Part shown: one piece after another, positions 1 to 64,000 of the stretch | Numbering within the stretch: position 1 is the first letter of the stretch | Layout: every line of letters starts with the position of its first letter | IMG/VR virus record: IMGVR_UViG_3300045988_093487 | Direction: 5' to 3' (one strand) | Length of the DNA: 64,000 bases | Origin: a virus | The notes under the pieces: generated by a model | Databases searched by the model: none | What the model was told of the DNA's origin: nothing | What the model saw: the letters and a program-made list of their open reading frames with translations, nothing else | Program-made: the position numbers and the translations under genes

Positions 1-1
1 T

Positions 2-1123
2 ATGATTATTAACGGTAAACGCGCATTAGCATACGTAACTAAGATTGATGATATCGAACCGTTACAGGGATATGATAGGGTAGAGTACGCTAGAGTAGGG
101 GGATGGGGAGTCATTGTTTCCAAGGCTGACCAGTTTAAGTCCGGAGATAAGTGTGTTTATTTTGAGGTTGACTCTAAGGTAAATGCAGATGACCCTCGGT
201 TCGCTTTTATGGCAAAGCGTGACTATAAGGTTAAGTGCATTAAGATGTGCAAGGTATACTCTCAGGGCTTGATTATGCCTGTGAGTGCATTTGATGAGTT
301 AAAGGATGCAAATATTGGTGACGATGTTACTGATATTTTAAAGGTTCGCTATTCTGTCGAAGAGGATAACGCTCGTAAGTCGGATGTGGCTGAAAAGAAA
401 TTGACTTTCTTCGAGCGTATCAAGAATTTCTTTACTGGCAAGAAGGTAACTAATCCTCGCAAGTTCCCTACTAAGTTTGAGTACGTAAAGAAGTCGGACG
501 AAGAGCGTGTTGAGAATATGCCATTTATTTTGAAGGACAAAGAGCCTTGGATTAAGACCCAGAAGATTGATGGAACTTCTTCTACTTATATCATGGAAAA
601 GAAACCGTTTGGCCGTTGGGAATATTATGTATGTTCTCGCAATGTGCGTCAGCTTGACCGTAATCAGTTCACTTGGCACAATAAGGGCGGTAACGCTGAA
701 TCTAATGTGTACTGGGATATGAACGACAAGTATCATATTGATGAGTTCTTGAAGCGTTACATCAAGGATAATAACCTAAAGTATGCGGCATTGCAGGGTG
801 AAACCGCTGGCCCTAATCTTCAGGGTAATCCTCACAAGTATGGTGAAGTATGTTTCTTTGGTTACAATTTGATTCGTTCTGACGTTGGGCGTATCAATTC
901 TTTGGATGCAAAGAAGATTTGTAATGCTAATGGAATTGATTGGGTTCCTATCGCAGATGAGCATTATATCTTACCCGATGATATGGAGACTTTAAAGCTG
1001 GATGCTGATGGTGAGTGTATTGTTGGCACTGGCTTGCGTGAAGGTTGGGTTTATCGTAGTCTTGACGGTCAGCGCTCTTTTAAGAATGTTAGCCGTAAGT
1101 ATATGATGAAGCATGACGAATAA
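2..1123 (+). CDS. ATP-dependent RNA ligase (Rnl-like nucleotidyltransferase)
   Basis: KxDG adenylation motif (KTQKIDGTSSTY) after an N-terminal domain; ORF starts at window edge; sits in an RNA-repair neighbourhood. Confidence 0.55.
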   Translation: MIINGKRALAYVTKIDDIEPLQGYDRVEYARVGGWGVIVSKADQFKSGDKCVYFEVDSKVNADDPRFAFMAKRDYKVKCIKMCKVYSQGLIMPVSAFDELKDANIGDDVTDILKVRYSVEEDNARKSDVAEKKLTFFERIKNFFTGKKVTNPRKFPTKFEYVKKSDEERVENMPFILKDKEPWIKTQKIDGTSSTYIMEKKPFGRWEYYVCSRNVRQLDRNQFTWHNKGGNAESNVYWDMNDKYHIDEFLKRYIKDNNLKYAALQGETAGPNLQGNPHKYGEVCFFGYNLIRSDVGRINSLDAKKICNANGIDWVPIADEHYILPDDMETLKLDADGECIVGTGLREGWVYRSLDGQRSFKNVSRKYMMKHDE

Positions 1124-1137
1124 TCTAAAATAAGGAG

Positions 1138-1185
1138 AAACGCCGATACTGTCTTTAATGTGAAGAAAAGTCGGCGTTATTTATT
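1138..1185 (+). terminator. rho-independent terminator
   Basis: hairpin aacgccga...tcggcgtt followed by atttatt. Confidence 0.5.
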
Positions 1186-1187
1186 AA

Positions 1188-1415
1188 ATGGCATATTATA
1201 CCTACGAGCAGTTGGTAAATAAGATAAATAATGGCGAAGTAATTTATTTCGTTAATGCTGAATGCGATATTACAGAGTTTTCTTTTGATGGTCATTATAA
1301 AATGACAATATCAAATCTAATGAAAGTTATTTTTAACAAAGAATTAACCGAAGAAGAATTTAATGAACGCTTCACATATTATGTGAGACATTTCAAGATT
1401 GGCGGTAAAAAATGA
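1188..1415 (+). CDS. hypothetical protein
   Basis: 75 aa ORF with ATGA overlap to next gene. Confidence 0.4.
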   Translation: MAYYTYEQLVNKINNGEVIYFVNAECDITEFSFDGHYKMTISNLMKVIFNKELTEEEFNERFTYYVRHFKIGGKK

Positions 1416-1780
1416 ATAATGAAAAGTGTATGAATTGTGGAACTACAGTTGATGTTGAAGGTGTTGATATTTTGCCGCTTAAATATGGCAGTAGGTTTGA
1501 TGGTTGGGGGACGAGAGTTTTTCTCTGTAAGAAATGCTTGAGCGCTAGTCCATTTACTTCTATTGTTGCGGTAACAAACAAGGAACTTTCTGAGAGCAGT
1601 GATGCAACAGACGAAGATTTGCTTGAGTATAAGAATGAAGATGATATGTTTGATTACATCGAGTCCTTATCTCTTGAAAGTCAGGAAAAATTTTTTAACA
1701 GTAACGCTTACGGCGAGTTCTATACAAAACTGTCACCGGCTGTATGGTTGATGGCAGAAAGGAGTAGGGTGAATGGCTAA
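1412..1780 (+). CDS. hypothetical zinc-ribbon protein
   Basis: CxxC...CxxC pairs (CMNCG, CKKC) and an acidic C-terminus. Confidence 0.45.
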   Translation: MNNEKCMNCGTTVDVEGVDILPLKYGSRFDGWGTRVFLCKKCLSASPFTSIVAVTNKELSESSDATDEDLLEYKNEDDMFDYIESLSLESQEKFFNSNAYGEFYTKLSPAVWLMAERSRVNG

Positions 1781-2615
1781 TTATCAGAAAATCTTAGAGA
1801 GATTAAATCGTAGAAAAGACTATATCGAGCTAAATAGAAAATGCAAGGTCGTATTTGTCGGCCTATTTGGTAGTCAGAATTATGGACTTGATGATAACGA
1901 TTCTGACATTGATTGTGTTGTTGTTACAATGCCATCACTCGATGATTTAATTAGTGGTAAAACTGATGTAAAGACACTAACTCAATCAGAGTTCTCATCT
2001 GATTCTTCCGATGATGGTCAGGTAAAGTTGATGGATATTCGTGATTTTGCAAAACAGTTGGCAAAGGGCAGTTTTGTTAATCTTGAGGCGTTATTCTCTG
2101 ATTATGTCATTGTGGATGACTCTTTTAGAGATTTTTATAATGTTAGAAATAAAATTTACGATAGATATATCTGGCATTACCAGAACGCTGTATATGGTGC
2201 TATTCACCATATCTTAAACTACTACGAGATGAACGCTTGCGCTAACGAAGAAAATAAACAGTCAAAGCGTATGTATGAAGCGTTGCGTCTGAAGAATCTT
2301 TATAATCAACTTACGGATAAGAGTGACGTAGAGTCAAATTCGCGTCCAGAATTTTATATTGCCAATTTATCTGAAAGATGTTCTATCGGGAATGTAAAGT
2401 GCGGTGTTCTTGATAGTGCACAGTTTTTTGATAATGTAAAAGATATTGAAGCGCCTAGCACAAAAGAACCAAAGGTAGCGGAGTCTTTGTGTGGATTTAA
2501 CATTCAGATTTTGGCAAATCTTACCATTAAGAATAGTATAACTGGTAATTTGTACAGAAATAATTATGCTGCGAGTTCTGTAAGTTGTGCAAAAACATCA
2601 TACACAACCGCTTGA
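1773..2615 (+). CDS. Pol-beta superfamily nucleotidyltransferase
   Basis: GS-x9-DxD motif (GLFGSQNYGLDDNDSDID) typical of minimal nucleotidyltransferases. Confidence 0.5.
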   Translation: MANYQKILERLNRRKDYIELNRKCKVVFVGLFGSQNYGLDDNDSDIDCVVVTMPSLDDLISGKTDVKTLTQSEFSSDSSDDGQVKLMDIRDFAKQLAKGSFVNLEALFSDYVIVDDSFRDFYNVRNKIYDRYIWHYQNAVYGAIHHILNYYEMNACANEENKQSKRMYEALRLKNLYNQLTDKSDVESNSRPEFYIANLSERCSIGNVKCGVLDSAQFFDNVKDIEAPSTKEPKVAESLCGFNIQILANLTIKNSITGNLYRNNYAASSVSCAKTSYTTA

Positions 2616-2640
2616 CAAAGCTAGAAAGTTTTGATATAAT
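2612..2640 (+). promoter_or_regulatory. sigma70-like promoter (TTGACA, 17 bp spacer, TATAAT)
   Basis: cttgacaaagctagaaagttttgatataat. Confidence 0.55.
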
Positions 2641-2663
2641 AACTACAGAAACGGAGAGATAGG

Positions 2664-3677
2664 GTGAAGTGTAAGACAGTCGATGATGTATTAAAAGCGA
2701 TGTCTGTAGACGATGTATTTACGAACAATCCTTCAATTTTGAAAGCAGAGTATCGTGAATATTTAAAGATGTTTCATCCAGATTTTCACAATGGTGAGAT
2801 GACCTATCAAGAAGTAACCTCAAAAATTGTGATGCTCTATGAAAAGGCCACAGACTTAATCGCTAGAGGTGCATGGGAAGAATCTAATAAGATTCGTTTA
2901 AGCAAACCAAACGGAAAAACGCTTATCGTATCGTATCTGAAAGAATACGGTTTTGAACTTGGAAAGATGTATTTATGTAATAATCATATTGTATATGTCA
3001 TTCCGAGACAACACAAGAAGTATTACGATAACTATATTAGTTCAATTAGATTTTCGTGTCCTAGAGATATGATGCAGAGTGTTGATTACGCGCTACCGCA
3101 TATTGTTCAAAATTTTGAGAACAACGAAGAGTGCGTGATTATCATTAAGCGCGAACATGGCTGTGTTCCTCTTTCTGAGGTATGGAATAATTTCAATAAT
3201 AAGATTCCTATTAAGCACACAGCTTGGGTAATTTCACGCTTACTTAATCTTGCTTGCTTCTTGTCGTATAATAATGTGGTTCACAATGGTATTGACATTA
3301 ACAGTTGTTTTGTTGATATTGAAAAACATGGAATTATGTTATACGGTGGATGGTGGTATACACGCCCTGTTGATGCAAAGATGATTGGTGTTAGCAGCGA
3401 AGTGTATGATGTTATGCCGCCGTCTGCGAAGCGCAACAAGAAATCTAAGAAAAGCACTGATATGGAATGTATTAAGATGCTTGGGATTAAGTTACTTGGA
3501 TGCACTTCAAAAATTTCAGATGCAACAGTTCCAGACCAGATTATGATGTGGTTAAGAACTGGTTCTGGTGAATACCCTCCTACAGAAATGAAAAGATGGG
3601 AAATGTCACTTGACGCAGCATTTGGAAAACGCACGTTTACAAAAATGAATCCAGAAATGGGTAAAATTAAAGTTTAA
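2664..3677 (+). CDS. J-domain-like / kinase-fold-like protein
   Basis: N-terminal HPD motif in a J-domain-like context (KAEYREYLKMFHPDFHNGE); kinase-catalytic-loop-like HNGIDINSCFVD; weak. Confidence 0.35.
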   Translation: MKCKTVDDVLKAMSVDDVFTNNPSILKAEYREYLKMFHPDFHNGEMTYQEVTSKIVMLYEKATDLIARGAWEESNKIRLSKPNGKTLIVSYLKEYGFELGKMYLCNNHIVYVIPRQHKKYYDNYISSIRFSCPRDMMQSVDYALPHIVQNFENNEECVIIIKREHGCVPLSEVWNNFNNKIPIKHTAWVISRLLNLACFLSYNNVVHNGIDINSCFVDIEKHGIMLYGGWWYTRPVDAKMIGVSSEVYDVMPPSAKRNKKSKKSTDMECIKMLGIKLLGCTSKISDATVPDQIMMWLRTGSGEYPPTEMKRWEMSLDAAFGKRTFTKMNPEMGKIKV

Positions 3678-3693
3678 TTATAAGGAGAAAAAT

Positions 3694-4656
3694 ATGGGAT
3701 ATTCACATTGGGACGCATCTAGCTGGGATAGCTATTCTACTCGTAATGTCACTAATAAGACGAGCGTTTCTGGTGGCGGTTCGTCCAGTTTGTATCAGTC
3801 TACGGCCATGCCTGATGACATGAATCCGAAGAATATTACTGTTCGTGAATCTCGTGACAGTAATGATAATCCGAATAGTACGCCTATTATCATTGCGCTG
3901 GATGTCACTGGTTCCATGTCGCCTGTTCTGCGTTCTGTTATTACGAACCTTAATACTCTGATGCAGGAGATTTACAATCGTGGTTCCATTACAGACCCGC
4001 AGGTTTGCTTTATGGCTGTTGGTGATGCTGACTATGACCTCGCACCGCTTCAGGTAAGTCAGTTTGAGAGCGACATTCGCATCGCAGAGGCTTTGCAGAA
4101 GGTGTGGTACGAAGGAAGGGGTGGTGGCAATAGTCAGGAGTCTTATACGCTTCCTTGGTATTTTGCAACCAATTATGTTAGTGCGGATGCAATCGAGAAG
4201 CGCCACAAGAAGGGTATCTTGATTACTATGGGTGACGAGCCGTGTCCTGATAAACTCACTCGCAAGCAGATTCAGAAGGTGTTTGGAACTACTATCGAAG
4301 AGGATAGCATTAGTTCCGAAGAATTGCTGAATGCAGTTAGTCGTGATTGGGATGTTTTCCATCTGATTATCGAGCAGGGCAACTACTATTCTAATCGTTA
4401 TCGTTATCACGATACAAGCCTTGTCGATGATAGCTTTGGTGAACTTCTGGGCGAACGTGCAATCCATGTGTCTGATTACAACAAGATTGCCGAAATTGTT
4501 GTTTCCATTCTGGAAGCACTGGCTGGCAAGGACATTGACGCTATCTGTGATAGCTGGGATGGTTCTACCGGAATCGTTGTCCGTAAGGCTATCGAAGGAC
4601 TGGCAACAACTGGAAATAACACTGCTACCGCAGTCAATGGCTTGGTCGAGTTCTAA
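3694..4656 (+). CDS. von Willebrand factor A (vWA) domain protein
   Basis: MIDAS motif DVTGSMS after an S/T-rich N-terminus. Confidence 0.6.
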   Translation: MGYSHWDASSWDSYSTRNVTNKTSVSGGGSSSLYQSTAMPDDMNPKNITVRESRDSNDNPNSTPIIIALDVTGSMSPVLRSVITNLNTLMQEIYNRGSITDPQVCFMAVGDADYDLAPLQVSQFESDIRIAEALQKVWYEGRGGGNSQESYTLPWYFATNYVSADAIEKRHKKGILITMGDEPCPDKLTRKQIQKVFGTTIEEDSISSEELLNAVSRDWDVFHLIIEQGNYYSNRYRYHDTSLVDDSFGELLGERAIHVSDYNKIAEIVVSILEALAGKDIDAICDSWDGSTGIVVRKAIEGLATTGNNTATAVNGLVEF

Positions 4657-4666
4657 AATCTAACGA

Positions 4667-4700
4667 TTTAGCGTGGAGAAATCCACGCTTTTTATTTTGC
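4667..4700 (+). terminator. rho-independent terminator
   Basis: agcgtggagaaatccacgct hairpin plus ttttattttg. Confidence 0.6.
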
Positions 4701-4708
4701 AAAACCCC

Positions 4709-4737
4709 TTGACTTTTCCTAGCGTCTATGATATAAT
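4709..4737 (+). promoter_or_regulatory. conserved phage promoter (aaaaccccTTGACT, 17 bp spacer, TATAAT)
   Basis: member of a 14-copy promoter family with extended upstream aaaacccc and downstream TAtAGG. Confidence 0.65.
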
Positions 4738-4771
4738 AATGATGTCAAAGATGTTTGACAGGAGGGTTTAT

Positions 4772-6034
4772 ATGGACATTAAGATTGTGATTGGCGCACA
4801 GTATGGTGATGAGGGGAAAGGCAGAACTGTTGACTATTTCACTCGTGAATGCAAGAACGGCGATATGGCTGTTGTGCTCACAAATGGTGGAGCACAGCGA
4901 GGTCATACTGTTGTAAAAGGAGATAAGCGTCACATCTTTCATCATTTCGGTTCTGGAACTATGAACGGCGCTGATACTATTATCAGCGAAATTTTTCAGG
5001 TAAATCCTATGGTATTTTCTACGGAGTGGGATGAACTGCGTGAACTTGGTTTTACTCCGAATGTATATGTCGATGAAAACTGTTTCATTGCTACACCTTG
5101 GGACGCTTTAATTAACCAGTGCTGGGAAACTGCGCTTGGAGACGGTCGTTTCGGTTCTTGCGGTCTTGGTGTCTATGAAGCCATTATCCGTAGCAAAGAG
5201 CCAAAATACGCAATTACTGTAAAAGAGATTCAGAAAGCGAACGAAGAGAATAACTGGATTCCGATTGCAGAAAAGTTGGATATTATTTGTATGGATTATG
5301 TTCCTGCACGTTTACATGAGGTTCTTGATGGCCGTGACATCCCGGAGCAGTTCGTTAGTAACTTTGAGAAAGATTACGTATTGTCTTTTTTGAGCGACTT
5401 GGCCTTCTTTATCAAACACGTTACGGTAAAAAAGTTTACTAAAACAGAGCTTAGTGCAAAATATAAGCGACTTGTGTTTGAAAACGCGCAGGGTCTTGCA
5501 ATTTCGCAGAAATACTACGAGCAAGGTGAGAATACGACTCCGACATATACCGGGCTTAGTTCAGATTTTGATGTTTTAGATGGTTTCGATGTAAAGAGTA
5601 TGGACGAGTTCGACATTGAGATTTGTTATACTACACGTTGGTATACAACTCGACATGGTGCTGGTATTCTTCCGGGCGAGACTGACGTAAATAATCTAAG
5701 CACAAAAATTATTGATAACACAAACGTACACAACGAATGGCAGGGTAGCATTAGATACGCCATGTTTGATGTTGACAGATTTGTTGGTCGCATTATGCGT
5801 GACCTGAGCGTGACACAATTTGTTGAAGGAGACTTCAACTTATCGTTTGCCATCAACGCTGTTGACCAGTGCGATAATAAGAAAATTCATTATATCATGG
5901 ATGGACGTGAAAGCGTGACTGGTGTAATTGATTTCGCAAACGTTATCTCTGAAAATTTCGCATCGTTACCGAATCTTATTTCTCGTTATCTTGGTGCTGG
6001 TGAAGATGCTAGATATACTGCCAACTGTAAGTAA
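4772..6034 (+). CDS. adenylosuccinate synthetase homolog (PurA/PurZ family)
   Basis: GAQYGDEGKGRTVD P-loop, NGGAQRGHTV and HHFGSG motifs of the PurA fold; start placed after the promoter at the RBS caggaggg; the ORF-track start at 4673 lies upstream of the promoter. Confidence 0.7.
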   Translation: MDIKIVIGAQYGDEGKGRTVDYFTRECKNGDMAVVLTNGGAQRGHTVVKGDKRHIFHHFGSGTMNGADTIISEIFQVNPMVFSTEWDELRELGFTPNVYVDENCFIATPWDALINQCWETALGDGRFGSCGLGVYEAIIRSKEPKYAITVKEIQKANEENNWIPIAEKLDIICMDYVPARLHEVLDGRDIPEQFVSNFEKDYVLSFLSDLAFFIKHVTVKKFTKTELSAKYKRLVFENAQGLAISQKYYEQGENTTPTYTGLSSDFDVLDGFDVKSMDEFDIEICYTTRWYTTRHGAGILPGETDVNNLSTKIIDNTNVHNEWQGSIRYAMFDVDRFVGRIMRDLSVTQFVEGDFNLSFAINAVDQCDNKKIHYIMDGRESVTGVIDFANVISENFASLPNLISRYLGAGEDARYTANCK

Positions 6035-6046
6035 GGAGGTATAAAT

Positions 6047-6952
6047 ATGCAGGAGTTTGTTATGTTGGTTGGACTTCCGGCAAGCGGAAAGTCTACCGTA
6101 GCGAATGAGTATATGGGAAAGGGGTATCTCATCTTTAGTTCTGATGCGATTCGCAAGGAACTTTTTGGTGACGAAAATGACCAGACTGACAATAATCTGG
6201 TATTTAATACTCTGCATAATCGCATTCGTACTGCAATGAAAGATGGTTTTAGTGTTGTATATGATGCAACGAATATCAATGCTAAACGGCGTGAAGGATT
6301 CTTACGCGAGATAGCGAAGGTAAACTGTCATAAGCATTGCGTCTTTATGGCTACTCCGTATTCCGTCTGCGTTATGCGCAATCAGAAGCGGGAGCGGAAA
6401 GTCCCCATGTCTGCTATGGAGCGTATGCGTAAGGGAATTGATATCCCGTACTACTTCGAGGGGTGGGACGAAATCACTGTTCGGCGTGTTAAGTTGGTAG
6501 CTCCGTATGAACCGTTTGACCTTGTTGACAGCCTTCTGAATTACAATCAGGAAAATCCGCATCACGAATTTACGCTTGGCGCACACATGAAAGAGGCGTG
6601 GCGTTACGCAGTAAACGAGGAATACGATATGTATGTTCAGTGGGCTGCTCTTGTCCATGATATTGGTAAACCGGCCACTAAGACGTTTACTAAAATGAAT
6701 GGAACAACTGATGGAAGTGCACATTATTACAGTCATCAGAATGTTGGTGCGTATGATTCTTTGTTCTTGAACTATCCGAAAGAAATTACGGACAAAGATA
6801 AACTGCATATTGCAGTTCTTATCAACTACCACATGATTCCCTATACATTTGGCAAGGGTAATATCGGAAAAGATAAGATGCGTGAACGTCTTGGAGACGA
6901 AATCTATAACGAGGTTATGCAAGTGCATAACTGTGATGTAAACGCACATTAA
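6047..6952 (+). CDS. polynucleotide kinase (P-loop) fused to HD-domain phosphohydrolase (Pnkp-like)
   Basis: GLPASGKST...DATN resembles T4 Pnk kinase; C-terminal H...HD...D (HHEF...LVHDIGKP). Confidence 0.6.
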   Translation: MQEFVMLVGLPASGKSTVANEYMGKGYLIFSSDAIRKELFGDENDQTDNNLVFNTLHNRIRTAMKDGFSVVYDATNINAKRREGFLREIAKVNCHKHCVFMATPYSVCVMRNQKRERKVPMSAMERMRKGIDIPYYFEGWDEITVRRVKLVAPYEPFDLVDSLLNYNQENPHHEFTLGAHMKEAWRYAVNEEYDMYVQWAALVHDIGKPATKTFTKMNGTTDGSAHYYSHQNVGAYDSLFLNYPKEITDKDKLHIAVLINYHMIPYTFGKGNIGKDKMRERLGDEIYNEVMQVHNCDVNAH

Positions 6953-6957
6953 AGAAA

Positions 6958-6983
6958 TAACCGCCATTTGGCGGTTAAATACA
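6958..6983 (+). terminator. rho-independent terminator
   Basis: aaccgccatttggcggtt hairpin then aaatac. Confidence 0.5.
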
Positions 6984-7001
6984 TATAAAAGAGGTTGAAA
7001 T

Positions 7002-8207
7002 ATGGCATTAACTTTCTATGATACCAATGCCTTGCTGAGTCTGCGTGAAAGCGCATTTGTTGAGAAATTTGCGTGTTCTCATAAAACGCTTGAGGAAATC
7101 GAGAACATTAAGACATCCGGCAAGAAAGACGATGAAACTAGGTATCGCGCAAGGAAAGTGGCACACGCTTTTCAGGATGGAAACAATTACATCGTTTGCA
7201 ACTACCCTTATGACAGAATTGTTAAGGAATTGGCCGCAAGAGGGCTTGAGGTAACTCCAGACGCAATTATTACAACAGAAGCATATCTGTTAAATTCTGA
7301 AACAGATGATGTCGTTTTTGTTACAGATGATGTAAATTGCTATAACATTGCGAAAAACATCTTTTGTCTAAAGACAGAGACTCTAAATAGCATCAAAGAA
7401 GATATTTACGAGGGATATATTAAGATTAGCGGCACAACTGACGAAATCAATGAGCAGATGGACGTTATTGACATGTCGAAGTTGTATGCCAATGAATATA
7501 TTGTAATTGACGATAAGTCGATTGGCAAAACGAAAGAAATGCGTTTTGATGGTAAAAAATTTGTTGAATTAAAGCTACCACCGTCTGGGTTTATTAAGGG
7601 CAAGAATAGTTTGCAAAGATGCGCGCTTGATGCTTTAAACAACAAGGATATTGACATTGTTGCAATTCTAGGAACGTATGGTTCTGGCAAGTCCTTCTTG
7701 TCTATGCAGATGGGATTGTATGGTGTAAATGAGAAAGGCTATCAGTCCAAAATTCTCGGTGTGCGCGAAGCGCGTGGCGAAGGTAGTGCAGTTGGTTACT
7801 TGCCCGGAGAGTTTGAGCAGAAAGTTGGTGACTTCTTTAAGCCTTTGGAGCAACAGCTAAAGGGCGGTGAGTTCGAGTTGCAGAGTCTAAAGCAGCGTGG
7901 TGTACTTGATGTTCAGATTCCTTATTATCTAAAAGGAACTACTTACGATAGTACCATTATGGTTGTTGACGAAGCAGAGGATTTAACGGAATCACAGTTG
8001 CGTTTGGTTGGCACACGTCTTGGTCAGAACTCGAGAATTTTCTTTTCTGGTGACTATAAGCAGTCTCTAATCAATAAAACTATTAGCAATCCGCTCGTTA
8101 AGATGTGTGATGAATTTAAGGGTAGCCCTAATTTTGCTTGCGTATTTCTTGATACCGATGTTCGTAGTGAAGCATCTAAGATGTTTGCTACTTTGTTTAA
8201 ACAGTAA
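7002..8207 (+). CDS. PIN-domain + PhoH-like ATPase (YlaK-like)
   Basis: N-terminal PIN-like region; Walker A GTYGSGKS; PhoH-like C-terminus. Confidence 0.65.
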   Translation: MALTFYDTNALLSLRESAFVEKFACSHKTLEEIENIKTSGKKDDETRYRARKVAHAFQDGNNYIVCNYPYDRIVKELAARGLEVTPDAIITTEAYLLNSETDDVVFVTDDVNCYNIAKNIFCLKTETLNSIKEDIYEGYIKISGTTDEINEQMDVIDMSKLYANEYIVIDDKSIGKTKEMRFDGKKFVELKLPPSGFIKGKNSLQRCALDALNNKDIDIVAILGTYGSGKSFLSMQMGLYGVNEKGYQSKILGVREARGEGSAVGYLPGEFEQKVGDFFKPLEQQLKGGEFELQSLKQRGVLDVQIPYYLKGTTYDSTIMVVDEAEDLTESQLRLVGTRLGQNSRIFFSGDYKQSLINKTISNPLVKMCDEFKGSPNFACVFLDTDVRSEASKMFATLFKQ

Positions 8208-8214
8208 TTGAATT

Positions 8215-8577
8215 ATGTATTTGCCTAATCATTTTGAAGCTATCGACAAGAGCGTTTTGAATGATAAGGCCAGATATAAAGAAGACTTTGGCGATATGTA
8301 TAGTTTATTGCTGGGTCTTCTTTCTACATCTGGCATCTATCCGAAGCATTCTTTAGATTATAACAAGATAACACTGGAGTTCGACGTAGATAACCGTATG
8401 TTGCAGATTATGATTTCTGACTTGTATGGTATGTATACATACGTAAACTATAACTCCGTAAGTAACGTAGTTACGTTAAATCTAGCTAGTTGGACTACCT
8501 ATGGTAAAATTTACCAGTTAGCCAACGCTATCTACGAATCCTACTTTAGATTGAAGAAAAATTCAAAAACCCCTTGA
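8215..8577 (+). CDS. hypothetical protein
   Basis: 120 aa ORF. Confidence 0.4.
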   Translation: MYLPNHFEAIDKSVLNDKARYKEDFGDMYSLLLGLLSTSGIYPKHSLDYNKITLEFDVDNRMLQIMISDLYGMYTYVNYNSVSNVVTLNLASWTTYGKIYQLANAIYESYFRLKKNSKTP

Positions 8578-8601
8578 CTTTTCTGTTAAAATATGGTATT
8601 A
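8573..8601 (+). promoter_or_regulatory. conserved phage promoter
   Basis: aaaaaccccTTGACT, 17 bp spacer, TATTAT. Confidence 0.6.
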
Positions 8602-8643
8602 TATAGATGTTCCAAAAAATCTTGAATAAAAGGAGAATTGAGA

Positions 8644-8967
8644 ATGGTTGTTAAGGTCGATGAAGCAAAGAAAGCAAACAGAGTCGCGTATACTGAAACA
8701 TGGTATCTCGATAACATTTCGTCAGTGAAATTTTATACACTCCCGACTGATGGTGAAGCTAATATGCCCATTATGGAAGTATACAGCCGTAGCGATAACA
8801 CCATTGATGGAGTTGAGCCACTCAAGTATGTTATGGGTGAGAATCAGCAGAAGGTTACTCTTATGACTGATACTGGGCATATTATAGAAAAATTTGGGTA
8901 CGAAGCTGTTTCTAATGGCTGGGCTGTTCACGATGGGGATGGAAGCCCGATTATGAAATCTAAGTAA
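8644..8967 (+). CDS. hypothetical protein
   Basis: ATG after RBS aaaggagaattgaga; the ORF track starts at an upstream TTG. Confidence 0.45.
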   Translation: MVVKVDEAKKANRVAYTETWYLDNISSVKFYTLPTDGEANMPIMEVYSRSDNTIDGVEPLKYVMGENQQKVTLMTDTGHIIEKFGYEAVSNGWAVHDGDGSPIMKSK

Positions 8968-8986
8968 AAAATATTCTCTAAACCCC

Positions 8987-9015
8987 TTGACAAAATTACA
9001 TTTTTATGGTAAAAT
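8987..9015 (+). promoter_or_regulatory. conserved phage promoter
   Basis: ctaaaccccTTGACA, 17 bp spacer, TAAAAT, followed by the GGTGTTCAAGG leader motif. Confidence 0.55.
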
Positions 9016-9072
9016 ATTGGTGTTCAAGGAGGTGCGAGAACCATAAGGAAAAACGGCTTTTTGACCGCTTTG

Positions 9073-9258
9073 ATGAATTTTGGAGTTAGTGAAAAAGATG
9101 CAACCGATTTTGCTAATAAAGTCATCAATATGGGCGGTAAGGTAAGTTACGAAGGCGCTTATCATACTTGGGAAACCGAAATGATTAAGGCCGGAATCGC
9201 ATCTACAAAAGATAAGATGGTTGCAAAAGATACAATCAGCAATAAATTATTTGGATAA
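9073..9258 (+). CDS. hypothetical small protein
   Basis: short ORF; start uncertain. Confidence 0.3.
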   Translation: MNFGVSEKDATDFANKVINMGGKVSYEGAYHTWETEMIKAGIASTKDKMVAKDTISNKLFG

Positions 9259-9273
9259 AAGGAGTATCTAATT

Positions 9274-10773
9274 ATGGCAAATTTTGCAAATGCAGTTCGT
9301 GAATCTGCACGAATGACTACTACCGCAAATGGAGCAAAGTGCTACAATACCACTGGTAGCAAGATGCTTGACCTGTTCTCTACCGCTGGTGGTATGCGTA
9401 CTCGAATCAACGATGTTCGCGATGCGTTCTCTGCGGCATGGAACGAGAATCCCGAGCTGGCAATTAAGCTGGCTTTCTATTGTCGTGACGTGAGAGGTGG
9501 ACAGGGTGAACGTGACGTTGCACGTGAGATGCTTCGTTGGGTTGCGGAATATCATCCCTCTACCATGCGTAAGAATTTGAAGTTCTTACCTGAGTATGGT
9601 CGATGGGACGATATTTACGTCTTTGTCGGCACTAAGGTCGAGAATGACGTATGGCAGATGGTTCGTGAACAGTTTGCCGAGGACATCAAGAATGTCAATT
9701 CTGGCAAGTCCTGTTCTCTGATGGCTAAGTGGCTGAAGTCCGTCAACACCTCTTCTAAGAAGTCTGTTGAACTTGGTCGTTTGACTGCTCGTAAGCTGGG
9801 GCTGTCTTATATGCAGTATCAGAAAACTCTGGCTAAACTGCGTAAGTACATTAACGTGACCGAGGTTAATATGTCTGCAAACAAGTGGACTGATATTAAC
9901 TACGAGGCCGTCCCTTCTAAGGCAATGACCAACTATCGTAGCGCATTCGCTCGTCACGACCACGAAGGATTTACCGACTATATCAACGCTGTTAAGGCTG
10001 GAGAAAAGACTATTAAATCTAACACTCTGTATCCTTATGACCTTGTGCATCGGTACATGGGCGGTGGTGGCATGGTTTCCTATCGTTCCGGTTACTACAA
10101 CTGCGGTGGTCTGGCAGACAAGGAAGATGCTGTTGTTGAAGCACAGTGGAGGGCACTGCCCAACTACATTGATGGAAACCATAACGTGATGGTTATGGCA
10201 GATACATCCGGTTCTATGCGCGGTCAGCCCATTGAGTCTGCGCTTGGCCTTGCAATGTATTTTGCAGAGCGCAATAGCGGCCCTTATAAGAATCTGTTTA
10301 TGACCTTTAGTACCAATCCTTGTTATGTCACTCTGGATGAACAGAGTATGCTTGGCAATCTGAAGAAGGCCGCAAAAGCTGACTGGATGGGTTCTACCAA
10401 CCTTGAAGCTGCCTTTGCTAAGATTCTCAAGACTGCGACTGACAACCACCTGACTGATGACGAGCTGCCCAAGGCACTTGTTATCATCTCGGATATGCAG
10501 TTCAATAAGTCGTTGATTCAGGGAGACAACTACTTCGACTCTATGAAGAATATGTATGCCGCACATGGTTATACGCTTCCCCATGTCGTGTTCTGGTGCG
10601 TAAATGCTTGGGCTGGTTCTACTCACCACAATAACTATAACGACTATGTTACTGCATTTAGCGGTAATGCCGCAAGCACTTTCCGTGATGTTCTCGGAAC
10701 TATCGGTTATAATGCTTACGAGGCTATGCTGAAGGTTCTGAATGGTGAGCGTTATGCGCAGATTCATGCCTGA
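9274..10773 (+). CDS. vWA-domain protein with TROVE/DUF2828-like N-terminal region
   Basis: MIDAS MADTSGSMRG in the C-terminal half; large N-terminal domain; family assignment from memory, not verified. Confidence 0.5.
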   Translation: MANFANAVRESARMTTTANGAKCYNTTGSKMLDLFSTAGGMRTRINDVRDAFSAAWNENPELAIKLAFYCRDVRGGQGERDVAREMLRWVAEYHPSTMRKNLKFLPEYGRWDDIYVFVGTKVENDVWQMVREQFAEDIKNVNSGKSCSLMAKWLKSVNTSSKKSVELGRLTARKLGLSYMQYQKTLAKLRKYINVTEVNMSANKWTDINYEAVPSKAMTNYRSAFARHDHEGFTDYINAVKAGEKTIKSNTLYPYDLVHRYMGGGGMVSYRSGYYNCGGLADKEDAVVEAQWRALPNYIDGNHNVMVMADTSGSMRGQPIESALGLAMYFAERNSGPYKNLFMTFSTNPCYVTLDEQSMLGNLKKAAKADWMGSTNLEAAFAKILKTATDNHLTDDELPKALVIISDMQFNKSLIQGDNYFDSMKNMYAAHGYTLPHVVFWCVNAWAGSTHHNNYNDYVTAFSGNAASTFRDVLGTIGYNAYEAMLKVLNGERYAQIHA

Positions 10774-10783
10774 TGTTTGACTA

Positions 10784-10815
10784 AACGGTGGCAACACCGC
10801 CACCGTTAATTTTTT
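10784..10815 (+). terminator. rho-independent terminator
   Basis: acggtggcaacaccgccaccgt hairpin plus taattttttaat. Confidence 0.6.
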
Positions 10816-10832
10816 AATCTAAAGGAGAAAAT

Positions 10833-12365
10833 ATGGTTAATCTTTTAGCATTTGTTCCTATTATCGCAATTATCGCTGTAATTGCATTGATTGTTATTGT
10901 TTTCAAGTCTTGCTATAAGAAAGCACCGCCTAATAAAGCGATGGTCATTACTGGGCCGTCTGGTAGCAAGACTGTTCATGGAAAGGCTTGTTTTGTCATT
11001 CCGCTGATTCAGCGTGTTGATTATATGTCCTTGGAGAATATTCAGGTAGATTTTACGTCTCGTGATGAGATTCCCACTAAGGACGCTATCAATATCAATG
11101 TTGATGCGGTTGCTAATATGGCTATTGATACCGACCCGGAGCGTATGGCGGTTGCCGCATCCAAGTTTCTTGGGTATTCTATCGCAGACATCCAGACGAT
11201 TGTTCAGCCTATTTTGGAAGGTAACATCCGCGAAATTATTTCTCAGACTACTCTGAAGGAACTGATTCAGGGAGACAAGAAACAGTTTGCTGAGAAGGTC
11301 ATGGAGAATGTCGCCCCAAACCTCGCAGACCTCGGTTTGAAGCTGACTACGTTTAACATCCAGAACTTCAAGGATAGAAACGGTGTGATTGAGAATCTGG
11401 GCATTGAGAATACTGTTCAGATTTCCAAGGACGCTAAGAAAGCACAGGCACAGGCAAAGGCTGAAATTGCCATTGCAGAAGCAGAAAGCGCACGTGCCGC
11501 AAATGAAGCACAGGTTGTAGCCGATGCTGAAATCGCTCAGAAGCAGAATGAACTGGCTATTAAGAAAGCACAGTTGAAGAAGGTAACAGAAGTTGAACAG
11601 GCTCGTGCCGATGCCGCTCGTGGAATTGAAGCAGAAGAGCAGCGTAAGGCGCAGGAAATTGCAACTGCAAACGCCAACCTTGCTCGTCAGGAAAAGGAAA
11701 TTGAACTGAAGGAACGTGAGGTTGCCATTAAGGAAAAGTCTCTGGAGGCAGAGGTTAAAAAGACCGCAGAAGCAAAGCGTTACGCAGACCAGCAGGCCGC
11801 AGATGCGCATTTGTATACTGTACAGCGTCAGTCCGAGGCTTCACTGTTCGACCGTCAGAAGAAGGCAGAAGCAGAGAAGGTTGAGGCTACCCAGAGGGCA
11901 GAAGCTGAAAAGATTACCTCTGAGGCAAAGCGTATTGCCGCAGAAAACGAAGCCGCTGGTATCAAGGCAAAGGGCATTGCAGAAGCAGAAGCTATTCGTG
12001 CAAAGGCACTGGCAGAAGCAGAGGGTACTCTGAAAAAGGCAGAAGCTATGCGTGAGTACGGTGATGCCGCAACTATGGATATGAAGCTGGCCGTTGCAAA
12101 GGCTTATATCGACAAGTTGCCTGATATTGCCGCCGCAGTTGCCGCACCTATGGCAAATATTGGCAATATCACTATGTATGGCGAGGGTAACACCGCAAAG
12201 CTGACTGGTGACGTTACCAAGACCATGAAGCAGATTACTGATGGCTTTACTGATGCTACTGGTTTCAACCCTATGATGCTGTTGTCTGGCGTTCTGGGTG
12301 GTAAGCTGGCCGCATCTAACAGCGGTTCTACCGTAAACGTCCATGTTGACGGTGATAATCAGTAA
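10833..12365 (+). CDS. SPFH/flotillin-like membrane protein
   Basis: N-terminal TM segment, SPFH-like core, long Ala/Glu/Lys-rich coiled coil typical of flotillins. Confidence 0.65.
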   Translation: MVNLLAFVPIIAIIAVIALIVIVFKSCYKKAPPNKAMVITGPSGSKTVHGKACFVIPLIQRVDYMSLENIQVDFTSRDEIPTKDAININVDAVANMAIDTDPERMAVAASKFLGYSIADIQTIVQPILEGNIREIISQTTLKELIQGDKKQFAEKVMENVAPNLADLGLKLTTFNIQNFKDRNGVIENLGIENTVQISKDAKKAQAQAKAEIAIAEAESARAANEAQVVADAEIAQKQNELAIKKAQLKKVTEVEQARADAARGIEAEEQRKAQEIATANANLARQEKEIELKEREVAIKEKSLEAEVKKTAEAKRYADQQAADAHLYTVQRQSEASLFDRQKKAEAEKVEATQRAEAEKITSEAKRIAAENEAAGIKAKGIAEAEAIRAKALAEAEGTLKKAEAMREYGDAATMDMKLAVAKAYIDKLPDIAAAVAAPMANIGNITMYGEGNTAKLTGDVTKTMKQITDGFTDATGFNPMMLLSGVLGGKLAASNSGSTVNVHVDGDNQ

Positions 12366-12384
12366 TCATTCTCTTTTAGATTCT

Positions 12385-12412
12385 TGCAGGGTGTATGCCC
12401 TGCTTTTATATG
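12385..12412 (+). terminator. rho-independent terminator
   Basis: gcagggtgtatgccctgc hairpin plus ttttat. Confidence 0.55.
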
Positions 12413-12506
12413 GGGTATTAGTCTAACTGGATAAAACATCACTCTCCTAAAGTGAATTTCTCCGTTCGAGTCGGGGATGCCCCACCAAAATTTTTCTTAA
12501 AACCAC

Positions 12507-12535
12507 TTGACAAATCGCAAAAAGTATGATAGAAT
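12507..12535 (+). promoter_or_regulatory. conserved phage promoter
   Basis: aaaaccacTTGACA, 17 bp spacer, TAGAAT, then tataGGTGTTCCAAGGGGAAC leader hairpin. Confidence 0.6.
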
Positions 12536-12573
12536 ATAGGTGTTCCAAGGGGAACAGAAAGAAGGTATATTAC

Positions 12574-12786
12574 ATGAAATGTGACGCTGTAAAAGTACAC
12601 GAGTCGATTCCTATGACACCGAAGCGTCTTTATGAGTGGGCTGTTGCAAACGGTGTTGAAGATTGTCAGATGTATTTTCCGGCAGACGAGTTTATGACCG
12701 ATGTTGACTTGACAATGGATTGTATGCACAAAGAATATCGTGGTTTTGGTAAGAACAAGGAAATGGTAGTTAATATCTGTGGGTAA
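12574..12786 (+). CDS. hypothetical protein
   Basis: ATG downstream of the promoter and leader; 70 aa. Confidence 0.4.
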   Translation: MKCDAVKVHESIPMTPKRLYEWAVANGVEDCQMYFPADEFMTDVDLTMDCMHKEYRGFGKNKEMVVNICG

Positions 12787-13087
12787 TTGTACGATGGTTT
12801 TTGTATATGAACTGAAGTACGCTGATAAACGCAAATTAGTTCCAGTCACAGAGAGTCCGAAGACGAGGACAATTGCTACGGTGATTAACAAAGTTACTGG
12901 AAACGATGTTAAGCGTTTGTATAATCGCCTGAAGCGAAGTGGCAATATGCCACAGATGGAGCATCTAAAAGATGGGAACTACCGTATTATGTATATGGCA
13001 CTGCCTAATGGGTTGAAGTTTGACCCATTCTATAAAGGTGGAACATATTACAGAGGAAGGAGCGTATTTGACCGTGATGACACTTGA
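12779..13087 (+). CDS. hypothetical protein
   Basis: 102 aa ORF overlapping its neighbours. Confidence 0.3.
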   Translation: MGNCTMVFVYELKYADKRKLVPVTESPKTRTIATVINKVTGNDVKRLYNRLKRSGNMPQMEHLKDGNYRIMYMALPNGLKFDPFYKGGTYYRGRSVFDRDDT

Positions 13088-13862
13088 TGATAGAATGAAA
13101 ACTTATTATGAGGGTGCATATCGTGTTTATCTGACGCGGCGTATGCCAGTCATTATCCGAATCGACTCTCGTGCTGGGCACACCTTCACAAAGAATCTGA
13201 AAAAGCCTTTTGATGCAGTTTTCACTGCAACTATGCAGGATACAATGAAGTATCTGTGTGAAAACATTCAGGGCTGTGTAATTGGTTATACGCAGTCTGA
13301 TGAAATTACTTTGTGCCTTGTTGATTATGACAAGCTGGAAACCGATGCTTGGTTTGGTTATAATCTAAACAAGCTGGTAAGCCTTAGTGCATCAATGGCT
13401 ACGTTGGCGTTTAATAAGTATTTTGAACGTAATGCCAATAGAACCCTCACCAAGATGGCATTGTCCTCTGGTGTGAATAAGTTTGAAATTGACGCTTACT
13501 CTGCTACATTGGCAAAGTGTAAAGAAAAGGGTTTGTGCTTCGATTCTCGCGCCTTTAATATCCCGAAGGAAGAGGCATGTAACTGTTTCTTATGGAGACA
13601 GCTTGACGCTTCTCGAAACAGTATTCAGGCGGTCGGTCAGGCAAACTTCTCGCATACTGTTCTGAATGGCAAGAGTACGTCTGAAATTCAGGATATGTTG
13701 ATGACCGAAAAAGGCATCAACTGGAACGACCTTGCGACTGAATTAAAGCGTGGCTCTTGCTGTGTACGAGATGGTAATGGCTGGTCTATTGACCGCGAGA
13801 TTCCTAAGTTTACCGGCGAAGGCCGTGACTATATTGATAAGCTGGTTTTTGTTGGAGAATAA
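13077..13862 (+). CDS. Thg1-like tRNA-His guanylyltransferase / 3'-5' polymerase
   Basis: IRIDSRAGHTFTK...KPFD...GYTQSDEITL matches the Thg1 catalytic core (RxDGRxFHxF, KPxD, YGQSDE); start codon uncertain (13020, 13077 or 13095). Confidence 0.65.
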   Translation: MTLDDRMKTYYEGAYRVYLTRRMPVIIRIDSRAGHTFTKNLKKPFDAVFTATMQDTMKYLCENIQGCVIGYTQSDEITLCLVDYDKLETDAWFGYNLNKLVSLSASMATLAFNKYFERNANRTLTKMALSSGVNKFEIDAYSATLAKCKEKGLCFDSRAFNIPKEEACNCFLWRQLDASRNSIQAVGQANFSHTVLNGKSTSEIQDMLMTEKGINWNDLATELKRGSCCVRDGNGWSIDREIPKFTGEGRDYIDKLVFVGE

Positions 13863-13863
13863 A

Positions 13864-14064
13864 ATGCCTAAATATAGTTTTGATTTTAGGTACGCATACG
13901 GAAGTTGGACATTATGTAATTTGCGTTATGAGCATTATGACATTGATGCCCCTTCTGAAAAGGAAGCATTTAAAATCGCAGAAAAACAGTTCAATGAAAC
14001 GCATAAATCTGCAATATGCGACCTCTATCGTGATAGTGATGGATGGCATAAACTTCTTTGGTGA
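13864..14064 (+). CDS. hypothetical protein
   Basis: 66 aa ORF starting ATGCCTAAATAT. Confidence 0.35.
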   Translation: MPKYSFDFRYAYGSWTLCNLRYEHYDIDAPSEKEAFKIAEKQFNETHKSAICDLYRDSDGWHKLLW

Positions 14065-14339
14065 GTATGAACATTAACATTCCGTTTTCTTGCGGCGATG
14101 TTGTGTACGCTGTAAGACCTAAAAATATGTATAACAAGGAAGCCTATATTTATAAAGGCATTGTTATTTATATTAAAGTCGAGGTTGACCGTGACAATAA
14201 AGCTAAAATTATGGCGCACGTCCGTGACCTCGATGAGACTTTAAGCGTACCTAACATCATCTATCAGAGCAGTGACAGTATCTACGCCACTCTGGATGAA
14301 GCTAGGTCAGCTAATCCAGATGTTCTGATAAAAATTTAA
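14058..14339 (+). CDS. hypothetical protein
   Basis: 93 aa ORF. Confidence 0.4.
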   Translation: MVSMNINIPFSCGDVVYAVRPKNMYNKEAYIYKGIVIYIKVEVDRDNKAKIMAHVRDLDETLSVPNIIYQSSDSIYATLDEARSANPDVLIKI

Positions 14340-14357
14340 AAAATTTCCCAAAACCCC

Positions 14358-14386
14358 TTGACAAATGATAAAAAATCTGGTATAAT
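14358..14386 (+). promoter_or_regulatory. conserved phage promoter driving the tRNA operon
   Basis: aaaaccccTTGACA, 17 bp spacer, TATAAT; leader hairpin GAGGAACgaaaGTTCCTC. Confidence 0.65.
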
Positions 14387-14421
14387 AAGGGTGTCAAGAG
14401 GAACGAAAGTTCCTCAAATAT

Positions 14422-14494
14422 ACGTCGGTAGTTTAACGGTAAAACAATGGCCTCCAAAGCCAGAAGATGATGGGTTCAAATCCCTCCCGGCGTG
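14422..14494 (+). tRNA. tRNA-Trp(CCA)
   Basis: acceptor acgtcgg/ccggcgt; anticodon loop ctCCAaa; GGGTTCAAATCCC T-arm (T-stem weakly paired); no encoded CCA. Confidence 0.55.
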
Positions 14495-14501
14495 TTTATA
14501 T

Positions 14502-14576
14502 GCGCTTATCGTTCAATGGATAGGACAAAACTCTTCTAAAGTTTTTATGTGGGTTCAATTCCTACTAGGCGTACCA
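14502..14576 (+). tRNA. tRNA-Arg(TCT)
   Basis: acceptor gcgctta/taggcgt; D-stem gttc/ggac; anticodon stem aaact/agttt with loop ctTCTaa; T-arm gtggg-ttcaatt-cctac; 3' CCA encoded. Confidence 0.7.
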
Positions 14577-14578
14577 CA

Positions 14579-14662
14579 GACGCATACAGCAATCCATAAA
14601 TTTTAATGGTTTAAAAAGAATGCTTAAAACAATCTTTCACGGTTCGATTCCGTTCTGCGTCT
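14579..14662 (+). tRNA. atypical tRNA-like gene (possible Leu-TAA, non-canonical D region)
   Basis: acceptor agacgca/tgcgtct (7/7) and cggTTCGATTccg T-arm, but about 14 extra nt around the D-arm; candidate anticodon arm gaatg-cttaaaa-caatc. Confidence 0.3.
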
Positions 14663-14739
14663 AATTTTTAGTTATTCTTCATCTTTATCTGAACTCGATA
14701 GACACGAACAGCAACACTTTCTTTGTTCGCGCCACTAAT

Positions 14740-14812
14740 TGCGAATATAGTTTAGATGGTTAGAACGCCACACCAAAATGTGGAGACGTGGGTTCGAGTC
14801 CCACTTATAGTT
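14740..14812 (+). tRNA. tRNA-like element / probable tRNA pseudogene
   Basis: canonical D-arm (tagtttagatggttagaac) and T-arm (gtgggTTCGAGTcccac) but a 6-nt anticodon loop (ccaaaa) and a poorly paired acceptor. Confidence 0.3.
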
Positions 14813-14823
14813 GTGTCTAATAT

Positions 14824-14896
14824 GCCCGGTTAGTCAAGTTGGCTAAGACGAGTGACTCTCAATCACTAGGCGGCAGTTCAATCCTGCCACCGGGTA
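14824..14896 (+). tRNA. tRNA-Glu(CTC)
   Basis: acceptor gcccggt/accgggt; anticodon stem agtga/tcact with loop ctCTCaa; T-arm ggcag-ttcaatc-ctgcc. Confidence 0.6.
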
Positions 14897-14901
14897 CTTT
14901 A

Positions 14902-14929
14902 TGGTCGAGTAGCTCAGTTGGTTAGAGCA
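14902..14929 (+). pseudogene. 5' fragment of a tRNA gene (acceptor + D-arm only)
   Basis: ggtcgagtagctcagttggttagagcag matches the 5' third of the tRNA-Lys and tRNA-Ile genes in this cluster, then diverges; lies next to the endonuclease gene. Confidence 0.45.
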
Positions 14930-14944
14930 GTAAATAAATGAGGT

Positions 14945-15703
14945 ATGAATATGGTAAACTCAAAGATGAAGGGTAATATTGCAGAATCGCGTGTTCTTTA
15001 TGAATTTGTTTAGAGGGGAATACCAGTTTCAATACCTTATGGCGATAATGAACGCTATGATATGATAGCGGAATTTAATGGGAAACTGAACAAGATACAG
15101 ATAAAGTTTTGTAATCAACAGATAGTTGATGGTTCGATAAGTTGCCCATGTTCTAATATAGTGAGTCCATTAACAAAAAGTAAGCACAGGGAATTATATG
15201 TTAATGACGTTGATTATATGGCATTTTACATATATGTATGGGATGTTGCTGTTATAATTCCAACAAGTTACATAGGGAATAGGATTCAGATAAAGATTAG
15301 AAAAGAACGCACAAAGAATAATCAAACTACAGCATCTACTTTTGTTGATGATTTTACATTTGATAAGATTGTTGGTACAGATATTCGTAATGTGATAGAA
15401 GAGCAACAAAATACCTACGAGAAGGCATATAATAGATGTATTGATTGTGGATGTATCATATCTGATAGAGCCGTAAGATGTTTAAAATGCAGAAACTTGA
15501 AGCAATACGAAGAAACAGCGAATCCGAATATGATAGATAGGGATACGCTCAAATCTATGATTAGAAATACACCGTTTAAGCATATTGCATCTATATGTGG
15601 AGTCTCGGATAACTGTATTAGAAATTGGTGTAAAAGGTATAATCTTCCATACCGCACATCTGATATTAAGAAATATACAGATGACGAGTGGAATGATATA
15701 TGA
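14945..15703 (+). CDS. Hjc/PD-(D/E)xK-type homing endonuclease with C-terminal Zn-finger/HTH, containing an in-frame TAG
   Basis: MNMVNSKMKGNIAESRVLYEFV-TAG-RGIPVSIPYGDNERYDMIAEFNGKLNKIQIKF matches Hjc-like nuclease motifs (GxxxE...D...K) across the TAG; CIDCGC...CLKCR zinc finger; the ORF track only shows the part from 15062. Confidence 0.5.
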
Positions 15704-15843
15704 TTTTGTTAGCTAATTACAAAAACAATATCCTACTGACATAATAATACCCATTTTTCGGTTTGGATAACAGCGCATAGGTATAAAAGTCTGTGATTAT
15801 TGGATAGGCTAACAATGACTGCTGGAAAGACAGCGTTTTATAT

Positions 15844-15920
15844 GCGGCAGTAGTTCAACTGGATAGAACAATCGGCTACGAACCGATAGGTTGCGAGTTC
15901 AAGTCTTGTCTGCCGTACCA
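15844..15920 (+). tRNA. tRNA-Arg(ACG)
   Basis: acceptor gcggcag/ctgccgt; anticodon stem atcgg/ccgat with loop ctACGaa; T-arm gcgag-ttcaagt-cttgt; CCA encoded. Confidence 0.7.
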
Positions 15921-16042
15921 GATAAATGAATCTTAAATTACGCTGGACAAAGGATAGCCTTTTATGGGAGACTGTTACGACAGTAACCCTGATTATCGGT
16001 GATGATGCTAACTCATGAGAGTGCGTAAGCCGACATTTATAT

Positions 16043-16118
16043 GTGCGTGTACTCGAATTGGCATAGAGAACGGTCTAAGAAGCCGTGTTTTGTGGGTTCA
16101 AGTCCCACCATGCACACC
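16043..16118 (+). tRNA. tRNA with anticodon AAG (Leu-like, short variable arm)
   Basis: acceptor gtgcgtg/catgcac; anticodon stem acggt/gccgt with loop ctAAGaa; T-arm gtggg-ttcaagt-cccac; A73; CCA encoded. Confidence 0.55.
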
Positions 16119-16122
16119 AGAA

Positions 16123-16243
16123 TACAGTATGGTTTCAATGGTAAAACATCACCCAAATAAGAATGTGTCTATGCAGACATAAGCCGCAACTGTTTTTCTT
16201 AAAAGCCAAGGTGAAGATGTCGGTTCGACCCCGACTGCTGTAT
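16123..16243 (+). tRNA. tRNA-like gene with about 50-nt insertion in the anticodon region
   Basis: perfect acceptor tacagta/tgctgta; D-arm gttt-caatggta-aaac; T-arm gtcgg-ttcgacc-ccgac; the region between D and T arms is about 55 nt too long and contains the hairpin tgtct-atgc-agaca. Confidence 0.35.
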
Positions 16244-16250
16244 TTATTAT

Positions 16251-16326
16251 GCGAGATTAACTCAACTGGAAGAGTGCCACTCTTACAAAGTGGAAGGTAC
16301 AAGTTCGAGTCTTGTATTTCGCACCA
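16251..16326 (+). tRNA. tRNA-Val(TAC)
   Basis: acceptor gcgagat/atttcgc; D-stem actc/gagt; anticodon stem ccact/agtgg with loop ctTACaa; T-arm acaag-ttcgagt-cttgt; CCA encoded. Confidence 0.7.
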
Positions 16327-16413
16327 TACGACAGTTTATAAGCAAAACAAGTTCTGTCGGTGATAAGACAAAAGACTTAATTGGCGGTTGAGTGACCTTA
16401 AACTCACCATTAT

Positions 16414-16529
16414 GGCTGTGTAGCTCAACTGGTAGAGCGCGTAAAACCTATCTATTTTAGATAGTAACAGCTACACATTTTTCCATTATAAGGACGAGGT
16501 TTATGGTTCGAGTCCATACGCAGCCACCA
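16414..16529 (+). tRNA. tRNA-like gene with about 40-nt insertion
   Basis: acceptor ggctgtg/cgcagcc; canonical D-arm tagctcaactggtagagc; T-arm tatgg-ttcgagt-ccata; CCA encoded; extra hairpin tatcta-tttt-tagata between the D and T arms. Confidence 0.35.
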
Positions 16530-16585
16530 GAAAATCTAAAAGAAGGGAAATGAATCCGATGCAGTAGATTGATAATAACAATCCA

Positions 16586-16822
16586 ATGGTTTTCTTTCAA
16601 ATGTTGGGTGAAGTTGCTGGTGACAACATCATGAGCAAGATTTCCCGACTAAAGATTGGTGAAGAAAACGGAATTGTTACTTTATATCTAAGAGATGAAC
16701 GCGAACCGTTCAACGATAGTGAACTTAGACAGCTAAAATACATCTTAGAAAGATGGTATGATATAATTTCTTTTAGGCGTGAAGATAGGCTTACTATGTT
16801 AGATATGAAGGTAAGAAAATGA
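16586..16822 (+). CDS. hypothetical protein inside the tRNA cluster
   Basis: 78 aa ORF; start uncertain. Confidence 0.3.
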   Translation: MVFFQMLGEVAGDNIMSKISRLKIGEENGIVTLYLRDEREPFNDSELRQLKYILERWYDIISFRREDRLTMLDMKVRK

Positions 16823-16920
16823 CCCTCCTTTATTTTTATATATAAAAAGACACATCCAGCAAACTTTTATTAAATTTTGAGTAGCCTTATGGTTCAATTT
16901 TTAATGTGTCTTTTAGATTT

Positions 16921-17008
16921 GCCAGTGTAGTTCAGTTGGTAGAACGCGGGTTTTGTAATCCCGATGCCGAAAGGGTTCTCGCAGGTTCAAGTCCTGTCAC
17001 TGGCTCCA
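16921..17008 (+). tRNA. tRNA with anticodon TGT (Thr-like) and a 17-nt variable region
   Basis: acceptor gccagtg/cactggc; D-arm gttc-agttggta-gaac; anticodon stem cggg(t)/(t)cccg with loop ttTGTaa; T-arm gcagg-ttcaagt-cctgt; CCA encoded. Confidence 0.5.
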
Positions 17009-17009
17009 T

Positions 17010-17085
17010 GCCACTTTAATTCAGTAGATAGAATGATGCGTTCGTACCGCATACGTCGTAGGTTTAATTCCTACAGGTGGCTCCA
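17010..17085 (+). tRNA. tRNA-Thr(CGT)
   Basis: acceptor gccactt/aggtggc; D-stem attc/gaat; anticodon stem atgcg/cgcat with loop ttCGTac; T-arm gtagg-tttaatt-cctac; CCA encoded. Confidence 0.7.
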
Positions 17086-17222
17086 ATCGCACCTATACCG
17101 TGGTAGAATAGGTATAGGCAAGTATTTTAACTACCGTGTCCATAGAGTTAATGGACTTGGGAGGTACTGACAAGACAGAAGAGCAAGTACCATGCACGTG
17201 GGCGGGTATTCGTGCTTTCATT

Positions 17223-17300
17223 TGCGTTCGTAGCTCAGTTGGTTAGAGCAATCGCCTTTTAAGCGATGGGTCGGGAGTTCGAGTCTCTTCGGGCGCACCA
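17223..17300 (+). tRNA. tRNA-Lys(TTT)
   Basis: acceptor gcgttcg/cgggcgc; D-arm tagctcagttggttagagc; anticodon stem atcgc/gcgat with loop ctTTTaa; GTTCGAGTC T-loop; CCA encoded. Confidence 0.7.
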
Positions 17301-17453
17301 CGCGGTAAGTAGTTTTCGAGTTGCGACTATTGTAGCTGGTATTCGTAAAAAATATAGTAAATGCGTGATATGACAGTATGCCGTGTTTGTGTTAAGGAAC
17401 AAGCACATTGCGGATAAACCGATGACTGCTGGAAAGACAGCAATTTATGTTTC

Positions 17454-17530
17454 CATAGCTCAGTTGGTTAGAGCGCAATCCTGATAAGATTGAGGTCGAA
17501 TGTTCAATTCATTCTGGAAACACCACTTAT
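17454..17530 (+). tRNA. tRNA-Ile(GAT)
   Basis: acceptor gtttcca/tggaaac; anticodon stem caatc/gattg with loop ctGATaa; T-arm gaatg-ttcaatt-cattc; CCA encoded. Confidence 0.7.
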
Positions 17531-17648
17531 TTTTGAAGTATTATAAAGATACTTTGAAATCTGATAGAAAATATCGTGTATTCACTAGGTATGAAACCGC
17601 TGGATGCAACGATACTCGCGTTATGCCTTTAGTAATCAAGGCATAATA

Positions 17649-17739
17649 TGTGGTAGTACCCAAGAGGTTGAAGGGGCTTGCTTGGAAAGCAAGTAGGCGG
17701 CGTATACCGTGCAGGGGTTCAAATCCCTTCTACCACGCC
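17649..17739 (+). tRNA. tRNA-Ser(GGA), type II
   Basis: perfect acceptor gtggtag/ctaccac; 3-bp D-stem; anticodon stem cttgc/gcaag with loop ttGGAaa; 19-nt variable arm; T-arm agggg-ttcaaat-ccctt; G73 and CCA encoded. Confidence 0.7.
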
Positions 17740-17866
17740 ACGACCGTAAAGATGAACAAAATAGAGCATACGGTGTTACAAAACCGTCTCGGAGTGATTG
17801 TACCACAGGGAGATTTAACGGAGTATATGCTCGATGTGTGGTTCGCAAAACCTAAATTGCAAATGT

Positions 17867-17941
17867 GCGTCATGCGCCAGACGGCTAGGCGAGAGACTGC
17901 AAATCTCTTTTAGATTGGTTCGACTCCAATATGACGCTCCA
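17867..17941 (+). tRNA. tRNA-Cys(GCA)
   Basis: acceptor gcgtcat/atgacgc; anticodon stem agaga/tctct with loop ctGCAaa; T-arm attgg-ttcgact-ccaat; CCA encoded. Confidence 0.7.
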
Positions 17942-18200
17942 GTAAATGAGAATCAAAGCGGACTGGTAAAGGGATGCCTTTAGGAGCAGACCGAACTGTT
18001 GTGATAGATGTACACTATCACGCTTTGCGGTGCTCTGATTAGTGGTTTTGATGCCAACAATGGTGTTCGCGCCACCCCATCATTTATCCTCAAGCTGGCT
18101 TGAGAAACGATACTCGGAAGGGTATCACGCCCCACCGTGGGAGAAAGCGGTAGTCCGGGTCGGGACTAGAGAATACGACCACGCGATATTTGATGGATGG
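17942..18200 (+). other. about 260-nt structured non-coding region after the tRNA cluster
   Basis: no credible ORF; several perfect hairpins (gtgatag-atgtaca-ctatcac, ctcaagc-tgg-cttgag, tagtcc-gggtcg-ggacta); GC-richer than its surroundings. Confidence 0.3.
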
Positions 18201-18201
18201 G

Positions 18202-18240
18202 AACGAGTGAGTACGATTCGTTCCCAATTTTTATTATTTA
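18202..18240 (+). terminator. rho-independent terminator ending the tRNA operon
   Basis: gggaacgagtgagtacgattcgttccc hairpin plus aatttttattattt. Confidence 0.65.
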
Positions 18241-18258
18241 TGAATAGGAGATGGTTGC

Positions 18259-18970
18259 ATGAAGAAACTGCTAGGAGCTATCATTGCTTTGCTTACAACA
18301 TTCGCAATAATTTGCGCTGTGGCAGTTCCGTCAAAGGCGGCAGATTTTAGTGACAAGTTTGAATTATACGAATCGTGGAATAACAATCTAAAAGTATATA
18401 CAAGAGAAGTGAGCGAGGAACTTGATGTTCCGTATTCTGCGTTAGTTGCTATTATCTATCACGAGTCAAGATTTAAGAACGATGTTGGCACAAGCTATAT
18501 TGGCCTAATGCAAGTTGGATGTACGTCAGATATTTTGAATTTTCTTTCAAATAATGGACTAAAAACATCTAAGAAAGGTTTGTATAACCCAGAGACAAAC
18601 ATTAGAGCTGGTGCATTGATTCTTAGATACGCAATGGATAAAGCCACAAATATGGAAGATGCGTTCTATATTTATACTTGCGGCGAGGGTGCTGTAAAAA
18701 AGCGAAAGGCGAACGGTCAGAAGAAAAATAAAGCTACTATTGAAATTACAGAGCTTTATTACGAATATTCTGAATACTTTGCTGAATAGGGTAAATCTGA
18801 TTATCGACAGTTCCTATTAGATGAACTAAATGGGGTTCAGTCAGAACTCGACGAGACGAACGGTTTGCTTCAGTCTTGTGAAGTGTATCAGTCCGACTAT
18901 TACAACCAGCAGTTGTTGTTTATAGAGCAAAAGATAGACTTCATAAATTCTGAATTAAAAAATTTAGAAT
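18259..18970 (+). CDS. lytic transglycosylase (SLT domain) with signal peptide; in-frame TAG at 18787-18789 then a 60-codon extension
   Basis: signal peptide MKKLLGAIIALLTTFAIICAVA; SLT motif ESRFKNDVGTSYIGLMQV; after the TAG the frame stays open for 60 codons (GKSDYRQFLLDELNG...ELKNLE) to a TAA at 18968-18970, just before the next promoter. Confidence 0.55.
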
Positions 18971-18976
18971 AACCTC

Positions 18977-19005
18977 TTGACTTCTTGAATCCGGGATGGT
19001 ATACT
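18977..19005 (+). promoter_or_regulatory. possible promoter overlapping a terminator hairpin
   Basis: cctcTTGACT, 17 bp spacer, TATACT; the -10 lies in the loop of the hairpin ccgggatgg...catcccgg. Confidence 0.35.
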
Positions 19006-19040
19006 ACTACTAGGTAGTAATCATCCCGGATTTTTTCTTT
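18986..19040 (+). terminator. rho-independent terminator
   Basis: atccgggatgg...catcccggat 9-10 bp stem followed by tttttt. Confidence 0.6.
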
Positions 19041-19060
19041 AAGAAATTTTCCAAAACCCC

Positions 19061-19089
19061 TTGACTTTGGCCGGTTTCTATGCTATAAT
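19061..19089 (+). promoter_or_regulatory. conserved phage promoter
   Basis: ccaaaaccccTTGACT, 17 bp spacer, TATAAT tAG. Confidence 0.65.
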
Positions 19090-19144
19090 ATAGACAGTCG
19101 AAAGGCAATAAAACAAAAACAAAAGAACTAAAGGAGAAAAAATT

Positions 19145-19483
19145 ATGAAGCTGAAGGTTTATGAGAATCACAATCGCGTTATCGCTCTGGGTCACGAGTT
19201 TGGCAAGCGTATCAAGGTGATGGCTGTGTGTCACGCAGAGGATACCTTTGACGCGGACTTCGGTAAGAAGCTGGCAGAGTTCAAGTACAAGATTGCCAAG
19301 AAGGATGCTAAGATTGCAGAGCACAAGCGTTATATCAAGGCACTGAAAGCCGCCATTGCCGAATGTGAGCATGAGATTGCGGCACAGGAGGCCGCAATCG
19401 TTCTCGTGACCGAGAACCGCGATAAGGTTGTCGCAGATAAGGACGCATTTATTGCGACCAAGTATGTACACAACGAGGGGTAA
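19145..19483 (+). CDS. hypothetical coiled-coil protein
   Basis: 112 aa ORF with good RBS aaaggagaaaaaatt. Confidence 0.5.
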   Translation: MKLKVYENHNRVIALGHEFGKRIKVMAVCHAEDTFDADFGKKLAEFKYKIAKKDAKIAEHKRYIKALKAAIAECEHEIAAQEAAIVLVTENRDKVVADKDAFIATKYVHNEG

Positions 19484-19582
19484 TTACCCCTTATACATAA
19501 TAGGTGTTTAGATGAGATATTTAGGTGGTAAGAGTAGAATCGCAAAAGATATTTCAGATTATATCAATTCAGTGATAGGAAA

Positions 19583-19596
19583 TCGTGATTTTATCC
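19583..19596. repeat. left inverted repeat of the methyltransferase-1 invertible segment
   Basis: tcgtgattttatcc; its partner at 19716-19731 is the reverse complement apart from a 2-bp (ta) insertion. Confidence 0.65.
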
Positions 19597-19715
19597 GGTA
19601 ACTGCCTTCCGGCCTGAACATCTCGCCACATGGCGATTAAATACGGGTGCGCGTCATTAAGAATTTTGTGATTTGCATTGACACGTGACTCGATAGAACA
19701 GCTACCGCAAAACAA
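19597..19715. other. invertible segment (about 119 bp) inside the methyltransferase-1 coding sequence
   Basis: bounded by inverted repeats; encodes the methyltransferase motif I region on the opposite strand. Confidence 0.6.
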
Positions 19716-19731
19716 GGATATAAAATCACGA
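19716..19731. repeat. right inverted repeat of the methyltransferase-1 invertible segment
   Basis: ggatataaaatcacga, reverse complement tcgtgattttatatcc. Confidence 0.65.
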
Positions 19732-20197
19732 AGTCAACATACGATTACGTGAAAGCACACAAAGACGAAGACCCCGGATTAACCGGATATGTTGGTTTTG
19801 CGTGTAGTTATTCTGGCAAGTGGTTCGGTGGTCTTGCGAGAAATAAGCGCGGTGAAGATTTCTGTGCTGGTGCAAATCACAGCATTTATCGTGACCTAAA
19901 TGGTTTGAAAAACGCGGAGTTCTTGTGTGGCGATTATCGAGATGTATCAATCCCGGACGATTCGGTTGTATATTTAGACCCGCCATACAAAGGAACTACT
20001 GGATATTCTACTGGTGATTTTGACCATGAAGCGTTTTGGGAATATGTAAGAGAACTTTCAAAAAGATGCACAGTTCTTGTAAGCGAAGAGACTGCTCCTG
20101 ATGATTTTGCCTGTGTCTGGTCTAAACAGATTGCAAGACAGGTAGATGTGCGGCAAGGTCGAGTCTATAAAACTGAAAAATTATTTTCCAAAACCAC

Positions 20198-20226
20198 TTG
20201 ACAAATTTCCAGAAATTTGGTATAAT
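20198..20226 (+). promoter_or_regulatory. conserved phage promoter
   Basis: ccaaaaccacTTGACA, 17 bp spacer, TATAAT atAG. Confidence 0.65.
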
Positions 20227-20270
20227 ATAGTTGTTCGATTTATTCTATATACATACAAGAGGTAATTTAC

Positions 20271-21278
20271 ATGGCATTTAATTTTAGTGTACAAGAGGCT
20301 GTACGTGAGAAGATTGCTGTCAAGATTGCGCTGATGGGGCCTAGTGGATGCGGCAAGAGTTATTCTGCACTGCGTTTGGCAACTGGTATGATTGACGAAA
20401 TGCGTAAGCGGGATGTTCTTGAGGGAACGAACGGCAAGATTCTCTTCGCAAACACGGAAGGCCCTCGTGGTCGGTACTACGCAAAGGAGTTTAAGTTTGA
20501 CATTGTTGACTTGAATCCTCCTTATAACCCCGAACTGTTTATTGACCTTATCAATTTTGCAGTTCAGAACAAGTATTCCGTCCTTGTCATTGATAGTTCT
20601 TCGGCGGAATGGGAAGGTCGCGGCGGTTGTCTTGACTTGCAACAGCAGTTTGGTGGAAACTATCAGGCGTGGGCAAAGGTTACTCCTCGCCACGACAAGT
20701 TCATCGACACGATGGCATATTCTCCTATCCATATCATCAGCACGATGCGCGGGAAAGACCAATATGAGCTGGATAAGGATGACCGTGGCAAGGTGACTGT
20801 CAAGAAGTTGGGCGTTGGTGCAAAACAGCGTGATGGTTTTGAGTATTACTTCACTACTACATTCCTGATTGACCGTGATAGCCACATGGCGAAGTGCGAG
20901 AAGGATAATACCCATATCTTCGAGAACGAAGGAACTACTATCCTTGACGAAAGCCACGGCTCCAAGATTATTGACTGGGCAAACGATGGAGCGGATGACA
21001 ACTCTTACGCTGGCAATTATAATCCGGTAAAGGCAGAAGTTCCTGTTGGTAATCCTGCGACAGTCGGCAAAGCATCTGATTCGGAGATTGCGTCAGACAT
21101 TGAATCTATCGCAAGTCTGATTGAAGCACTCAAAACTAAGGGTGTTGACCGTATGGACATTGCAAAGGCTATTTCTAAGCATCACATCGTAAATGGCAAG
21201 CCTGTTGCAAACTACAACACTATCACTGATAGTAAGGTATCAAAGGCTGTTATTGCAGAATTGGAGAGTTTGGCATAA
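20271..21278 (+). CDS. Sak4-like / AAA_24-type RecA-fold ATPase
   Basis: Walker A LMGPSGCGKS; Walker B-like VLVIDSS; sits beside SSB and a nuclease; acidic C-terminal tail. Confidence 0.55.
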   Translation: MAFNFSVQEAVREKIAVKIALMGPSGCGKSYSALRLATGMIDEMRKRDVLEGTNGKILFANTEGPRGRYYAKEFKFDIVDLNPPYNPELFIDLINFAVQNKYSVLVIDSSSAEWEGRGGCLDLQQQFGGNYQAWAKVTPRHDKFIDTMAYSPIHIISTMRGKDQYELDKDDRGKVTVKKLGVGAKQRDGFEYYFTTTFLIDRDSHMAKCEKDNTHIFENEGTTILDESHGSKIIDWANDGADDNSYAGNYNPVKAEVPVGNPATVGKASDSEIASDIESIASLIEALKTKGVDRMDIAKAISKHHIVNGKPVANYNTITDSKVSKAVIAELESLA

Positions 21279-21484
21279 TGAAAAGCGCTTACCTTTCTGG
21301 TAGACAGATTGCAAAGATTATCTTGATGGAAGCTGTGAATGGTAATATCAAGTATAGTCGTTACATTTACAGACTTAGCTCTTCTGCTGACGCAACACAG
21401 AAAGCAATGGAGGAACTTGCAACACACAAGTTTACCAATGCGGGTCAGTTGAAGAAATATCTTGAAACGTATGTTATTTTCTAA
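21278..21484 (+). CDS. hypothetical protein
   Basis: 68 aa ORF, start overlaps the upstream stop (ATAATG). Confidence 0.4.
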   Translation: MKSAYLSGRQIAKIILMEAVNGNIKYSRYIYRLSSSADATQKAMEELATHKFTNAGQLKKYLETYVIF

Positions 21485-21503
21485 TCTAAAGGAGATTTAA
21501 TAC

Positions 21504-21920
21504 ATGGTAAATAATGTTGTTATTATGGGTCGTATGGTTCGTGACCCGGAACTGCGTCAGCTTGATAACGGTACTAGCGTAACCACTTTTAGTGTCGCAG
21601 TTGACCGTAATTATGTTGACAAGACCACCAACGAACGTCAGGCAGATTTTCTGAATGTCGTTGCTTGGCGGCAGACAGCGGATTTCGTCTGCAAGTATTT
21701 CCATCAGGGTGATATGATTGCCATTGAGGGTTCTTTGCAGTCTCGGAAGTATACCGACAAGGACGGAAATAATCGCATTGCGATTGAGATTGTTGCAAGC
21801 AATGTATCGTTCTGTGGCGGTAAGAATAGCGGTAATACAAATACCGCAACTACCAATGACGCTCCTGCGACTATGGTAGCAAATGCTCCCTCTGAGGACA
21901 ATGACGAACTGCCGTTCTGA
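21504..21920 (+). CDS. ssb: single-stranded DNA-binding protein
   Basis: OB-fold N-terminus MVNNVVIMGRMVRDPELRQLDNGTSVTTFSVAV, W/F residues, acidic tail ending DELPF. Confidence 0.75.
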   Translation: MVNNVVIMGRMVRDPELRQLDNGTSVTTFSVAVDRNYVDKTTNERQADFLNVVAWRQTADFVCKYFHQGDMIAIEGSLQSRKYTDKDGNNRIAIEIVASNVSFCGGKNSGNTNTATTNDAPATMVANAPSEDNDELPF

Positions 21921-21937
21921 TAACTAAAATATGATTT

Positions 21938-21978
21938 ATGGGGCGAGCGGTTGCGCTCCGCCCCATTTTTATTATAAG
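21938..21978 (+). terminator. rho-independent terminator
   Basis: ggggcgagcggttgcgctccgcccc hairpin plus atttttatt. Confidence 0.65.
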
Positions 21979-22001
21979 GGTGAATTAACAAATGGATATG
22001 A

Positions 22002-22783
22002 ATAAGAATGCGTAGGTCAACATATACTCCTTTTCAAAGTTAAAAAGTTTCTTCAATTGTAAGTATTACTATTATCTCCATTATTTTGATGATATGAAAA
22101 TGATTCCAGAATCACATGGTACAAGCGAATTTGGGTCATATATGCACAAGATATTAGAGATGTATGGAAAAGGCGAACTTGATATATATGATATGCTTTC
22201 GTATTATGAGAAGCATTATGCAGAGAATGTAACATCTACTTTTACTTTGCAGATGAAAAAGAACTTCTCAAGGGATATGGGGTATAAATATTACAAAGAT
22301 GGCTATGATTTTCTAAGTAATTTTACAGGTTTTGATTTTAAGATTTTAGAAACTGAAAAACATTTTGAACTACCTTTCAAAGATAAATTTAGATTGCAAG
22401 GCCAAATAGACGTTATTGCAGAAAACGATGATGGTTTACTGATTATTGATTATAAATCTAAAGGAAATTGGAAGAGCAAAGCAGAGCGTGTCGAATATGA
22501 AAAACAGTTGTATTCATACGCTTGGGCAATGAAGCAAATATATGGTGAATATCCGAAAAAGATGGCTTTCTTTATGTTTAGATTAAACAAATGGACATGG
22601 GTTGATTTCGACGAGAATAGGCTAAATGAAGTCTTAAATTGGATAGAATCAACTGTTGATGAGATAGAGAGCGAATTTGAGTTCAAGCCTATTACCCAAG
22701 AGAATAATGGGGTATTCGATTTCTATTGTAACAATTTCTGTGATTTTCGCCATCAATGTCCTTATGGACAATTAACTAATTAA
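22002..22783 (+). CDS. Cas4/RecB-like PD-(D/E)xK exonuclease with 4-Cys cluster; in-frame TAG at codon 8
   Basis: C-terminal CNNFCDFRHQCPY plus N-terminal SFFNCKYYYYLHY give the Cas4-type cysteine arrangement; QIDVI...DYKS nuclease core; the N-terminal Cys is only reachable from ATG 22002 through the TAG at 22023-22025, with no alternative start codon in between; the ORF track shows only the part from 22094. Confidence 0.6.
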
Positions 22784-22797
22784 GGAGAAAGATTTGC

Positions 22798-24786
22798 ATG
22801 AGTGAACTTCTGGATAAAATTATTGAAGCAAAAGGAGTTCTTGGTGATAGACAAGCAGAGATTATCGCAGAAGGCTATCCGCTTGAAGAGTGGAATCCAG
22901 AGAAAGGCTCTGCAAAATCTATCTTCAATGCTAACGACAATAATCCTTCAATGATGTGGATGAAAAAGGACTATTACTTTAAGGACTTCTCCACTGGTAA
23001 GGTATTCGGTATCTTGGACTATTATATGTACAAGTTTGGTGAACCTTACATGAAGGCAGTTAAGCGTTTGTTAGACGAGACAAAAGTAAAATACGACCCA
23101 TCTCTGTTTAGTTTTACAGCGCCAACTGAACAGAAGGATTATTTCAAGAACTTCAGATACCCTAAAGTTGAAGATGATATTTCCGGTGTTGCGTTGGAAT
23201 ATATGGCGAAGCGCGGTATTTCCGAGGAGACGTGTCGATATGTTGGTCTTGGTTCTGATATGCATGGGAACGTTGCATATCAGTTTAGGGATTTGACCGG
23301 ACGTGTTGTTACAGTTAAATATCGTCCTAGTCATGCAATTAAGAGTGGCGAACCGAAATATTTCTATCAGAAAAATGCTGATACTTGCCCTATTCTTTAT
23401 AACATTAACAAGATTGATGTAACACAGCCGCTTTTGTTGACAGAGGGTATGAACGATACTATGGCCTGTATTGAGGCTGGCTTCAAAAACGTCGTAAGTA
23501 TTCCATCTGGCGCGAATGATGATAACTGGATTAACTTTAACTATGAGTTCTTAGACCAGTTTGAAGATATTATCCTTTGGTTTGATAACGATGATGCTGG
23601 CGAAAGTGGTATGAAGAAAGCCATTCCTCGCCTTGGTGAATATCGTATTAAGATTGTCAAACCTACGGAGGATGATGAAGACGCGGTTTATAATTACTAT
23701 CACAGCTTTAATGAGAATGTAGATATTCGTAAAACCGATGCGAATAATGTTTTGTTGGCTTGTGGTAGCGCAAGAATCCTCGCGTTGATTAACTCTGCCG
23801 AAGAAATTCCTATGGAAAGCGTTATCGACCTGATGGACGTTGAGGAATTTGATATTGAACAGACTGAATATATTCCGAGCGGTATCAATTCGCTCGATAG
23901 ACAGATTTACGGTTTCATTGACGGAACATTGAACATCTGGACTGCCTACTCGGGTGTTGGCAAAACCACTATGATTTCGCAGTGTTGTGTTCTTGAAGCT
24001 ATTGACCGTGGCGAAAGCGTATTCTGGTTTAATGCCGAATCAACTACAAGCCAGATGTTAAACTGGGTTTTGGCGCAGGCGGCTGGCAGACAACATTCTG
24101 TCGAATATACTGGGGCAAATGGTTTTCAGTATTACAAACCTACTCCACAGGCAACACAGGCTATTAAGCAATACTACGCAAAGAAAATCTTTGTTTATGA
24201 CAACTTGCTTTTGTCGAATCCCGACATGGTGTTTGATAAGATGAAGTACATTTACAAAAGATGCGGTACAAAGGTATTTATCCTTGATAACTGGCTGTGC
24301 TTGAATTTCCGTGGTATTTCTGATACAGAAGTGACTGGCATTCAGGTTGACTTTATGAATAAATTGATTCATTTTACAAAACAGAATGGATTGGAAGTTC
24401 ACCTTGTTTGCCATCCTCGTAAGCAACAGGCTGGTATTCCTCTTTCCGAGTATGAGATTCTTGGCACATCTAACATTGTTAATATGGCTGATAGAATCTA
24501 CGGGCTTGAGAAGGTTTGGGATAATGATTTGAAGGCACAGGGATACGACAGACAGTTCACAGTTTTTAAGGATAGAACGCTTGGTATTCATGGTGAAAGA
24601 ATTGGTCTTAGATATGACCGCGTAACTCGCCGCCTGTATGGTGACGGTGATGATAGATTCAAGCAGTATTCTTGGGATAAAGGCTTGATTAGATACAACA
24701 GCCCGATTTTTGGTAAGAACGGCTTGCTTGTTGGTGATAGAGTTCTTGATTACGAACAAGCCGCCGCTAATAATACTCCGTATTGA
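22798..24786 (+). CDS. DNA primase-helicase (TOPRIM primase + DnaB-like helicase)
   Basis: TOPRIM LLLTEGMNDTMACIEAGFKNVVSIPSGANDD; Walker A GVGKTTMISQ; helicase motifs in the C-terminal half. Confidence 0.65.
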   Translation: MSELLDKIIEAKGVLGDRQAEIIAEGYPLEEWNPEKGSAKSIFNANDNNPSMMWMKKDYYFKDFSTGKVFGILDYYMYKFGEPYMKAVKRLLDETKVKYDPSLFSFTAPTEQKDYFKNFRYPKVEDDISGVALEYMAKRGISEETCRYVGLGSDMHGNVAYQFRDLTGRVVTVKYRPSHAIKSGEPKYFYQKNADTCPILYNINKIDVTQPLLLTEGMNDTMACIEAGFKNVVSIPSGANDDNWINFNYEFLDQFEDIILWFDNDDAGESGMKKAIPRLGEYRIKIVKPTEDDEDAVYNYYHSFNENVDIRKTDANNVLLACGSARILALINSAEEIPMESVIDLMDVEEFDIEQTEYIPSGINSLDRQIYGFIDGTLNIWTAYSGVGKTTMISQCCVLEAIDRGESVFWFNAESTTSQMLNWVLAQAAGRQHSVEYTGANGFQYYKPTPQATQAIKQYYAKKIFVYDNLLLSNPDMVFDKMKYIYKRCGTKVFILDNWLCLNFRGISDTEVTGIQVDFMNKLIHFTKQNGLEVHLVCHPRKQQAGIPLSEYEILGTSNIVNMADRIYGLEKVWDNDLKAQGYDRQFTVFKDRTLGIHGERIGLRYDRVTRRLYGDGDDRFKQYSWDKGLIRYNSPIFGKNGLLVGDRVLDYEQAAANNTPY

Positions 24787-24798
24787 TGAGGTGATGTA

Positions 24799-26456
24799 AT
24801 GGCAAACTATACAGTCTACCACTTACATACTATGCTGAGTAATGCGGTCACGAACATTGACTCAGTTACTACATATAAGCAGTACATAGAAAAGGCAAAG
24901 GCGTGTGGAATGACTGCTATGGCCTTTTCAGAGCATGGTAATATCTTTGAATGGGTTCATAAAAAAGATGCCATTGAGGCCGCTGGCATGAAATATATTC
25001 ATGCCATGGAAGCATACCTTACCGAGCGTATTCCAGACGAGGGTGAGGAAAAGATTCGTGATAATTACCACTGCGTTTTGATTGCTAGAAACTGGGAGGG
25101 TGTTAAGGAACTTAACGTCTTGCAGGGTAAGGCATTTAATCGTGTTGACGGTCATTATTACTATGCACCTCGAATTACGTTCGCTGAACTGTTCTCCACG
25201 AGTAATAATATTATTATTACCACTGCCTGTGTTGCGTCTGCATTGTGTAGAGGAACCGAAAGCGCAAAGGAATCTTATCTTAGATTCTTAACAAGGCATA
25301 AAGATAGATGTTTCTTGGAAGTCCAGCACCATAATACGCAGAAGCAGTTTGAGTATAATAGATACTTGGCGAATCTGTCCAAGGAAACTGGTCTTAGATT
25401 GATTGCTGGTACTGATACCCACTGTTTGAACGCGGAGCATGAACTTGGCCGTAGCGCACTACAGCGTGGCAAGGGCGTTTTCTTCGATGATGAAGTCGGT
25501 TGGGATTTAACATGGAAAACCTACGATGAACTTGTCGAGGCATACAGAACACAAGATGCTCTCAGTGAAGAGGAATATATGTCTGCAATCAATAACACAA
25601 ATGTTATGGCAGATATGATTGAAACCTTTGAGCTTGATAGAAGTTTCAAGTACGCAAAGATTTACGATGATGGCGAGAAAGTCCTTCGTGAAAAGTTGTT
25701 TGCACCAGAAACTATCGAACCGATTATCAAAGAGGGATTTTCAAGAGAAGAAGTAACTGCGCGTTTGGAGCAGGAAATTGACACTTTTAAGGCTTTGAAT
25801 GCGACTGACTTTATTCTTCTCGAAGACCATATTGTGCGTTGGGAACATTCGCATGATATGTGGCAAGGCCCTGCACGTGGAAGCGCCGCTAGTTCCTTGG
25901 CTTTGTACGCTTTGGGTGTGACAGAAGTAAACCCATTGAAATATGGATTTTATTTCTGGCGATTCATGGATAAATCTAAGTACAGCTTGGCTGACGTTGA
26001 TATGGATAACTCGGCAAAAGACCGTGATAAATTGAAGTTTTGGATGTTGAACGACCACCTAGACCTTCCGAATGTCAAGACTTGCGAAATTATTACGTTC
26101 AACACAATCGCATTAAAGGGTGCAATTCGTGATATCGGACGTGGATTGGATATGCCTTTGGATGAGGTTGATACGATTGCAAAGGCCGTTCATGAAGTAG
26201 CAGTCGATGAAGAAAAGATTGTTACTATTGATGATAGCTGGCGTAAGAAATATCCAGAGCTGTTCAAGTATGTTGATATTGTTATTGGCACTATCGTTAG
26301 TATCGGTTCTCATCCGTCTGGTGTTGTTGTTTCTGACCATGACATTGAATCAGAATTTGGTCTGTGTTATCTAAAAGATGACCCCTATCCTGTCTCCTGC
26401 ATCAATATGAAGGAACTTGATTCCCTTAATTTTACCAAACAGGATGCCCTTGGGTA
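24799..26456 (+). CDS. dnaE: DNA polymerase III alpha (DnaE-type), exon 1 (PHP domain and start of palm)
   Basis: PHP motifs YHLHTMLS and FSEHGN; ends ...NFTKQDALG at a 5' splice site cttgggT|. Confidence 0.75.
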
Positions 26457-26681
26457 AACAATCCTGCCCAAGTAAAAGCGAGTTATATGCTGGGAAGTGC
26501 TTAGAGCCTCAGTTACCAAAGTGTGACAATACTGAGGATTGCACAATCAGCAGGCACGATAAGTTCTGCCTCAACGACTATGGGAATATCCCAACTGTCA
26601 TAGAGTGATTTATGACAGTAACCTCGCTGAAATGATATAGTCTGGTCTGCATTTAATAGTGCAGAGTCAAGCAGAAATGAC

Positions 26682-26710
26682 TTGACATTTTGTTTGCTTT
26701 CTGATATAAT
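26682..26710 (+). promoter_or_regulatory. conserved phage promoter inside the intron, upstream of the endonuclease ORF
   Basis: gaCTTGACA, 17 bp spacer, TATAAT atAtG. Confidence 0.55.
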
Positions 26711-26782
26711 ATATGTAAAGGTGGTGATTGTATGGCGAAAGCAAGATATACGAAAGTGTAGTTCTATAATGAAATACTCCGG

Positions 26783-27799
26783 TTGTATAAAGAGTATGGC
26801 GAGATAAACCAAAATATCTACGCAAAACACACAAGTCTTGATGTTAGCTTTAGACAGTATTGTAATAAGTACGGTGGATTAAAGCAGATATGTAAAGACC
26901 TTGGAATAGAGTATAGCTATTATAATGAAGTTTCCAAAGAGCAAGCGCTTGAACGTGGGCGAATGTTGTTAGAGCAATATGGATTCTTGCGAAAGGAACT
27001 TTGTCAAAAGAACGGAATATCATCTAGTACAGTTGCGAAACTGTTTGGAAGTTATCAAAACTTTTATAAGGAAGTTGGATATAACACAGACTTTCGTAGA
27101 GATGTTCCAGTTGAAGATGTAAGAAAAGATATACTCGAATTTATAACCGAAACTGGTTCTAAGTCAATTACAGACTACAAGAAAGCGCATCGGTATTCAC
27201 AATCTATAATTGATAGATGTGGTGGGTGGCATACAATTCTTGTTGATATTGGAGTAGAACCAAAGAAATGGCGTAATGGTAAAGACAATATAATCAAACA
27301 GACACGTGAATTGATAAACAAATATGGTTATCTGTCAAGTAAACTAATAGAAGATAATTGCGATTTTACTTTGCAAGCGTTGGAGTATTACTTAGGAAAC
27401 GCTGATAGTATTTGCAAATATTTCGGTAATGAGCATTTATTTGACTACGGCAGAAGTAGTCAAGAACTCAGAATAGCAGAGTTACTCAAAGATATTCTAG
27501 GTGTCGGGAATTTTTCACGTGAAGTTACATGGGATTGGTTGTTGTCAGACAGCGGCAATCATCTGTATGTGGACTTTTATATTGATTCTTTAAAAGTTGC
27601 GATAGAATATGACGGTGAGCAACACTACAAATACGTTGAAAGGTTTCATAGAAATTATGATGGGTTTCTTGAATATCAGCGTAGAGATAATATAAAGAGT
27701 TCGTTGCTTGCAGAACATAACATCAAACTTATTAGAATATCATATACGCAAGAAATATCAGAAAAATATCTAAGAGATATATTAAGCAAACAAAATTAA
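26783..27799 (+). CDS. intron-encoded homing endonuclease (PD-(D/E)xK / Vsr-like C-terminal domain with N-terminal HTH repeats)
   Basis: C-terminal YVDFYIDSLKVAIEYDGEQHY nuclease-like motif; 3-4 N-terminal helix-turn-helix repeats; lies entirely within the dnaE intron. Confidence 0.55.
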   Translation: MYKEYGEINQNIYAKHTSLDVSFRQYCNKYGGLKQICKDLGIEYSYYNEVSKEQALERGRMLLEQYGFLRKELCQKNGISSSTVAKLFGSYQNFYKEVGYNTDFRRDVPVEDVRKDILEFITETGSKSITDYKKAHRYSQSIIDRCGGWHTILVDIGVEPKKWRNGKDNIIKQTRELINKYGYLSSKLIEDNCDFTLQALEYYLGNADSICKYFGNEHLFDYGRSSQELRIAELLKDILGVGNFSREVTWDWLLSDSGNHLYVDFYIDSLKVAIEYDGEQHYKYVERFHRNYDGFLEYQRRDNIKSSLLAEHNIKLIRISYTQEISEKYLRDILSKQN

Positions 27800-27809
27800 C
27801 AAAATTACG

Positions 27810-29344
27810 TGGATAATGTTGGTATCATCAATGAAACCTGTAAGTTGGCTGGTATCGAGAGATTATCGCCAAAAACGATTGACTTTGAGGATGATGCAGT
27901 TTGGAATAGTATCAAGGAAGATACATCTTTGATTTTTCAGATGAACTCCAACTATGGTCAACGCACAGTTGATAAGATGTTATCACCAGAGGTTTACAGT
28001 AAGATTAAGAAGCAGATTCCTAATATGACACGTTTGGATTTGCTGACATTCATCAATGCTCTTATTCGTCCTTGTGGTAAGGGAGTTTATGATGATGCGA
28101 CGAACGGTATCGTATCTAAAACAGGAATTAAAGAGATTGATAATTTGCTTGGCTCTTCTATGGGCTATGCAATTATGCAAGAGCCTCAGATGGCTTTTGT
28201 TCAGGAGTTCTGTGGTTACGATTTCTTGAGAGCTGATAAGCTCCGTAAGATTATCGGTAAGAAACTTGGTACACGCGACCAGCTTCCTATTATTAAGGAA
28301 GGCTGGGAAAAGAACGCAAAGGTCAAATATCATTTAACTGATGAGCAATCTGACAAGATTATCAATCCGTTCTTACAGTGTATCCTTGATGCTACACGGT
28401 ATTCGTTCTCACTGGTTCATAGTTTGAGCTATTCTTGTATTAGTTATGAATGTGCATATCTGCGTTATCATTATCCATTACAGTATTTGACCTCTTGCCT
28501 TAACGCATGGAACGGTGATGACAACAAGACAGCAGAAGCTATTGAGTACGCAAATAGTCGCAAGGTAAAAATTCTTGCGCCTAAGTTCAGACATGCAAAG
28601 GCAGAATACTTCTATGACCTTGCTACGAACAGTATTTATAAGGGTACGAGCAGTATCAAGGGATTGAATGCAGGATATTCTGATTTCTTGTATTCTTTGA
28701 AGGATAACACTTATAAGACATTCACTGACCTGTTGTATGATATTCAGGCATCGGGTATGCCTCGTGACCAAGTTGAAACTTTGATTAAACTTGATTACTT
28801 TGAAGAGTTCGGTACTTGTAGAGAGTTGGTAACAATCTTTAAGCAGTTCCAGTTCTTTAAGAAGGGCGAAGCGAAAACGATTGCTAAGAGTAAGATTCCA
28901 GACGAGATTACAATGAACATTATTAAGCGCAATGCTAACGAAACCGAGAAGCAATTCAATAAGTTAAATTGTCATAATATCTTGAACGAGATTGAACAGT
29001 ATATTATGACTATGAATCTTGGTGATGTTGACATCAAAACCAAGATTGCTAATCAGCTTGAATATATGGGTTACATTGGTATTAAGACTGACAAATCCGA
29101 AGATAGACCTAAGATTGTTATTCTTGAGATGAAGGTCATGAAACAGCGTGAATCTGTTGAGCCTTGGGGAGTTATCATTGATGCGCAGTCCATTGGTTCT
29201 GGTAAGCGTAGTTCTTATACAGTTCCTTACAAACTGTATAAGAAATGCAAGTTCAATAAGAATGATGTAATTAAGATTCGTGATTGGTATAAGAACAAGC
29301 GTGGTTACTTCTATATTACTGATTATGAATTTGTGGTTATGTAA
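27810..29344 (+). CDS. dnaE: DNA polymerase III alpha (DnaE-type), exon 2
   Basis: continues DnaE palm/fingers homology (NVGIINETCKLAG...); the first codon is completed by the last nucleotide of exon 1. Confidence 0.7.
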
Positions 29345-29355
29345 GGAGATGTTTT

Positions 29356-29592
29356 ATGTGGTTACTTTGTAGCGTATCAGATAATGAGCTTTTTGCTCCA
29401 ATTGTTTGTAGCTCTAAAGAGATTGCGTTAAGAAAGATGGATTGGAACGTCAATCTTATCCTTAATGATTTAGATAATGACAATGTTGATTATGATACGC
29501 ATGTTGGTTCTGATGGGTTAAGCTATCAGATTGTATGTGACGACAATGTTTGGACTTGGAAGATTTTCCATTTGAAAATGAAGGTGGCGTAA
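29356..29592 (+). CDS. hypothetical protein
   Basis: 78 aa ORF. Confidence 0.4.
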   Translation: MWLLCSVSDNELFAPIVCSSKEIALRKMDWNVNLILNDLDNDNVDYDTHVGSDGLSYQIVCDDNVWTWKIFHLKMKVA

Positions 29593-29593
29593 A

Positions 29594-29857
29594 ATGAAGG
29601 TAGAAATTTCTTACGATAAGATTGAGACGCTTGATGGGAAAAAGGTGAAACTTGACGTTGACAAGATTCTGTCACGTAAGTTGTCTGTTGCAGATAGATT
29701 TAGAAAGTTCTTGCTAAAGAATAGGGATGTTGTGTTTACTGCGGTTGACACAAAGAAGGGTACTAAGTTTACTGGTATTGCTTACGAACTAGCAGAAGAC
29801 AGCTCTCCTGTTAAGTGGTTATTTTACGCTGATGATTTAATTGCTGTTGAGGGGTGA
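29594..29857 (+). CDS. hypothetical protein
   Basis: 87 aa ORF. Confidence 0.4.
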   Translation: MKVEISYDKIETLDGKKVKLDVDKILSRKLSVADRFRKFLLKNRDVVFTAVDTKKGTKFTGIAYELAEDSSPVKWLFYADDLIAVEG

Positions 29858-30360
29858 TTGTTATACATAAGGTTATTGTTATCAATGGTATGCCGAGAAG
29901 CGGCAAAGACACTTTTGTATCGTTCGCCAGCAAATATGCTACAACTACTAATTTTTCAAGCGTTGACTTCGTAAAAGATGTAGCGCGGTTCGCTGGATGG
30001 AATGGCGAGAAAGACCCAAGGTCGCGTTTGTTTCTCAGTAAGCTAAAGGAACTGCTTGCTGAATATGACGATATCCCATATAAGAAAATTACAGAAGAGA
30101 TTCACTGGTTTAAAAACCAGCCAGAACAGGAGCTTCTGTTTATACATATCAGAGAGCCGGGGGAGATTGCACGTATTGTAAGAGACTTCGGTGCAATGAC
30201 AGTTTTAGTTAAACGTTCCAACAATCAGCAAGTTGTATCTAATGATTCTGATAAATACACGGAATCTTATAATTACGATTTTGTTTTGAATAATGATAGT
30301 GACCTTGATGCTTTAGATGCAAAAGCAAGAGGTTTTGTAAACTATTTAAAAAGAGGCTAA
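29854..30360 (+). CDS. deoxynucleoside monophosphate kinase (T4 gp1-like)
   Basis: VINGMPRSGKDT P-loop resembles T4 dNMP kinase (LSGVKRSGKDT). Confidence 0.5.
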   Translation: MIVIHKVIVINGMPRSGKDTFVSFASKYATTTNFSSVDFVKDVARFAGWNGEKDPRSRLFLSKLKELLAEYDDIPYKKITEEIHWFKNQPEQELLFIHIREPGEIARIVRDFGAMTVLVKRSNNQQVVSNDSDKYTESYNYDFVLNNDSDLDALDAKARGFVNYLKRG

Positions 30361-30371
30361 GGAGTATAACG

Positions 30372-30884
30372 ATGGTTAAGTTTGAAAAGATTAGTTATGA
30401 GCAGTTTGAAAAAGATTATGTCGCAATTTTCGGTGATGAAATTGAAAAAGGCTGTATCAGGAATATCTATGACAGTTTGAGACTTCCGAGACGTAGCACT
30501 ACAGGTTCTTGCGGTTATGATTTCTTTAGTCCATTCGAGTTCATTCTTGAAGAGCCTAACGCAGAGCTTATTATTCCAACTGGTATTCGTGCGATTATGG
30601 ACGATGATAAGTTCTTGATGATTGCTCCTCGTAGTGGTCTTGGAACTAGGCACTATATGCGTCTTGCCAATACTATCGGTATCGTAGACAGCGACTATTC
30701 TAAGTCTGATAACGAAGGTCATATCTTTATTAAGTATCGTCTTGAAAATCACAACTCTGATAGTGTAAATGTAAAAACTGGAATGGCTATTGCACAGGGT
30801 ATCTTTATGAATTATCTAAAGACGAATGACGATGATGCGGATGGCGTTCGTAATGGTGGATTTGGTAGCACTGATAAAAAGTGA
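30372..30884 (+). CDS. dut: dUTPase (dUTP diphosphatase)
   Basis: motifs RRSTTGSCGYD, APRSGLG and GIVDSDY. Confidence 0.7.
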   Translation: MVKFEKISYEQFEKDYVAIFGDEIEKGCIRNIYDSLRLPRRSTTGSCGYDFFSPFEFILEEPNAELIIPTGIRAIMDDDKFLMIAPRSGLGTRHYMRLANTIGIVDSDYSKSDNEGHIFIKYRLENHNSDSVNVKTGMAIAQGIFMNYLKTNDDDADGVRNGGFGSTDKK

Positions 30885-30893
30885 GGTGTCTAA

Positions 30894-31352
30894 ATGCAGA
30901 ATGAGTTAAAGAACATTGAGAAACTTAAACCTTGGGAGTTTCTCAAGAAATACTGTTTCCCTTGGCTTGGTGCAGAAGTAGATTACCCGGATTTGTTCGG
31001 AAAATATGGGATGACATACTGTGGAATCGGAGATAAGTGGTGTTGGTATTCAGAAAAAGATGCTCGTGTTCTGAATGATACAAACTGGGATAAGAGTCGA
31101 ACTTATTGTAAAGTAACTGACGTTACCTTTGAAGAAGCATATAAGATGGTGGCACTTACTACTGCTTATTGGCAACCTATGCACAATAAGCAGTCTAAAG
31201 AATATCAGGAATACGAACGGCTTGACATGATTCGTAGACTGTTTATGCGTCATCCAGAACAGAGGGCTGAATATTTCAAAGAATGCCCAGACGAGAAAGA
31301 CGTATATTATAAGAGATTCCCGGAGGAAAAGGCACTATATGAAACTGAGTAA
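30894..31352 (+). CDS. hypothetical protein
   Basis: 152 aa ORF. Confidence 0.4.
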   Translation: MQNELKNIEKLKPWEFLKKYCFPWLGAEVDYPDLFGKYGMTYCGIGDKWCWYSEKDARVLNDTNWDKSRTYCKVTDVTFEEAYKMVALTTAYWQPMHNKQSKEYQEYERLDMIRRLFMRHPEQRAEYFKECPDEKDVYYKRFPEEKALYETE

Positions 31353-31890
31353 TTTCTTTTTACATTTAAAGAAAATTCTTGTTCATAAGTATTGGGTATT
31401 TTACTTCTGTTGTAAGGCTGGTATTCCTTGGCAGGGAATTACACATGACCTTAGTAAATTCTCGCCGGTCGAGTTTTGGGAAAGTGTAAAATATTATCAG
31501 GGCAATAGAAGTCCCATTGACGCTTGTAAGGAAGAGAATGGTTACTCTATGGCGTGGCAACACCATAAAGGACGCAACCCGCATCATTATGAGTATTGGC
31601 AAGATAACTTTGATAAAGGTGGGGAACCGTTAAAGATGCCATATAAATACGCACTTGAAATGGTGTGTGATTATCTTGGTGCAGGACGAGCATATATGGG
31701 CAAATCTTTTACATTAGATAAAGAATGGCAATGGTGGCTTGGCAAGTGCTCCAAGCCTATTGCGATGCACCCACAGACTAAGAAGTTTGTAAATAGTATG
31801 CTTTGGGAGATTAAAGAAGATAATTCTTATGACGCACTAAAGGATTACTCACGTGCAATCTATGATAACGCTAATATTGATTGGAGCTGA
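31339..31890 (+). CDS. hypothetical protein
   Basis: 183 aa ORF. Confidence 0.4.
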   Translation: MKLSNFFLHLKKILVHKYWVFYFCCKAGIPWQGITHDLSKFSPVEFWESVKYYQGNRSPIDACKEENGYSMAWQHHKGRNPHHYEYWQDNFDKGGEPLKMPYKYALEMVCDYLGAGRAYMGKSFTLDKEWQWWLGKCSKPIAMHPQTKKFVNSMLWEIKEDNSYDALKDYSRAIYDNANIDWS

Positions 31891-31948
31891 TTTTTTGATT
31901 GATGTCAAATCTTATGTTTAGAAGCGAAAGACGGATATACAAGATTAT

Positions 31949-32683
31949 TTGTCTAAAACAAAGCCGTCGAGGGATACACTCGTAATAATCCAGTTTGGAG
32001 ACAATCCGGCAAGCAATGCTTATGTAAATGGAAAGATACGTGATTGCGAAGAAGTTGGATTGCGCACGATAATATATAAACTTCCAGTAGATACGGAATA
32101 TGCAGAAGCGTTGAGAATTTTAATAATGTCGCAAGAAAATTCAAAGGTCGCTGGTGTTATAGTTCAGTTACCTGTTCCAGAACATCTAAAAGGAATTGCG
32201 ACACATATTAAACCAGAATTTGACGTTGATGGTTTTTTACCTAATACTAAGTTTGTCCCTGCAACTCCTAAAGGGGTAATTGAGTTATTGGATAACGAAC
32301 TCAATTATAATTTCGTTGGGAAAGTTTGCACAGTAATTGGCAAAAGCCACATAGTTGGTGAACCGTGTGCAAATTTAATTAAAGGACGTGGGGCAACAGT
32401 AATTTGGTGTGATAGCCATACAGTTGATTTAAAAAAATGGTGTTTACAATCAGATTTAATTGTGACAGCCACTGGTAGACCGGGGCTAATTACACCAGAT
32501 ATGATTAGGCCAGAAACCGTAGTGATTGATGTCGGGATTACTCGTGGTGGTGATGGTAAGTTGTGCGGTGATGTTGATAAGTCTTGTTACTCTGATGATG
32601 CGCTAATTACACCAGTGCCCGGTGGCGTAGGACTTCTTACACGAGTTGCATTACTTGAAAATTTAGTATATGAGGTGAAATGA
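31949..32683 (+). CDS. folD: bifunctional methylenetetrahydrofolate dehydrogenase/cyclohydrolase
   Basis: VQLPVP, DVDGF, TPKG, GKSHIVGEP, TATG, PVPGGVG motifs; the N-terminus appears short and the only in-frame start is TTG. Confidence 0.65.
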   Translation: MSKTKPSRDTLVIIQFGDNPASNAYVNGKIRDCEEVGLRTIIYKLPVDTEYAEALRILIMSQENSKVAGVIVQLPVPEHLKGIATHIKPEFDVDGFLPNTKFVPATPKGVIELLDNELNYNFVGKVCTVIGKSHIVGEPCANLIKGRGATVIWCDSHTVDLKKWCLQSDLIVTATGRPGLITPDMIRPETVVIDVGITRGGDGKLCGDVDKSCYSDDALITPVPGGVGLLTRVALLENLVYEVK

Positions 32684-33051
32684 TGACAGTAACACAGGAA
32701 CACATAAATAATCTGCTCGATACAGCGGAAGTAAAAGAAATTGTCGTATTTGATAAGTGTTTGATTTGCGCTTACAAGTTGGAGAACGACTTCGTGATTG
32801 TTGAATCAAGCGCATGTGTTGACCCAAAGAATTTTGACTTAGATGTTGGTCGAAAGATTTGTCGTGAACACGTTGAGAGCAAACTCTGGGAACTTGAAGG
32901 CTATGTGCTTCAGCAGAAGGCTGCTAAAGCCACCCAGAGACGTTCCCCGGAGGCTGTAAAGAAATCCATCGAGGAATTGTCCCCGGAGGCTAGAGCTGTC
33001 TATGAGACGCTATTAGGTCAGCTCAAGGAAAAGTACCCTGTGAATATCTAA
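32680..33051 (+). CDS. hypothetical protein
   Basis: 123 aa ORF. Confidence 0.4.
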   Translation: MMTVTQEHINNLLDTAEVKEIVVFDKCLICAYKLENDFVIVESSACVDPKNFDLDVGRKICREHVESKLWELEGYVLQQKAAKATQRRSPEAVKKSIEELSPEARAVYETLLGQLKEKYPVNI

Positions 33052-33067
33052 AAATTTTCTGAAACCC

Positions 33068-33096
33068 CTTGACAAATCAAGGGGTTTCTGTTATAC
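33068..33096 (+). promoter_or_regulatory. conserved phage promoter with -35 in a hairpin loop
   Basis: gaaaccccTTGACAaatcaaggggtttc is a 9-bp inverted repeat around the -35; 17 bp spacer; TATACT atAGG. Confidence 0.55.
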
Positions 33097-33118
33097 TATA
33101 GGTAGTAAATTTTAGGAG

Positions 33119-33304
33119 GCTATTGCCATGACTCATGTAACCGATGCTGAACGCTATCTGGCAGAATTGAAAAGTGCAATGGACTACTACGGCAATGTGC
33201 TCGATAAGCAGCCCGGCAGTAACCATGACGCATACGTTAAGTATGATGTTGCACGATGCCAGTATAACGCCGCAAAGAAAATGATGGAACTTATGAAGAG
33301 GTAA
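33119..33304 (+). CDS. hypothetical small protein
   Basis: 58 aa ORF with RBS taggaggctattgcc. Confidence 0.35.
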   Translation, partial: AIAMTHVTDAERYLAELKSAMDYYGNVLDKQPGSNHDAYVKYDVARCQYNAAKKMMELMKR

Positions 33305-33307
33305 AAT

Positions 33308-33580
33308 ATGATTGTAGAGAAAACCTTTATTGATGCTATCAACTACGCGAAAAAGAGTGGCGTTATGATTCGGCCAGAATACTGGAGCCTTTGGATTCGG
33401 TATGTTAAGTCTAAAGGTGGATTTTTCTGGTGTGATAAAAATGGTGGAATCACCCAAGACCGTGGCCTCGATAAGAGCGTAGTGGTCTGTGATAAAATTC
33501 TTGATGTTACCAGATGGGAGTTTATGTGTGATGAGCTTGTTGATGATACGGAGGACAGCAATGACAGAAACCGAGTATAA
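33308..33580 (+). CDS. hypothetical protein
   Basis: 90 aa ORF. Confidence 0.35.
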   Translation: MIVEKTFIDAINYAKKSGVMIRPEYWSLWIRYVKSKGGFFWCDKNGGITQDRGLDKSVVVCDKILDVTRWEFMCDELVDDTEDSNDRNRV

Positions 33581-33770
33581 TCAGCTCGTTTTAGATTTGG
33601 CAAACGAGTCGGAAGATACGCTGTATTTTATGTTCAGAAATTCTATTCGTCAGATTAAATTCACAAATCCTTATGAAAATGATTATCACTACGTTGTCGC
33701 GCGACATAACGCAATCTGTGAGGCATTTAAGAAAAAGACTGGACATAACATTTTGGAGGACTTTTGCTGA
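33489..33770 (+). CDS. hypothetical protein
   Basis: 93 aa ORF overlapping the previous gene. Confidence 0.3.
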   Translation: MIKFLMLPDGSLCVMSLLMIRRTAMTETEYNQLVLDLANESEDTLYFMFRNSIRQIKFTNPYENDYHYVVARHNAICEAFKKKTGHNILEDFC

Positions 33771-34432
33771 TGATTAACGTAGGAAATGATTGGCAACCGT
33801 TCTTTGATACAGAACAGCAAAAACCATTTTATAAGAATCTAAAGAGATTTCTTGCACAGGAATATGCAACAAAGACGATATATCCACCGATGCAAGACAT
33901 TTTTAAGGCGTTTGAATTAACGCCTATACATAATACAAAAGCGGTAATAATCGGTCAAGATTGTTACCACGGCGAAGGACAAGCTATGGGATTGTCATTT
34001 TCTGTAAGAAATGGTGTATACCCAACACCGCCATCTTTGAAGAATATCCAAAAGGAACTCAATTCAGAGACTGTTGAGCGTAGTGAATGGTCGCAAGATT
34101 TGACAAGGTGGGCAGAACAAGGTGTATTGCTGTTAAACACGATTCTTACAGTTAGACAGCACGAACCTCTTTCACACGCAAATCAGGGTTGGGAAATACT
34201 GACCGATGACGCAATTAAAGAGTTAGAGAAATATGACCAACCTATCATTTACTTATTATGGGGCAAGAATGCCGGGTCTAAAAAGAATCTAATTACAAAT
34301 CAAAATCATAAATTCCTAGAATCTGCGCATCCGTCACCGCTAAGTGCAAACCGTGGCTTCTTTGGTAACGGTCACTTCGCAAAAGCGAATAAGTTTTTGA
34401 TTGAGAATGGCTTAGAGCCAGTAAGGTGGTAA
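33764..34432 (+). CDS. ung: uracil-DNA glycosylase (family 1)
   Basis: motifs GQDCYH, LLLNTILTV, LLWGKNA and HPSPLSA. Confidence 0.75.
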   Translation: MLMINVGNDWQPFFDTEQQKPFYKNLKRFLAQEYATKTIYPPMQDIFKAFELTPIHNTKAVIIGQDCYHGEGQAMGLSFSVRNGVYPTPPSLKNIQKELNSETVERSEWSQDLTRWAEQGVLLLNTILTVRQHEPLSHANQGWEILTDDAIKELEKYDQPIIYLLWGKNAGSKKNLITNQNHKFLESAHPSPLSANRGFFGNGHFAKANKFLIENGLEPVRW

Positions 34433-34436
34433 TTCT

Positions 34437-34952
34437 ATGAAGTATATGGGAAGCAAGGCAAGAATTGCAAAAGACATTTGCCCGATTATTCAGTCGTTTA
34501 TTGACAAGAGTGGCGCATACGTGTATATCGAAGGATTCGTTGGCGGCGCAAACATAATTGATAAAATCAACTGCGATATACGTCATGGAATTGATAAGAA
34601 TAAATATCTTATTGCACTTTTGAAATACGTCGCCAATGGTGGCGAATTACTTGGTAGAGTATCTAAAGATACGTATACCGAAGTAAAACAGAATAAAGAT
34701 AATTACCCGAACTGGCTTGTTGGTAATGTTGGATTTCTTGCATCTTACAACGGTAAGTTCTTTGATGGCGGTTATGCAAACACCGTAATTGAGCATACTA
34801 AATACGGTGATAAAGTCCGTGACTATTATCAAGAAGGAAAGAGAAATCTTGAACAGCAAGCACCGAATCTAAAGGATATTATCTTTACGTCAGGTGATTT
34901 TCTCGAATTATGGAAGAGCTTCGTCGGTCAAAAGGAAGTAGTTTTTTATTAA
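34437..34952 (+). CDS. Dam-like DNA adenine methyltransferase, N-terminal 171 codons only (OFF; C-terminal catalytic part lies inverted downstream)
   Basis: MKYMGSKARIAKDI, FVGGANI (motif I), SYNGKFFDGG; stops at KEVVFY just before the expected DPPY motif. Confidence 0.7.
   Translation: MKYMGSKARIAKDICPIIQSFIDKSGAYVYIEGFVGGANIIDKINCDIRHGIDKNKYLIALLKYVANGGELLGRVSKDTYTEVKQNKDNYPNWLVGNVGFLASYNGKFFDGGYANTVIEHTKYGDKVRDYYQEGKRNLEQQAPNLKDIIFTSGDFLELWKSFVGQKEVVFY
34937..34950. repeat. left inverted repeat of the methyltransferase-2 invertible segment
   Basis: agtagttttttatt; perfect reverse complement at 35191-35204. Confidence 0.7.
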
Positions 34953-35190
34953 ATATATCCCAAAGCCTTACCAATTACAAATAGCTTCTCGGTAGGATAT
35001 TCACGACCAGTTGCGCTGATTGTTCTTGCAACTTTCTTTTCCCAAATACAAGTAAAATCATCCGGCATCCATTGTTCACTAACGATGACGATGTTGTTCT
35101 TACTAAGTTCCCTGCAAATATCATAGAATTTATCGTAATCAAATCCCTTTGATACATCATACTTTGTAGTATTTAAGTAAGGAATATCAA
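34951..35190 (-). other. invertible segment carrying the methyltransferase-2 C-terminal catalytic region (minus strand in this assembly)
   Basis: minus-strand translation FDIPYLNTTKYDVSKGFDYDKFYDICRELSKNNIVIVSEQWMPDDFTCIWEKKVARTISATGREYPTEKLFVIGKALGYI aligns with the methyltransferase-1 C-terminus (LDPPYKGTTGYSTGDFDHEAFWEYVRELSKRCTVLVSEETAPDDFACVWSKQIARQVDVRQGRVYKTEKLFS); inversion fuses in frame ...KEVVFYFDIPY... Confidence 0.7.
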
Positions 35191-35204
35191 AATAAAAAAC
35201 TACT
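35191..35204. repeat. right inverted repeat of the methyltransferase-2 invertible segment
   Basis: aataaaaaactact. Confidence 0.7.
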
Positions 35205-35224
35205 ATTATTAAAGGAGTAAAAAT

Positions 35225-35524
35225 ATGGACGATTTTGAAAAGAAGATGCTATCTAAGATTGATAGCGGCGAGTCACTTACAAGTAACGAGTTAAGTAAAC
35301 TTGTATATGGTTATGACATCGACACGCAGGAAGGTGACGATGGACGATGGGTTAGAAGTATGTACACAGTTGTTGAACTCGGTGGACGGCACTTCGGCAT
35401 CAGTTGGTTTAAGGGTCTGACAGAGTATCAGGATAGTGAATTTGATTATCAGCCAGAAGAGGTCGAGAGACACGAAAAGGTAATTACCGTTACAGAGTGG
35501 TTGCCTATTAAGAGAGGTAATTGA
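35225..35524 (+). CDS. hypothetical protein
   Basis: 99 aa ORF with RBS aaaggagtaaaaat. Confidence 0.45.
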   Translation: MDDFEKKMLSKIDSGESLTSNELSKLVYGYDIDTQEGDDGRWVRSMYTVVELGGRHFGISWFKGLTEYQDSEFDYQPEEVERHEKVITVTEWLPIKRGN

Positions 35525-35814
35525 TTATGCCCGAAAAAGTGAATTTAGGTTCTGTTGAACCCGGAACGTTATTCAAGTTTAAGGGCGAGTATTATCTTCG
35601 GATTGTAACGCATCCGTACACTTGTAACTGTATTAAAATGGGTAAGTTTGATGTTTGTGAACTCGCACCCGGACTTTTAGTTGAAAGCAACAAGAATTGG
35701 CAGCTTAGACCAGAGTTATTTGCTATGCTCTGCTATCCGGGCGATACGCAAGAAATGGTAGATGTTTGGCAGAAACACCTAAAAGAAGTCGAAAATAAAA
35801 GTTCGGAGGGTTAA
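35521..35814 (+). CDS. hypothetical protein
   Basis: 97 aa ORF. Confidence 0.4.
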   Translation: MIMPEKVNLGSVEPGTLFKFKGEYYLRIVTHPYTCNCIKMGKFDVCELAPGLLVESNKNWQLRPELFAMLCYPGDTQEMVDVWQKHLKEVENKSSEG

Positions 35815-35815
35815 T

Positions 35816-36145
35816 ATGGTGAGAGTATTTATTAGCCAGCCGATGCGAGGTAAGACAAGCGAACAGATTCGCACCGAACATAATGAGTGGGCAGATAGAT
35901 TAGGTAAGTTATCTAATGAGGAGATTGAAGTAATGGATACAATCTTCGATGATTTAGATAATGAAGACCCAGCGACACCATTAAAGTGTCTTGGAATGTC
36001 GCTCTATATGATGGCAGATGCAGATATGGTAGTATTCTTGCCCGGATGGTCTAGTGCGCGTGGTTGTAAAATTGAGCACGAGTGTGCTGTAGCTTATAAA
36101 AAGAAGATTATTGATTACGATAACTGGGATGATTTGGAGGTATAA
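35816..36145 (+). CDS. nucleoside 2-deoxyribosyltransferase / DNPH1-like protein
   Basis: ADMVVFLPGWSSARGCKIEHECAVAYKKKII matches the ADxVV...G.S.G...E.G.A...KpI signature of this fold. Confidence 0.45.
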   Translation: MVRVFISQPMRGKTSEQIRTEHNEWADRLGKLSNEEIEVMDTIFDDLDNEDPATPLKCLGMSLYMMADADMVVFLPGWSSARGCKIEHECAVAYKKKIIDYDNWDDLEV

Positions 36146-36147
36146 AT

Positions 36148-36408
36148 ATGGCGGCAGAAGTAAATGTTGTTTTAGATTTAAGTGTAAAAGAAGTAAAGTT
36201 TGAAGATGTTGTTGTTGGCGGTGTTTTTGAAAAAGACGGTGCATATTATATGAGAATTAAGCCGCAATTTGGCGTTAATGCACTAAAAATTTATTCTCCG
36301 AAGTCCAAAACAGATGAAGCTACAGACAGCGATGTATTTACTACGGTTTTGTTCCCTTTTAAGAGCGAAGTTATTCCACATGATTCTACTTTAAATATTG
36401 AGGTATAA
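36148..36408 (+). CDS. hypothetical protein
   Basis: 86 aa ORF. Confidence 0.4.
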   Translation: MAAEVNVVLDLSVKEVKFEDVVVGGVFEKDGAYYMRIKPQFGVNALKIYSPKSKTDEATDSDVFTTVLFPFKSEVIPHDSTLNIEV

Positions 36409-36410
36409 TA

Positions 36411-36893
36411 ATGACTAAGAAAAATAGTAATCCTGTTGCAAATTTTAATATGCCTAGCAAGATGAGTTCCAGTGATATGTTTATGGCTATTTGCGATAAG
36501 AATATGGGAGTATCACAGACTGATGCTTGCTTTAAAAAGACTGGGAGATTTAAAACGAATTTTAATGGTGACTTACTGATTGATGGCGAAAAGAAGCATC
36601 TTGATGTGAACTTTGAAAGAAAAGTGAAAAATCCCACTACAACAGTTTCCATTACGAAGAACTCTGCCGAAATCGGCAATCCTTATTTGGCAGCTTTACA
36701 GGCAACTATATGGGTGGTCTGGGGAATTATTTGTAAATACACAGCCAATGGATATGATACCACTATTGGTGACGCAGACATTGAGTATACAAAACTTGAA
36801 AATGGCGAATACGACGTAAAGGCTATTGTTAATTGTGCTCTTGTAAAGGACGGTGTTAGAATCAATGAATGTGGAACTGATAAACGTAGATGA
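36411..36893 (+). CDS. hypothetical protein
   Basis: 160 aa ORF. Confidence 0.4.
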   Translation: MTKKNSNPVANFNMPSKMSSSDMFMAICDKNMGVSQTDACFKKTGRFKTNFNGDLLIDGEKKHLDVNFERKVKNPTTTVSITKNSAEIGNPYLAALQATIWVVWGIICKYTANGYDTTIGDADIEYTKLENGEYDVKAIVNCALVKDGVRINECGTDKRR

Positions 36894-37569
36894 GGCTAAA
36901 AATGTTTGGAAAACATGGTCTGAAGTTGCATCGGTCTGTTATGATTCCAAGGTAAAAAATCCAGAGGTTATAGGTAAGCATTGTTTTTTGTCTGGGCATT
37001 TTTCTGGGAGTCGTGGCGTGTACTTCATCTTTAAAATTACAGACTGTCCTCGTTTTGTGATTGACCAGCTAGTGAGGCATGAAACAGGCGTTTTCAAAAA
37101 TGTTCAGAGCTTTAGATATGTGAACAAGAATAATTTTGGTTATCAGATTCCGATTGAAATTAAGGATAATCCAGAATTACTCAATAAATATAATGAACAC
37201 ATGGCTAAAACTGTCGAACTTTATGATGAGATTGACGGGTATGTTAAATCTAAGGGTAGACCTAAAGAACGCGCAAACGAACAGGCGCGATACGTATTGC
37301 CAATGAGTACGTATTCCGCTGTTTGCATTGGATTTACACTTGAAGCACTCATTCATTATATGGGATTGCGACTTTGTACGAGAACCGAAGAGGTTCATCG
37401 AGAATTAGCATCTAAGATGCGTTACGCTGTATGCGATGCAATCCCAGATATTGGCGGCTATCTCGTTCCTCAGTGCGATAGACTGTTGTACTGCCCGGAA
37501 TCCAAATGTTGTGGTAGGCATCCAAAGAAAAGCGATGTAGAAAAAATGCTTTACTCTACTGAAGTGTAA
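36853..37569 (+). CDS. thyX: flavin-dependent thymidylate synthase (ThyX family)
   Basis: RHETGVFKNVQSFRY matches the ThyX signature RHRxxxxxxxSxR; EALIHYMGLRLC helix. Confidence 0.65.
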   Translation: MLESMNVELINVDEAKNVWKTWSEVASVCYDSKVKNPEVIGKHCFLSGHFSGSRGVYFIFKITDCPRFVIDQLVRHETGVFKNVQSFRYVNKNNFGYQIPIEIKDNPELLNKYNEHMAKTVELYDEIDGYVKSKGRPKERANEQARYVLPMSTYSAVCIGFTLEALIHYMGLRLCTRTEEVHRELASKMRYAVCDAIPDIGGYLVPQCDRLLYCPESKCCGRHPKKSDVEKMLYSTEV

Positions 37570-37595
37570 TATTGAAAATTTTACCCGGAAAGCCC

Positions 37596-37624
37596 TTGAC
37601 TTTTCCGGGTATTTTTGCTATAAT
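37596..37624 (+). promoter_or_regulatory. conserved phage promoter with -35 in a hairpin loop
   Basis: tacccggaaagccCTTGACttttccgggta is a 10-bp stem with the -35 in its loop; 17 bp spacer; TATAAT atAG. Confidence 0.55.
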
Positions 37625-37652
37625 ATAGTTACGGAATGGAGGTTAGATTGAT

Positions 37653-37925
37653 ATGTTCGGGTTAGTGCCGTTATTACTTATACTATATATTGGAGTCGGT
37701 TCAATATACTTTCTCGAATGCTTTCCAGATATTTATACTGAATACGGACTATGGCAATATGATGGGGTAAAAGAGCTTGCTGTCGTTTCTTTTTTTGTTA
37801 TCTTTTGGTTGCCGTACCTTGTATTGTTTAAAATAATAATTGGCTGGACTATTGACGCGATATGTAATATTATATTGAGTAATCAGGTTGATAATGATGG
37901 ATTTGAAAAAGAAGATTTTGAATAA
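37653..37925 (+). CDS. hypothetical membrane protein
   Basis: two predicted TM helices. Confidence 0.4.
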   Translation: MFGLVPLLLILYIGVGSIYFLECFPDIYTEYGLWQYDGVKELAVVSFFVIFWLPYLVLFKIIIGWTIDAICNIILSNQVDNDGFEKEDFE

Positions 37926-37934
37926 AGAGGAAGG

Positions 37935-38420
37935 TTGACTATAAATATGCAGAATGTTATTAACCGTTTCGATGGCGAGTATTTCTTTTTGAGCAACTTC
38001 TATCAGTGTCCGGTAACTTATGATGGAATTGCTTATGGCAGTTCTGAGGCGGCTTTTCAGGCGCAGAAAACTTTGGATATTGAAAAGCGTAAGTATTTTG
38101 CGACACTTGACCCGTCTAAATCTAAACGTGAGGGTCGTCGCCTTGTTGATTTACGTTCAGACTGGGATGATGTAAAAGACAAAGTGATGTACGAGATTGT
38201 TATGGCGAAGTTCATCCAGAATCCCAAGCTGGCCGATAAACTGTTAGCAACTAAGGGAATGACTTTAGTTGAGGGCAACAGTTGGAATGACCGTTATTGG
38301 GGTATGGATTACGAATGTACTGTTGGTCGTAATCAGCTTGGCAAAACTCTTATGCTTGTTCGTGAGAATATTTATATGATTCGTATGATGCACGATAGCG
38401 AGAACGAATCTATTTCGTGA
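37935..38420 (+). CDS. NADAR-domain protein (YbiA-like)
   Basis: EYFFLSNFY...SSEAAFQAQK...WDDVKDKVMYEIVMAKFIQNPKL...LVEGNSWNDRYWG. Confidence 0.7.
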   Translation: MTINMQNVINRFDGEYFFLSNFYQCPVTYDGIAYGSSEAAFQAQKTLDIEKRKYFATLDPSKSKREGRRLVDLRSDWDDVKDKVMYEIVMAKFIQNPKLADKLLATKGMTLVEGNSWNDRYWGMDYECTVGRNQLGKTLMLVRENIYMIRMMHDSENESIS

Positions 38421-38430
38421 GGAGGAAAAT

Positions 38431-38970
38431 ATGAGTTATCCCGATTTCAAGGTAATGAGCCGTTATGTGCTAGAAGATTACCTTATGAACCCGGACAATG
38501 TTGAAACCCTCGTAGTCTCTATTACTGATATTGGCGCACCTCTTGCTGGTGATGATTGTGAAAAAGACAACATCCACTTTCTTAGACTACAGTTCAACGA
38601 TTGCGAAGTTAGTACGAAGTGGGAAACCGCAATGTCTGACGAACAGGGCGAAGAAGTAGCGAAGTTTATCAAGAAATGGATGATGAAGGTATACGTTGAA
38701 AAAATCATCGTTCAGTGTGAGGCTGGTTGTAGTCGTTCTGCCGGTGTATGTGCGGCAATCATGAAGTATATCACTGGTGACGATATGTCTATTTTTCGTA
38801 GTCCTAAGTATAGTCCGAATATGAACTGCTATCGTATGGTCTATAATGCTCTTTTTAATTCAACCCCTGACGAAGCTGAGTTAAAGAAGAAGGCTAAAAT
38901 TAGTGACGCAATGTATTTTGCGGATGGCTCTGAGTGGGATTATTTTGGTGGAAAGGTTATAAGGGAATGA
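38431..38970 (+). CDS. Cys-based protein phosphatase (CX5R, dual-specificity/tyrosine phosphatase-like)
   Basis: VQCEAGCSRSAG active-site loop. Confidence 0.55.
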   Translation: MSYPDFKVMSRYVLEDYLMNPDNVETLVVSITDIGAPLAGDDCEKDNIHFLRLQFNDCEVSTKWETAMSDEQGEEVAKFIKKWMMKVYVEKIIVQCEAGCSRSAGVCAAIMKYITGDDMSIFRSPKYSPNMNCYRMVYNALFNSTPDEAELKKKAKISDAMYFADGSEWDYFGGKVIRE

Positions 38971-39611
38971 TTAGTTATTGCTTCTTTTGGATTTACTCGA
39001 TTTTTGGCTTTCTTCCGGCTGTTGTTGCACTTTTCATGTGTAATTTTTCAAAGTCGTATGTAGTCGTAGTTATCGTCTGGTTTATTTTATTACTGATTAG
39101 AGTATCGCCTACCGGGTCACAGGTTCCTCAGTATAGAGCCTTTTGTAAATATAGATTGCATTGCCCGGATGAGCTTCTTCCTAAGATGAAGTATACACAA
39201 ATTAAACAGTTGTTATCCGTTAAAGAACTTTGTGCAGATTTTGACTATGTTAGCTGTGATTACTGTGCAGATAAATTTGTATACGATGATTATTATGACT
39301 GGTCTTGTAAAGATATGAGACATAATTTTGTAATTTGTCATATTGCTAGTAAAAACAATAACTATGTCGTTTTAAATCCAGCAACATATTTTGATTACTT
39401 CGCAATGTGTTTGGCTATCAGTAAGGGTTTGAAAAGTCTGTGTGCGACAGAAACGGTTGATGCACAGTTAAAAAATCTAAAAGACATTAGAGAAGTTGTC
39501 CGTGAGGTGCAAGATAGAGAAGTAGCAAAGATGCGAGACGTTGCGTCAGAAAATAGAGAAATTGAAAATCGTATTCTAAACGATAGAAGGGTTAAGATAA
39601 AACAAAAATGA
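38934..39611 (+). CDS. hypothetical membrane/coiled-coil protein
   Basis: N-terminal TM segments and a C-terminal charged coiled coil. Confidence 0.4.
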   Translation: MGLFWWKGYKGMISYCFFWIYSIFGFLPAVVALFMCNFSKSYVVVVIVWFILLLIRVSPTGSQVPQYRAFCKYRLHCPDELLPKMKYTQIKQLLSVKELCADFDYVSCDYCADKFVYDDYYDWSCKDMRHNFVICHIASKNNNYVVLNPATYFDYFAMCLAISKGLKSLCATETVDAQLKNLKDIREVVREVQDREVAKMRDVASENREIENRILNDRRVKIKQK

Positions 39612-40099
39612 ATTGCAATACTGCTGTCATAAAGGTAAACGAGCTTTTGGAGAAGTTTATTGGTGGGGAGATTTTCTTTGACCAGCTTGACGACTCGGTT
39701 AGAACGAGTAAAGAAATCCTTGAAGCAATCTATAATGATGTTAAGGCGAGGTATCCTCACAATAAATATAAGTATGTTGTAACTGGTAAAACCGGCATTG
39801 CATATTTCAATTATGGTTTTACTACAGACCTGATTGTTCCGGGTGGCTTACGTAAATCTAATACGAGGTTAGACCTTTCTGAATATGTAAAAGCTGGCGA
39901 AAATTACGTTCTTATTGATGATTCCTATTTTATGGGGCGCACAGAGGCCGTTATTCGGAAAGCGCTCAATGAGTGTGGTGCTAGTTTAGCTGGAACGCTT
40001 GTCTTCTATGACGGTTGTATTGAGAAGCGTCCTTGGGTGACTTCTATGTATCGTTACTACGATAACTACGATGTTTTAGGTAATAGATTGGAGAAATAG
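39608..40099 (+). CDS. phosphoribosyltransferase-like (type I PRT fold) protein
   Basis: YVLIDDSYFMGRTEAV resembles the PRPP-binding loop; ends in TAG with TGA two codons later. Confidence 0.45.
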   Translation: MNCNTAVIKVNELLEKFIGGEIFFDQLDDSVRTSKEILEAIYNDVKARYPHNKYKYVVTGKTGIAYFNYGFTTDLIVPGGLRKSNTRLDLSEYVKAGENYVLIDDSYFMGRTEAVIRKALNECGASLAGTLVFYDGCIEKRPWVTSMYRYYDNYDVLGNRLEK

Positions 40100-40101
40100 T
40101 T

Positions 40102-40365
40102 ATGAAGATTAAGATTGATTTTATCGTTGAAAACAGTATGGATGCCGCGCAGATTGACGAAAATTTACGTAACGCAATCGCTGCTGGTGTTCCTGAGACT
40201 ACGGTTGCTGGGCAGATTCGTGACGAGTTTAAGCGGATGTTTTCTAGCATGATGATGGGAAATGACATTAACGGTAAGCCTGTTACTGCCGATGTTGTAG
40301 GCGTAGAAGTGTTTGCAAACTCCGATGATACTTCCGTATTTTCTGAATGGCACAAGGAGGACTAA
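40102..40365 (+). CDS. hypothetical protein
   Basis: 87 aa ORF. Confidence 0.4.
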   Translation: MKIKIDFIVENSMDAAQIDENLRNAIAAGVPETTVAGQIRDEFKRMFSSMMMGNDINGKPVTADVVGVEVFANSDDTSVFSEWHKED

Positions 40366-40554
40366 ATGGGCGAGTGGTATATTGTTCGTGGGAATATGGA
40401 CGATGGGTGTAAGAAGTATTCCACAAGAGTTATCGTTTGTGCTGATACTGTAAAAGAAGCACAAATGAAGGCAAAGAATCATTTGGAAACTGATGCTGAT
40501 TGCTTATTCGTGCCTGCCGATGTAAGCCGCCTTGATGAGAATAAGGTATACTGA
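40366..40554 (+). CDS. hypothetical protein
   Basis: 62 aa ORF with RBS aaggagga. Confidence 0.4.
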   Translation: MGEWYIVRGNMDDGCKKYSTRVIVCADTVKEAQMKAKNHLETDADCLFVPADVSRLDENKVY

Positions 40555-40556
40555 TT

Positions 40557-40919
40557 ATGGAAAATTTTGATATTAGCAAAATCACTATGAGTAAGGTGTA
40601 TCTTGATGAATATAAGGTAAGTCCATATTCAGAAGAACTTACTTATACGCTCGTCAATGGTGATGGTGATGATAGGGGCGGCAGTAGAGTATTGCGCTTT
40701 ACCGATAATGGCACGTGGTCATTATGTGATAAGGACGCGGCTATCGTCCGTAACCATGTCTTTTTAGAGTCTTGGAATGGTGATAGGATTCTTAACGCCA
40801 TTTTTTACGATGAGCATATCGCCGCAGTAAAGATTCATGATGATTGGATTCCTCTTAGTGACTGGGGCAATTCGTGCATCTGCTTTAGAATGGGCGTGGA
40901 GTGCGCTGGAAACAACTAA
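40557..40919 (+). CDS. hypothetical protein
   Basis: 120 aa ORF. Confidence 0.4.
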   Translation: MENFDISKITMSKVYLDEYKVSPYSEELTYTLVNGDGDDRGGSRVLRFTDNGTWSLCDKDAAIVRNHVFLESWNGDRILNAIFYDEHIAAVKIHDDWIPLSDWGNSCICFRMGVECAGNN

Positions 40920-40927
40920 TAGTTGTA

Positions 40928-40960
40928 AGACTGGAGATTTCTTCCAGTCTTTTTCTTTAG
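40928..40960 (+). terminator. rho-independent terminator
   Basis: agactggagatttcttccagtct hairpin plus ttttcttt. Confidence 0.65.
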
Positions 40961-40967
40961 ATTCCCC

Positions 40968-40996
40968 TTGACTTTTCTTACTTTGTGTGGTATAAT
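40968..40996 (+). promoter_or_regulatory. conserved phage promoter
   Basis: attccccTTGACT, 17 bp spacer, TATAAT attGG. Confidence 0.6.
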
Positions 40997-41021
40997 ATTG
41001 GTATAAGAAAGATAGATAGTA

Positions 41022-42011
41022 ATGGAGGATATTATGGACTGGATAACGATGATTGTATGTATCATTGGGATTGTTTTCGTTGTTGGAATGCTTGTTGCAA
41101 TTATCACCGATTCTGTAAAATCATCTTGGTACGATGATGCAAGAGACTCGGATTATGCACCCGAAAAGAAAAGGCCAATCAATCATATAGATAAAGAATT
41201 GGACGACAAACGTGTTGATTATCTTCTTTGCATGAGAGACATAGGCATCATCAGTAGTGACAATGTTTCCAATTCTATGCATAAAATTGACGAGTATCTT
41301 ACTTCGTATAAACTTGAGCAATTTAACCGTTTCTATACTGTTTATTGCAGGGAACTTAGTGATATACTAAAAAAGATTAAAGATTGTAAATGTTCCTCTT
41401 TATATTATAGCCTTGTGACAGAAACTAGAACAACATACGGCAGTATCTTCTCTAAAATGCTTGCAGATGTAGAAGCGTTTATTAAAAATAATTCAGCTTC
41501 TGTCGCAGATATTGAAGGCATCAAGAATTTTGCTAAAATCAATGGTGACTTTGATGAGAACTATAAAGCAGAAGCAGTCAGCAAGCCGATTGATGATGCA
41601 GACGTGGTTCTCACCCCTACTACTTCAGCAGTAGAAAATACACAGCTTACAAAAGAACTGGAAAAGTGCAGAGCAGAAGCCAAAAAGCATTGTGAAAAAA
41701 GATATAATGTTGATGTCGCACAAGCAAAGCTGAAAAGCGATTTGGAACAACTTAACGAAGCGATTTACTATCAAGAACTTGCTGGTCGTAACGGTGCTAC
41801 GAACGATGATACCTTGAAGTTGATGCGTGAGACTCGTCACGAGATTATTAAATATGTCGCCGACTGGGGGATTGAACACTATAATGACCACGACCTTTAT
41901 TGTTGGGGAATCCCAATCGACGACTACCTCAAAAATTGGAAAGCTGAACTTGACTATGCGCACAACATGTACTCTGATGAATCGGATGGAATAGTGTATG
42001 AAAGTTTATAA
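41022..42011 (+). CDS. hypothetical membrane-anchored protein
   Basis: N-terminal TM helix and a long helical region. Confidence 0.45.
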   Translation: MEDIMDWITMIVCIIGIVFVVGMLVAIITDSVKSSWYDDARDSDYAPEKKRPINHIDKELDDKRVDYLLCMRDIGIISSDNVSNSMHKIDEYLTSYKLEQFNRFYTVYCRELSDILKKIKDCKCSSLYYSLVTETRTTYGSIFSKMLADVEAFIKNNSASVADIEGIKNFAKINGDFDENYKAEAVSKPIDDADVVLTPTTSAVENTQLTKELEKCRAEAKKHCEKRYNVDVAQAKLKSDLEQLNEAIYYQELAGRNGATNDDTLKLMRETRHEIIKYVADWGIEHYNDHDLYCWGIPIDDYLKNWKAELDYAHNMYSDESDGIVYESL

Positions 42012-42210
42012 AGTTATTGACAAATTACAGAAACTTGCAAAAGATAATCCTGAGCAGGAAATCACAATCGAGACTGGCAAACATCGCTCGTATAAATGTC
42101 CACACTGTGGAAAAGAAGCTGCTTGGGTACAAGAGCTTGCAACGTGTAAGCTCAGTGACGCTATCATTTACGAAGGTTTTGACGGAACAATCGTGATTGA
42201 TACAGAGTGA
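41998..42210 (+). CDS. hypothetical Cys-containing small protein
   Basis: 70 aa ORF with CPHC motif. Confidence 0.35.
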   Translation: MKVYKVIDKLQKLAKDNPEQEITIETGKHRSYKCPHCGKEAAWVQELATCKLSDAIIYEGFDGTIVIDTE

Positions 42211-42219
42211 GGTGGTTTT

Positions 42220-42402
42220 ATGGATTTCTCTGATATTTTCTTTATGGTAGCTATCTTTAGCGTTATAGCGATTGTAGCATTGCTTGAGCTTTATGGTTTG
42301 GTAATGTGGGCGATTCCCCGTGGTTTATTTACCACTGCTTTATACACACTTGGATGTTTAGCGGCAGATTCTTTTGTCGCCGGATTTATAACAATAGCAT
42401 AA
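42220..42402 (+). CDS. hypothetical small membrane protein
   Basis: 60 aa ORF with two TM helices. Confidence 0.35.
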   Translation: MDFSDIFFMVAIFSVIAIVALLELYGLVMWAIPRGLFTTALYTLGCLAADSFVAGFITIA

Positions 42403-42413
42403 TAGGAGGTAAG

Positions 42414-42794
42414 ATGATTAAAAAGCGTATCACATTGTCAGATTGGACATATATTGGTAAGTATAACAACTGTGTAGAATGGGGGCGAAAGCTCTGCGAC
42501 TACTATCTTATCTTAGATGAGGATAAGGCATTATATAGAAAACAGGAAATTAAAACTTGGTTTTATGCGATTATATTCATTCCAGTTTGTTTAATCAATT
42601 TTGTTCTCTGTATTATAGATGGCGGCTTAGTTGAGTTTGAACTTCCTTATAAAACTACTGATAAGACGTATCTGGGTATGCAGAAAGATAAAAATACGAT
42701 AAGTTGTCCTACTCATGGCATATCTTATGAAAGGGCTAAAGAGATTTGGAATAAGTATGACAAGGGGGCAAGATGGAGATTTATAGAGAAGTAA
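42414..42794 (+). CDS. hypothetical membrane protein
   Basis: ATG after RBS aataggaggtaag; the ORF-track start at 42306 is unlikely. Confidence 0.4.
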   Translation: MIKKRITLSDWTYIGKYNNCVEWGRKLCDYYLILDEDKALYRKQEIKTWFYAIIFIPVCLINFVLCIIDGGLVEFELPYKTTDKTYLGMQKDKNTISCPTHGISYERAKEIWNKYDKGARWRFIEK

Positions 42795-42848
42795 TTGGTG
42801 TTGTTATTAGCATTTTTATTCTTGGCGGACTTTTAGGAATCGGCTATA

Positions 42849-43121
42849 TTGGTTTTCATATTGTCGTTGATATTTTTGAATGGGTATGGCCGTTTTAAGG
42901 TAATAATGTATATGGAAACATACGAAAAGATGAAACAGCTTCTTCGGCAGAGAATGGAAGAAATGCTTTTAAACGGCGTTTCTCCATTTGATATCGTAGA
43001 TGCACTACTCGGCGATATGACTATGGATGTTTGTCATAACCTGTATTCAGCAAAAGATATGAAAGAAATTTCACATCCATACAAACGAGATTATGGTCAC
43101 TATTTTTTAGATAAAATCTGA
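42849..43121 (+). CDS. hypothetical protein
   Basis: 90 aa ORF. Confidence 0.3.
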   Translation: MVFILSLIFLNGYGRFKVIMYMETYEKMKQLLRQRMEEMLLNGVSPFDIVDALLGDMTMDVCHNLYSAKDMKEISHPYKRDYGHYFLDKI

Positions 43122-43172
43122 CTTTTGTGTAAGTAAAAATAACGTAGGTACGTTAAAAATTTAGGATAAATT

Positions 43173-43358
43173 ATGGAATATCGTGAAAAATCTAAGATTG
43201 TTGGTATATACAGAGGAAAATTTGTGTGTCCGGGCTGTGAGAGTGGTGGAATGCTATTTAGCAAGGATGGTATACCAAATAACTTCTGTGGGAGATGTGG
43301 ACAGAAACTGGATTGGTTCAACAAAGATAACAAGCCTATTTATAAGTTGAAGCTGTAA
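43173..43358 (+). CDS. hypothetical zinc-ribbon protein
   Basis: CPGC...CGRC. Confidence 0.4.
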   Translation: MEYREKSKIVGIYRGKFVCPGCESGGMLFSKDGIPNNFCGRCGQKLDWFNKDNKPIYKLKL

Positions 43359-43374
43359 AGGTGGGAAAATTGTT

Positions 43375-43824
43375 ATGGGATGCTTTTCTTGGATGAGAGC
43401 GGATAAAACTACGAAACGAAGTAATATTGTGGATGGTGATAGTTACAAAATCCTTATTCCTAAAGAGTTCGGTGGTGGATTTATTAAAGACCACTATCAG
43501 GGGTATGGTGAGGTTCTTTGGGACACCAAAGATAACATGGCTGACCTCTACGGTATTCTTGCATATTGGAATAAATGTGATGGTATGATTTACGATGGTG
43601 ACGAATATCCGTCTACTATGAAGAATATTCTTATTAAGGGTAAGACCAGCAATAGCAATAATCGTTGGCGTGGTATTAACATCGGTTGTCTTAACGGCGA
43701 TATTGATAGACTCAAATATCCATTGAAGCTCGTTTCTGCATCGTACAAAGGGACTTACGAGGATTGCGAAGGGCGAAGCTATAGTGACCCAAATCAGGGA
43801 TTCTTCAAGACTTACTGGGAATAA
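43375..43824 (+). CDS. hypothetical protein
   Basis: 149 aa ORF. Confidence 0.4.
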   Translation: MGCFSWMRADKTTKRSNIVDGDSYKILIPKEFGGGFIKDHYQGYGEVLWDTKDNMADLYGILAYWNKCDGMIYDGDEYPSTMKNILIKGKTSNSNNRWRGINIGCLNGDIDRLKYPLKLVSASYKGTYEDCEGRSYSDPNQGFFKTYWE

Positions 43825-43836
43825 CGGAGATAATAT

Positions 43837-44022
43837 ATGAGAATTTTAGTAAATGGTGACAACAGAAATCGCATTACATTTGCCTGCCGTGGTTGTGGAT
43901 GTATTTATCAAATGAACCTTGATGAAGTTACAGTACAAATTTGTTATAGCCCTTATCCTGATGTATATAAGAGCAACTGTCCAGAATGTGGTTATGACAA
44001 TGTGGTAAGGCGTGGTGTATGA
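43837..44022 (+). CDS. hypothetical zinc-ribbon protein
   Basis: CRGCGC...CPECG. Confidence 0.4.
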   Translation: MRILVNGDNRNRITFACRGCGCIYQMNLDEVTVQICYSPYPDVYKSNCPECGYDNVVRRGV

Positions 44023-44084
44023 GAGCAAGAGAAAATGATTTACCGACCCAGATAGCTAGGATGTTAAAATGTCATGTATGAGGT

Positions 44085-45272
44085 ATGTGTAAAGTGGGAT
44101 ATACTGCAATTATTGTAGCCGGAGATTTTGGCAATGATGGCAAAAAGTCTGGTTTGGCAAACAAGTGTTATGATATCTTAAAAAATGATAGTCGTATAGA
44201 AAGTGTGCTGTTATTCAATGGTGGCGATTATGATGAGATTCAAAATATTTTGAATTTAATCAACAAAAAGCATTATGATTTTGTTTTTTGGTGGCCCAAT
44301 ATTGATAACAGCTTCGTAAAAAATAGGAACGTAAAAGATTACGACCCGTTTACAATGCTTGTCACATCTAAGAGAGATGATGCTGACAAATATTCATTCC
44401 AAGAACTTCTGCAAAGAACTATTTCTGTAAAGGCAAACCTGTCATTTAAGTTTAAGAGAACAGATAGTGGGCTTTTCAATATTATGATATTCGACACACT
44501 TGGTTCTGTGTGGTATGACGGAACGGATATTGAACTTGCCATGCAAATCTGTATGGATAGGTTAATTTTTCTTAAATCTATGACACGACAAAATACAACG
44601 CAATCTATCACAGATAAGGGTCTTATTTTGTCGTGGTATTTTGACCAGTTTAAACAAAATGAGTATAAATCGGATAGAGTTATTGATATTCCAGATGAGA
44701 ACGATTTTGTTGATACAGTAAAAAGATATGCTACAAAATTCCAAGAGTTTATGCCGACAGATTGCGTAACAACACGTTTTGTCGGTAACGCTAGTTTACG
44801 AAAGTTGCCGCCGCAAGTTGGACGATGCGGAAAGGGTATGCCGAGTTTTAGAAAAAATGGGTATATTTTCGTATCTAAGCGTAATATTGATAAACGATTT
44901 ATCACACTTGAAAATTTCGTTCCGGTATATATGGATAACGATAAACTTATGTATTGTGGTACAGAGAAGCCGTCTGTTGACACACCTGTGCAGATGTTGC
45001 TCTATAATAAGTATATCAATATAAACTACATTCTTCATAGTCATTGTTACATTAAAAATGCGCCGTTTACAAAATCTGCGATTCCGTGTGGCGCTATAGA
45101 AGAGGCCAGAGAAATTGAAAGTGTGTTGACTGATACAACAAAGACGTTTTATGCAGTCAATCTTATCGGACACGGCTCTATCGTGATGTGGAATAATATG
45201 GCAGATTTCCATTCCGTCTACGAAAAAGGTTTGATATACTATAAACGTACATTACCAGAGATTATGTTTTAA
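44085..45272 (+). CDS. hypothetical protein (395 aa)
   Basis: long ORF with no motif I can name. Confidence 0.45.
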   Translation: MCKVGYTAIIVAGDFGNDGKKSGLANKCYDILKNDSRIESVLLFNGGDYDEIQNILNLINKKHYDFVFWWPNIDNSFVKNRNVKDYDPFTMLVTSKRDDADKYSFQELLQRTISVKANLSFKFKRTDSGLFNIMIFDTLGSVWYDGTDIELAMQICMDRLIFLKSMTRQNTTQSITDKGLILSWYFDQFKQNEYKSDRVIDIPDENDFVDTVKRYATKFQEFMPTDCVTTRFVGNASLRKLPPQVGRCGKGMPSFRKNGYIFVSKRNIDKRFITLENFVPVYMDNDKLMYCGTEKPSVDTPVQMLLYNKYININYILHSHCYIKNAPFTKSAIPCGAIEEAREIESVLTDTTKTFYAVNLIGHGSIVMWNNMADFHSVYEKGLIYYKRTLPEIMF

Positions 45273-45289
45273 GGAGTGTTATATAGAGC

Positions 45290-45613
45290 ATGAGAAAGAA
45301 TCCAGATAGCCTCCTCTATTATGTTTGTAAAACAAAACAGTCAACACAAAATAGAAGTTATGCAATTCACTTGTTAAAACTTGGTTATGGAATTACTGTC
45401 TATCGTGGAAGTATTCGTGGTGACAGTCGCATTGAATATTGGATGAGATATTTACCAAAGAAAACTAGGCTACACTATTGTATTCAATACGAGGCAATGG
45501 ACGTAAACACGATTATCGGTGAAATTTGGGACAAACATCGTAATTGTTCTGTTTACTGTCGTATGCCAACCACAAAAGAAGTGAAATATCTAAAGAATTA
45601 TAGAGTGGAGTAA
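45290..45613 (+). CDS. hypothetical protein
   Basis: 107 aa ORF. Confidence 0.4.
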   Translation: MRKNPDSLLYYVCKTKQSTQNRSYAIHLLKLGYGITVYRGSIRGDSRIEYWMRYLPKKTRLHYCIQYEAMDVNTIIGEIWDKHRNCSVYCRMPTTKEVKYLKNYRVE

Positions 45614-45615
45614 TT

Positions 45616-45936
45616 ATGCAATATTATATTAGTACAGTTCCTCTTAACACGGATGTTTGGTGTGTCGGATTCAAATTTGGCAGAAACAAAATCACAGTAA
45701 ACAGGCCACCTGTTCTTGGTAAAGTAAATAATCGCAATTGGAACGCTTGCTTTGTTCCGAATGGTAAAAAGGAGCGTTTTTCTGCTAGTAATTATCTGTA
45801 TTATGATAATTACGATGAGGCTGTGACAAAGTACAACTGGCTTATTAACGAATATGTACGGAGGTTTAGTGGATTTATCGAAGATGTAAGTGCGCACTTT
45901 ATTAAAAATGAAGAGGGTGAGGTGATTTTTGAATGA
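45616..45936 (+). CDS. hypothetical protein
   Basis: 106 aa ORF. Confidence 0.4.
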   Translation: MQYYISTVPLNTDVWCVGFKFGRNKITVNRPPVLGKVNNRNWNACFVPNGKKERFSASNYLYYDNYDEAVTKYNWLINEYVRRFSGFIEDVSAHFIKNEEGEVIFE

Positions 45937-55510: not shown

Positions 55511-56140
55511 TTATCTAACAAACATTGCTTTCCAAGTATTCATACCTACAATTCCATCGGCAGTTAGATTATGTGCTCTCTGGAATTTTTTTACCTCATC
55601 TTCAGTGTTCTTTCCAAATTGACCATCAATAGGTATACCAAGTTTCTTTTGAACGAATTTTACAGCACTTGCTTTACCAACATTCGTTCCGCGTTTGATA
55701 ATTGGCATTAGGTCAACTCTATAATATTCGTATACGCCAGCTCTTGCACAAAGCCAAAATGTTTCTCTTGGTCTGGTATCAACATGGATAAAGTTCGTGT
55801 TACCGTAGTAGTACACTCCAACACCATTCGTGATAGTTTGTGCGTAATATGCCAATTCAACAGCGGAAACACCAGCAATCTGGATATCTGCCGCCATACC
55901 TTTTACATGATAGGAACCAGCAGAACCACCGACCCTGCGGTTATGCTCTGGGGTACGATATGCAGAATTTATTACAACCGGCTTACCAAAATAGTCACGG
56001 ATTTTTTGTAGAACTTCAACGAGAGCTGTATCAATAAGAACGGAGTCAGAACCATCCTTACAGGCGAACTCTTTTACAGTAAAATTTGTAGATAATTTTG
56101 TATTACCGTGTTCCTTTAGACTGTATGTTTTAACAGCCAT
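55511..56140 (-). CDS. endolysin: M15 peptidase (VanY-like) with C-terminal peptidoglycan-binding domain
   Basis: SAYRTPEHNRRVGGSAGSYHVKGMAADIQI (M15 zinc peptidase); C-terminal FQRAHNLTADGIVGMNTWKAM (PG_binding_1-like). Confidence 0.7.
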   Translation of the reverse strand: MAVKTYSLKEHGNTKLSTNFTVKEFACKDGSDSVLIDTALVEVLQKIRDYFGKPVVINSAYRTPEHNRRVGGSAGSYHVKGMAADIQIAGVSAVELAYYAQTITNGVGVYYYGNTNFIHVDTRPRETFWLCARAGVYEYYRVDLMPIIKRGTNVGKASAVKFVQKKLGIPIDGQFGKNTEDEVKKFQRAHNLTADGIVGMNTWKAMFVR

Positions 56141-56583
56141 TATACCATCCCTTTCTTAGATAAATAATATTTAGGTTTTTCTTCGTGGAACAAGAAGTAT
56201 CTTAAATAATCGTCAACGATAATAGCAACGATGCATAAGAAAAACCACAGAATAGTAAACGGTAAGCAAATCTAACCAAGAATATTAAATGGTAGATTTG
56301 AATAATCCCAAATGTGAAGACCCAGAAATAGATTTAGTATAATTCCTGCGATAAACTCACAACACGTTACAACAAGTGCACCAATTATAGACTGTTTCCA
56401 AATTTCCATTTTCCAAGGTAGATAATTATTTAATCCACCAATGACAACAAAACAAAAACCTCCAAGAACGCCCATTGTCCAATGAGTATGTCCGCGACAA
56501 AGCATCTCTATTCCGCAATATGCAAAACCACCAATTAAAAACAAGATTATAATTTTAAGTGATTCTTTTGCAAGATTTCTCAT
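56141..56583 (-). CDS. membrane protein with in-frame TAG; readthrough form ends in a TAATG overlap with the endolysin start
   Basis: 103 codons, TAG at 56272-56274, then 43 more in-frame codons including a TM helix (ICLPFTILWFFLCIVAIIV) ending at TAA 56140-56142, which overlaps the endolysin ATG. Confidence 0.55.
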
Positions 56584-56592
56584 ACAATCACC

Positions 56593-57228
56593 TTATTCAT
56601 ATTTAATCTCAATATTGTCAACTTCATTTTTAGATTTGCATTCTTTAATTTTTACTTCAATATCTTGTTGCTTAGATACTATTGGTTTTACATATTTAAC
56701 AATAGCGAGAGACAGCGCCGCAAGATTTTCGTAAGTCCACGCCCTACATCTATCTCCTGTTGTATTCCATGTAAGTTCCATAGGTTCCCCGATTGTAGAT
56801 GAAATTTGATAGGCGGCAAGGTTGCTTGTCAATAGCGCTTGTTTTTCTTCTGTAACAGAATAATATTCTCCATCAATCCATTGGAGTGGATGAGACGCAA
56901 GATACTCTTTAAGGTCGGTTTTGGATTTTGCGATTTTAGTATTTTTAATTTCGTTTAGTTTTGCTTCTAGCTCTTCTGCTGTATATAAGATGTATTTTTG
57001 AATTGGGATTTCTTCATCCCAAGCTCCTTTTGCTTCTACCGCTTCAACATCAACAATTTTTTTTACATCTTTGCCGCCATTTGGATATTCGGCAATGGTT
57101 TCATAATGAAATTTTTCTTTTACTTCATCAACTTTGTCATGGTGGATTGTTTTAATGTCATTTATAAGATATCCAAGTTCAAGATTAGGGTTGAAAATTT
57201 CATTCCCAGTTTCATCAATTATTTCCAT
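56593..57228 (-). CDS. hypothetical protein (structural?)
   Basis: 211 aa ORF. Confidence 0.45.
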   Translation of the reverse strand: MEIIDETGNEIFNPNLELGYLINDIKTIHHDKVDEVKEKFHYETIAEYPNGGKDVKKIVDVEAVEAKGAWDEEIPIQKYILYTAEELEAKLNEIKNTKIAKSKTDLKEYLASHPLQWIDGEYYSVTEEKQALLTSNLAAYQISSTIGEPMELTWNTTGDRCRAWTYENLAALSLAIVKYVKPIVSKQQDIEVKIKECKSKNEVDNIEIKYE

Positions 57229-57256
57229 TTTCTTCTCCTTTCTTCGGTTTTCCGGT

Positions 57257-58054
57257 TTACGCTACCACATGCCCAGTGTCGTCCACCGTCGCGTCCTGCG
57301 GCAGAATTATACAGGGGCGGATACCAGCCAAGTCGTAGCAGGCGAAAGTACTCCGGTCGCCAACGGAGTCGATAGTAATGGCATATCCACTGTCGGCACA
57401 GAATGGAGAGCGGAGCCACCAGTATGTGGCAGAGCCGTCGAGGAATGCGATACGCTTAGAATCCGAGCTATCATCCGCACAGCCCTTGAAATAGGCCAGC
57501 TCCGCACCTTCGCCGCTCGGCATATAGGGGAAGTTGAAACTCGTTTCGGTCGCACTGAGCAGGAAAATCTTCGCAGACAGGCCGTTCGAGCCGCTGGTGA
57601 CAATCGTAGACGTGTTGCCGCCTTTGCGGTACGGGAGCTTTACCTGCTTGATGGCGTTCTTGATGTTCGGCTCGAGAAGGTTTAGGAATGTGCTGTTCAG
57701 GTAGGAGTGGATGGTGCTGTTGGCGTAGTCGTTAGTGCCCGAACTACGCCACTGGCTGTTTTCGTAGATGTCTTTCATCAGCAGCCACGTGCCATTGCAG
57801 CTTGCGTCATAAATACCAGCATCCGGAATGCCCTGATGCACCACCAGCCAGTCGTAGTCCTTGCCGCTCACGGCGATTTTGACGGTCTTACCCACTTCGT
57901 AGCCGCCAAGCAGCGTGCCGCGCTGATACCACAATCTAGCAACCCCATTCACACCAATGTATGCCTTCTGGACTTGACGTGCTTTACCGTCTACTCCGAT
58001 ATACATCTTGGAGATGCTTTTCGCCACCCCCCCAATTCCGATATATGCACTCAT
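57257..58054 (-). CDS. putative receptor-binding protein with DUF1566/C-type-lectin-like C-terminus; candidate DGR target
   Basis: C-terminal ATYWWLRSPFCADSGYAITIDSVGDRSTFACYDLAGIRPCIILP resembles the DUF1566 ending (YW..S...A...G...VRP); the whole gene is far more GC-rich than the phage; GC-driven overlapping ORFs in other frames are artefacts. Confidence 0.5.
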   Translation of the reverse strand: MSAYIGIGGVAKSISKMYIGVDGKARQVQKAYIGVNGVARLWYQRGTLLGGYEVGKTVKIAVSGKDYDWLVVHQGIPDAGIYDASCNGTWLLMKDIYENSQWRSSGTNDYANSTIHSYLNSTFLNLLEPNIKNAIKQVKLPYRKGGNTSTIVTSGSNGLSAKIFLLSATETSFNFPYMPSGEGAELAYFKGCADDSSDSKRIAFLDGSATYWWLRSPFCADSGYAITIDSVGDRSTFACYDLAGIRPCIILPQDATVDDTGHVVA

Positions 58055-58070
58055 ATTGATTACCCCCTGT

Positions 58071-58730
58071 TTATCCTGAAATTGCAGTCGTCAATTTCCC
58101 TGCAATCACCTGTATCTGAGCATTCGCAGCAGTCAAAATATTTTCTACGTTTGTCTGCAAGTCAGAAGGCAACGTATCACCATACCGAATTGCAGAAATA
58201 GTTTCAATTTTATCCTCTCGTTTAATCCATTGACGTAATGCATTACAATATGTCGTTTGCTGAGTAACAAAACCTTTTGCGGCGATGTATAGTTCCATTA
58301 TATCAGAAGCACTATACATTTCGCATGGTTCACCATCTGCATGGTATGGGTATTCAGTCGCTCCAAGAGTGATTGCAGAAAAGATTCCGTCAATATTAGT
58401 TTGGTCATTTGCTGTTAAACTAAAATGTTTCTTACCAACACTTAGCTCGACATCAACACCGCTGTATATTACTTGTTCACAAATAGACGACATTTCGTCT
58501 AGCTTACTCTGACGTACTTCGTCAATGGTTGGCTCTACAGATTCTGGTTCTAGCGTAGGTTCCGGGACTTCTCCATATTCGTAGACAGTGTAGTATCCAT
58601 TATCCATGGAAATGCCCCAATACTTTTCGCCGGGTTTAGCAGAACCATTATGTTCATCCACCGCACTCTCAATGGAAGAATAATCCGCATTTTTAATCTC
58701 AACCTTATAGTTTGGGATAATTTTATCCAT
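58071..58730 (-). CDS. hypothetical protein (structural?)
   Basis: 219 aa ORF with RBS aaggagg. Confidence 0.45.
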   Translation of the reverse strand: MDKIIPNYKVEIKNADYSSIESAVDEHNGSAKPGEKYWGISMDNGYYTVYEYGEVPEPTLEPESVEPTIDEVRQSKLDEMSSICEQVIYSGVDVELSVGKKHFSLTANDQTNIDGIFSAITLGATEYPYHADGEPCEMYSASDIMELYIAAKGFVTQQTTYCNALRQWIKREDKIETISAIRYGDTLPSDLQTNVENILTAANAQIQVIAGKLTTAISG

Positions 58731-58745
58731 AACTCAAACACCTCC

Positions 58746-58979
58746 TTACGAATAAACGAACAAGACTGTATCGGTCTCCAAAGGGCTTCCGGCTCCGGGG
58801 TCAGATGTCTATGCCTTGAATTTAAAATTATTTACATTATCAATAGATTCTACATTGATTGTTCCATCGCTTTCTACATTTATTCCCTTACCTATTTTAA
58901 CCCCGCCAATATCCTCTTTGGTTGCAGGGGAAAGGGCCATATATCCACCTATAGACGTTGGGCCATAAGCCATATTCAT
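58746..58979 (-). CDS. small tail-fibre-like protein with in-frame TAG
   Basis: MNMAYGPTSIGGYMALSPATKEDIGGVKIGKGINVESDGTINVE shares the GGVKVGSGLTVDADGTLS motif with the large fibre; TAG at 58809-58811, then 20 codons ending at a TAA that overlaps the next gene's RBS (TAAGGAGG). Confidence 0.4.
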
Positions 58980-59104
58980 TCCTCCTTTTATTATATTTAA
59001 TTTTTATTATAATGTAATTTAAACAAATCATAAAATAATCATCGAAAAACAATAAGACCGCGTTTTGATGGGTGCTACAAATGGGAGTTATGGAAACGTA
59101 TAAA

Positions 59105-62100
59105 TTAACCAACTCTTTTCCAGATGTGCACATAGTAGGCGGCGGGCTGCACGGTATAGCTGCGACCGTAGATTGAGTTCGAGCGGGAAGCATCAAAGTA
59201 AACATCATACGTCGAACCTGACGTACCACTGTAGCCACCCCAAGAAGTATTGATTTCTACGAATTTTAAAGCTCCCGATGATTTCAAAGACGCTTTTGAA
59301 CCACGGAATGGGGAGGACTCTGCGGTTGCTTCTATTAAGCTGCCCGTGATGTTCGGCAGTCCGGCCTCCACCGTGCTTCCCGCTGTGTAGCCTGTGCCAG
59401 CACCCATCAGCACGCGGTTAAATGCAATCTCCTGCCATGTACCGCCGAACAGTGCGGCGGGACTGGTAGTGCTGACTGTTTGAAAAATACTGCCCACCGG
59501 GTAGGCAGACAGGCCGCTGTCCGCAGAAAGTGTTCCGTCCGCATCGACCGTCAGACCGCTGCCCACCTTCACGCCGCCCAGCGTGGTGGCGGTGGCAGCA
59601 GGGAGGGTGTATTCCTGAGCATCAGCACTCAATACACCTTTATTAGAAACTTTTAGCCCCTCTCCTACAATGATGCCACCTAGCTCTGTCGTCGTTGCAG
59701 GGGGCAGCATTGCTCCACCAATAGGGGTTTGACCAAAACTCATAAGGATATCTTCTCGGATAATGTAATAAAAAGCTTTAATAGATTCCGTTGGGATGTT
59801 ACGAGCACGGATTCTCAAATAATTAGGTAATGATTCTGTTGAAGTAAAATAACATTTTTTAGCGACTACATTACTATCTGGTGCAATGACAAGTGCAACA
59901 CAATCACTTCCTGTAATTCCTGTAGCTACAATGTCAATATAATTCGGATATGCAGAGTTACTATCTTGGTTCCATCCAGTTGTGGGAATCGTAATAGATA
60001 CAAGATTTATTTTTTCTGCTGCCTCATAACCAAGTGCTCCGTCAACGTTGTCTTTTATTAAACTAATCAAGCCTTTATTACCAACTGTAATATTGTCTCC
60101 AATTTGTACAATACCGGCATTAGTTCTCGTAGCATAATTAGTGTCTGTAACAACGCTTGTTTTAGAATAAGGAGTGATAGCTTGGTCAACAGAGGGGGCA
60201 TTTGCGGAGTATTTTAATACATATCCCCAATTGTCTTTTTTAGCTATAGATACATTGATAATAGAATTAAAGAATGTAGAGTCCGTGTTTATCCATAGTT
60301 CTGCATTACTCTGACCGTTTCCACCCGATGTTGGGATTAAATAGAAAAACTCTTTTTTTGTTGAATTGTTTTCGATATCTACATCGGAAGATTTTAGCTT
60401 ATCATCATACATAATATAAGAGAAAATGTAGGCTGTAGACAAATCGTTACTATTTGTTTGTGCTAAGTCATGGATGAATAATGTAATATTCTTACTATAA
60501 GCGACAGAGTTATTTTCTGTTGAAACAATTGTAGGACAGTTAATCTCAATTTTTATTAAATCACCGTCTGATGTGTTAGAAATGTTTCCTACATGAAACC
60601 ATGTTTGTCCGGTTACAGTAGACGCAGGGATGGTTTCTGTTAATATATATCCTTTTGGAGCAGCGCCGTCAATTGTGCTCGTCTCATTATTGCCCTTTGT
60701 GATGATGATTTTATCCCCTGTTGGACGCAAATCTTTGATGTACGTCGCATCTATTTGTTGACCAATAGAGTCATTTGTTGCGCTGTCTGCGCTAGTCGCA
60801 GTGTCAGCGTTACCAGTTAGATTACCAACAAACTTAGCATCACCGCTCATAGTAATGTCGCCAGTCATTGTACCGCCACTAAGTTTCAACGTGCCAACTA
60901 ATGCGTTTGCTACATTAGTCTCGCTTGTTTTAGCATTAGTTTCACTAATCTTCGCTTTATCTTCAGATGCCTTTGCTGCGTTTTGACTTACAAGAGCAGC
61001 GGCGGCAGATGCTGCGGCATCATTAGCAGATTGCTGTGAATTATCCGCATAGCTACTTGCGTTCTGTTCTGAAGCAGCAGCGTTAGTCTCGCTTGTTTTA
61101 GCATTAGTTTCACTAATCTTCGCTTTATCTTCAGATGCCTTTGCTGCGTTTTGACTTACAAGAGCAGCGGCGGCAGATGCTGCGGCATCATTAGCAGATT
61201 GCTGTGAATTATCCGCATAGCTACTTGCGTTCTGTTCTGAAGCAGCAGCGTTAGTCTCGCTTGTTTTAGCATTAGTTTCACTAATCTTCGCTTTATCTTC
61301 AGATGCCTTTGCTGCGTTTTGACTTGCAAGAGCAGCGGCGGCAGATGCAGCGGCATCATCAGCAGATTGCTGTGAATTATCCGCATAGCTACTTGCGTTC
61401 TGTTCTGAAGCAGTTGCGTTTATTTCTGATTGCTTTGCCGCCTTTTCTGATGCCAATGCTTTGGTTTCACTGGTTTTAGCAGCATTTTGAGAATTTAAAG
61501 AGGCTTGTGCCGAATTTGCAGAATCACTTGCAGAACTAGCCGAATCATCAGCGCTTGTCTTAGATGCGTTTTCTGAAGCTTTCGCGTTTTGTTCCGAAAT
61601 CTTAGCATTAGCTTCTGATGTAGCAGATGCAGTCTATGAAGCCTTTGCTTTATTTGCACTATCCGCTGCATTTGTCTCCGATGTCGCGGCATTCTGCTCA
61701 GACTGTTTAGCATTAGCTTCAGAAGTAGCGGCGGCTTGTGCAGATTTTTGAGCAGCAATCTGATAATTATGTGCATTTATTTCAGATTGTCTAATACTCT
61801 CAGCGGAAGCAGCGGCGGCATCTTTATATGCGTTTGCGTTAGCTTCAGAAGCGGCTGCATTACTAGCTGATACGGCTGCTGCATTTTTATAACTTTCTGC
61901 ATTGACTTCAGAAGCCTTTGCGTTGTCTTCAGACTTCTTAGCGGCCTCGGCAGCATTCATAGCGTCATCGTGGTAGCTACCAATTATTTTTTGGAATGTT
62001 GCAATAGCATCTGTCCAAACATCTGGATTTTTTGATGCAGAACCAACATCGAGCAGTCCTTTTTCGATATTCAAAACCTATGGTTTTGTATGTAAAATAT

Positions 62101-62461
62101 ACTAACCTTCTTCTGCCGCATCAGTAATGCGCCCATCATATATAGAAATATCATAAGTCAAAGTACCACTCGCGGCAGTTGCCTTTTGACTTAAATACCA
62201 AGGGAATATAATATATCTTTTTTCTCCATCAGTCTTAACTTCGCGAGTGTCGGAAAAGAAAGTATCAAATTGACCAAGAGCATTAACATACCGAATAGCT
62301 AAGATTTTATCTGTAATATCAACATCATCAATAACAGCCGGAATCTTAAACTTCAGAATACGCGAGTCGTTATCGTCAACAACAGCGATATTTTCCGTTG
62401 CGCATGGTACAATATCTCTATTTCTAATTTCAAAAATATATGAACTCAAATATTTCACCAT
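59105..62461 (-). CDS. tail fibre protein (about 1119 codons) containing three in-frame TAG codons
   Basis: ORFs 62102-62461, 61634-62074 and 59105-61456 are all in one frame, separated only by TAG codons at 62102-62104, 62078-62080 and 61634-61636; the Ala/Ser-rich repeat sequence continues unbroken across the 61634 TAG; no ATG or usable RBS exists for the internal segments; start ATG 62461 has RBS gaagga. Confidence 0.65.
60915..61420 (-). repeat. three near-identical tandem 168-bp (56-aa) repeats inside the tail fibre gene
   Basis: period 168 bp from ttagtctcgcttg at 60915, 61083 and 61251; encodes ASEQNASSYADNSQQSANDAAASAAAALVSQNAAKASEDKAKISETNAKTSETNAA three times. Confidence 0.8.
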
Positions 62462-62477
62462 CCTTCAAAAATATAAT

Positions 62478-62510
62478 TAGCATCCTCTAAACGAGGATGC
62501 CAACAGTTTA
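62478..62510 (-). terminator. rho-independent terminator (minus strand)
   Basis: minus-strand hairpin gcatcctcgtttagaggatgc followed by taattatattttt. Confidence 0.6.
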
Positions 62511-62515
62511 CTCTT

Positions 62516-62663
62516 AGATAAACTTTTCACCAGTAATATATTCATACTCTTCTGGAGTAATCCATCCCTTAGTGGTCACATTGTAAACCATCTGCTTAGT
62601 CCAGAATCCAGAATCGTAGTAATATTTAGCCTTCTTGCCATGAACGGACAATTCCATATCAGT
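62516..62663 (-). CDS. XkdX-like small phage protein
   Basis: 48 aa MTDMELSVHGKKAKYYYDSGFWTKQMVYNVTTKGWITPEEYEYITGEKFI with the XkdX-like ITxEEY..ITGE ending; family assignment from memory. Confidence 0.4.
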
Positions 62664-62671
62664 CATATATT

Positions 62672-62837
62672 AGTCCTCCATTCCTACTTCATCAGAAGCA
62701 ACTGCGTCAGTTGGCAAATCAATATCAGACATCACGGCAATATACTCAATCAGTGATTGCTGATTGCTAATCTGTGCATTACGATATTCTGCCATTTTCT
62801 CCTCATGAGGAGACATGATTGCCTTTTCAAATACCAT
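62672..62837 (-). CDS. hypothetical small protein
   Basis: 55 aa ORF between the reverse transcriptase and the XkdX-like gene. Confidence 0.3.
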
Positions 62838-62841
62838 AATT

Positions 62842-63888
62842 CTACCTCCATAATTCGTAATAGAATTGATTCATCCTTTGTATTAGCTTATATGAATTAC
62901 CATGTTCTGCATGAGCAACCCAACAGCTATAACATTGGTCTATCTTTTCTTTAGTTCTACGACCTTTTACAACAAGTTTAACCATTTTGCGCAATTTACG
63001 CTTTTCGTTCTTAACATTATCACCAAGAATTGACATAACAACTTTGCCAGTTTCAGTAAGCCTGAACTTAAATCCCAAGAAAGGAATACCCTGACCAACT
63101 CTATACAGTTTAGTTTTCTTAGGATGTAGTTCAAGACCAATTTTAGCTAATTCTTCTTGAATCTCGTGCATACACTTAATCAAGTAATTTCTGTCGTGAT
63201 GAATAAGAACAAAATCATCCATATATCTGATATAATACTTAATGTGCATACGTTCTTTAATCTTATGGTCAAGTTTATCCAGAACAGAAATGCCAGCAAT
63301 CTGAACGACTTGGCTACCGGGATTATACCCGGTATCACCGAGATATTGTTCATTTAATATTCTACAGACTCTATCTGCATATTCTGCTGGTAATTTCTCT
63401 CTAAACAAGGCATTTGTTGTATCGTGCCGCATATTATCATAATAGTGTTTAATGTCGCATTGAAGAACCCAAGCATCAAGACCGTTCTTTCTATAGCATC
63501 TTTGCAGATGACATTTTAAACGACCTCTAGCAAAATCAGTTCCTTTTCCTTTTTGACAAGCACAATTATCATAAATAAAACTTCGAGTCATTAACGGATA
63601 CACTATATTGTCATTAAGGCTACGTTGATACACTCTGTCTCTAAAAGCTATGCTTACAGCAATTCTTTCTTTTGGATGAGTGATATGAACCGTCTTAGTC
63701 GGGCGAGGTTGGTATGTTCCGTCTGCTAGTTGCTTTTCCAATTTAAGAACCTGTTCAATTCCATGAATATAGAAATTAGCAACAGATTCTTTCCAGCTAA
63801 CATTTTTCTTACACTTATATAAAGAATCAAGTAGGTGCTCGAAGTCTAGGACATTTACTACTTGATTCGATTCCTAATTGTTACTCAT
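62842..63888 (-). CDS. reverse transcriptase, DGR-type, with in-frame TAG at codon 5
   Basis: GTYQP, RIAVSIAFRDRVYQRSL, QCDIKHYYDNM (motif A), GYNPGSQVVQIAGI (SQ variant of the QGxxxSP motif, the DGR hallmark), YIRYMDDFVLI (YxDD); the conserved N-terminus LDFEHLLDSLYKCKK... is reachable only from ATG 63888 through the TAG at 63874-63876; the ORF track starts at an internal TTG; the gene ends with TAG at 62842-62844 and a TGA 5 codons later. Confidence 0.65.
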
Positions 63889-64000
63889 TAAACTTTGACC
63901 CAACAACTAAACTAAGCCGTATATAGGCGTACTGGCTCGAAAGCCAACGCCATCGGCATAGAGTGGTTTAGTTATCTTTTATAATTTTTAAAGCAAGATA

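Follow-up and report, generated by a model that had tools for sequence, protein, structure and literature searches.

The window analysed here, the whole 64,000-nucleotide stretch of IMG/VR virus record IMGVR_UViG_3300045988_093487, comprises a plus-strand block of early and middle genes followed by the start of a minus-strand block of late genes, an assignment made from gene content and strand (Table 1). Pfam matches in the early block include RNA ligase, a PNK-like protein, PhoH, a Thg1-like protein, primase-helicase, PolIII alpha, dUTPase, FolD, UDG, ThyX and a CCA-adding enzyme. The late block encodes a holin-like protein, an M15 endolysin, a PF06541 membrane protein, DUF4376 proteins, a DUF6273 protein, a tail fibre, an XkdX-like protein and a reverse transcriptase (RT) of the type found in diversity-generating retroelements (DGR).

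Table 1. Features of the window, with strand and supporting evidence.
Feature	Position	Strand	Evidence
Early/middle gene block	1..55134	+	Compatible with the standard code; Pfam content; gene ends nearly without TAG
tRNA array, 13 ARAGORN tRNAs and 2 seen by Rfam alone	12412..17941	+	ARAGORN, Rfam; no CUA anticodon
SLT lytic transglycosylase, 237 codons	18259..18972	+	Pfam SLT E = 2.8e-13; in-frame TAG 18787-18789
Sole gene truly ending in TAG	39608..40105	+	TAG 40097-40099, then TTA TGA; next gene ATG 40102
Start of late block	55182..64000	-	Probably written in code 15; Pfam matches and coverage
PF06541 (ABC_trans_CmpB) membrane protein, 147 aa	56140..56583	-	In-frame TAG 56272-56274, codon 104
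77-aa protein	58746..58979	-	In-frame TAG 58809-58811
Tail fibre, 1118 codons	59105..62461	-	TAGs 62102-62104, 62078-62080, 61634-61636; one open frame to TAA
DGR-type RT	62827..63888	-	RVT_1 E = 4e-17; TAGs 63874-63876 (codon 5) and 62842-62844 (near C-terminus)

Eight TAG triplets lie in frame within five genes of the window, and no TAA or TGA does so. The original prediction had counted at least eight internal TAGs, a number that is reached only when the apparent TAG ends of the SLT and RT genes are taken as internal, as the evidence presented below supports. One correction is that these TAGs are not scattered through the genome: seven of the eight are located within the 9 kb late block on the minus strand (three in the tail fibre, two in the RT and one each in the PF06541 and 77-aa proteins), and SLT is the only plus-strand gene that contains one. 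The comparison of gene classes that the prediction had proposed gave a clear contrast, with 1 TAG among about 16,200 codons of early genes versus 7 among 2,807 of late genes (Fisher P = 1.1e-5), the latter a low density of about 2.5 per 1000 codons. Glutamine codons in frame in the late block were CAA (55) and CAG (35), compared with TAG (7). The outcome that it had named as refuting, comparable coding density and no further merged ORFs with TAG as sense, was seen in the 55 kb early block, where coverage was 0.879 versus 0.891 and only SLT was merged, but not in the late block, where coverage increased from 0.892 under code 11 to 0.959 and 13 ORFs became 11. In the 49 kb late arm of one relative, 22 of 50 ORFs contained TAG (33 TAGs in 14,675 codons), and coverage rose from 0.842 to 0.890 when TAG was read as sense. 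The early genes for replication and nucleotide metabolism are free of in-frame TAG and are translatable by an unmodified, standard-code host.

The termination of genes was examined in a greedy set of standard-code ORFs. The 88 plus-strand ORFs in 1-55150 ended in TAA (55), TGA (31) or TAG (2), and the 13 minus-strand ORFs in 55150-64000 in TAA (8) or TAG (5); with TAG as sense, the real ends in the late block were TAA (10) and TGA (1), with no TAG. Of the stop triplets that lie out of frame within early genes, 15.5% are TAG, and against this background the probability of two or fewer TAG ends among 88 is 5.6e-5, in agreement with the earlier claim that TAG is shunned at gene ends throughout. 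One of the two plus-strand cases, SLT, is read through (P for one or fewer, 6.5e-6). Of about 99 genes in the window, this leaves one that truly ends in TAG (P about 1e-5), indicating that TAG is depleted as a terminator. The remaining case had been noted previously as a TAG with TGA two codons on, and this is what the sequence contains (Table 1). Because this position is TAA in seven of eight relatives, the site is one of termination rather than of glutamine. Thus, the predicted recoding covers the late genes and SLT, and the avoidance of TAG at gene ends is window-wide.

In SLT, the TAG is followed by 60 open codons, as had been described, and this extension is conserved. Ten of its 11 substitutions relative to a related genome, L012, fall at codon position 3 of the SLT frame, and the persistence of this bias beyond the TAG argues that the codon is read through. 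In the PF06541 protein, the Pfam match (residues 37-122) spans the TAG, which is kept in all six close relatives; each of the 120 homologues without an interruption has Q there, within the motif LGQICLPF. The site in the 77-aa protein is TAG in the window and in four relatives (L001, L003, L005 and L006) and CAG (Q) in two others (L002 and L004), and the 20 downstream residues are conserved. The tail fibre carries three 168-nt tandem repeats and a Gp10_C match, and its SE-NA-K repeat runs on across TAG 61634-61636. This site is CAG in L002 and L004, for which the gene caller gave products of 933/935 aa. Frames in relatives range in length from 640 to 2136 codons and contain 2 to 12 TAGs. For the RT, the first start available under code 11 is a TTG 44 codons downstream of the codon-5 TAG, the use of which loses an N-terminus that is conserved among relatives. 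Four codons separate the C-terminal TAG from a TGA, consistent with the earlier observation of a TGA close behind; the frame of relatives runs 9 to 31 codons beyond this TAG, and three Q codons of the window's RT are TAG in relatives.

One explanation for these interruptions is that the phage uses the standard code and that its genes are truly split or decaying, in which case the TAGs would be real stops and the fragments separate proteins or pseudogenes. Public gene callers do list the fragments as separate genes (119, 146 and 727-783 aa for the fibre; 103 aa for the PF06541 protein), and code 11 prediction still covers 89% of the late block. However, the interruptions are always TAG and never TAA or TGA, and frame and sequence are kept across them in independent assemblies, in which CAG alternates with TAG. 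In addition, a Pfam domain spans one TAG, the third-position bias goes on after another, and code 11 leaves the RT without a start codon that preserves its N-terminus. We therefore consider gene splitting or decay very improbable, and the earlier reading of TAG as a sense codon was upheld by the TAG-only interruptions, the CAG switches, the invariant Q site and the recurrence of the window's TAGs at the same sites in independent assemblies. That recurrence, in six or more assemblies from different studies that share the same early-late junction, also argues against an artefact of assembly or sequencing and against a chimera that joins two genomes of different code. Mosaicism might suggest a chimera, since the early proteins are 93-99% identical to those of IMG/VR relatives and one late protein just 54-62%; nevertheless, GC content is alike across the strand switch (0.38 versus 0.41-0.43), and of all the alternatives this one appears the most remote.

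Comparison with homologues was also informative as to the amino acid. In an all-against-all comparison, Q was the residue most commonly found opposite TAG (102 site-instances, versus 30 for the next). Switching between TAG and a glutamine codon or residue among relatives was found at five sites; for two of these the nucleotide sequence confirms CAG, and the other three lie in the RT. In paralogous or distant proteins, some TAG sites do face S, A, N or R; at tail-fibre TAG 62078-62080, for example, the residue in such proteins is A or S, which counts against glutamine there and could favour another residue, such as Leu (code 16), pyrrolysine, Tyr or Trp. This seems highly unlikely, given that the best-resolved site is Q in every homologue, that both nucleotide-confirmed switches are to CAG, that Q is about three times commoner than any other residue and that the Pfam annotation of the window includes no pyl genes. 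Of the two TAG-recoded codes that had been suggested for comparison, code 15 was thus supported and code 16 was not: TAG is predicted to be glutamine rather than leucine. Taken together, the best explanation, in which we place high confidence, is that the window spans the early half, together with the initial 9 kb of the late half, of a roughly 116 kb SPbeta-like human-gut phage, which decodes UAG as Gln (genetic code 15) in its late genes.

What reads UAG was approached through the tRNA complement. ARAGORN and Rfam showed no CUA anticodon among the tRNAs of the window, a further 4.7 kb of the same genome yielded none, and a custom cloverleaf scan of the window for a CUA loop gave a single weak chance match. 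Nor was such a tRNA found in any of 94 loci, in further loci added to these, or in the second array of tRNAs that was examined in five IMG/VR and three ENA relatives, which contains Met, Asn, Gln(UUG), Pro, Asp, Ala, Leu, Ser and, in most, a second Ser. The lineage has about 24 tRNAs, none with a CUA anticodon. Some tRNA genes of the window are broken by short conserved insertions (16414-16529 and 16123-16244), and its tRNA processing and repair kit is unusually complete, with RNA ligase, a PNK-like kinase, a Thg1-like 3'-5' polymerase and a CCA-adding enzyme. Neither a release factor nor a GlnRS was found among the genes of the window.

UAG might remain a stop codon that is misread usefully often by a near-cognate host or phage tRNA-Gln, through a G-U pair with the first base of the codon, perhaps helped by weakened RF1 activity during infection. 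Such leaky readthrough would need no CUA suppressor tRNA. It is consistent with the lack of one in the window and the sampled parts of relatives' genomes, with the lineage's own tRNA-Gln(UUG) in the late arm and with the low TAG density, and a suppressor tRNA is detectable in only about 40% of published TAG-recoded phages (bioRxiv 10.1101/2021.08.26.457843). On the other hand, genes with multiple TAGs need efficient decoding: the fibre has 3 and a relative has 12 in a 2061-codon ORF, and readthrough of 10% per site would give a negligible yield. Furthermore, one TAG occupies an invariant, presumably essential, Gln, and the genome-wide purge of TAG from gene ends suggests that UAG is strongly suppressed in infected cells. 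Leaky readthrough is thus unlikely, although less so than the alternatives considered above. We also propose, tentatively and with considerable doubt, that the SPbeta-like clade may decode UAG as Gln without a conventional CUA suppressor tRNA. In one version, a UAG-reading RNA invisible to standard finders would be made from the interrupted tRNA genes with the processing and repair kit; in another, the phage would reprogramme host tRNA-Gln or RF1.

Under the preferred reading, UAG as glutamine in late genes, and by analogy with published recoded phages, the early genes would be translated first, under the host's code. Efficient suppression of UAG would follow later, allowing synthesis of full-length tail fibre, lysis-associated membrane protein, SLT and RT. 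Because the full-length late products would need such suppression, the in-frame TAGs might gate the timing of late and lytic functions. Against this timing, the YonO-like RNA polymerase gene of relatives contains TAGs and, by analogy with SPbeta, its product would be needed before late transcription.

As the original prediction had remarked, comparable recoding is known in gut phages, in which TAG-to-Gln changes are concentrated in structural and lysis genes (bioRxiv 10.1101/2021.08.26.457843; PMC10607447; PMC9523058). Code 15 has been described in crAss-like, Lak, Garnet, Amethyst, Topaz and some Agate phages (Borges et al., bioRxiv 10.1101/2021.08.26.457843; Peters et al. 2022, PMC9523058). 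The window phage, a new addition to this set, resembles them in its gut source, its presumed standard-code host, the use of TAG for Gln mostly in structural and lysis genes with replication genes largely in the standard code, and the lack of a detectable suppressor tRNA, which is shared by many of their members. It differs in belonging to an SPbeta-like lineage of about 116 kb, in its light recoding, in its roughly 24 tRNAs without CUA, and in the YonO-like RNA polymerase and YonJ/YonG/YonD/YomX homologues of relatives' late arm. Another point of comparison is phAss-1 and the proposed Phassvirus group, siphovirus-like human-gut phages of 133-138 kb with big tRNA sets and TAG-to-Gln recoding of 37-41 ORFs in each genome, the tail fibre and holin among them; phAss-1 and two relatives carry 2-3 tRNA-Sup(CTA) genes (Babkin et al. 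2023, PMC10607447). The present lineage is likewise a large human-gut phage with a big tRNA set, in which the orthologues that carry TAG vary among relatives. In contrast to phAss-1, no tRNA-Sup(CTA) was found in the window or sampled relatives.

In a megablast search of a phage collection, the sole match to the 9 kb late block was 400 bp of Faecalibacterium phage FP_Brigit, and the closest matches to the primase-helicase were just 35-37% identical. Neither phAss-1 nor BK046881 or BK025033 was among the best matches listed for the late block (megablast) or the primase-helicase (tblastn, 20 listed), although the collection may not contain them. The affinity to SPbeta is apparent from the XkdX-like gene of the window and, in relatives' late arm, from Pfam matches to YonJ_N, YonG_N, YonD_N and YomX_C and an RNA polymerase with a DFDGD motif matching PF05183. 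SPbeta uses the standard code, whereas these same late genes contain in-frame TAGs in the present lineage.

These results indicate that public gene calls are wrong in the late region of a common human-gut phage lineage, in which the fibre is split in three and the RT, PF06541 membrane protein and SLT are shortened; annotation of the late arm with table 15 would give full-length receptor-binding and lysis proteins. They also add an SPbeta-like, Firmicutes-type lineage to the phages that divide early and late programmes by genetic code. Its clade, with no tRNA seen to read UAG, offers a test case for the roughly 60% of TAG-recoded phages without a detectable suppressor. The relatives, with closely similar early products, a divergent late product and differing TAG/CAG states, form a natural series for the gain and loss of TAG sites.

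The window has a GC content of 39% and a strand switch, with plus-strand genes at 1-55134 and minus-strand genes from 55182 to the window end. The plus-strand block carries the early/middle genes for replication and nucleotide metabolism, and the late module begins with the minus-strand block in the window. Stop codons were counted on ORFs picked greedily, with strand taken into account, under the standard code; this set replaced six-frame ORF totals for the whole window with four stop-codon sets, which were non-discriminating, since any freed stop lengthens random ORFs. The 88 early ORFs ended in TAA (55), TGA (31) or TAG (2), and the 13 late ORFs in TAA (8) or TAG (5). TAG made up 15.5% of the out-of-frame stop triplets within early genes, and against this background the chance of two or fewer TAG ends among 88 is P = 5.6e-5 (one or fewer, P = 6.5e-6).

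Coordinates of the features discussed
Feature	Coordinates	Strand	Remarks
RNA ligase	2-1123	+	early block
RlaP-like nucleotidyltransferase	1773-2615	+	early block
PNK-like AAA_33 kinase	6047-6952	+	early block
DUF2828/DUF7788 protein	9274-10773	+
Thg1-like protein	13077-13862	+	early block
Recurrent motif sites	14577-14740; 16443-16482		in L108 (locus of a related phage): 7171-7304; 7701-7800
Mismatched tRNA-like sequence	14741-14812	+	Rfam, 43.6 bits
Loop-interrupted tRNA-like gene	16123-16244	+
Stem-interrupted tRNA gene	16414-16529	+	Rfam tRNA, 45.9 bits
tRNA array (15 genes), part 1		+	Arg-CCU, Trp, Arg-UCU, Glu-CUC, Arg-ACG, Leu-AAG, Val
tRNA array, part 2		+	Thr-UGU, Thr-CGU, Lys, Ile-GAU, Ser-GGA, Cys; plus two by Rfam only
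SLT (lytic transglycosylase)	18259-18789	+	TAG 18787-18789
PolIII alpha region	24799-29344	+
338-aa ORF	26783-27799
D12-class methyltransferase	34437-34952	+
TAG-terminated early gene	39608-40099	+
Tandem-stop gene	40557-40919
CCA-adding enzyme	49346-50812	+	early block
Other early-block products		+	adenylosuccinate synthetase, PhoH, flotillin-like protein, SSB, primase-helicase, dUTPase, FolD, UDG, ThyX
DUF6273 protein	57257-58054	-	late block
77-aa protein	58746-58979	-
Tail fibre	59105-62461	-	TAGs 62102-62104, 62078-62080, 61634-61636
Tail-fibre tandem repeats	60915-61418	-
Diversity-generating retroelement (DGR), with reverse transcriptase (RT) at 62827-63888	62827-64000	-	2882-4826 in L001 (locus of a related phage)
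Lysis/membrane products		-	holin-like protein, M15 endolysin with PG-binding domain, PF06541 membrane protein
Other late-block products		-	DUF4376 proteins, XkdX-like protein

The original prediction had named three apparent TAG ends, those of the TAG-terminated early gene, RT and SLT, and inspection of the sequence found all three exactly as described. In the first, the TAG is replaced by TAA at the same place in seven of eight relatives, an in-frame TGA follows two codons on, and the neighbouring gene's ATG lies at 40102; this TAG is a true gene end. The tandem-stop gene closes similarly, with TAA TAG TTA TGA, its TAA being CAA in one relative. The window therefore holds one genuine TAG terminator, with a backup stop, among ~99 genes, and the proposed genome-wide avoidance of TAG at gene ends was borne out.

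The use of TAG as a codon had a narrower distribution. Coverage of the early 55 kb was 0.879 under the standard code versus 0.891 with TAG as sense, the gain consisting of spurious short 5' extensions and SLT. With TAG as sense, 14 early ORFs gained a TAG. In 13 of them it came only from a 5' extension of <40 codons, and these were left uncounted because the extensions are intergenic or overlap the upstream gene; the fourteenth is SLT. In the late block, coverage rose from 0.892 to 0.959, the ORFs fell from 13 to 11 by merging, and all 11 closed with TAA or TGA. Comparable coding density with no merged ORFs, which had been proposed as the outcome that would speak against recoding, was found in the early 55 kb and not in the late block. 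The ~16,200 early codons included one in-frame TAG and the 2,807 codons of the late block seven (Fisher P = 1.1e-5), and TAG accounted for 7 of the 97 late-block Gln codons. In the late arm of one relative, stitched together over 49 kb, 22 of 50 ORFs contained TAG (33 TAGs in 14,675 codons) and coverage rose from 0.842 to 0.890 with TAG as sense; single frames of 640 to 2136 codons in the relatives carried 2 to 12 TAGs each. Thus, of the genome-wide recoding originally proposed, avoidance at gene ends does extend genome-wide, whereas TAG codon use is a property of the late arm, plus SLT. A split primase-helicase in one relative was also considered as a TAG effect; its cause is a scaffold gap of Ns.

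The late-block TAGs behave as sense codons, as had been proposed, and the residue they replace is glutamine. The reading frame stays open past all five late TAG ends. The tail fibre is one 1118-codon frame running to TAA, its SE-x-NA-K repeat is uninterrupted at the third TAG, and this codon is CAG in two relatives (L002 and L004), where the public gene calls are 933/935 aa. Fibre length varies among relatives, and the window's fibre contains three tandem 168-nt (56-aa) repeats of 97-100% identity. Five genomes have TAG in the gene for the 77-aa protein and two have CAG instead, the 20 residues downstream being conserved. In the PF06541 membrane protein, the Pfam match (residues 37-122) crosses the TAG at codon 104, where 120 of 120 uninterrupted homologues (56-92% identity) have glutamine in the motif LGQICLPF. 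Under the standard code, RT has no start that preserves the N-terminus conserved among relatives, the first start lying 44 codons past the TAG; with TAG as sense it begins at ATG 63886-63888 and TAG is codon 5. The window's RT glutamines in GIEQVLK, KIDQCYS and KLIQRMN are TAG in IMG/VR relatives, in which the frame runs 9 to 31 codons beyond the C-terminal TAG. When late ORFs from 11 genomes were compared all against all, glutamine stood opposite TAG at 102 site-instances and the next residue at 30, counts that are redundant across close relatives. With TAG read as glutamine, the predicted peptides crossing it include NILGQICLPF, KASQTASATSE, FKFKAQTSDPGAG and YFAEQGKSDYR. Leucine (code 16) and other assignments were unsupported, given the glutamine opposite TAG in homologues. 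One further TAG (57262-57264, upstream of 56593-57228) overlaps the preceding gene and was left uncounted.

SLT is the only plus-strand gene with such a codon, its TAG being followed by 60 open codons. Compared with L012, another relative's locus, third positions of the SLT frame account for 10 of 11 substitutions in the extension and for 9 of 12 in the body. This bias means that the extension is translated in frame and that the TAG is a sense codon.

How UAG is read was approached through the tRNA genes. In the window, no CUA anticodon was found with ARAGORN (default, relaxed and intron settings) or with Rfam at gathering and E-value thresholds, and a custom search for cloverleaves with a CUA loop gave nothing credible. 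No CUA tRNA was found across all sampled loci of relatives, and none of the anticodons in their second tRNA array is CUA (late arm, outside the window: Met, Asn, Gln-UUG, Pro, Asp, Ala, Leu-UAG, Ser-UGA and mostly also Ser (GCU)). IMG/VR contig 088999 (112,960 nt) was examined at 4,388-55,236 and 89,100-109,882; the stretch between these parts matches, by position, a tRNA-free portion of the window. The window's Pfam annotation contains no release factor or aminoacyl-tRNA synthetase. In published surveys, only ~40% of TAG-recoded phages carry a TAG suppressor tRNA, and non-canonical tRNAs or host manipulation are suspected in the others (bioRxiv 10.1101/2021.08.26.457843). The main rival explanation is that UAG is passed by low-efficiency near-cognate readthrough. 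However, single genes would then have to be read through three times, and up to twelve times in relatives, and TAG has been purged from gene ends. Both features suggest that UAG suppression in the infected cell is efficient, and a true code-15 (TAG to Gln) state is therefore the best reading.

Two interrupted tRNA genes were considered as hidden suppressors. In the stem-interrupted gene, 40 nt are inserted between tRNA positions 29 and 30, on the 5' strand of the anticodon stem. Without 16443-16482, what is left is a perfect 76-nt tRNA-Ile(UAU) whose CCA end is encoded, and so not a suppressor. An alternative pairing that places CUA in a 7-nt loop fails tRNA geometry, with no variable loop and five nt at position 26. 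The insert is invariant in eight relatives and holds a 7-bp hairpin, together with 9 nt complementary to tRNA positions 4-12; it is an intron-like element, unusual for a phage tRNA. In the loop-interrupted gene, the acceptor stem, D arm, T arm and 5-bp anticodon stem are all perfect, with 56 nt in place of the 7-nt loop (a 49-nt insert with a 7-bp hairpin). It was missed by Rfam and detected only in ARAGORN intron mode, as Gly(ACC), and the best loop it yields is Gly(GCC)-like, with A33. The early block encodes a full tRNA repair/maturation kit: RNA ligase, RlaP-like nucleotidyltransferase, PNK-like kinase, Thg1-like protein (tRNA 5'-end repair type) and CCA-adding enzyme. With two interrupted tRNA genes alongside the RNA ligase, PNK-like, Thg1-like and CCA-adding enzymes, tRNA processing in this phage may be unusual; a reading held to be rather unlikely, in which the clade reads UAG as Gln without a standard CUA suppressor tRNA, builds on this combination. 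The mismatched tRNA-like sequence, 0.9 kb downstream of the Thg1-like gene end, has three acceptor-stem mismatches and an anticodon loop of 6 nt, CCAAAA. The spacers between tRNA genes and the tRNA-Ile insertion share a recurring motif, ACAGCAACAC or ACAGCTACAC, which could be a processing or promoter signal. In the relatives' second array, a YrlA-like Y RNA adjoins tRNA-Gln(UUG) (L108 7204-7304).

Modelled on a published account of recoded phages (bioRxiv 10.1101/2021.08.26.457843), early genes would be translated under the host's code, and the TAG-bearing tail, lysis and retroelement genes would give full-length products only after suppression is established. This timing is complicated by the TAGs in the relatives' YonO-like RNA polymerase gene. 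Stop-codon recoding had rightly been described as reported in gut phages: TAG-to-Gln recoding is known in crAss-like, Lak and 'gemstone' clades and in phAss-1 (PMC9523058; PMC10607447; bioRxiv 10.1101/2021.08.26.457843). The phenomenon is the same here but the lineage is different. When the late block was compared by Megablast with 50,697 phage records, the sole match was 400 bp of DUF6273 sequence in Faecalibacterium phage FP_Brigit, and the best primase-helicase matches were unannotated human-faecal 'Bacteriophage sp.' records (35-37% identity).

The window corresponds to ~51,876-115,875 of ENA contig k119_15915 (ERZ27250578; 115,939 nt), and its exact-protein matches are human-gut contigs of ~81-116 kb. 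The remaining late arm of the relatives encodes YonJ/YonG/YonD/YomX-family proteins and a YonO-like RNA polymerase, gene content that points to an SPbeta-like lineage and, probably, a Firmicute host. The sole bacterial-genome match is a 2.6 kb contig binned in a Bacteroidales MAG, probably a mis-binning. All five contigs with the RNA ligase gene, from independent assemblies, begin 18-74 nt upstream of it, which suggests a physical genome end or terminal repeat at the left window edge (1-70). The window's Thg1-like early-arm protein shares 93-99% identity with its counterparts in five IMG/VR genomes (L024-L028), whereas a large late-arm protein from one of the window's close relatives has only 54-62% identity to four of those genomes (L007-L010). 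This difference indicates that the two genome halves are exchanged as modules.

The DGR (diversity-generating retroelement) template repeat straddles the right end of the window and matches, at 85% over 122 nt, the 3' end of a DUF6273 gene of 402 aa that lies beyond the window; the in-window DUF6273 gene has no template match. The PolIII alpha region comprises two ORFs, of 552 aa (PHP and DNA_pol3_alpha domains) and 511 aa, and the 338-aa ORF between them may be a homing-endonuclease-type gene whose insertion split PolIII alpha. The D12-class methyltransferase has 171 aa in the window and four relatives and 251 aa in four others; the shorter form looks like a shortened allele ending in TAA, unrelated to TAG.

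What the first reader, a model, noticed from the sequence alone, without database searches (positions are those of the whole stretch)
14422..17941. No amber-suppressor tRNA (CTA anticodon) found in the window despite apparent TAG recoding
- Twelve reasonably canonical tRNAs (Trp-CCA, Arg-TCT, Glu-CTC, Arg-ACG, AAG, Val-TAC, TGT, Thr-CGT, Lys-TTT, Ile-GAT, Ser-GGA, Cys-GCA) and five atypical tRNA-like genes were folded by hand.
- None presents a CTA anticodon in a canonical 7-nt loop.
- Candidates for a non-canonical suppressor are the atypical elements at 14579-14662, 14740-14812, 16123-16243 and 16414-16529. The last two contain CTA within their insertions.
- The suppressor may lie elsewhere in the genome. 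Alternatively, recoding may rely on the host or on release-factor manipulation.
Basis: partly seen in the sequence, partly recalled or inferred. Interest (0 to 1): 0.6.

Follow-up and report, generated by a model that had tools for sequence, protein, structure and literature searches.

The report
Amber suppressor tRNA lies outside window
This gut phage really does read the stop codon TAG as glutamine, and the tRNA that most likely does this is missing from the window only because it sits about 40 kb upstream, where every sampled relative carries an odd five-armed tRNA that standard tRNA finders overlook.

Summary
ARAGORN, Rfam and my own scans find no CTA, TTA or TCA anticodon in the window. 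TAG recoding is real: Pfam domains run across in-frame TAGs, and in relatives in-frame TAG aligns with CAG/CAA in 44 of 51 informative cases, so TAG = Gln.

The four proposed in-window candidates are not suppressors:
- 16414-16529 has one canonical reading: a 40-nt insert in the anticodon stem and anticodon UAU.
- 16123-16243 is a tRNA body under structural selection with a 49-nt insert. Its CTA lies across a hairpin stem and a hypervariable loop.
- 14741-14812 and 14578-14662 are aberrant tRNA-likes without CUA.

Walking the genome through relatives found two more tRNA clusters. In all seven contigs that cover the left-arm cluster there is a nearly invariant ~100-nt tRNA. It has a Gln-type acceptor (U1-A72, G2-C71, G3-C70, G10, G73), a CUCUAAA loop (anticodon CUA), and a second, CUG-bearing anticodon-like arm. 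ARAGORN misses it; Rfam scores it 42 bits.

So the missing suppressor is a window-boundary effect. Many public contigs break exactly at window position 1. The suppressor's architecture and the short inserts in several tRNA genes are unusual. That the window's own genome carries the suppressor is inferred, not shown.

The parts
14358..14386 (+). Perfect sigma-70-type promoter (TTGACA-17-TATAAT with TG) that heads the tRNA array
   Evidence: 12 of 12 matches. The same CCCCTTGACAAAT motif occurs at 12507 and heads the suppressor cluster and the ROOL RNA in L235.
14421..17941 (+). tRNA array with 12 canonical tRNAs: Trp-CCA, Arg-TCT, Glu-CTC, Arg-ACG, Leu-AAG, Val-TAC, Thr-TGT, Thr-CGT, Lys-TTT, Ile-GAT, Ser-GGA, Cys-GCA. 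No Gln tRNA and no CTA anticodon.
14578..14662 (+). Aberrant tRNA-like (element D): perfect 7-bp acceptor AGACGCA/TGCGTCT, 8-bp anticodon-type stem with one A-A mismatch, loop CUUAAAA (anticodon position UAA, not CUA)
   Evidence: Rfam 22.9 bits, below the gathering score; fold; near-invariant in L001-L005
14741..14812 (+). Aberrant tRNA (element A): good D, anticodon and T arms, mismatched acceptor stem, 6-nt anticodon loop CCAAAA (CCGAAA in L002/L005, 7-nt CUACAAA in L004)
   Evidence: Rfam 43.6 bits; alignment
14903..14934 (+). 5' remnant (32 nt) of tRNA-Phe(GAA). The 3' 46 nt present in L001/L002 have been replaced by the endonuclease cassette.
14951..15703 (+). PD-(D/E)XK (PDDEXK_5, I-Ssp6803I family) + HTH homing-endonuclease-like ORF with an in-frame TAG at 15011-15013
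16123..16243 (+). Element B: tRNA body (U1-A72 acceptor, D arm, 5-bp anticodon stem 16149-16153/16210-16214, T arm) with 56 nt (16154-16209) in place of a 7-nt loop. The insert folds into a 6-bp closing helix plus a 7-bp hairpin.
   Evidence: ARAGORN -i 101.7; three compensatory pairs, 99% of cells paired, 0 of 500 shuffles reach the covariation score; no excision gives U33
16414..16529 (+). Element C: tRNA with a 40-nt insert (16443-16482) in the 5' strand of the anticodon stem. Removing it gives CGUCC-AUUAUAA-GGACG, anticodon UAU (16487-16489), with encoded CCA.
   Evidence: Rfam 45.9 bits; enumeration of excisions gives one canonical solution; insert invariant in five relatives
18198..18226 (+). 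Intrinsic terminator (11-bp stem + T run) that closes the array transcription unit
18259..18972 (+). SLT transglycosylase ORF with an in-frame TAG at 18787-18789 and a 60-codon extension conserved in five relatives
59105..62464 (-). Tail-fibre-like late ORF with three in-frame TAGs (62104, 62080, 61636). The first aligns with CAA in three relatives.
56140..56592 (-). Membrane (lysis-cassette) ORF with an in-frame TAG at 56274-56272 inside a PF06541 domain match, next to the M15 endolysin at 55511-56140
2..13862 (+). RNA-repair / tRNA-maintenance island that flanks the array: RNA ligase, RlaP nucleotidyltransferase, AAA_33 kinase + HD, PIN + PhoH, DUF2828 (TROVE-like) + VWA, SPFH, tRNA-Arg(CCT), Thg1-like

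Best explanation
The window is the first 64 kb of a contig from an SPbeta-like phage of gut Firmicutes, with a genome of about 150 kb. The phage translates its late genes, and a few others, with TAG read as glutamine.

The array at 14421-17941 is one of three tRNA clusters. It is a single promoter-to-terminator unit and simply does not contain the suppressor.

The suppressor is encoded in the left-arm cluster, about 39 kb upstream of window position 1. It is a ~100-nt, five-armed tRNA:
- a glutamine-type acceptor stem and discriminator;
- a normal D arm;
- a first anticodon arm, GCGCU-CUCUAAA-AGCGU, that presents CUA;
- a second arm, copied from an ordinary tRNA-Gln(CUG) anticodon arm, in the position of a long variable arm;
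- a weak T arm.

Inferred mechanism: the RNA is transcribed from a host-type promoter. It is charged with Gln by the host system through its acceptor identity set, possibly helped by the CUG decoy arm and by a phage YqeY-like tRNA-Gln-binding protein. The CUA arm then decodes UAG.

The atypical in-window elements are other things:
- two insert-bearing tRNA genes, one a probable tRNA-Ile(UAU);
- two aberrant tRNA-likes;
- a tRNA-Phe truncated by a homing endonuclease.
For: Shown:
- No CUA, UUA or UCA tRNA in the window.
- TAG = Gln: in late ORFs of L153-L156, in-frame TAG aligns with CAG 23 times and CAA 21 times among 51 non-TAG cases. Domains are continuous across TAG in the window.
- Direct sequence of the nearest relative (IMG/VR contig 122016, 99% identical Thg1, array near-identical) from 11.9 kb to 133.9 kb holds no other tRNAs except two tRNA-Ser.
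- A second cluster (Met, Asn, Gln-UUG, Pro, Asp, Ala, Leu, Ser, Ser) has no CUA.
- The left-arm cluster holds a tRNA at L235:7768-7867. Rfam scores it 42.3 bits (E 6e-8), with CUCUAAA aligned as the anticodon loop and 25 nt inserted in the variable region. The MFE fold is a five-arm cloverleaf. ARAGORN default misses it.
- It is nearly invariant in all seven contigs that cover that cluster, from several samples, while the neighbouring tRNA genes vary.
- L235 is 90-92% identical to the window genome's relatives over their overlap.
- The second arm, with its AAGGC-A leader, matches the D-stem 3' strand plus anticodon arm of an ordinary tRNA-Gln.
- No other suppressor-type anticodon arm exists in any of the ~260 loci.
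- A YqeY-like protein and PTH2 lie 1-2 kb upstream of the window start in L110.
- Many long contigs begin exactly at window position 1.

Inferred:
- Which arm enters the ribosome.
- The charging route.
- That the window's own genome carries this tRNA.
Against: - The suppressor was seen only in relatives about 90% identical in the overlapping flank. That stretch is about 4 kb shorter than in L235, so cluster content may differ.
- About 2 kb between the left-arm and right-end contigs was never sampled.
- The tRNA is invariant, so there is no covariation support for either arm.
- Its T stem has only 3 clean pairs.
- Its z-score against shuffles is only -1.2.
- A five-armed RNA with a 7-nt-loop 'variable arm' has, to my knowledge, no proven precedent as a decoding tRNA. 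It could be a recombination product that needs processing, or one that decodes with the CUG arm.
Confidence: 0.72

Rival explanations
1. One of the atypical in-window elements (16123-16243, 16414-16529, 14741-14812 or 14578-14662) is processed or edited into the amber suppressor.
For: - The elements are conserved, and B is under structural selection.
- B has a U1-A72 first pair, like tRNA-Gln.
- The array sits in an RNA ligase / kinase / nucleotidyltransferase / Thg1 island that could in principle remodel RNAs.
- CTA trinucleotides occur in both inserts.
Against: - No single excision in B or C yields a loop with CUA at positions 34-36.
- The CTA of B spans a hairpin stem and a tetraloop that differs in every relative.
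- C has one clean solution, UAU. tRNA(UAU) is a recurrent member of these phages' tRNA sets.
- A and D show no CUA.
- A bona fide CUA tRNA exists elsewhere in the relatives.
Confidence: 0.04
2. This particular genome encodes no suppressor. UAG is read by near-cognate host or phage tRNA-Gln (CUG/UUG) after phage interference with release factor 1, or by a host-encoded suppressor.
For: - Borges et al. (bioRxiv 10.1101/2021.08.26.457843) detected TAG suppressors in only 40% of TAG-recoded phage genomes.
- The phage group carries ordinary tRNA-Gln(UUG) and sometimes tRNA-Gln(CUG).
- From general knowledge, RF1-deficient E. coli inserts mainly Gln, Tyr and Lys at UAG.
- I could not read the window genome's own left arm.
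Against: - No release-factor, synthetase or evident RF-modifying gene is among the annotated window ORFs.
- All seven relatives whose left arm is available carry the CUA tRNA.
- The 40% figure is explained at least partly by detector failure of the kind seen here.
Confidence: 0.12
3. The five-armed RNA is a precursor. Phage RNA-repair enzymes (PIN-PhoH nuclease, kinase/phosphatase, RNA ligase) excise one arm to give a 76-nt tRNA-Gln(CUA) or tRNA-Gln(CUG). The same pathway removes the 40-75-nt inserts from other tRNA genes. This would amount to protein-catalysed tRNA splicing in a bacteriophage.
For: - Deleting the 24 nt UGCGCUCUCUAAAAGCGUUAAGGC leaves a perfect class I tRNA-Gln(CUG). Deleting the second arm leaves a class I tRNA(CUA). 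This follows from reading the sequence.
- Short structured inserts recur in anticodon loops of high-scoring tRNAs in related phages.
- The closing stems of the L114 and L118 inserts show compensatory changes, and insert-free alleles exist.
- The heal-and-seal enzyme set is adjacent.
Against: - No cleavage or ligation data exist.
- No bulge-helix-bulge motif is present, and no Rfam ribozyme or group I hit was found.
- Insert positions and architectures differ between genes.
- RNA-repair islands are well explained as counter-defence against host anticodon nucleases.
Confidence: 0.12

Closest known systems
Phage-encoded amber suppressor tRNAs in TAG-recoded (code 15) gut phages: crAss-like, Lak, and the Garnet, Amethyst, Sapphire, Agate and Topaz clades (Borges et al., bioRxiv 10.1101/2021.08.26.457843)
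   Same: - In-frame TAG is concentrated in structural and lysis genes and in a homing endonuclease.
- Early genes use the standard code.
- The host appears to use the standard code (sigma-70-type promoters).
- TAG is read as Gln.
- The suppressor is encoded by the phage.
- Genome size is about 150 kb and the host is a Firmicute, as for the Agate clade.
   Different: - The suppressor here is ~100 nt with five arms, including a second, CUG-bearing anticodon-like arm. ARAGORN does not call it.
- It lies in a separate ncRNA cluster with a ROOL RNA, far from the lysis genes.
- No RF2 or synthetase gene was seen.
- Membership of a named clade was not tested.
supE (glnV) amber suppressor, tRNA-Gln(CUA) of E. 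coli
   Same: Gln acceptor identity set (U1-A72, G2-C71, G3-C70, G10, G73), with anticodon CUA retaining U35. Stated from general knowledge of GlnRS identity elements.
   Different: supE is a 75-nt class I tRNA that differs from its parent by one anticodon base. The phage RNA carries an additional complete anticodon-type arm.
Class II tRNAs (Leu, Ser, bacterial Tyr, Sec) with a long variable arm
   Same: The arm order is acceptor, D, anticodon, extra arm, T. Infernal places the extra 25 nt in the variable region.
   Different: - The extra arm has a 6-bp stem and a 7-nt anticodon-like loop, and a 6-nt linker precedes it.
- It is derived from a tRNA-Gln anticodon arm.
- The amino-acid identity is Gln, which is a class I-shaped tRNA everywhere else.
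Group I introns in bacterial and phage tRNA anticodon loops, including the I-Ssp6803I-bearing intron of tRNA-fMet
   Same: Interruptions sit in the anticodon arm of tRNA genes. A PD-(D/E)XK endonuclease of the I-Ssp6803I family is associated with a tRNA gene in the array.
   Different: - The inserts are 40-75 nt, far below group I size, and give no Rfam hit.
- The endonuclease cassette replaced the 3' half of tRNA-Phe rather than sitting in a spliceable intron.
Phage T4 Pnkp/Rnl1 tRNA repair and the RNA-repair gene neighbourhoods described by Burroughs and Aravind (RlaP, TROVE/VWA, Thg1, ligases)
   Same: The enzyme set is the same and lies next to tRNA genes. A Y-RNA-like (YrlA-type) RNA and a TROVE-like protein occur in the same genome group.
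   Different: No function was tested here. The link to insert removal is only a hypothesis.

Membership tests
Amber suppressor tRNA (CUA), within the window | tRNA cloverleaf with CUA at positions 34-36 of a 7-nt loop | tested here: not met
   none in 64 kb on either strand
Amber suppressor tRNA (CUA), in relatives' left-arm cluster | Match to the tRNA covariance model above the gathering score, with CUA aligned to the anticodon | tested here: met
   RF00005 42.3 bits (gathering score 29), loop CUCUAAA aligned to model positions 32-38; present in 7 of 7 contigs
Amber suppressor tRNA (CUA), in relatives' left-arm cluster | Aminoacylated and used by the ribosome to insert Gln at UAG | not testable with these tools
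   Only indirect evidence: TAG aligns with CAG/CAA, and Gln identity nucleotides are present (read from the sequence)
Code 15 (TAG = Gln) recoded phage | In-frame TAG inside conserved domains or ORFs | tested here: met
Code 15 (TAG = Gln) recoded phage | TAG positions correspond to Gln codons in orthologues | tested here: met
   44 of 51 informative alignments are CAG or CAA; 62104 aligns with CAA
Code 15 (TAG = Gln) recoded phage | TAG avoided as a genuine terminator | tested here: met
   3 of 81 plus-strand ORFs end in TAG. One is an artefact over a tRNA and one is the read-through SLT ORF.
Group I intron in tRNA | Intron above about 200 nt with a conserved P1-P9 core (Rfam Intron_gpI) | tested here: not met
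   Inserts are 40 and 49 nt; no Rfam hit at E <= 10
Archaeal/eukaryal-type tRNA intron | Bulge-helix-bulge motif at the exon-intron junctions | tested here: not met
   Inspection of the folds found no 3-nt bulges flanking a 4-bp helix. No EndA-type endonuclease appeared among the Pfam-scanned ORFs, but not every small ORF was scanned.
tRNA (RF00005), elements A and C | Score above the gathering threshold | tested here: met
   43.6 and 45.9 bits
tRNA (RF00005), elements B and D | Score above the gathering threshold | tested here: not met
   D scores 22.9 bits. B is not reported by Rfam and is found only by ARAGORN intron mode at 101.7, although B's tRNA helices covary.
Y RNA-like (YrlA, RF02553) | Score above the gathering threshold (69 bits) | tested here: not met
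   Window 14845-14961 scores 19 bits, an artefact of the tRNA-Glu T arm followed by the tRNA-Phe D arm. L230:7855-7959 scores 39.5 bits, E 1.5e-6, with the permuted T arm-acceptor-D arm order, which is suggestive only.

The most novel reading that the evidence does not exclude
These SPbeta-like gut phages have remodelled tRNA architecture in two ways.

(i) Their amber suppressor is a two-headed tRNA. The CUA arm decodes UAG. A retained tRNA-Gln(CUG) anticodon arm, placed as a variable arm and perhaps acting with a phage YqeY-like protein, satisfies the anticodon-dependent Gln charging machinery. This would solve the usual identity problem of Gln suppressors.

(ii) Several of their tRNA genes carry short structured inserts. 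The adjacent PIN-PhoH / kinase-phosphatase / RNA ligase set would remove them, which would be a protein-only tRNA splicing pathway in a bacterial virus.
Probability: 0.15. Interest if true: 0.9.

Novelty: new variant of a known kind. Interest (0 to 1): 0.55.

Why it matters
- For the scan, 'no suppressor in a recoded window' is here a boundary and detector artefact, not evidence for a new read-through mechanism.
- About 60% of TAG-recoded phage genomes have no annotated suppressor. This case shows one concrete reason: a conserved CUA tRNA with an extra arm falls below ARAGORN's default threshold. It also lies on a genome arm that assemblies often split off.
- If the second arm does recruit the Gln charging system, it is a natural design for efficient Gln suppressors. 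That would interest genetic-code engineering.
- The insert-bearing tRNA genes next to an RNA heal-and-seal gene set give a testable lead on tRNA processing in phages.

Tried and rejected
- **ARAGORN intron mode at lowered thresholds.** It gave dozens of spurious calls, including 'tRNA-Stop' artefacts that span neighbouring tRNAs. These were rejected.
- **The 940-nt interruption after tRNA-Glu as a group I intron in tRNA-Phe.** Rejected: the 3' half of the tRNA is absent from the window.
- **The YrlA hit in the window.** Rejected as a juxtaposition artefact (19 bits).
- **Similarity search in the INPHARED phage collection.** No close relative was found; only tRNA and Thg1 fragments matched.
- **Genome walk for a canonical suppressor.** This used 8 viral scans, 1 metagenome scan and 3 protein searches with context look-ups. 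ARAGORN found none.
- **Genome contigs pattern scan for the double-arm motif.** No hits.
- **Genome-contig search with the primase-helicase.** It returned only a 2.6-kb contig binned with a Bacteroidales MAG, which says nothing reliable about the host.
- **Search for a DGR template/variable repeat pair near the RT.** None in 55-64 kb.
- **Inserts as dispersed mobile repeats.** Rejected: they are single-copy.
- **Literature searches** for short non-group-I tRNA introns in phages or for two-armed suppressors found nothing relevant.
- **The mature anticodon of element B** could not be assigned. No excision restores U33.

Full report
**1. Observation**

ARAGORN on the whole window reports 13 tRNAs. 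None is CTA, TTA or TCA.

Rfam adds three hits:
- 14741-14812 (43.6 bits);
- 16414-16526 (45.9 bits, with 51 nt between the three basal pairs of the anticodon stem);
- a sub-threshold hit at 14592-14661.

ARAGORN intron mode adds 16122-16244. My own scans for a perfect 5-bp stem, a 7-nt loop NU-(CUA/UUA/UCA)-RN and a downstream T arm found no tRNA-like candidate in the window.

**2. Is TAG really recoded, and to what?**

In the window:
- The PD-(D/E)XK domain of ORF 14951-15703 is matched end to end (profile 2-137 of 138, 75.3 bits) only when the TAG at codon 21 is read through. The standard-code ORF gives 27.2 bits.
- A membrane protein in the lysis cassette has a domain match that spans its TAG.
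- The tail-fibre-like ORF has three in-frame TAGs.
- The SLT ORF has a TAG conserved in five relatives, followed by a conserved 60-codon extension.
- Plus-strand (early) genes almost never end in TAG.

In four related genomes I compared orthologous late ORFs. TAG in one genome aligns with CAG (23 cases) or CAA (21 cases) out of 51 non-TAG cases. So TAG = Gln, as in code 15. Recoding is concentrated in late genes and in a homing endonuclease, as Borges et al. described.

**3. What the atypical in-window elements are**

Element C (16414-16529):
- Enumerating every single excision gives one fully canonical anticodon arm, CGU|40 nt|CC-AUUAUAA-GGACG, with anticodon UAU, U33 and A37.
- tRNA(UAU) genes recur in this phage group.
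- AUA is used at 9.4 per 1000 codons in early genes.

Element B (16123-16243):
- Acceptor, anticodon-stem and T-stem pairs show three compensatory double changes among six relatives. 99% of cells are paired, and 0 of 500 shuffles reach the covariation score. It is a selected tRNA-shaped RNA.
- 56 nt replace the loop, and no excision restores U33.
- Its CTA spans the last two stem bases and the first base of a tetraloop. That loop differs in nearly every relative.

Elements A and D:
- Element A has a 6-nt loop and a mismatched acceptor stem.
- Element D has an 8-bp anticodon-type stem and the loop CUUAAAA.

The fifth element:
- It is the first 32 nt of tRNA-Phe. L001 and L002 have the intact gene.
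- In the window and in L003-L005, a PD-(D/E)XK + HTH cassette replaced the 3' 46 nt.

None of these is a plausible suppressor.

**4. Where the suppressor is**

The nearest relative is IMG/VR contig 122016 (148.6 kb). Its Thg1-like protein is 99% identical to the window's, and its array is near-identical apart from the tRNA-Phe locus and the tRNA-Leu allele. I walked outward from the window through related contigs.
- Direct sequence of contig 122016 from 11.9 to 133.9 kb holds no further tRNAs, except two tRNA-Ser at its low end.
- Relatives at 97% identity show that those two belong to a second cluster: Met, Asn, Gln-UUG, a YrlA-like RNA, Pro, Asp, Ala, Leu, Ser, Ser.
- On the other side, about 30-40 kb upstream of window position 1, relatives carry a third cluster.

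In the third cluster Rfam reports a 97-nt tRNA that ARAGORN does not call. Its sequence is UGGGGUG-UU-GUCU-AACGGUCA-AGAC-U-GCGCU-CUCUAAA-AGCGU-UAAGGC-ACAGGA-CUCUGAC-UCCUGU-UAUGUA-GGG-UUCAAAU-CCC-AC-CACCCCA-G-CCA.

- Infernal aligns CUCUAAA as the anticodon loop, giving anticodon CUA, and places the next 25 nt as a variable-region insertion.
- The MFE structure is a five-arm cloverleaf.
- The acceptor carries the glutamine identity nucleotides U1-A72, G2-C71, G3-C70, G10 and G73. I take this identity set from established E. coli GlnRS work.
- The second arm and its AAGGC-A leader match the D-stem 3' strand plus the anticodon arm of an ordinary tRNA-Gln. The gene therefore looks like a fusion that kept two anticodon arms.
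- It is present and nearly invariant in all seven contigs that cover this cluster, although neighbouring tRNA genes come and go.
- A scan of all ~260 loci found no other suppressor-type anticodon arm.

**5. Why the window lacks it**

The array is a self-contained unit, with a perfect promoter at 14358-14386 and a terminator at 18198-18226. Many long public contigs begin exactly at the RNA ligase gene, which is window position 1. The window's source contig probably lacks the left arm as well.

Two contigs that encode window-identical proteins, ERZ27227159:k141_100992 and ERZ27306777:k141_166442, extend 42-45 kb upstream. They should contain the cluster, but I could not read that far.

**6. Mechanism**

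Shown:
- TAG is read as Gln.
- A conserved CUA tRNA with Gln-type acceptor features exists in the lineage. It sits downstream of a host-type promoter carrying the same CCCCTTGACAAAT motif as the two promoters in the window; whether that promoter drives it was not tested.

Inferred:
- The CUA arm decodes UAG.
- The CUG arm, the acceptor set, or both secure charging with Gln.

A YqeY-like protein is encoded 1.5-2 kb upstream of the window start in the nearest relative, next to a PTH2 peptidyl-tRNA hydrolase. From general knowledge, the YqeY domain is related to the tRNA-Gln-binding tail of GatB and to the C-terminal domain of Deinococcus GlnRS. It is a candidate helper, but this is a lead, not a result.

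An alternative is that one arm is excised to give a 76-nt tRNA.

**7. Short inserts in tRNA genes**

Related phages have high-scoring tRNAs with 47-75-nt inserts in the anticodon loop.
- Two tRNA-Leu(UAA) genes, in L114 and L118, carry homologous 47-nt inserts with compensatory changes in both helices. They are inserted at different loop positions.
- Insert-free alleles exist in L115 and L125.
- The inserts are single-copy. They give no Rfam hit and have no bulge-helix-bulge motif.

How these inserts are handled is unknown. The adjacent PIN-PhoH, kinase/HD and RNA ligase genes suggest a heal-and-seal route, but they are equally explained as anti-anticodon-nuclease repair.

**8. Comparison and verdict**

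The system is a member of the known class of TAG-to-Gln recoded gut phages that carry their own suppressor. The phage itself is SPbeta-like: YonJ, YonG, YonD and YomX domains and a YonO-type RNA polymerase appear in its relatives.

New variants of known kinds are:
- the five-arm architecture of the suppressor;
- the short non-group-I inserts in tRNA genes.

The main uncertainty is that the suppressor was read in relatives, not in this genome.

Noticed in passing
window 2-13862: RNA-repair / tRNA-maintenance island: RNA ligase, RlaP nucleotidyltransferase, AAA_33 kinase + HD, PIN + PhoH, DUF2828 (TROVE-like) + VWA, SPFH/flotillin, Thg1-like 3'-5' polymerase. A CCA-adding enzyme lies at 49346-50812.
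   Followed up: partly
L110:8021-8491 and L110:8878-9279 (1-2 kb upstream of window position 1 in the nearest relative): Free-standing YqeY-like protein (PF09424, 80 bits; the domain family related to the tRNA-Gln-binding tail of GatB) and a PTH2 peptidyl-tRNA hydrolase. These are possible code-change helpers.
   Followed up: partly
window 14903-15703: A PD-(D/E)XK (I-Ssp6803I family) + HTH endonuclease cassette, itself with an in-frame TAG, replaced the 3' 46 nt of tRNA-Phe(GAA). L001 and L002 keep the intact tRNA.
   Followed up: yes
window 16921-17008, 17224-17300, 16043-16119: tRNA-Thr(UGU) is 88 nt, with a GAAA-capped hairpin in the variable region. tRNA-Lys(UUU) gains an 11-nt variable-region insertion in L002, L003 and L005. 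tRNA-Leu is a 77-nt AAG form without a long variable arm here and in L002, but an 86-nt GAG form in L001, L003, L004 and L005.
   Followed up: partly
window 15820-15835 and 17427-17442: The same small hairpin, TGCTGGAAAGACAGC, precedes tRNA-Arg(ACG) and tRNA-Ile(GAU). It may be a processing signal.
   Followed up: no
window 24799-29344: The DnaE-type DNA polymerase III alpha is split into PHP/NTPase and finger/HhH ORFs by an ORF with a homing-endonuclease-associated HNH repeat.
   Followed up: no
window 62842-63741 (-) and 59105-62464 (-): A reverse transcriptase (RVT_1) lies next to a tail-fibre-like gene that carries three 168-nt tandem repeats. No template/variable repeat pair was found within 55-64 kb, so a DGR is not established.
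   Followed up: partly
window 18259-18972: The SLT transglycosylase has a conserved in-frame TAG and a conserved 60-codon extension. It could give a short form before suppression sets in and a long form afterwards.
   Followed up: partly
L230:7855-7959: A YrlA-type Y-RNA-like element (T arm, loop-closed acceptor stem, D arm; 39.5 bits, E 1.5e-6, below the gathering score) lies inside the second tRNA cluster. This fits the TROVE-like/VWA protein in the window.
   Followed up: partly
L235:8604-9165: A ROOL RNA (RF03087, 322 bits) is embedded in the suppressor-bearing tRNA cluster, behind its own TTGACA/TATAAT promoter.
   Followed up: no
L235:12254-12333, L216:3602-3681, L222:4331-4407: An odd tRNA, called 'Asn(AUU)', has anticodon loop CUAUUGU (a 6-nt CUAUGU in one relative), a mismatched anticodon stem and a 4-bp T stem. 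Its function is unknown.
   Followed up: no
L235:9281-9373: A 93-nt tRNA(UAU) shares the D arm and the 3-bp GGG/CCC T stem with the suppressor and also carries an extra region before the T arm. The two appear to share a scaffold.
   Followed up: no
L114:736-859, L118:812-947, L120:4460-4611, L128:1560-1700, L132:3341-3476: High-scoring tRNAs in related phages have 47-75-nt structured inserts in the anticodon loop. The L114 and L118 inserts are homologous, with compensatory changes. Insert-free alleles exist in L115 and L125.
   Followed up: partly
L248-L255, L260-L265 (contig ends); L232, L234, L241, L243-L245: Public assemblies break recurrently at the RNA ligase gene (window position 1), about 450 nt upstream of the left-arm cluster genes, and about 6 kb past the start of NrdD. 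This suggests genome termini or hypervariable junctions.
   Followed up: no
L232:10001-13985: The anaerobic ribonucleotide reductase NrdD of relatives is split by one or two HNH endonuclease ORFs.
   Followed up: no

Follow-up and report, generated by a model that had tools for sequence, protein, structure and literature searches.

Is an adenine methyltransferase gene whose AdoMet-binding motif lies on the wrong strand a ruined gene, or is it one position of a switch? The question is raised by positions 19512-20201 of the window, as the whole 64,000-nucleotide stretch of viral DNA analysed here is called. This region is a D12-class (Dam-like) adenine methyltransferase gene, termed MT2, in which the motif-I segment is antisense to the remainder. 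The carrier is an uncultured human-gut phage with a genome of about 115-150 kb, and 13 tRNA genes are found in the window. MT2 is located in a replication and recombination module that contains an SLT lysozyme, an AAA_24 protein, an SSB, a PD-(D/E)XK nuclease, a primase-helicase and a split Pol III alpha, while the 3′ end of the window carries lysis, tail-fibre and reverse-transcriptase genes. It is an orphan gene of its class, with no restriction-modification partner nearby.

In the window, MT2 is made up of the following parts.

19512-19594, plus strand: 5′ part of MT2, codons 1-27 plus 2 nt, running from the start codon through the left arm
19583-19594, unstranded: left inverted-repeat arm, TCGTGATTTTAT
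19595-19719, minus strand: invertible segment of 125 bp with the AdoMet-binding motif I region (SLFCGSCSIE...QLPD), OFF in the window
19720-19731, unstranded: right inverted-repeat arm, ATAAAATCACGA
19720-20201, plus strand: 3′ part of MT2, from the right arm to the stop codon, which holds motif IV (DPPY)

As the gene stands, its 5′ part runs into the flipped segment and meets a premature stop two codons past the left arm, at 19599-19601. The resulting N-terminal ORF (19512-19601) comprises 29 codons, begins MRYLGGKSRIAKD and ends MRYLGGKSRIAKDISDYINSVIGNRDFIR before the stop. A C-terminal ORF of 150 aa that includes DPPY can be called from a GTG at 19749 (19749-20201), and the minus strand of the segment codes for ...FISLFCGSCSIESRVNANHKILNDAHPYLIAMWRDVQAGRQLPDKIT. 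All of these pieces lie where the first-pass annotation of this DNA had put them. It had also described a stretch of 119 bp bounded by imperfect repeats of 14 and 16 nt with a 2-bp TA difference, but the arms form a perfect 12-bp inverted repeat with 125 bp between them, and no imperfect repeat is needed. Reverse-complementing 19595-19719 in silico produces one 690-nt ORF of 229 codons without a frameshift, which bears out the earlier claim that inversion restores a single reading frame. The same product is obtained from any crossover inside the 12-bp arms, and the supposed dependence of the frame on where the crossover falls arises only when the repeat is drawn longer than its perfect 12 bp.

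The restored MT2 protein matches the Pfam family PF02086 (MethyltransfD12) with E=2e-19 and 70.7 bits, compared to a gathering cut-off of 22, and contains motif I as SLFCGSC and motif IV as DPPY. Both arms lie inside the restored 229-codon ORF, which makes this switch fully intragenic. A screen of the whole window for perfect inverted repeats of at least 11 nt with a spacer of 20-3000 nt returned 71 pairs, of which the MT2 pair is the only one whose inversion rebuilds an ORF through both junctions (229 versus 54 codons). Because it is unique among the 71 in this respect, the arrangement is more than a product of chance.

A tblastn search with the restored MT2 protein identified a paralogue, MT1 (34437-35204), with 34% amino-acid identity. 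The plus strand aligns with residues 1-145 (34437-34910), the minus strand with residues 152-225 (35200-34979). MT1 lies within a nucleotide-metabolism block, with UDG on one side and ThyX on the other, and its parts are as follows.

34437-34952, plus strand: 171-codon 5′ part of MT1; when the gene is OFF, the left arm is immediately followed by a TAA stop
34937-34950, unstranded: left arm of a perfect 14-bp repeat, AGTAGTTTTTTATT
34951-35190, minus strand: invertible segment of 240 bp with motif IV (FDIPY) and the C-terminus, OFF in the window
35191-35204, unstranded: right arm, AATAAAAAACTACT, which coincides in part with the stop codons when the gene is ON; the ATG of the next gene is 20 nt downstream

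Inversion of this segment in silico gives a 251-codon ORF that includes FDIPY, again without a frameshift. The restored MT1 protein scores 28 bits against PF02086 (gathering cut-off 22), and it contains GFVGGA as motif I and DIPY as a variant of motif IV. Both restored proteins also have weak, distant matches to T4 Dam structures. In the OFF state, the stop of MT1 stands 0 codons past the left arm, and since its right arm lies over or just past the stop codon, the MT1 switch is partly intragenic (or "partly intergenic"). The window thus contains two paralogous methyltransferase genes that are each broken by a clean inversion with its own repeat pair (12-bp and 14-bp arms), as had been proposed. 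Recombination between the arms flips the segment and recreates an intact 229-codon MT2, and both switches are OFF in the window. Inversion to the OFF state strips motif I from MT2 or motif IV from MT1, and because these motifs are lacking, the OFF states are presumably without active enzyme. Elsewhere in the window, a candidate third switch at 44884-45022 was not confirmed.

Relatives of this phage can be found in public assemblies. Exact-protein look-ups trace the phage to many human-gut metagenomes, the 112-aa protein encoded upstream of MT2 is listed in 381 index blocks, and the ENA contig ERZ27250578 k119_15915 is 100% identical to the window over all stretches compared. A near-identity search of the MT2 and MT1 loci against GenBank phages returned no match; the nearest GenBank records are uncultured faecal phages with 35-37% amino-acid identity. 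The flanks of the switches are mosaic among relatives and the phages recombine heavily. As a result of this mosaicism, a SNP analysis of five genomes was uninformative.

Both orientations of both switches occur in these assemblies. Among the pooled fetched contigs that span the switch, MT2 is ON in 14 (L001, L002, L114, L115, L117, L120-L124, L128, L129, L141 and L142) and OFF in 7. For MT1, 10 contigs show the ON state and at least 4 the OFF state, and an exact match to its 171-aa OFF product is found in 13 contigs from at least 8 samples. These numbers are not frequencies, as the assemblies were picked via protein look-ups and the look-up with the 171-aa product selects the OFF state. IMG/VR relatives also contain both MT2 states, with breakpoints precisely at the arms. 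In L117 and L141, the 149 nt formed by arms and segment are reversed and 100% identical to those of the window, and the flanks of L117 are 99.3-99.7% identical to it. At MT1, the window and L138 are separated by a distance of 0.0 over about 4.2 kb with the segment flipped, and L130 and L132 by a distance of 0.0002. Across eight contigs compared over positions 1-21.5 kb of the window, MT2 is the sole inversion. None of the 69 remaining pairs from the screen of perfect inverted repeats was seen flipped.

The pattern of variation around the switches indicates that the flips recur. When orientation is normalised, 5 of 10 inner haplotypes at MT2 and 2 of 6 at MT1 are seen in both orientations, and zero sites are fixed between ON and OFF. 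On neighbour-joining trees of the flanks, at least 4-5 changes of orientation are needed for MT2 and at least 3 for MT1. Single contigs carry the MT2/MT1 combinations OFF/OFF (the window), OFF/ON (two IMG/VR genomes) and ON/ON (several), which means that the two switches move independently, in agreement with the first-pass annotation.

In contrast to this background, the arms are constant. The arms and the 125-nt spacing are identical in 19 of 19 MT2 genomes examined at the sequence level, and the MT1 arms are invariant in 14 genomes. In a crude test that ignores codon position, 0 of 24 columns are variable in the MT2 arms compared to a background of 19% (P about 0.006), and 0 of 28 in the MT1 arms compared to 25% (P about 3e-4). 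In the protein database, the ON form constitutes cluster P0121 with 154 distinct sequences, and the OFF C-terminal fragments constitute clusters P0123, P0124 and P0125 with 126 distinct sequences. So many OFF-fragment sequences make OFF a common state and no rare defect. Two outcomes had been named in advance as fatal to a switch, namely relatives with the same OFF arrangement and degraded repeats, or frameshifts in the restored ORF; instead, relatives hold both orientations, the repeats are perfectly conserved and the restored ORF is free of frameshifts. MT2 and MT1 are thus, in all likelihood, active, recurrent and reversible switches in natural populations, and the flipping occurs inside catalytic coding sequence as first suggested.

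The two states also appear to be present side by side. The last base of the MT2 left arm, 19594, is the end of contigs L113, L143 and L146, and probably of L112, whose locus end may differ from its contig end, and L118 begins with the first base of the right arm, 19720. At MT1, L193 ends at 34950, L139 starts at 35191 and L192 ends at 35204. In total, an arm boundary is the exact terminus of at least seven contigs, which come from different samples and assemblers. Two others, L003 and L111, have their breaks within the MT2 segment, at a depth of 9 and 21 nt. Two assemblies of run ERR636412 differ at this point: the one by Logan is interrupted at the arm, and the one by MEGAHIT passes through it in the OFF orientation. 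Since the arms are much shorter than the assembler k-mers, such breaks fit a de Bruijn graph that contains reads of both orientations. From the contig breaks, single samples seem to contain both orientations side by side.

Other switch designs are found in the same gene of related phages. In a sister species, the MT2 orthologue (74% amino-acid identity) has a different left arm and flips the 5′ end of the gene. The arms of this switch are AAAAATTGATTTTAT, and the repeat, which is 30 nt at 87% in L184 (19 nt perfect) and 15 nt perfect in L185, pairs a site that precedes the start codon with a position homologous to the right arm of the focal species. Compared to L184, L185 and L186 carry an inverted 252-nt segment that contains the ribosome-binding site, the start codon and 68 codons, and in their orientation a 142-aa fragment alone can be called. 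More distant homologues (52-60% identity) carry at the same gene position a (GA)n tract of 15-31 nt (L009, L012, L013, L016, L017 and L020), which is in frame in L009 and L012 and out of frame in L016, L017 and L020. In 106 homologue loci, similar repeats outside the focal species were limited to chance-level pairs. The occurrence of three designs in one orthologous gene (an intragenic inverton, a 5′-end inverton and a (GA)n tract) suggests that switchability itself is selected, and phase-switching by three designs would imply strong, recurrent selection for switchable phage self-methylation.

What catalyses the inversion? A Pfam scan of ORFs of at least 50 aa revealed no serine or tyrosine recombinase in the 64-kb window. 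A serine recombinase of the PF00239 type was found neither in the window ORFs nor in the approximately 60 kb of walked flanks of relatives, where the walk through the IMG/VR relatives covered ~50 kb downstream and 8.6 kb upstream. Outside the window, the relatives encode a candidate, a 359-aa Xer-like tyrosine recombinase (L159:8916-9992) that matches PF00589 (2.5e-12), PF13495 (2.2e-8) and the integrase family phrog_1 (7e-27). In this protein, the residues R, K, HxxR, W and Y of the catalytic site are visible; it is 99.4-100% identical in five close relatives and has no sequence relative in the PDB. In the relatives, its gene adjoins that of a RecU-like resolvase upstream of the tape-measure gene, at a place that would be about 20 kb past the 3′ end of the window. 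When 185,579 species genomes were queried with the recombinase for a prophage copy, only one 4.7-kb MAG contig was obtained; there is accordingly no sign of lysogeny, and a role as integrase is not evident. Members of its family are found widely among related large phages that are without these repeats, and the main job of the enzyme may therefore be a different one.

We infer, with odds that are about even against an enzyme-independent route, that strand exchange is carried out by a site-specific recombinase, for which the Xer-like tyrosine recombinase of the phage would be the best candidate. The full reading is more demanding, and its chance falls somewhat short of even. It would be a virus-encoded epigenetic contingency system, in which two methylases of each genome are switched independently, by inversions within catalytic coding sequence, through the phage's own Xer-like recombinase or its recombination machinery. 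Up to four methylation types could then arise per burst, so that the phage would survive both methylation-sensitive and methylation-dependent host nucleases, with at least three switch designs in related phages.

It is also quite possible, if on balance not to be expected, that no dedicated enzyme is involved. The repeats would then recombine by template switching or by the homologous-recombination machinery of the phage, and fluctuating selection by host restriction would amplify each orientation in its turn. The arms lend themselves to this explanation. They are perfect but short (12-14 bp), their spacers are short as well (125-240 bp), and 125 bp is little room for the synapsis that a classical recombinase requires. 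The core GT(A/G)nTTTT(TT)AT that the first-pass annotation had read as common to both pairs is not significant; the MT1 and MT2 arm pairs share TTTTAT alone (local alignment score 6, p about 0.04 against random window k-mers). No further copies of either arm occur in about 125 kb of genome, and no dyad-symmetric core sites are evident. The lack of a significant common motif, of recurrent arms and of a dyad core argues against a single sequence-specific enzyme. Moreover, MT2 adjoins the Sak4-like AAA_24 ATPase, the SSB and the PD-(D/E)XK nuclease, a RecU-like resolvase is also encoded, and the different left arm and position in the sister species are expected if any repeat partner suffices. However, the apparent rate of inversion is high for such a route, as genomes that are identical over 4 kb differ by the flip alone and many samples seem to contain mixed populations. 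That the other 69 repeat pairs were never seen flipped also speaks against it, though weakly, because flips in essential genes would be purged.

A host-encoded invertase that flips the phage repeats during infection is a less attractive explanation and is considered unlikely. Gut Bacteroidales encode dozens of invertases, the window itself is without a recombinase, and a 4.7-kb contig of the phage was binned in a Bacteroidales MAG. The binning of so short a contig is, however, weak evidence for the host, and the XkdX, RecU and PG_binding_1 domains are more typical of Firmicutes phages. In favour of a host enzyme, Bacteroides has intragenic invertons with repeats of about 11 bp (10.1101/2023.03.11.532203).

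The two remaining explanations do without any ongoing switching. ON and OFF could be two old alleles, each made once and then spread by homologous recombination, as the mosaic flanks and heavy recombination might suggest. This is very improbable, as identical inner haplotypes exist both ways with zero fixed differences, contigs of many samples break exactly at the arms, and the arms are perfectly conserved; shared haplotypes and repeated changes on the trees together exclude a single old inversion spread by recombination. Decaying pseudogenes or assembly artefacts are scarcely credible even though both genes are non-functional as found in the window, because the flipped segments are free of frameshifts and stops, the same clean inversion emerges from MEGAHIT, SPAdes, Logan and IMG/VR assemblies, and arms of 12-14 nt are far below the k-mers used (k119, k127 and k141 in contig names), so that arm-spanning reads fix the orientation. 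Assembly artefact, pseudogene decay and ancient alleles were all rejected on these grounds.

A reversible switch encoded by the phage can be compared to several known systems. Among those described, the premature-stop class of the intragenic invertons of gut bacteria comes closest (Chanin et al., 10.1101/2023.03.11.532203; Nature 2024). MT2 has its repeats within the ORF, is found in both orientations and acquires a premature stop. In the bacterial cases, short repeats in an ORF (about 11 bp in thiC) likewise lead by inversion to a premature stop and a split gene, they were likewise found as orientation polymorphism in gut metagenomes, and there too the invertase is unidentified. The present switches are different in that they are carried by a phage and act on a pair of paralogous DNA methyltransferases, and that MT1 is "partly intergenic"; methyltransferases have 0 occurrences in the text of 10.1101/2023.03.11.532203.

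Phasevarions, which comprise Type III mod repeats and Type I hsdS shufflons, resemble these switches in the stochastic ON/OFF or specificity switching of adenine methylation, and the (GA)n tract in the MT2 orthologue of relatives works in the same way. However, known inversions shuffle hsdS specificity and known ON/OFF switching uses repeat tracts, whereas here a catalytic motif is inverted. MT2 is neither part of a Type I or III restriction-modification system nor switched by a simple repeat or hsdS inversion, and the presumed beneficiary is the phage genome rather than host gene regulation.

In the Mu G segment (Gin) and the P1 C segment (Cin), an adjacent serine invertase acts on sites of ~26 bp with an enhancer and swaps tail-fibre C-termini by inverting about 3-4 kb. 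These segments are also phage-borne and reversible and give two virion subpopulations. In contrast, no serine recombinase was found here, the arms are 12-14 bp, the segments are 125-240 bp and an enzyme is turned ON or OFF; the serine recombinase gene that adjoins the segment in Gin, Cin and Hin systems is absent from the switches described here. In the fim system of E. coli, the tyrosine recombinases FimB and FimE act on 9-bp inverted repeats of a 314-bp element, fimS, which carries a promoter and lies adjacent to the recombinase genes. The very short repeats and the small element are shared with fim, and a tyrosine recombinase would be the plausible catalyst, but here the element is coding sequence and the sole recombinase found is tens of kb away.

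Phage-encoded phase variation as bet-hedging has a precedent in Campylobacter phages, whose receptor-binding genes contain hypermutable polyG tracts according to the account of Sorensen et al. 2021 in PMC11868660. As portrayed in that account, those tracts vary by slippage in host-recognition genes, while the present switches act by inversion in DNA-modification genes. The regulatory scheme had been called dedicated and previously undescribed. That label is too broad with respect to bacterial intragenic invertons, and phase-variable methylases and phage phase variation are already known (PMC11868660). It holds for the specific case, in that the literature searched, which does not cover all journals, yielded no description of a methyltransferase gene of a phage that is switched by inversion. 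The combination of a phage carrier, ON/OFF control by inversion and the catalytic motif of an orphan methylase as target is found in none of the compared systems.

With independent, reversible inversion as the favoured reading, a phage population would always mix methylating and non-methylating genomes. Such a mixture could serve as a bet-hedge, since the restriction-modification systems of some hosts would cut unmethylated DNA and the Type IV-like nucleases of others would cut methylated DNA. Hedging between these opposing host defences is probably the purpose of the switches.

Phage methyltransferases are usually taken as fixed anti-restriction genes. Switches of the kind described here split genes in assemblies, break contigs at repeats and make annotation call functional genes fragments or pseudogenes. 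If the favoured reading is true, the heritable, reversible switches in two such genes would show that a phage can hedge its own epigenetic state against both restriction-modification and methylation-dependent nucleases. Intragenic invertons would thereby be extended from bacteria to viruses, in a prevalent human-gut phage that allows a direct test.

Homologues of MT2, the Dam-like methyltransferase gene whose segment is antisense (OFF) in the window, carry switches of other designs. At 52–60% identity, MT2 homologues in six IMG/VR loci (L009, L012, L013, L016, L017, L020) contain a (GA)n tract of 15–31 nt, at about locus positions 2969–3186. This tract follows the N-terminal helix and precedes motif I, the position that the left arm occupies in the window. 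In L009 and L012 the tract is in frame and is read as ERERER..., and in L016, L017, and L020 it puts the homologue out of frame. The same gene thus seems to be phase-variable here by strand slippage. A G10 run is also present in the N-terminal remnant upstream in L009.

The MT2 orthologue of a sister species (74% amino acid identity) has an inverton at its 5′ end, which spans the ribosome-binding site, the start codon, and 68 codons, with its left arm upstream of the gene. Its arms are AAAAATTGATTTTAT, and it occurs in three loci:

L184 1462–1734: 5′ inverton, ON orientation
L185 1180–1462: 5′ inverton, inverted
L186 831–1113: 5′ inverton, inverted

In another related locus, L126, MT2 (2868–3557) is in the OFF orientation, yet is annotated as a 229-aa gene. 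The only in-frame stop of the flipped segment in that genome is TAG, so a genetic code with TAG recoded may have been applied to the contig during gene calling.

Besides the switches in MT2 and its paralogue MT1, there is a candidate third inverton in the window:

44884–44902 and 45004–45022: imperfect 19-nt inverted repeat, inside a 395-codon ORF (44085–45272)

The repeat has a perfect core of 9 nt, and 101 nt separate its arms. When the segment between the 9-nt cores is flipped in silico, the ORF stays open and about 40 codons would be recoded. This may be a recoding inverton. Two related contigs start at this repeat, L149 at 44903 and L150 at 44890, possibly both from the same sample; such starts may also be simply a strain-mixture break.

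Relatives of the window phage encode a conserved recombinase and an RNA polymerase-like protein:

L159:8916–9992 (IMG/VR 3300045988_122016 positions 31240–32316): Xer-like tyrosine recombinase, 359 aa, about 20 kb past the window's 3′ end
L170:2606–5056 (IMG/VR 122016): 817-aa protein, match to RdRP fold family PF05183 (9.7e-12)

The recombinase gene adjoins a RecU-like Holliday-junction resolvase gene within the structural module. Metagenomic homologues of the recombinase family number 1,882 and occur on contigs of up to 176 kb. No sign of lysogeny was found in the phage that carries it. The 817-aa protein resembles single-subunit RNA polymerases of the YonO or crAss type.

Putative mobile elements also occur in the window:

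24799–29344: DNA polymerase III alpha, as two ORFs (24799–26457 and 27809–29344)
15062–15703: PD-(D/E)XK_5 ORF, 213 aa, within the tRNA array

The two polymerase ORFs are separated by a further ORF (26783–27799) that contains an HNH-associated repeat, which suggests a mobile intron or homing-endonuclease insertion. The PD-(D/E)XK_5 ORF, carried by the related contigs L140 and L144–L146 and missing from L141–L143, is probably a mobile endonuclease gene.

In many independent contigs of about 113–116 kb, one end falls no more than about 100 nt from window position 1 (window 1–100; L140–L144, L147, L177, L178), and the contigs of 148–161 kb continue upstream of it. In IMG/VR contig 094428, the RNA-ligase gene is also interrupted by 1,081 inserted nt, at about window 508–512. 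The recurrent contig ends may mark the terminus of the genome or a terminal repeat, or else a variable junction of another kind.

Further features lie in or near the tail-fibre genes:

60915–61420 (minus strand): about three tandem repeats of 168–170 nt each, in tail-fibre ORF 59105–61456, encoding ...ASEQNASSYADNSQQSA...
62842–63741 (minus strand), with 57257–58054 (minus strand) and L151 7725–8933: reverse transcriptase entry, RVT_1 match (9.7e-17), YMDD motif

The tandem repeats vary among relatives in copy number and sequence. The reverse transcriptase lies close to tail-fibre genes and to two DUF6273 proteins, and this is probably a diversity-generating retroelement.

What the first reader, a model, noticed from the sequence alone, without database searches (positions are those of the whole stretch)
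22002..22783. Cas4-like nuclease needs TAG readthrough to include its N-terminal cysteine motif
- The ORF-track start (22094) lacks the N-terminal cysteine of the Cas4/RecB 4-Cys cluster.
- Upstream in the same frame lies SFSKLKSFFNCKYYYYLHY, a Cas4-like Y..C...Y motif. It is reachable only from ATG 22002 through a TAG at 22023-22025 (MDMNKNA-TAG-VNIYSF...).
- No ATG, GTG or TTG lies between the TAG and the cysteine codon.
Basis: partly seen in the sequence, partly recalled or inferred. Interest (0 to 1): 0.7.

Follow-up and report, generated by a model that had tools for sequence, protein, structure and literature searches.

The report
Gut phage nuclease gene using TAG=glutamine
The in-frame TAG near the start of this phage nuclease gene is one of about ten TAG codons in the window that are read as glutamine, because this human-gut phage uses the already known alternative "code 15"; the gene is intact, not truncated.

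Summary
The ATG is at 21992 and the TAG at 22013-22015; the Cys codon is at 22058 and the code-11 ORF runs 22094-22783.

The 26 codons between the TAG and ATG 22094 are translated:
- Pfam PDDEXK_1 and PHROG 69 align from residue 3-5 of the post-TAG protein.
- The N-terminal Cys is invariant in 19 homologues.
- Against a 97%-identical relative, this segment shows 8 synonymous changes and 1 non-synonymous change.

This is not gene-specific readthrough. The phage, a roughly 116 kb human-gut lineage, reads TAG as Gln throughout its genome:
- The tail fibre has three in-frame TAGs, two of which are CAG in sister strains.
- A lysis-cassette membrane protein and a PDDEXK_5 endonuclease have Pfam domains that span a TAG.
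- In relatives, TAG encodes the nuclease's invariant QLY-motif Gln.
- No ORF in the window clearly ends at TAG.

The nuclease is a RecB/AddB/AdnA/Cas4-like iron-staple nuclease in a replication module, not a CRISPR Cas4.

One gap remains: no CUA-anticodon tRNA was found in the window or in about 100 kb of related genome.

Interest is low to moderate.

The parts
21939..21970 (+). Terminator-like GC-rich hairpin plus T-run between the SSB gene (21504-21920) and the nuclease gene
   Evidence: Found. The same hairpin precedes the orthologous gene in L001, L023, L026 and L024.
21976..21983 (+). Shine-Dalgarno-like AAGGGTGA, 8 nt upstream of ATG 21992
   Evidence: Read directly from the sequence. 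Its function is inferred.
21992..22783 (+). Full-length nuclease CDS under code 15: 263 codons plus TAA, MDMNKNA-Q(TAG)-VNIYSFSKLKSFFNCKYYYY...GQLTN
22013..22015 (+). In-frame TAG, codon 8, decoded as Gln
   Evidence: Located. The TAG is kept at the same aligned site in L001/L002, L045-L049, L023, L026 and L009. True Gln codons occupy the site in L024/L025 (CAA) and L050 (CAG).
22016..22093 (+). 26-codon segment missing from the code-11 ORF. It carries the YSFSKLK helix and the N-terminal Cys (TGT 22058-22060), the predicted first Fe-S ligand.
   Evidence: The Cys is invariant in 19 homologues. The segment shows 8 synonymous and 1 non-synonymous difference against L001. AF2 pLDDT is about 90 for residues 1-20, which fold as a strand and two helices. 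The Cys aligns with the Cys in AdnA's ...LTDCPLRW....
22094..22783 (+). The truncated ORF seen under the standard code (229 aa). It holds the catalytic and C-terminal Cys residues.
   Evidence: Residues in post-TAG numbering with window coordinates: D132 (22409), D145 (22448), K147 (22454), Q164 (22505), Y168 (22517), C238 (22727), C242 (22739), C248 (22757).
59105..62461 (-). Tail-fibre gene with three in-frame TAGs at 62102-62104, 62078-62080 and 61634-61636 (codons 120, 128 and 276)
   Evidence: Codons 120 and 276 are CAG in sister strains L012 and L014. Codon 128 is TAG in all of them.
56140..56583 (-). CmpB-like membrane protein in the lysis cassette, with an in-frame TAG at 56272-56274
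   Evidence: Pfam PF06541 aligns residues 37-122 across the TAG at residue 104. The TAG is conserved in L012-L015, where the gene is called as only 103 aa.
14945..15703 (+). PDDEXK_5 (homing-type) endonuclease with an in-frame TAG at 15011-15013. It is inserted after the 5' 30 nt of a tRNA-Phe gene (14903-14932).
   Evidence: Pfam PF11645 aligns residues 5-139 to profile positions 2-137 of 138, across the TAG at residue 23. The tRNA-Phe remnant was found.
62827..63888 (-). Reverse transcriptase (RVT_1) with a probable TAG at codon 5 (63874-63876) and a TAG four codons before the TAA (62842-62844)
   Evidence: The N-terminal TAG is probable rather than proven, because a TTG start at 63741 would still include the RVT_1 domain.
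12412..17941 (+). tRNA array of 13 canonical tRNAs plus several atypical tRNA-like genes. None has a CUA anticodon.

Best explanation
The window comes from a roughly 116 kb tailed phage of the human gut whose genes are written in genetic code 15, where TAG encodes glutamine and TAA and TGA are the only stops.

The nuclease gene starts at ATG 21992, behind its own ribosome-binding site. Codon 8 (TAG, 22013-22015) is read as Gln. The product is a 263-residue PD-(D/E)XK nuclease of the RecB family, of the 'iron-staple' type found in AddB, AdnA/B, Dna2, Exo5 and Cas4. In that type, one N-terminal Cys (22058) and a C-terminal Cys triad (22727, 22739, 22757) are expected to hold an Fe-S cluster that clamps the two ends of the domain around the D...DxK active site.

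The gene lies in a replication and recombination module: AAA_24 ATPase, SSB, nuclease, primase-helicase, Pol III alpha. The nuclease most likely processes DNA ends for recombination-dependent replication.

Shown here:
- The segment after the TAG is translated and is needed for the conserved domain.
- TAG corresponds to Gln.
- TAG is used in-frame in several other genes.

Inferred:
- Fe-S binding and the recombination role.
- That the early TAG makes full-length protein depend on the phage's (unidentified) TAG-decoding activity. In a standard-code host this would keep the nuclease off until that activity is present.
For: 1. The extension belongs to the domain.
- PF12705 covers the whole profile from post-TAG residue 5.
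- The PHROG 69 'exonuclease' score is 97.2 bits with the extension and 72.3 bits without it.
- C15 is invariant in 19 homologues down to 32% identity, together with D132, D145, K147, Q164, Y168, C242 and C248.
- The AF2 model has pLDDT 91.9 and a well-ordered N-terminus.
- Foldseek's top PDB hits are AdnA, ACE1 (Cas4 family), AddAB, Dna2, Cas4 SSO0001 and Exo5.

2. The extension is translated. Against L001/L002, the TAG-to-ATG22094 segment has 8 synonymous and 1 non-synonymous difference. The rest of the gene has 38 and 7.

3. TAG corresponds to Gln.
- The site is CAA in L024 and CAG in L050.
- In the P0009 lineage the invariant Gln of the QLY motif is a TAG (A1).
- Tail-fibre TAG codons 120 and 276 are CAG in strains L012 and L014.
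- A TAG in the large structural ORF of L013 aligns with Gln in all six relatives.

4. The recoding is genome-wide.
- Pfam domains span TAGs in the CmpB-like protein and the PDDEXK_5 endonuclease.
- Of about 100 ORFs, stops are TAA 60, TGA 33 and TAG 7. None of the seven TAGs is an unambiguous terminator.
- Structural ORFs just beyond the window carry 2-6 TAGs, and relatives carry up to 12.

5. The database's own gene caller translated relatives P0002, P0004 and P0009 with TAG read as Q.

6. The phenomenon is established in the literature.
- Borges et al. (bioRxiv 10.1101/2021.08.26.457843) describe TAG-to-Gln recoding in gut phages, with variable recoding of replication genes and suppressor tRNAs detected in only 40% of TAG-recoded genomes.
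- A metaproteomic study supports code 15 experimentally (PMC9523058).
- The phAss-1 group is another described example (PMC10607447).
Against: - No tRNA with a CUA anticodon was found. ARAGORN at default and relaxed settings, Rfam, and a direct anticodon-loop pattern scan were run on the window. They were also run on 10 kb beyond each window end in the same species, and on about 100 kb of the closest IMG/VR relative, including its second tRNA array.
- No release factor or GlnRS appeared among the ORFs that were annotated.
- TAG makes up only about 2% of Gln codons in the window, so recoding here is sparse.
- There are no protein-level data.
- Fe-S binding is predicted only. The C-terminal spacing is CX3CX5C, not the canonical CX2CX5C. 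Some homologues lack the first Cys of the triad.
Confidence: 0.9

Rival explanations
1. Gene-specific programmed, leaky readthrough. TAG is a normal stop in this phage. Only a small fraction of ribosomes pass it in this gene, using a near-cognate host tRNA-Gln, and so make a little full-length nuclease.
For: No dedicated CUA suppressor tRNA was found. In the window's clade this gene has only one TAG. TAG use in the window is sparse.
Against: - The same phage has ORFs with 3 TAGs (tail fibre) and 6 TAGs (L013 4195-6117). Relatives have up to 12. Leaky readthrough would give essentially no product from such genes.
- TAG and CAG interchange freely between strains.
- TAG encodes an invariant catalytic-motif Gln in the P0009 lineage.
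- No ORF clearly terminates at TAG.
Confidence: 0.04
2. The TAG is a true stop. The gene is either a pseudogene or is expressed as the 229-aa protein from ATG 22094, which works without the N-terminal Cys.
For: A 229-aa ORF exists under the standard code, and gene callers report it (P0001). One distant relative (L004) has a TAA right after its start codon.
Against: - The N-terminal Cys and the YSFSK helix are invariant in all full-length homologues.
- The skipped segment shows 8 synonymous and 1 non-synonymous change.
- No SD-like motif is apparent by eye directly before 22094.
- The other 'truncated' database homologues turned out to be missed TTG starts or TAG splits.
Confidence: 0.03
3. Translation starts after the TAG at a non-canonical start codon, for example ATA at 22022, so no TAG decoding is needed.
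For: In L009 and L026 the codon after the TAG is ATT, a rare bacterial start.
Against: - The codons after the TAG are not conserved as any near-cognate start: GTC AAC ATA in the window, GTA AAT ACC in L001, TTA AAT ACT in L023.
- The SD-like motif is correctly spaced for ATG 21992.
- This cannot explain the internal TAGs in the tail fibre, the CmpB-like protein, the endonuclease, or the relatives' nuclease genes.
Confidence: 0.01
4. TAG is reassigned, but to an amino acid other than Gln, for example pyrrolysine, Tyr, Trp or Glu.
For: No suppressor tRNA was found whose identity elements could be read. A few TAGs in divergent structural proteins align with N, K or E.
Against: - Every TAG-to-sense exchange between close strains is to CAG.
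- The orthologous site is CAA or CAG in outgroups.
- TAG replaces the invariant Gln of the QhxxY motif.
- Gln is the most frequent residue opposite TAG.
- No Pyl genes appeared among the ORFs that were annotated.
Confidence: 0.02

Closest known systems
[quoted passage not shown]
   Same: - In-frame TAGs sit at Gln positions.
- They are concentrated in tail and lysis genes and in a homing endonuclease, and are variable in replication genes.
- TAG and CAG exchange between close relatives.
- The source is the human gut, and the genome carries a large tRNA complement.
   Different: - There is no close sequence relative in GenBank phages. The best match is about 37% amino-acid identity to the unannotated MT835481.
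- TAG density in this window is very low, about 2% of Gln codons.
- No CUA suppressor tRNA was detected, whereas phAss-1 has three. Borges et al. also failed to find one in about 60% of TAG-recoded genomes.
Iron-sulfur 'iron-staple' RecB-family nucleases: AddB, AdnA/AdnB, Dna2, Exo5, Cas4 (SSO0001, PDB 4ic1) and ACE1
   Same: - The fold matches (Foldseek probability 1.0, TM about 0.65 to AdnA and ACE1).
- The D...DxK and QhxxY motifs are present.
- There is one N-terminal Cys and a C-terminal Cys cluster.
   Different: - It is a stand-alone 263-aa protein with no helicase domain.
- The C-terminal spacing is CX3CX5C.
- Sequence similarity to solved structures is insignificant (E about 0.1).
- It is not CRISPR-associated.
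Phage stand-alone PD-(D/E)XK exonucleases (PHROG 69 and 1218) found beside an SSB and a Sak4-like or AAA_24 ATPase in recombination modules
   Same: - The family matches (E 2e-27).
- The gene order AAA_24, SSB, nuclease, primase-helicase is conserved in all relatives.
   Different: The only difference is the recoded N-terminal codon.

Membership tests
RecB-family PD-(D/E)XK nuclease with Fe-S 'iron staple' (AddB/AdnAB/Dna2/Cas4 type) | Catalytic D ... (D/E)xK motif | tested here: met
   D132, D145 and K147 (post-TAG numbering) are invariant in 19 homologues. PF12705 matches at E 8e-26 over the full profile.
RecB-family PD-(D/E)XK nuclease with Fe-S 'iron staple' (AddB/AdnAB/Dna2/Cas4 type) | QhxxY motif after the catalytic Lys | tested here: met
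   Q164, L165, Y166 and Y168 are invariant.
RecB-family PD-(D/E)XK nuclease with Fe-S 'iron staple' (AddB/AdnAB/Dna2/Cas4 type) | Four Cys: one N-terminal to the nuclease core and three C-terminal | tested here: met
   C15 is invariant, and C238, C242 and C248 are present. C15 aligns with the Cys in AdnA's ...LTDCPLRW.... The spacing is CX3CX5C rather than CX2CX5C. C238 is replaced by Lys in P0006-8 and P0015.
RecB-family PD-(D/E)XK nuclease with Fe-S 'iron staple' (AddB/AdnAB/Dna2/Cas4 type) | Fold similar to solved members | tested here: met
   The AF2 model has pLDDT 91.9. The top Foldseek PDB hits are AdnA, ACE1, AddAB, Dna2, SSO0001 and Exo5, at E 7e-8 to 1e-3.
RecB-family PD-(D/E)XK nuclease with Fe-S 'iron staple' (AddB/AdnAB/Dna2/Cas4 type) | Bound Fe-S cluster and nuclease activity | not testable with these tools
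   This needs purified protein, UV-visible or EPR spectroscopy, and activity assays.
Cas4 in the strict sense (CRISPR-associated, Pfam PF01930) | Match to Cas_Cas4 above the curated threshold | tested here: not met
   The score is 20.1 bits against a cut-off of 22.7, and only residues 128-228 match.
Cas4 in the strict sense (CRISPR-associated, Pfam PF01930) | Genomic association with cas1/cas2 or a CRISPR array | tested here: not met
   In the window and in all relatives, the neighbours are AAA_24, SSB, primase-helicase and Pol III alpha. No cas family appeared among the annotated neighbours. No dedicated CRISPR-repeat scan was run.
Genetic code 15 (TAG-to-Gln) phage | In-frame TAGs inside conserved domains of several unrelated genes | tested here: met
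   The genes are the nuclease, the PDDEXK_5 endonuclease and the CmpB-like protein, the tail fibre with three TAGs, and structural ORFs in L013.
Genetic code 15 (TAG-to-Gln) phage | TAG positions correspond to Gln in homologues | tested here: met
   Tail-fibre TAGs exchange with CAG between strains. The nuclease site is CAA or CAG in outgroups. TAG sits at the invariant QLY Gln. A TAG aligns with Gln in six of six relatives at one site of the large structural ORF.
Genetic code 15 (TAG-to-Gln) phage | TAG not used as a terminator | tested here: met
   Seven of about 100 code-11 ORFs end in TAG. Three of these are proven internal TAGs and one is spurious, overlapping tRNAs. The other three are followed in frame by 1, 4 or 60 codons before a TAA or TGA.
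Genetic code 15 (TAG-to-Gln) phage | Phage-encoded suppressor tRNA with CUA anticodon | tested here: not met
   None was found in the window. None was found in flanks from the same species, L013-L018. None was found in about 100 kb of IMGVR_UViG_3300045988_088999, including its second tRNA array. About 32 kb of the window's own lineage was not seen. The literature reports detection in only 40% of such phages.
Genetic code 15 (TAG-to-Gln) phage | Code-change accessory genes (RF2, GlnRS) | tested here: inconclusive
   None appeared among the ORFs annotated with Pfam. Many small ORFs and the unseen part of the genome were not scanned.
Genetic code 15 (TAG-to-Gln) phage | Gln at TAG shown at the protein level | not testable with these tools
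   This needs metaproteomics, as was done for crAss-like phages (PMC9523058).

The most novel reading that the evidence does not exclude
The TAG at codon 4-8 of this nuclease may be a selected translational gate, not a neutral synonymous Gln codon. It is the only TAG in the gene in the window's clade. It is retained in every lineage at least 70% identical, while other TAG positions come and go. It lies before the first Fe-S ligand, so a standard-code host cell could make only a heptapeptide.

The phage family also shows no canonical CUA suppressor tRNA. It does carry conserved tRNA-like genes with extended anticodon arms and a large RNA-repair and tRNA-processing gene set. The decoding agent might therefore be unconventional.
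Probability: 0.12. Interest if true: 0.6.

Novelty: new member of a known kind. Interest (0 to 1): 0.3.

Why it matters
Practical value: the whole window, and its roughly 116 kb phage lineage, which is common in human-gut assemblies, must be annotated with translation table 15. Under the standard code the nuclease loses its Fe-S ligand. The tail fibre is split into three ORFs, the lysis-cassette membrane protein is cut at residue 103, and an endonuclease loses its N-terminal helix.

Biological value: this is another independent lineage showing sparse, apparently early-stage TAG-to-Gln recoding that reaches into a replication-module gene. It adds a case to the roughly 60% of TAG-recoded phages in which no suppressor tRNA can be found. 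How the code switch is carried out in those phages remains an open question.

Tried and rejected
- Megablast of 20000-30000 against GenBank phages found nothing. tblastn gave only distant, unannotated gut phages.
- A codon-usage 'bridging' test for stops flanked by coding sequence did not discriminate. Adjacent same-frame genes separated by TAA score just as well.
- The possible 60-codon extension of the SLT gene past TAG 18787 could not be confirmed. Homologues do not align convincingly there, and L003's SLT also ends at TAG.
- I first read the 'Q' in P0002-P0004 as independent evidence that TAG corresponds to Gln. Their DNA showed those Qs are themselves TAGs translated by the database's gene caller. 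I replaced that evidence with true CAA and CAG codons in outgroups and with strain polymorphisms.
- The truncated calls for P0009 and P0014 are missed TTG starts, not TAGs.
- The suppressor-tRNA hunt found no CUA anticodon. It used ARAGORN at default, relaxed and intron settings, Rfam at gathering and E-value thresholds, and a stem-loop pattern scan. It also included walking an IMG/VR relative in four steps.
- A relaxed ARAGORN call of 'tRNA-Stop(tta)' at 14716-14812 is spurious. Its 'anticodon' lies in what Rfam aligns as the D-loop of a degenerate tRNA.
- PDB sequence searches with profiles A1 and A2 gave only insignificant hits, so a fold search was used instead.

Full report
OBSERVATION

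In the frame of the 229-aa ORF 22094-22783, the sequence reads ATG(21992) GAT ATG AAT AAG AAT GCG TAG(22013-22015) GTC AAC ATA TAC TCC TTT ... TGT(22058) ... ATG(22094). This translates as MDMNKNA*VNIYSFSKLKSFFNCKYYYYLHYFDD-MKMIPESHG.... None of the 26 codons between the TAG and 22094 is ATG, GTG or TTG. The next upstream in-frame stop is TAA at 21986. An SD-like AAGGGTGA (21976-21983) lies 8 nt before ATG 21992. A terminator-like hairpin (21939-21970) separates the gene from the upstream SSB gene.

IS THE SKIPPED SEGMENT CODING?

Yes, on four lines of evidence.
- Pfam PF12705 (PDDEXK_1) aligns residues 5-249 of the post-TAG protein to profile positions 3-247 of 247, at E 8e-26.
- The PHROG 69 'exonuclease' score is 97 bits with the extension and 72 bits without it.
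- In an alignment of 19 full-length homologues, down to 32% identity, the N-terminal Cys (C15 in post-TAG numbering) is invariant. So are S5, S7 and Y23, the catalytic D132/D145/K147, Q164/Y168, and C242/C248.
- Against a 97%-identical relative (L001/L002), the 26-codon segment carries 8 synonymous and 1 non-synonymous difference. The rest of the gene carries 38 and 7. This is direct evidence of purifying selection in this frame.

An AlphaFold2 model has pLDDT 91.9 and an ordered N-terminus. Its best PDB matches are the Fe-S-containing RecB-family nuclease domains of AdnA, ACE1 (a Cas4-family protein), AddAB, Dna2, Cas4 SSO0001 and Exo5. A marginal profile alignment to AdnA places the family's Cys column on the Cys of AdnA's ...LTDCPLRW....

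The family does require this Cys, and the 229-aa ORF is an annotation artefact.

WHAT IS THE TAG?

It is not a private feature of this gene.

The tail-fibre gene on the minus strand (62461 to 59105) has three in-frame TAGs, and its amino-acid repeats continue across them. In sister strains, codons 120 and 276 are CAG while codon 128 stays TAG.

A CmpB-like membrane protein next to the endolysin (56583 to 56140) and a PDDEXK_5 endonuclease (14945-15703) each have a Pfam domain that spans a TAG.

Just beyond the window end, the same species has a 1391-codon ORF with 2 TAGs and a 641-codon ORF with 6 TAGs. One of these TAGs aligns with Gln in six of six relatives.

In relatives, the nuclease gene itself carries up to four TAGs. 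One of them encodes the invariant Gln of the QLY motif.

The N-terminal TAG is conserved at the same aligned codon in the window, L001/L002, five IMG/VR contigs (L045-L049), L023, L026 and L009. The codon is CAA in L024/L025 and CAG in L050.

Of about 100 standard-code ORFs in the window, 60 end in TAA, 33 in TGA and 7 in TAG. None of the seven is an unambiguous terminator.

One caution: the 'Q' shown at this site in database proteins P0002 and P0004 is itself a TAG, translated by the database's gene caller. I therefore did not count those as evidence.

CONCLUSION ON MECHANISM

The phage uses genetic code 15, in which TAG encodes Gln. The nuclease is a normal, intact 263-aa protein that starts at 21992.

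This phenomenon is well documented in gut phages. Borges et al. report TAG-to-Gln recoding in many clades. It is concentrated in structural and lysis genes and in a homing endonuclease, and is variable in replication genes. They detected suppressor tRNAs in only 40% of TAG-recoded genomes. Metaproteomics has validated code 15 in crAss-like phages (PMC9523058). The phAss-1 group is a further example.

The distribution of TAGs in this window matches that picture: tail fibre, lysis-cassette protein, endonuclease, and one replication-module nuclease.

WHAT IS NOT EXPLAINED

I found no CUA-anticodon tRNA in any of these places:
- The window's array of 13 tRNAs.
- The 10 kb beyond either window end in the same species.
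- About 100 kb of the closest IMG/VR relative, including a second tRNA array: Met, Asn, Gln-UUG, Pro, Asp, Ala, Leu, Ser, Ser.

No RF2 or GlnRS appeared among the annotated ORFs. ORFs with 6-12 TAGs need efficient decoding, so the decoding agent is unidentified.

CONTEXT AND FAMILY PLACEMENT

The source is human gut. The contigs are about 113-116 kb, and identical proteins occur in many ENA, Logan and IMG/VR assemblies. There is no close relative among annotated GenBank phages.

The gene order AAA_24 ATPase, SSB, nuclease, primase-helicase, split Pol III alpha is conserved. This points to a recombination and replication role.

The protein works like an AddB/Cas4-type iron-staple nuclease. It is not a Cas4 family member in the strict sense. 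The PF01930 match is below threshold, and there is no cas context.

NOVELTY AND SCORE

What it reveals is a known alternative code in a so far undescribed lineage: a new member of a known kind.

Two points of residual interest remain. One is the strict conservation of a single, very early TAG in an 'early-module' nuclease, which could be a translational gate. The other is the absence of a recognisable suppressor tRNA.

Interest is 0.3.

Noticed in passing
window 16122-16247 and 16414-16529 (+): Two conserved tRNA-like genes carry insertions of about 50 nt in the anticodon arm. Neither has an ordinary 7-nt anticodon loop. In the first, relatives show compensatory changes in the acceptor, anticodon and T stems, so the RNA is under selection. 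The insertion folds as an extended arm. It may be Y-RNA-like (YrlA-like) or an intron-containing tRNA.
   Followed up: partly
L063 5566-5700 (IMG/VR relative); weak hit in window 14845-14961: A YrlA-like (bacterial Y RNA) element with a circularly closed tRNA-like module sits between tRNA-Gln and tRNA-Pro in the relative's second tRNA array (Rfam 41.7 bits, below the gathering score). The phage also encodes a DUF2828+VWA protein (window 9259-10773). From memory only, and unverified, this may be Ro60-like.
   Followed up: partly
window 1-12400 and 49346-50812; L016 and L018 flanks: There is a large RNA-repair and tRNA-processing gene set. It includes RNA ligase, RlaP, an AAA_33/KTI12 kinase-like protein, PhoH, a Thg1-like protein, a CCA-adding enzyme (PolyA_pol), PTH2 and a YqeY-domain protein.
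   Followed up: no
window 14903-14932 and 14945-15703 (+): The first 30 nt of a tRNA-Phe(GAA) gene, which is intact in relatives L045 and L048, are followed directly by the TAG-containing PDDEXK_5 endonuclease gene. The 3' half of the tRNA is missing. The endonuclease insertion appears to have destroyed the tRNA gene.
   Followed up: partly
window 62827-63888 (-): A reverse transcriptase (RVT_1) lies immediately upstream of the XkdX-like and tail-fibre genes. It resembles a diversity-generating retroelement. No template or variable repeats were searched for.
   Followed up: no
window 24799-26457, 26762-27799, 27800-29344 (+): DNA polymerase III alpha is split into two ORFs by an ORF with a homing-endonuclease-associated (HNH_repeat) domain. 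That ORF may itself begin MAKARYTKV-TAG-FYNE (TAG at 26759). Relatives carry inteins or LAGLIDADG genes at this locus.
   Followed up: partly
L010/L011 about 9920-10000; L004 about 2190: Two oddities occur in distant orthologues of the nuclease. In L010/L011 there is no canonical start before the Cys motif. There is an out-of-frame ATG followed by an A7 run, which suggests a possible frameshift or slippage. L004 has TTG-TAA where sister contigs L003 and L005 have TTG-GAA.
   Followed up: no
window 16921-17008 and 14741-14812 (+): There is an 88-nt tRNA(UGU) with a long variable arm, which is unusual for a Thr tRNA. There is also a degenerate tRNA (Rfam 43.6 bits) with a 6-nt anticodon loop and a mismatched acceptor stem.
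   Followed up: partly
window 18259-18972, 39608-40105 (+): Two further ORFs 'end' at a TAG that is followed in frame by more codons before a TAA or TGA. The SLT transglycosylase has 60 more codons, and the gene at 39608 has 1 more. The SLT extension could not be confirmed by homology.
   Followed up: partly
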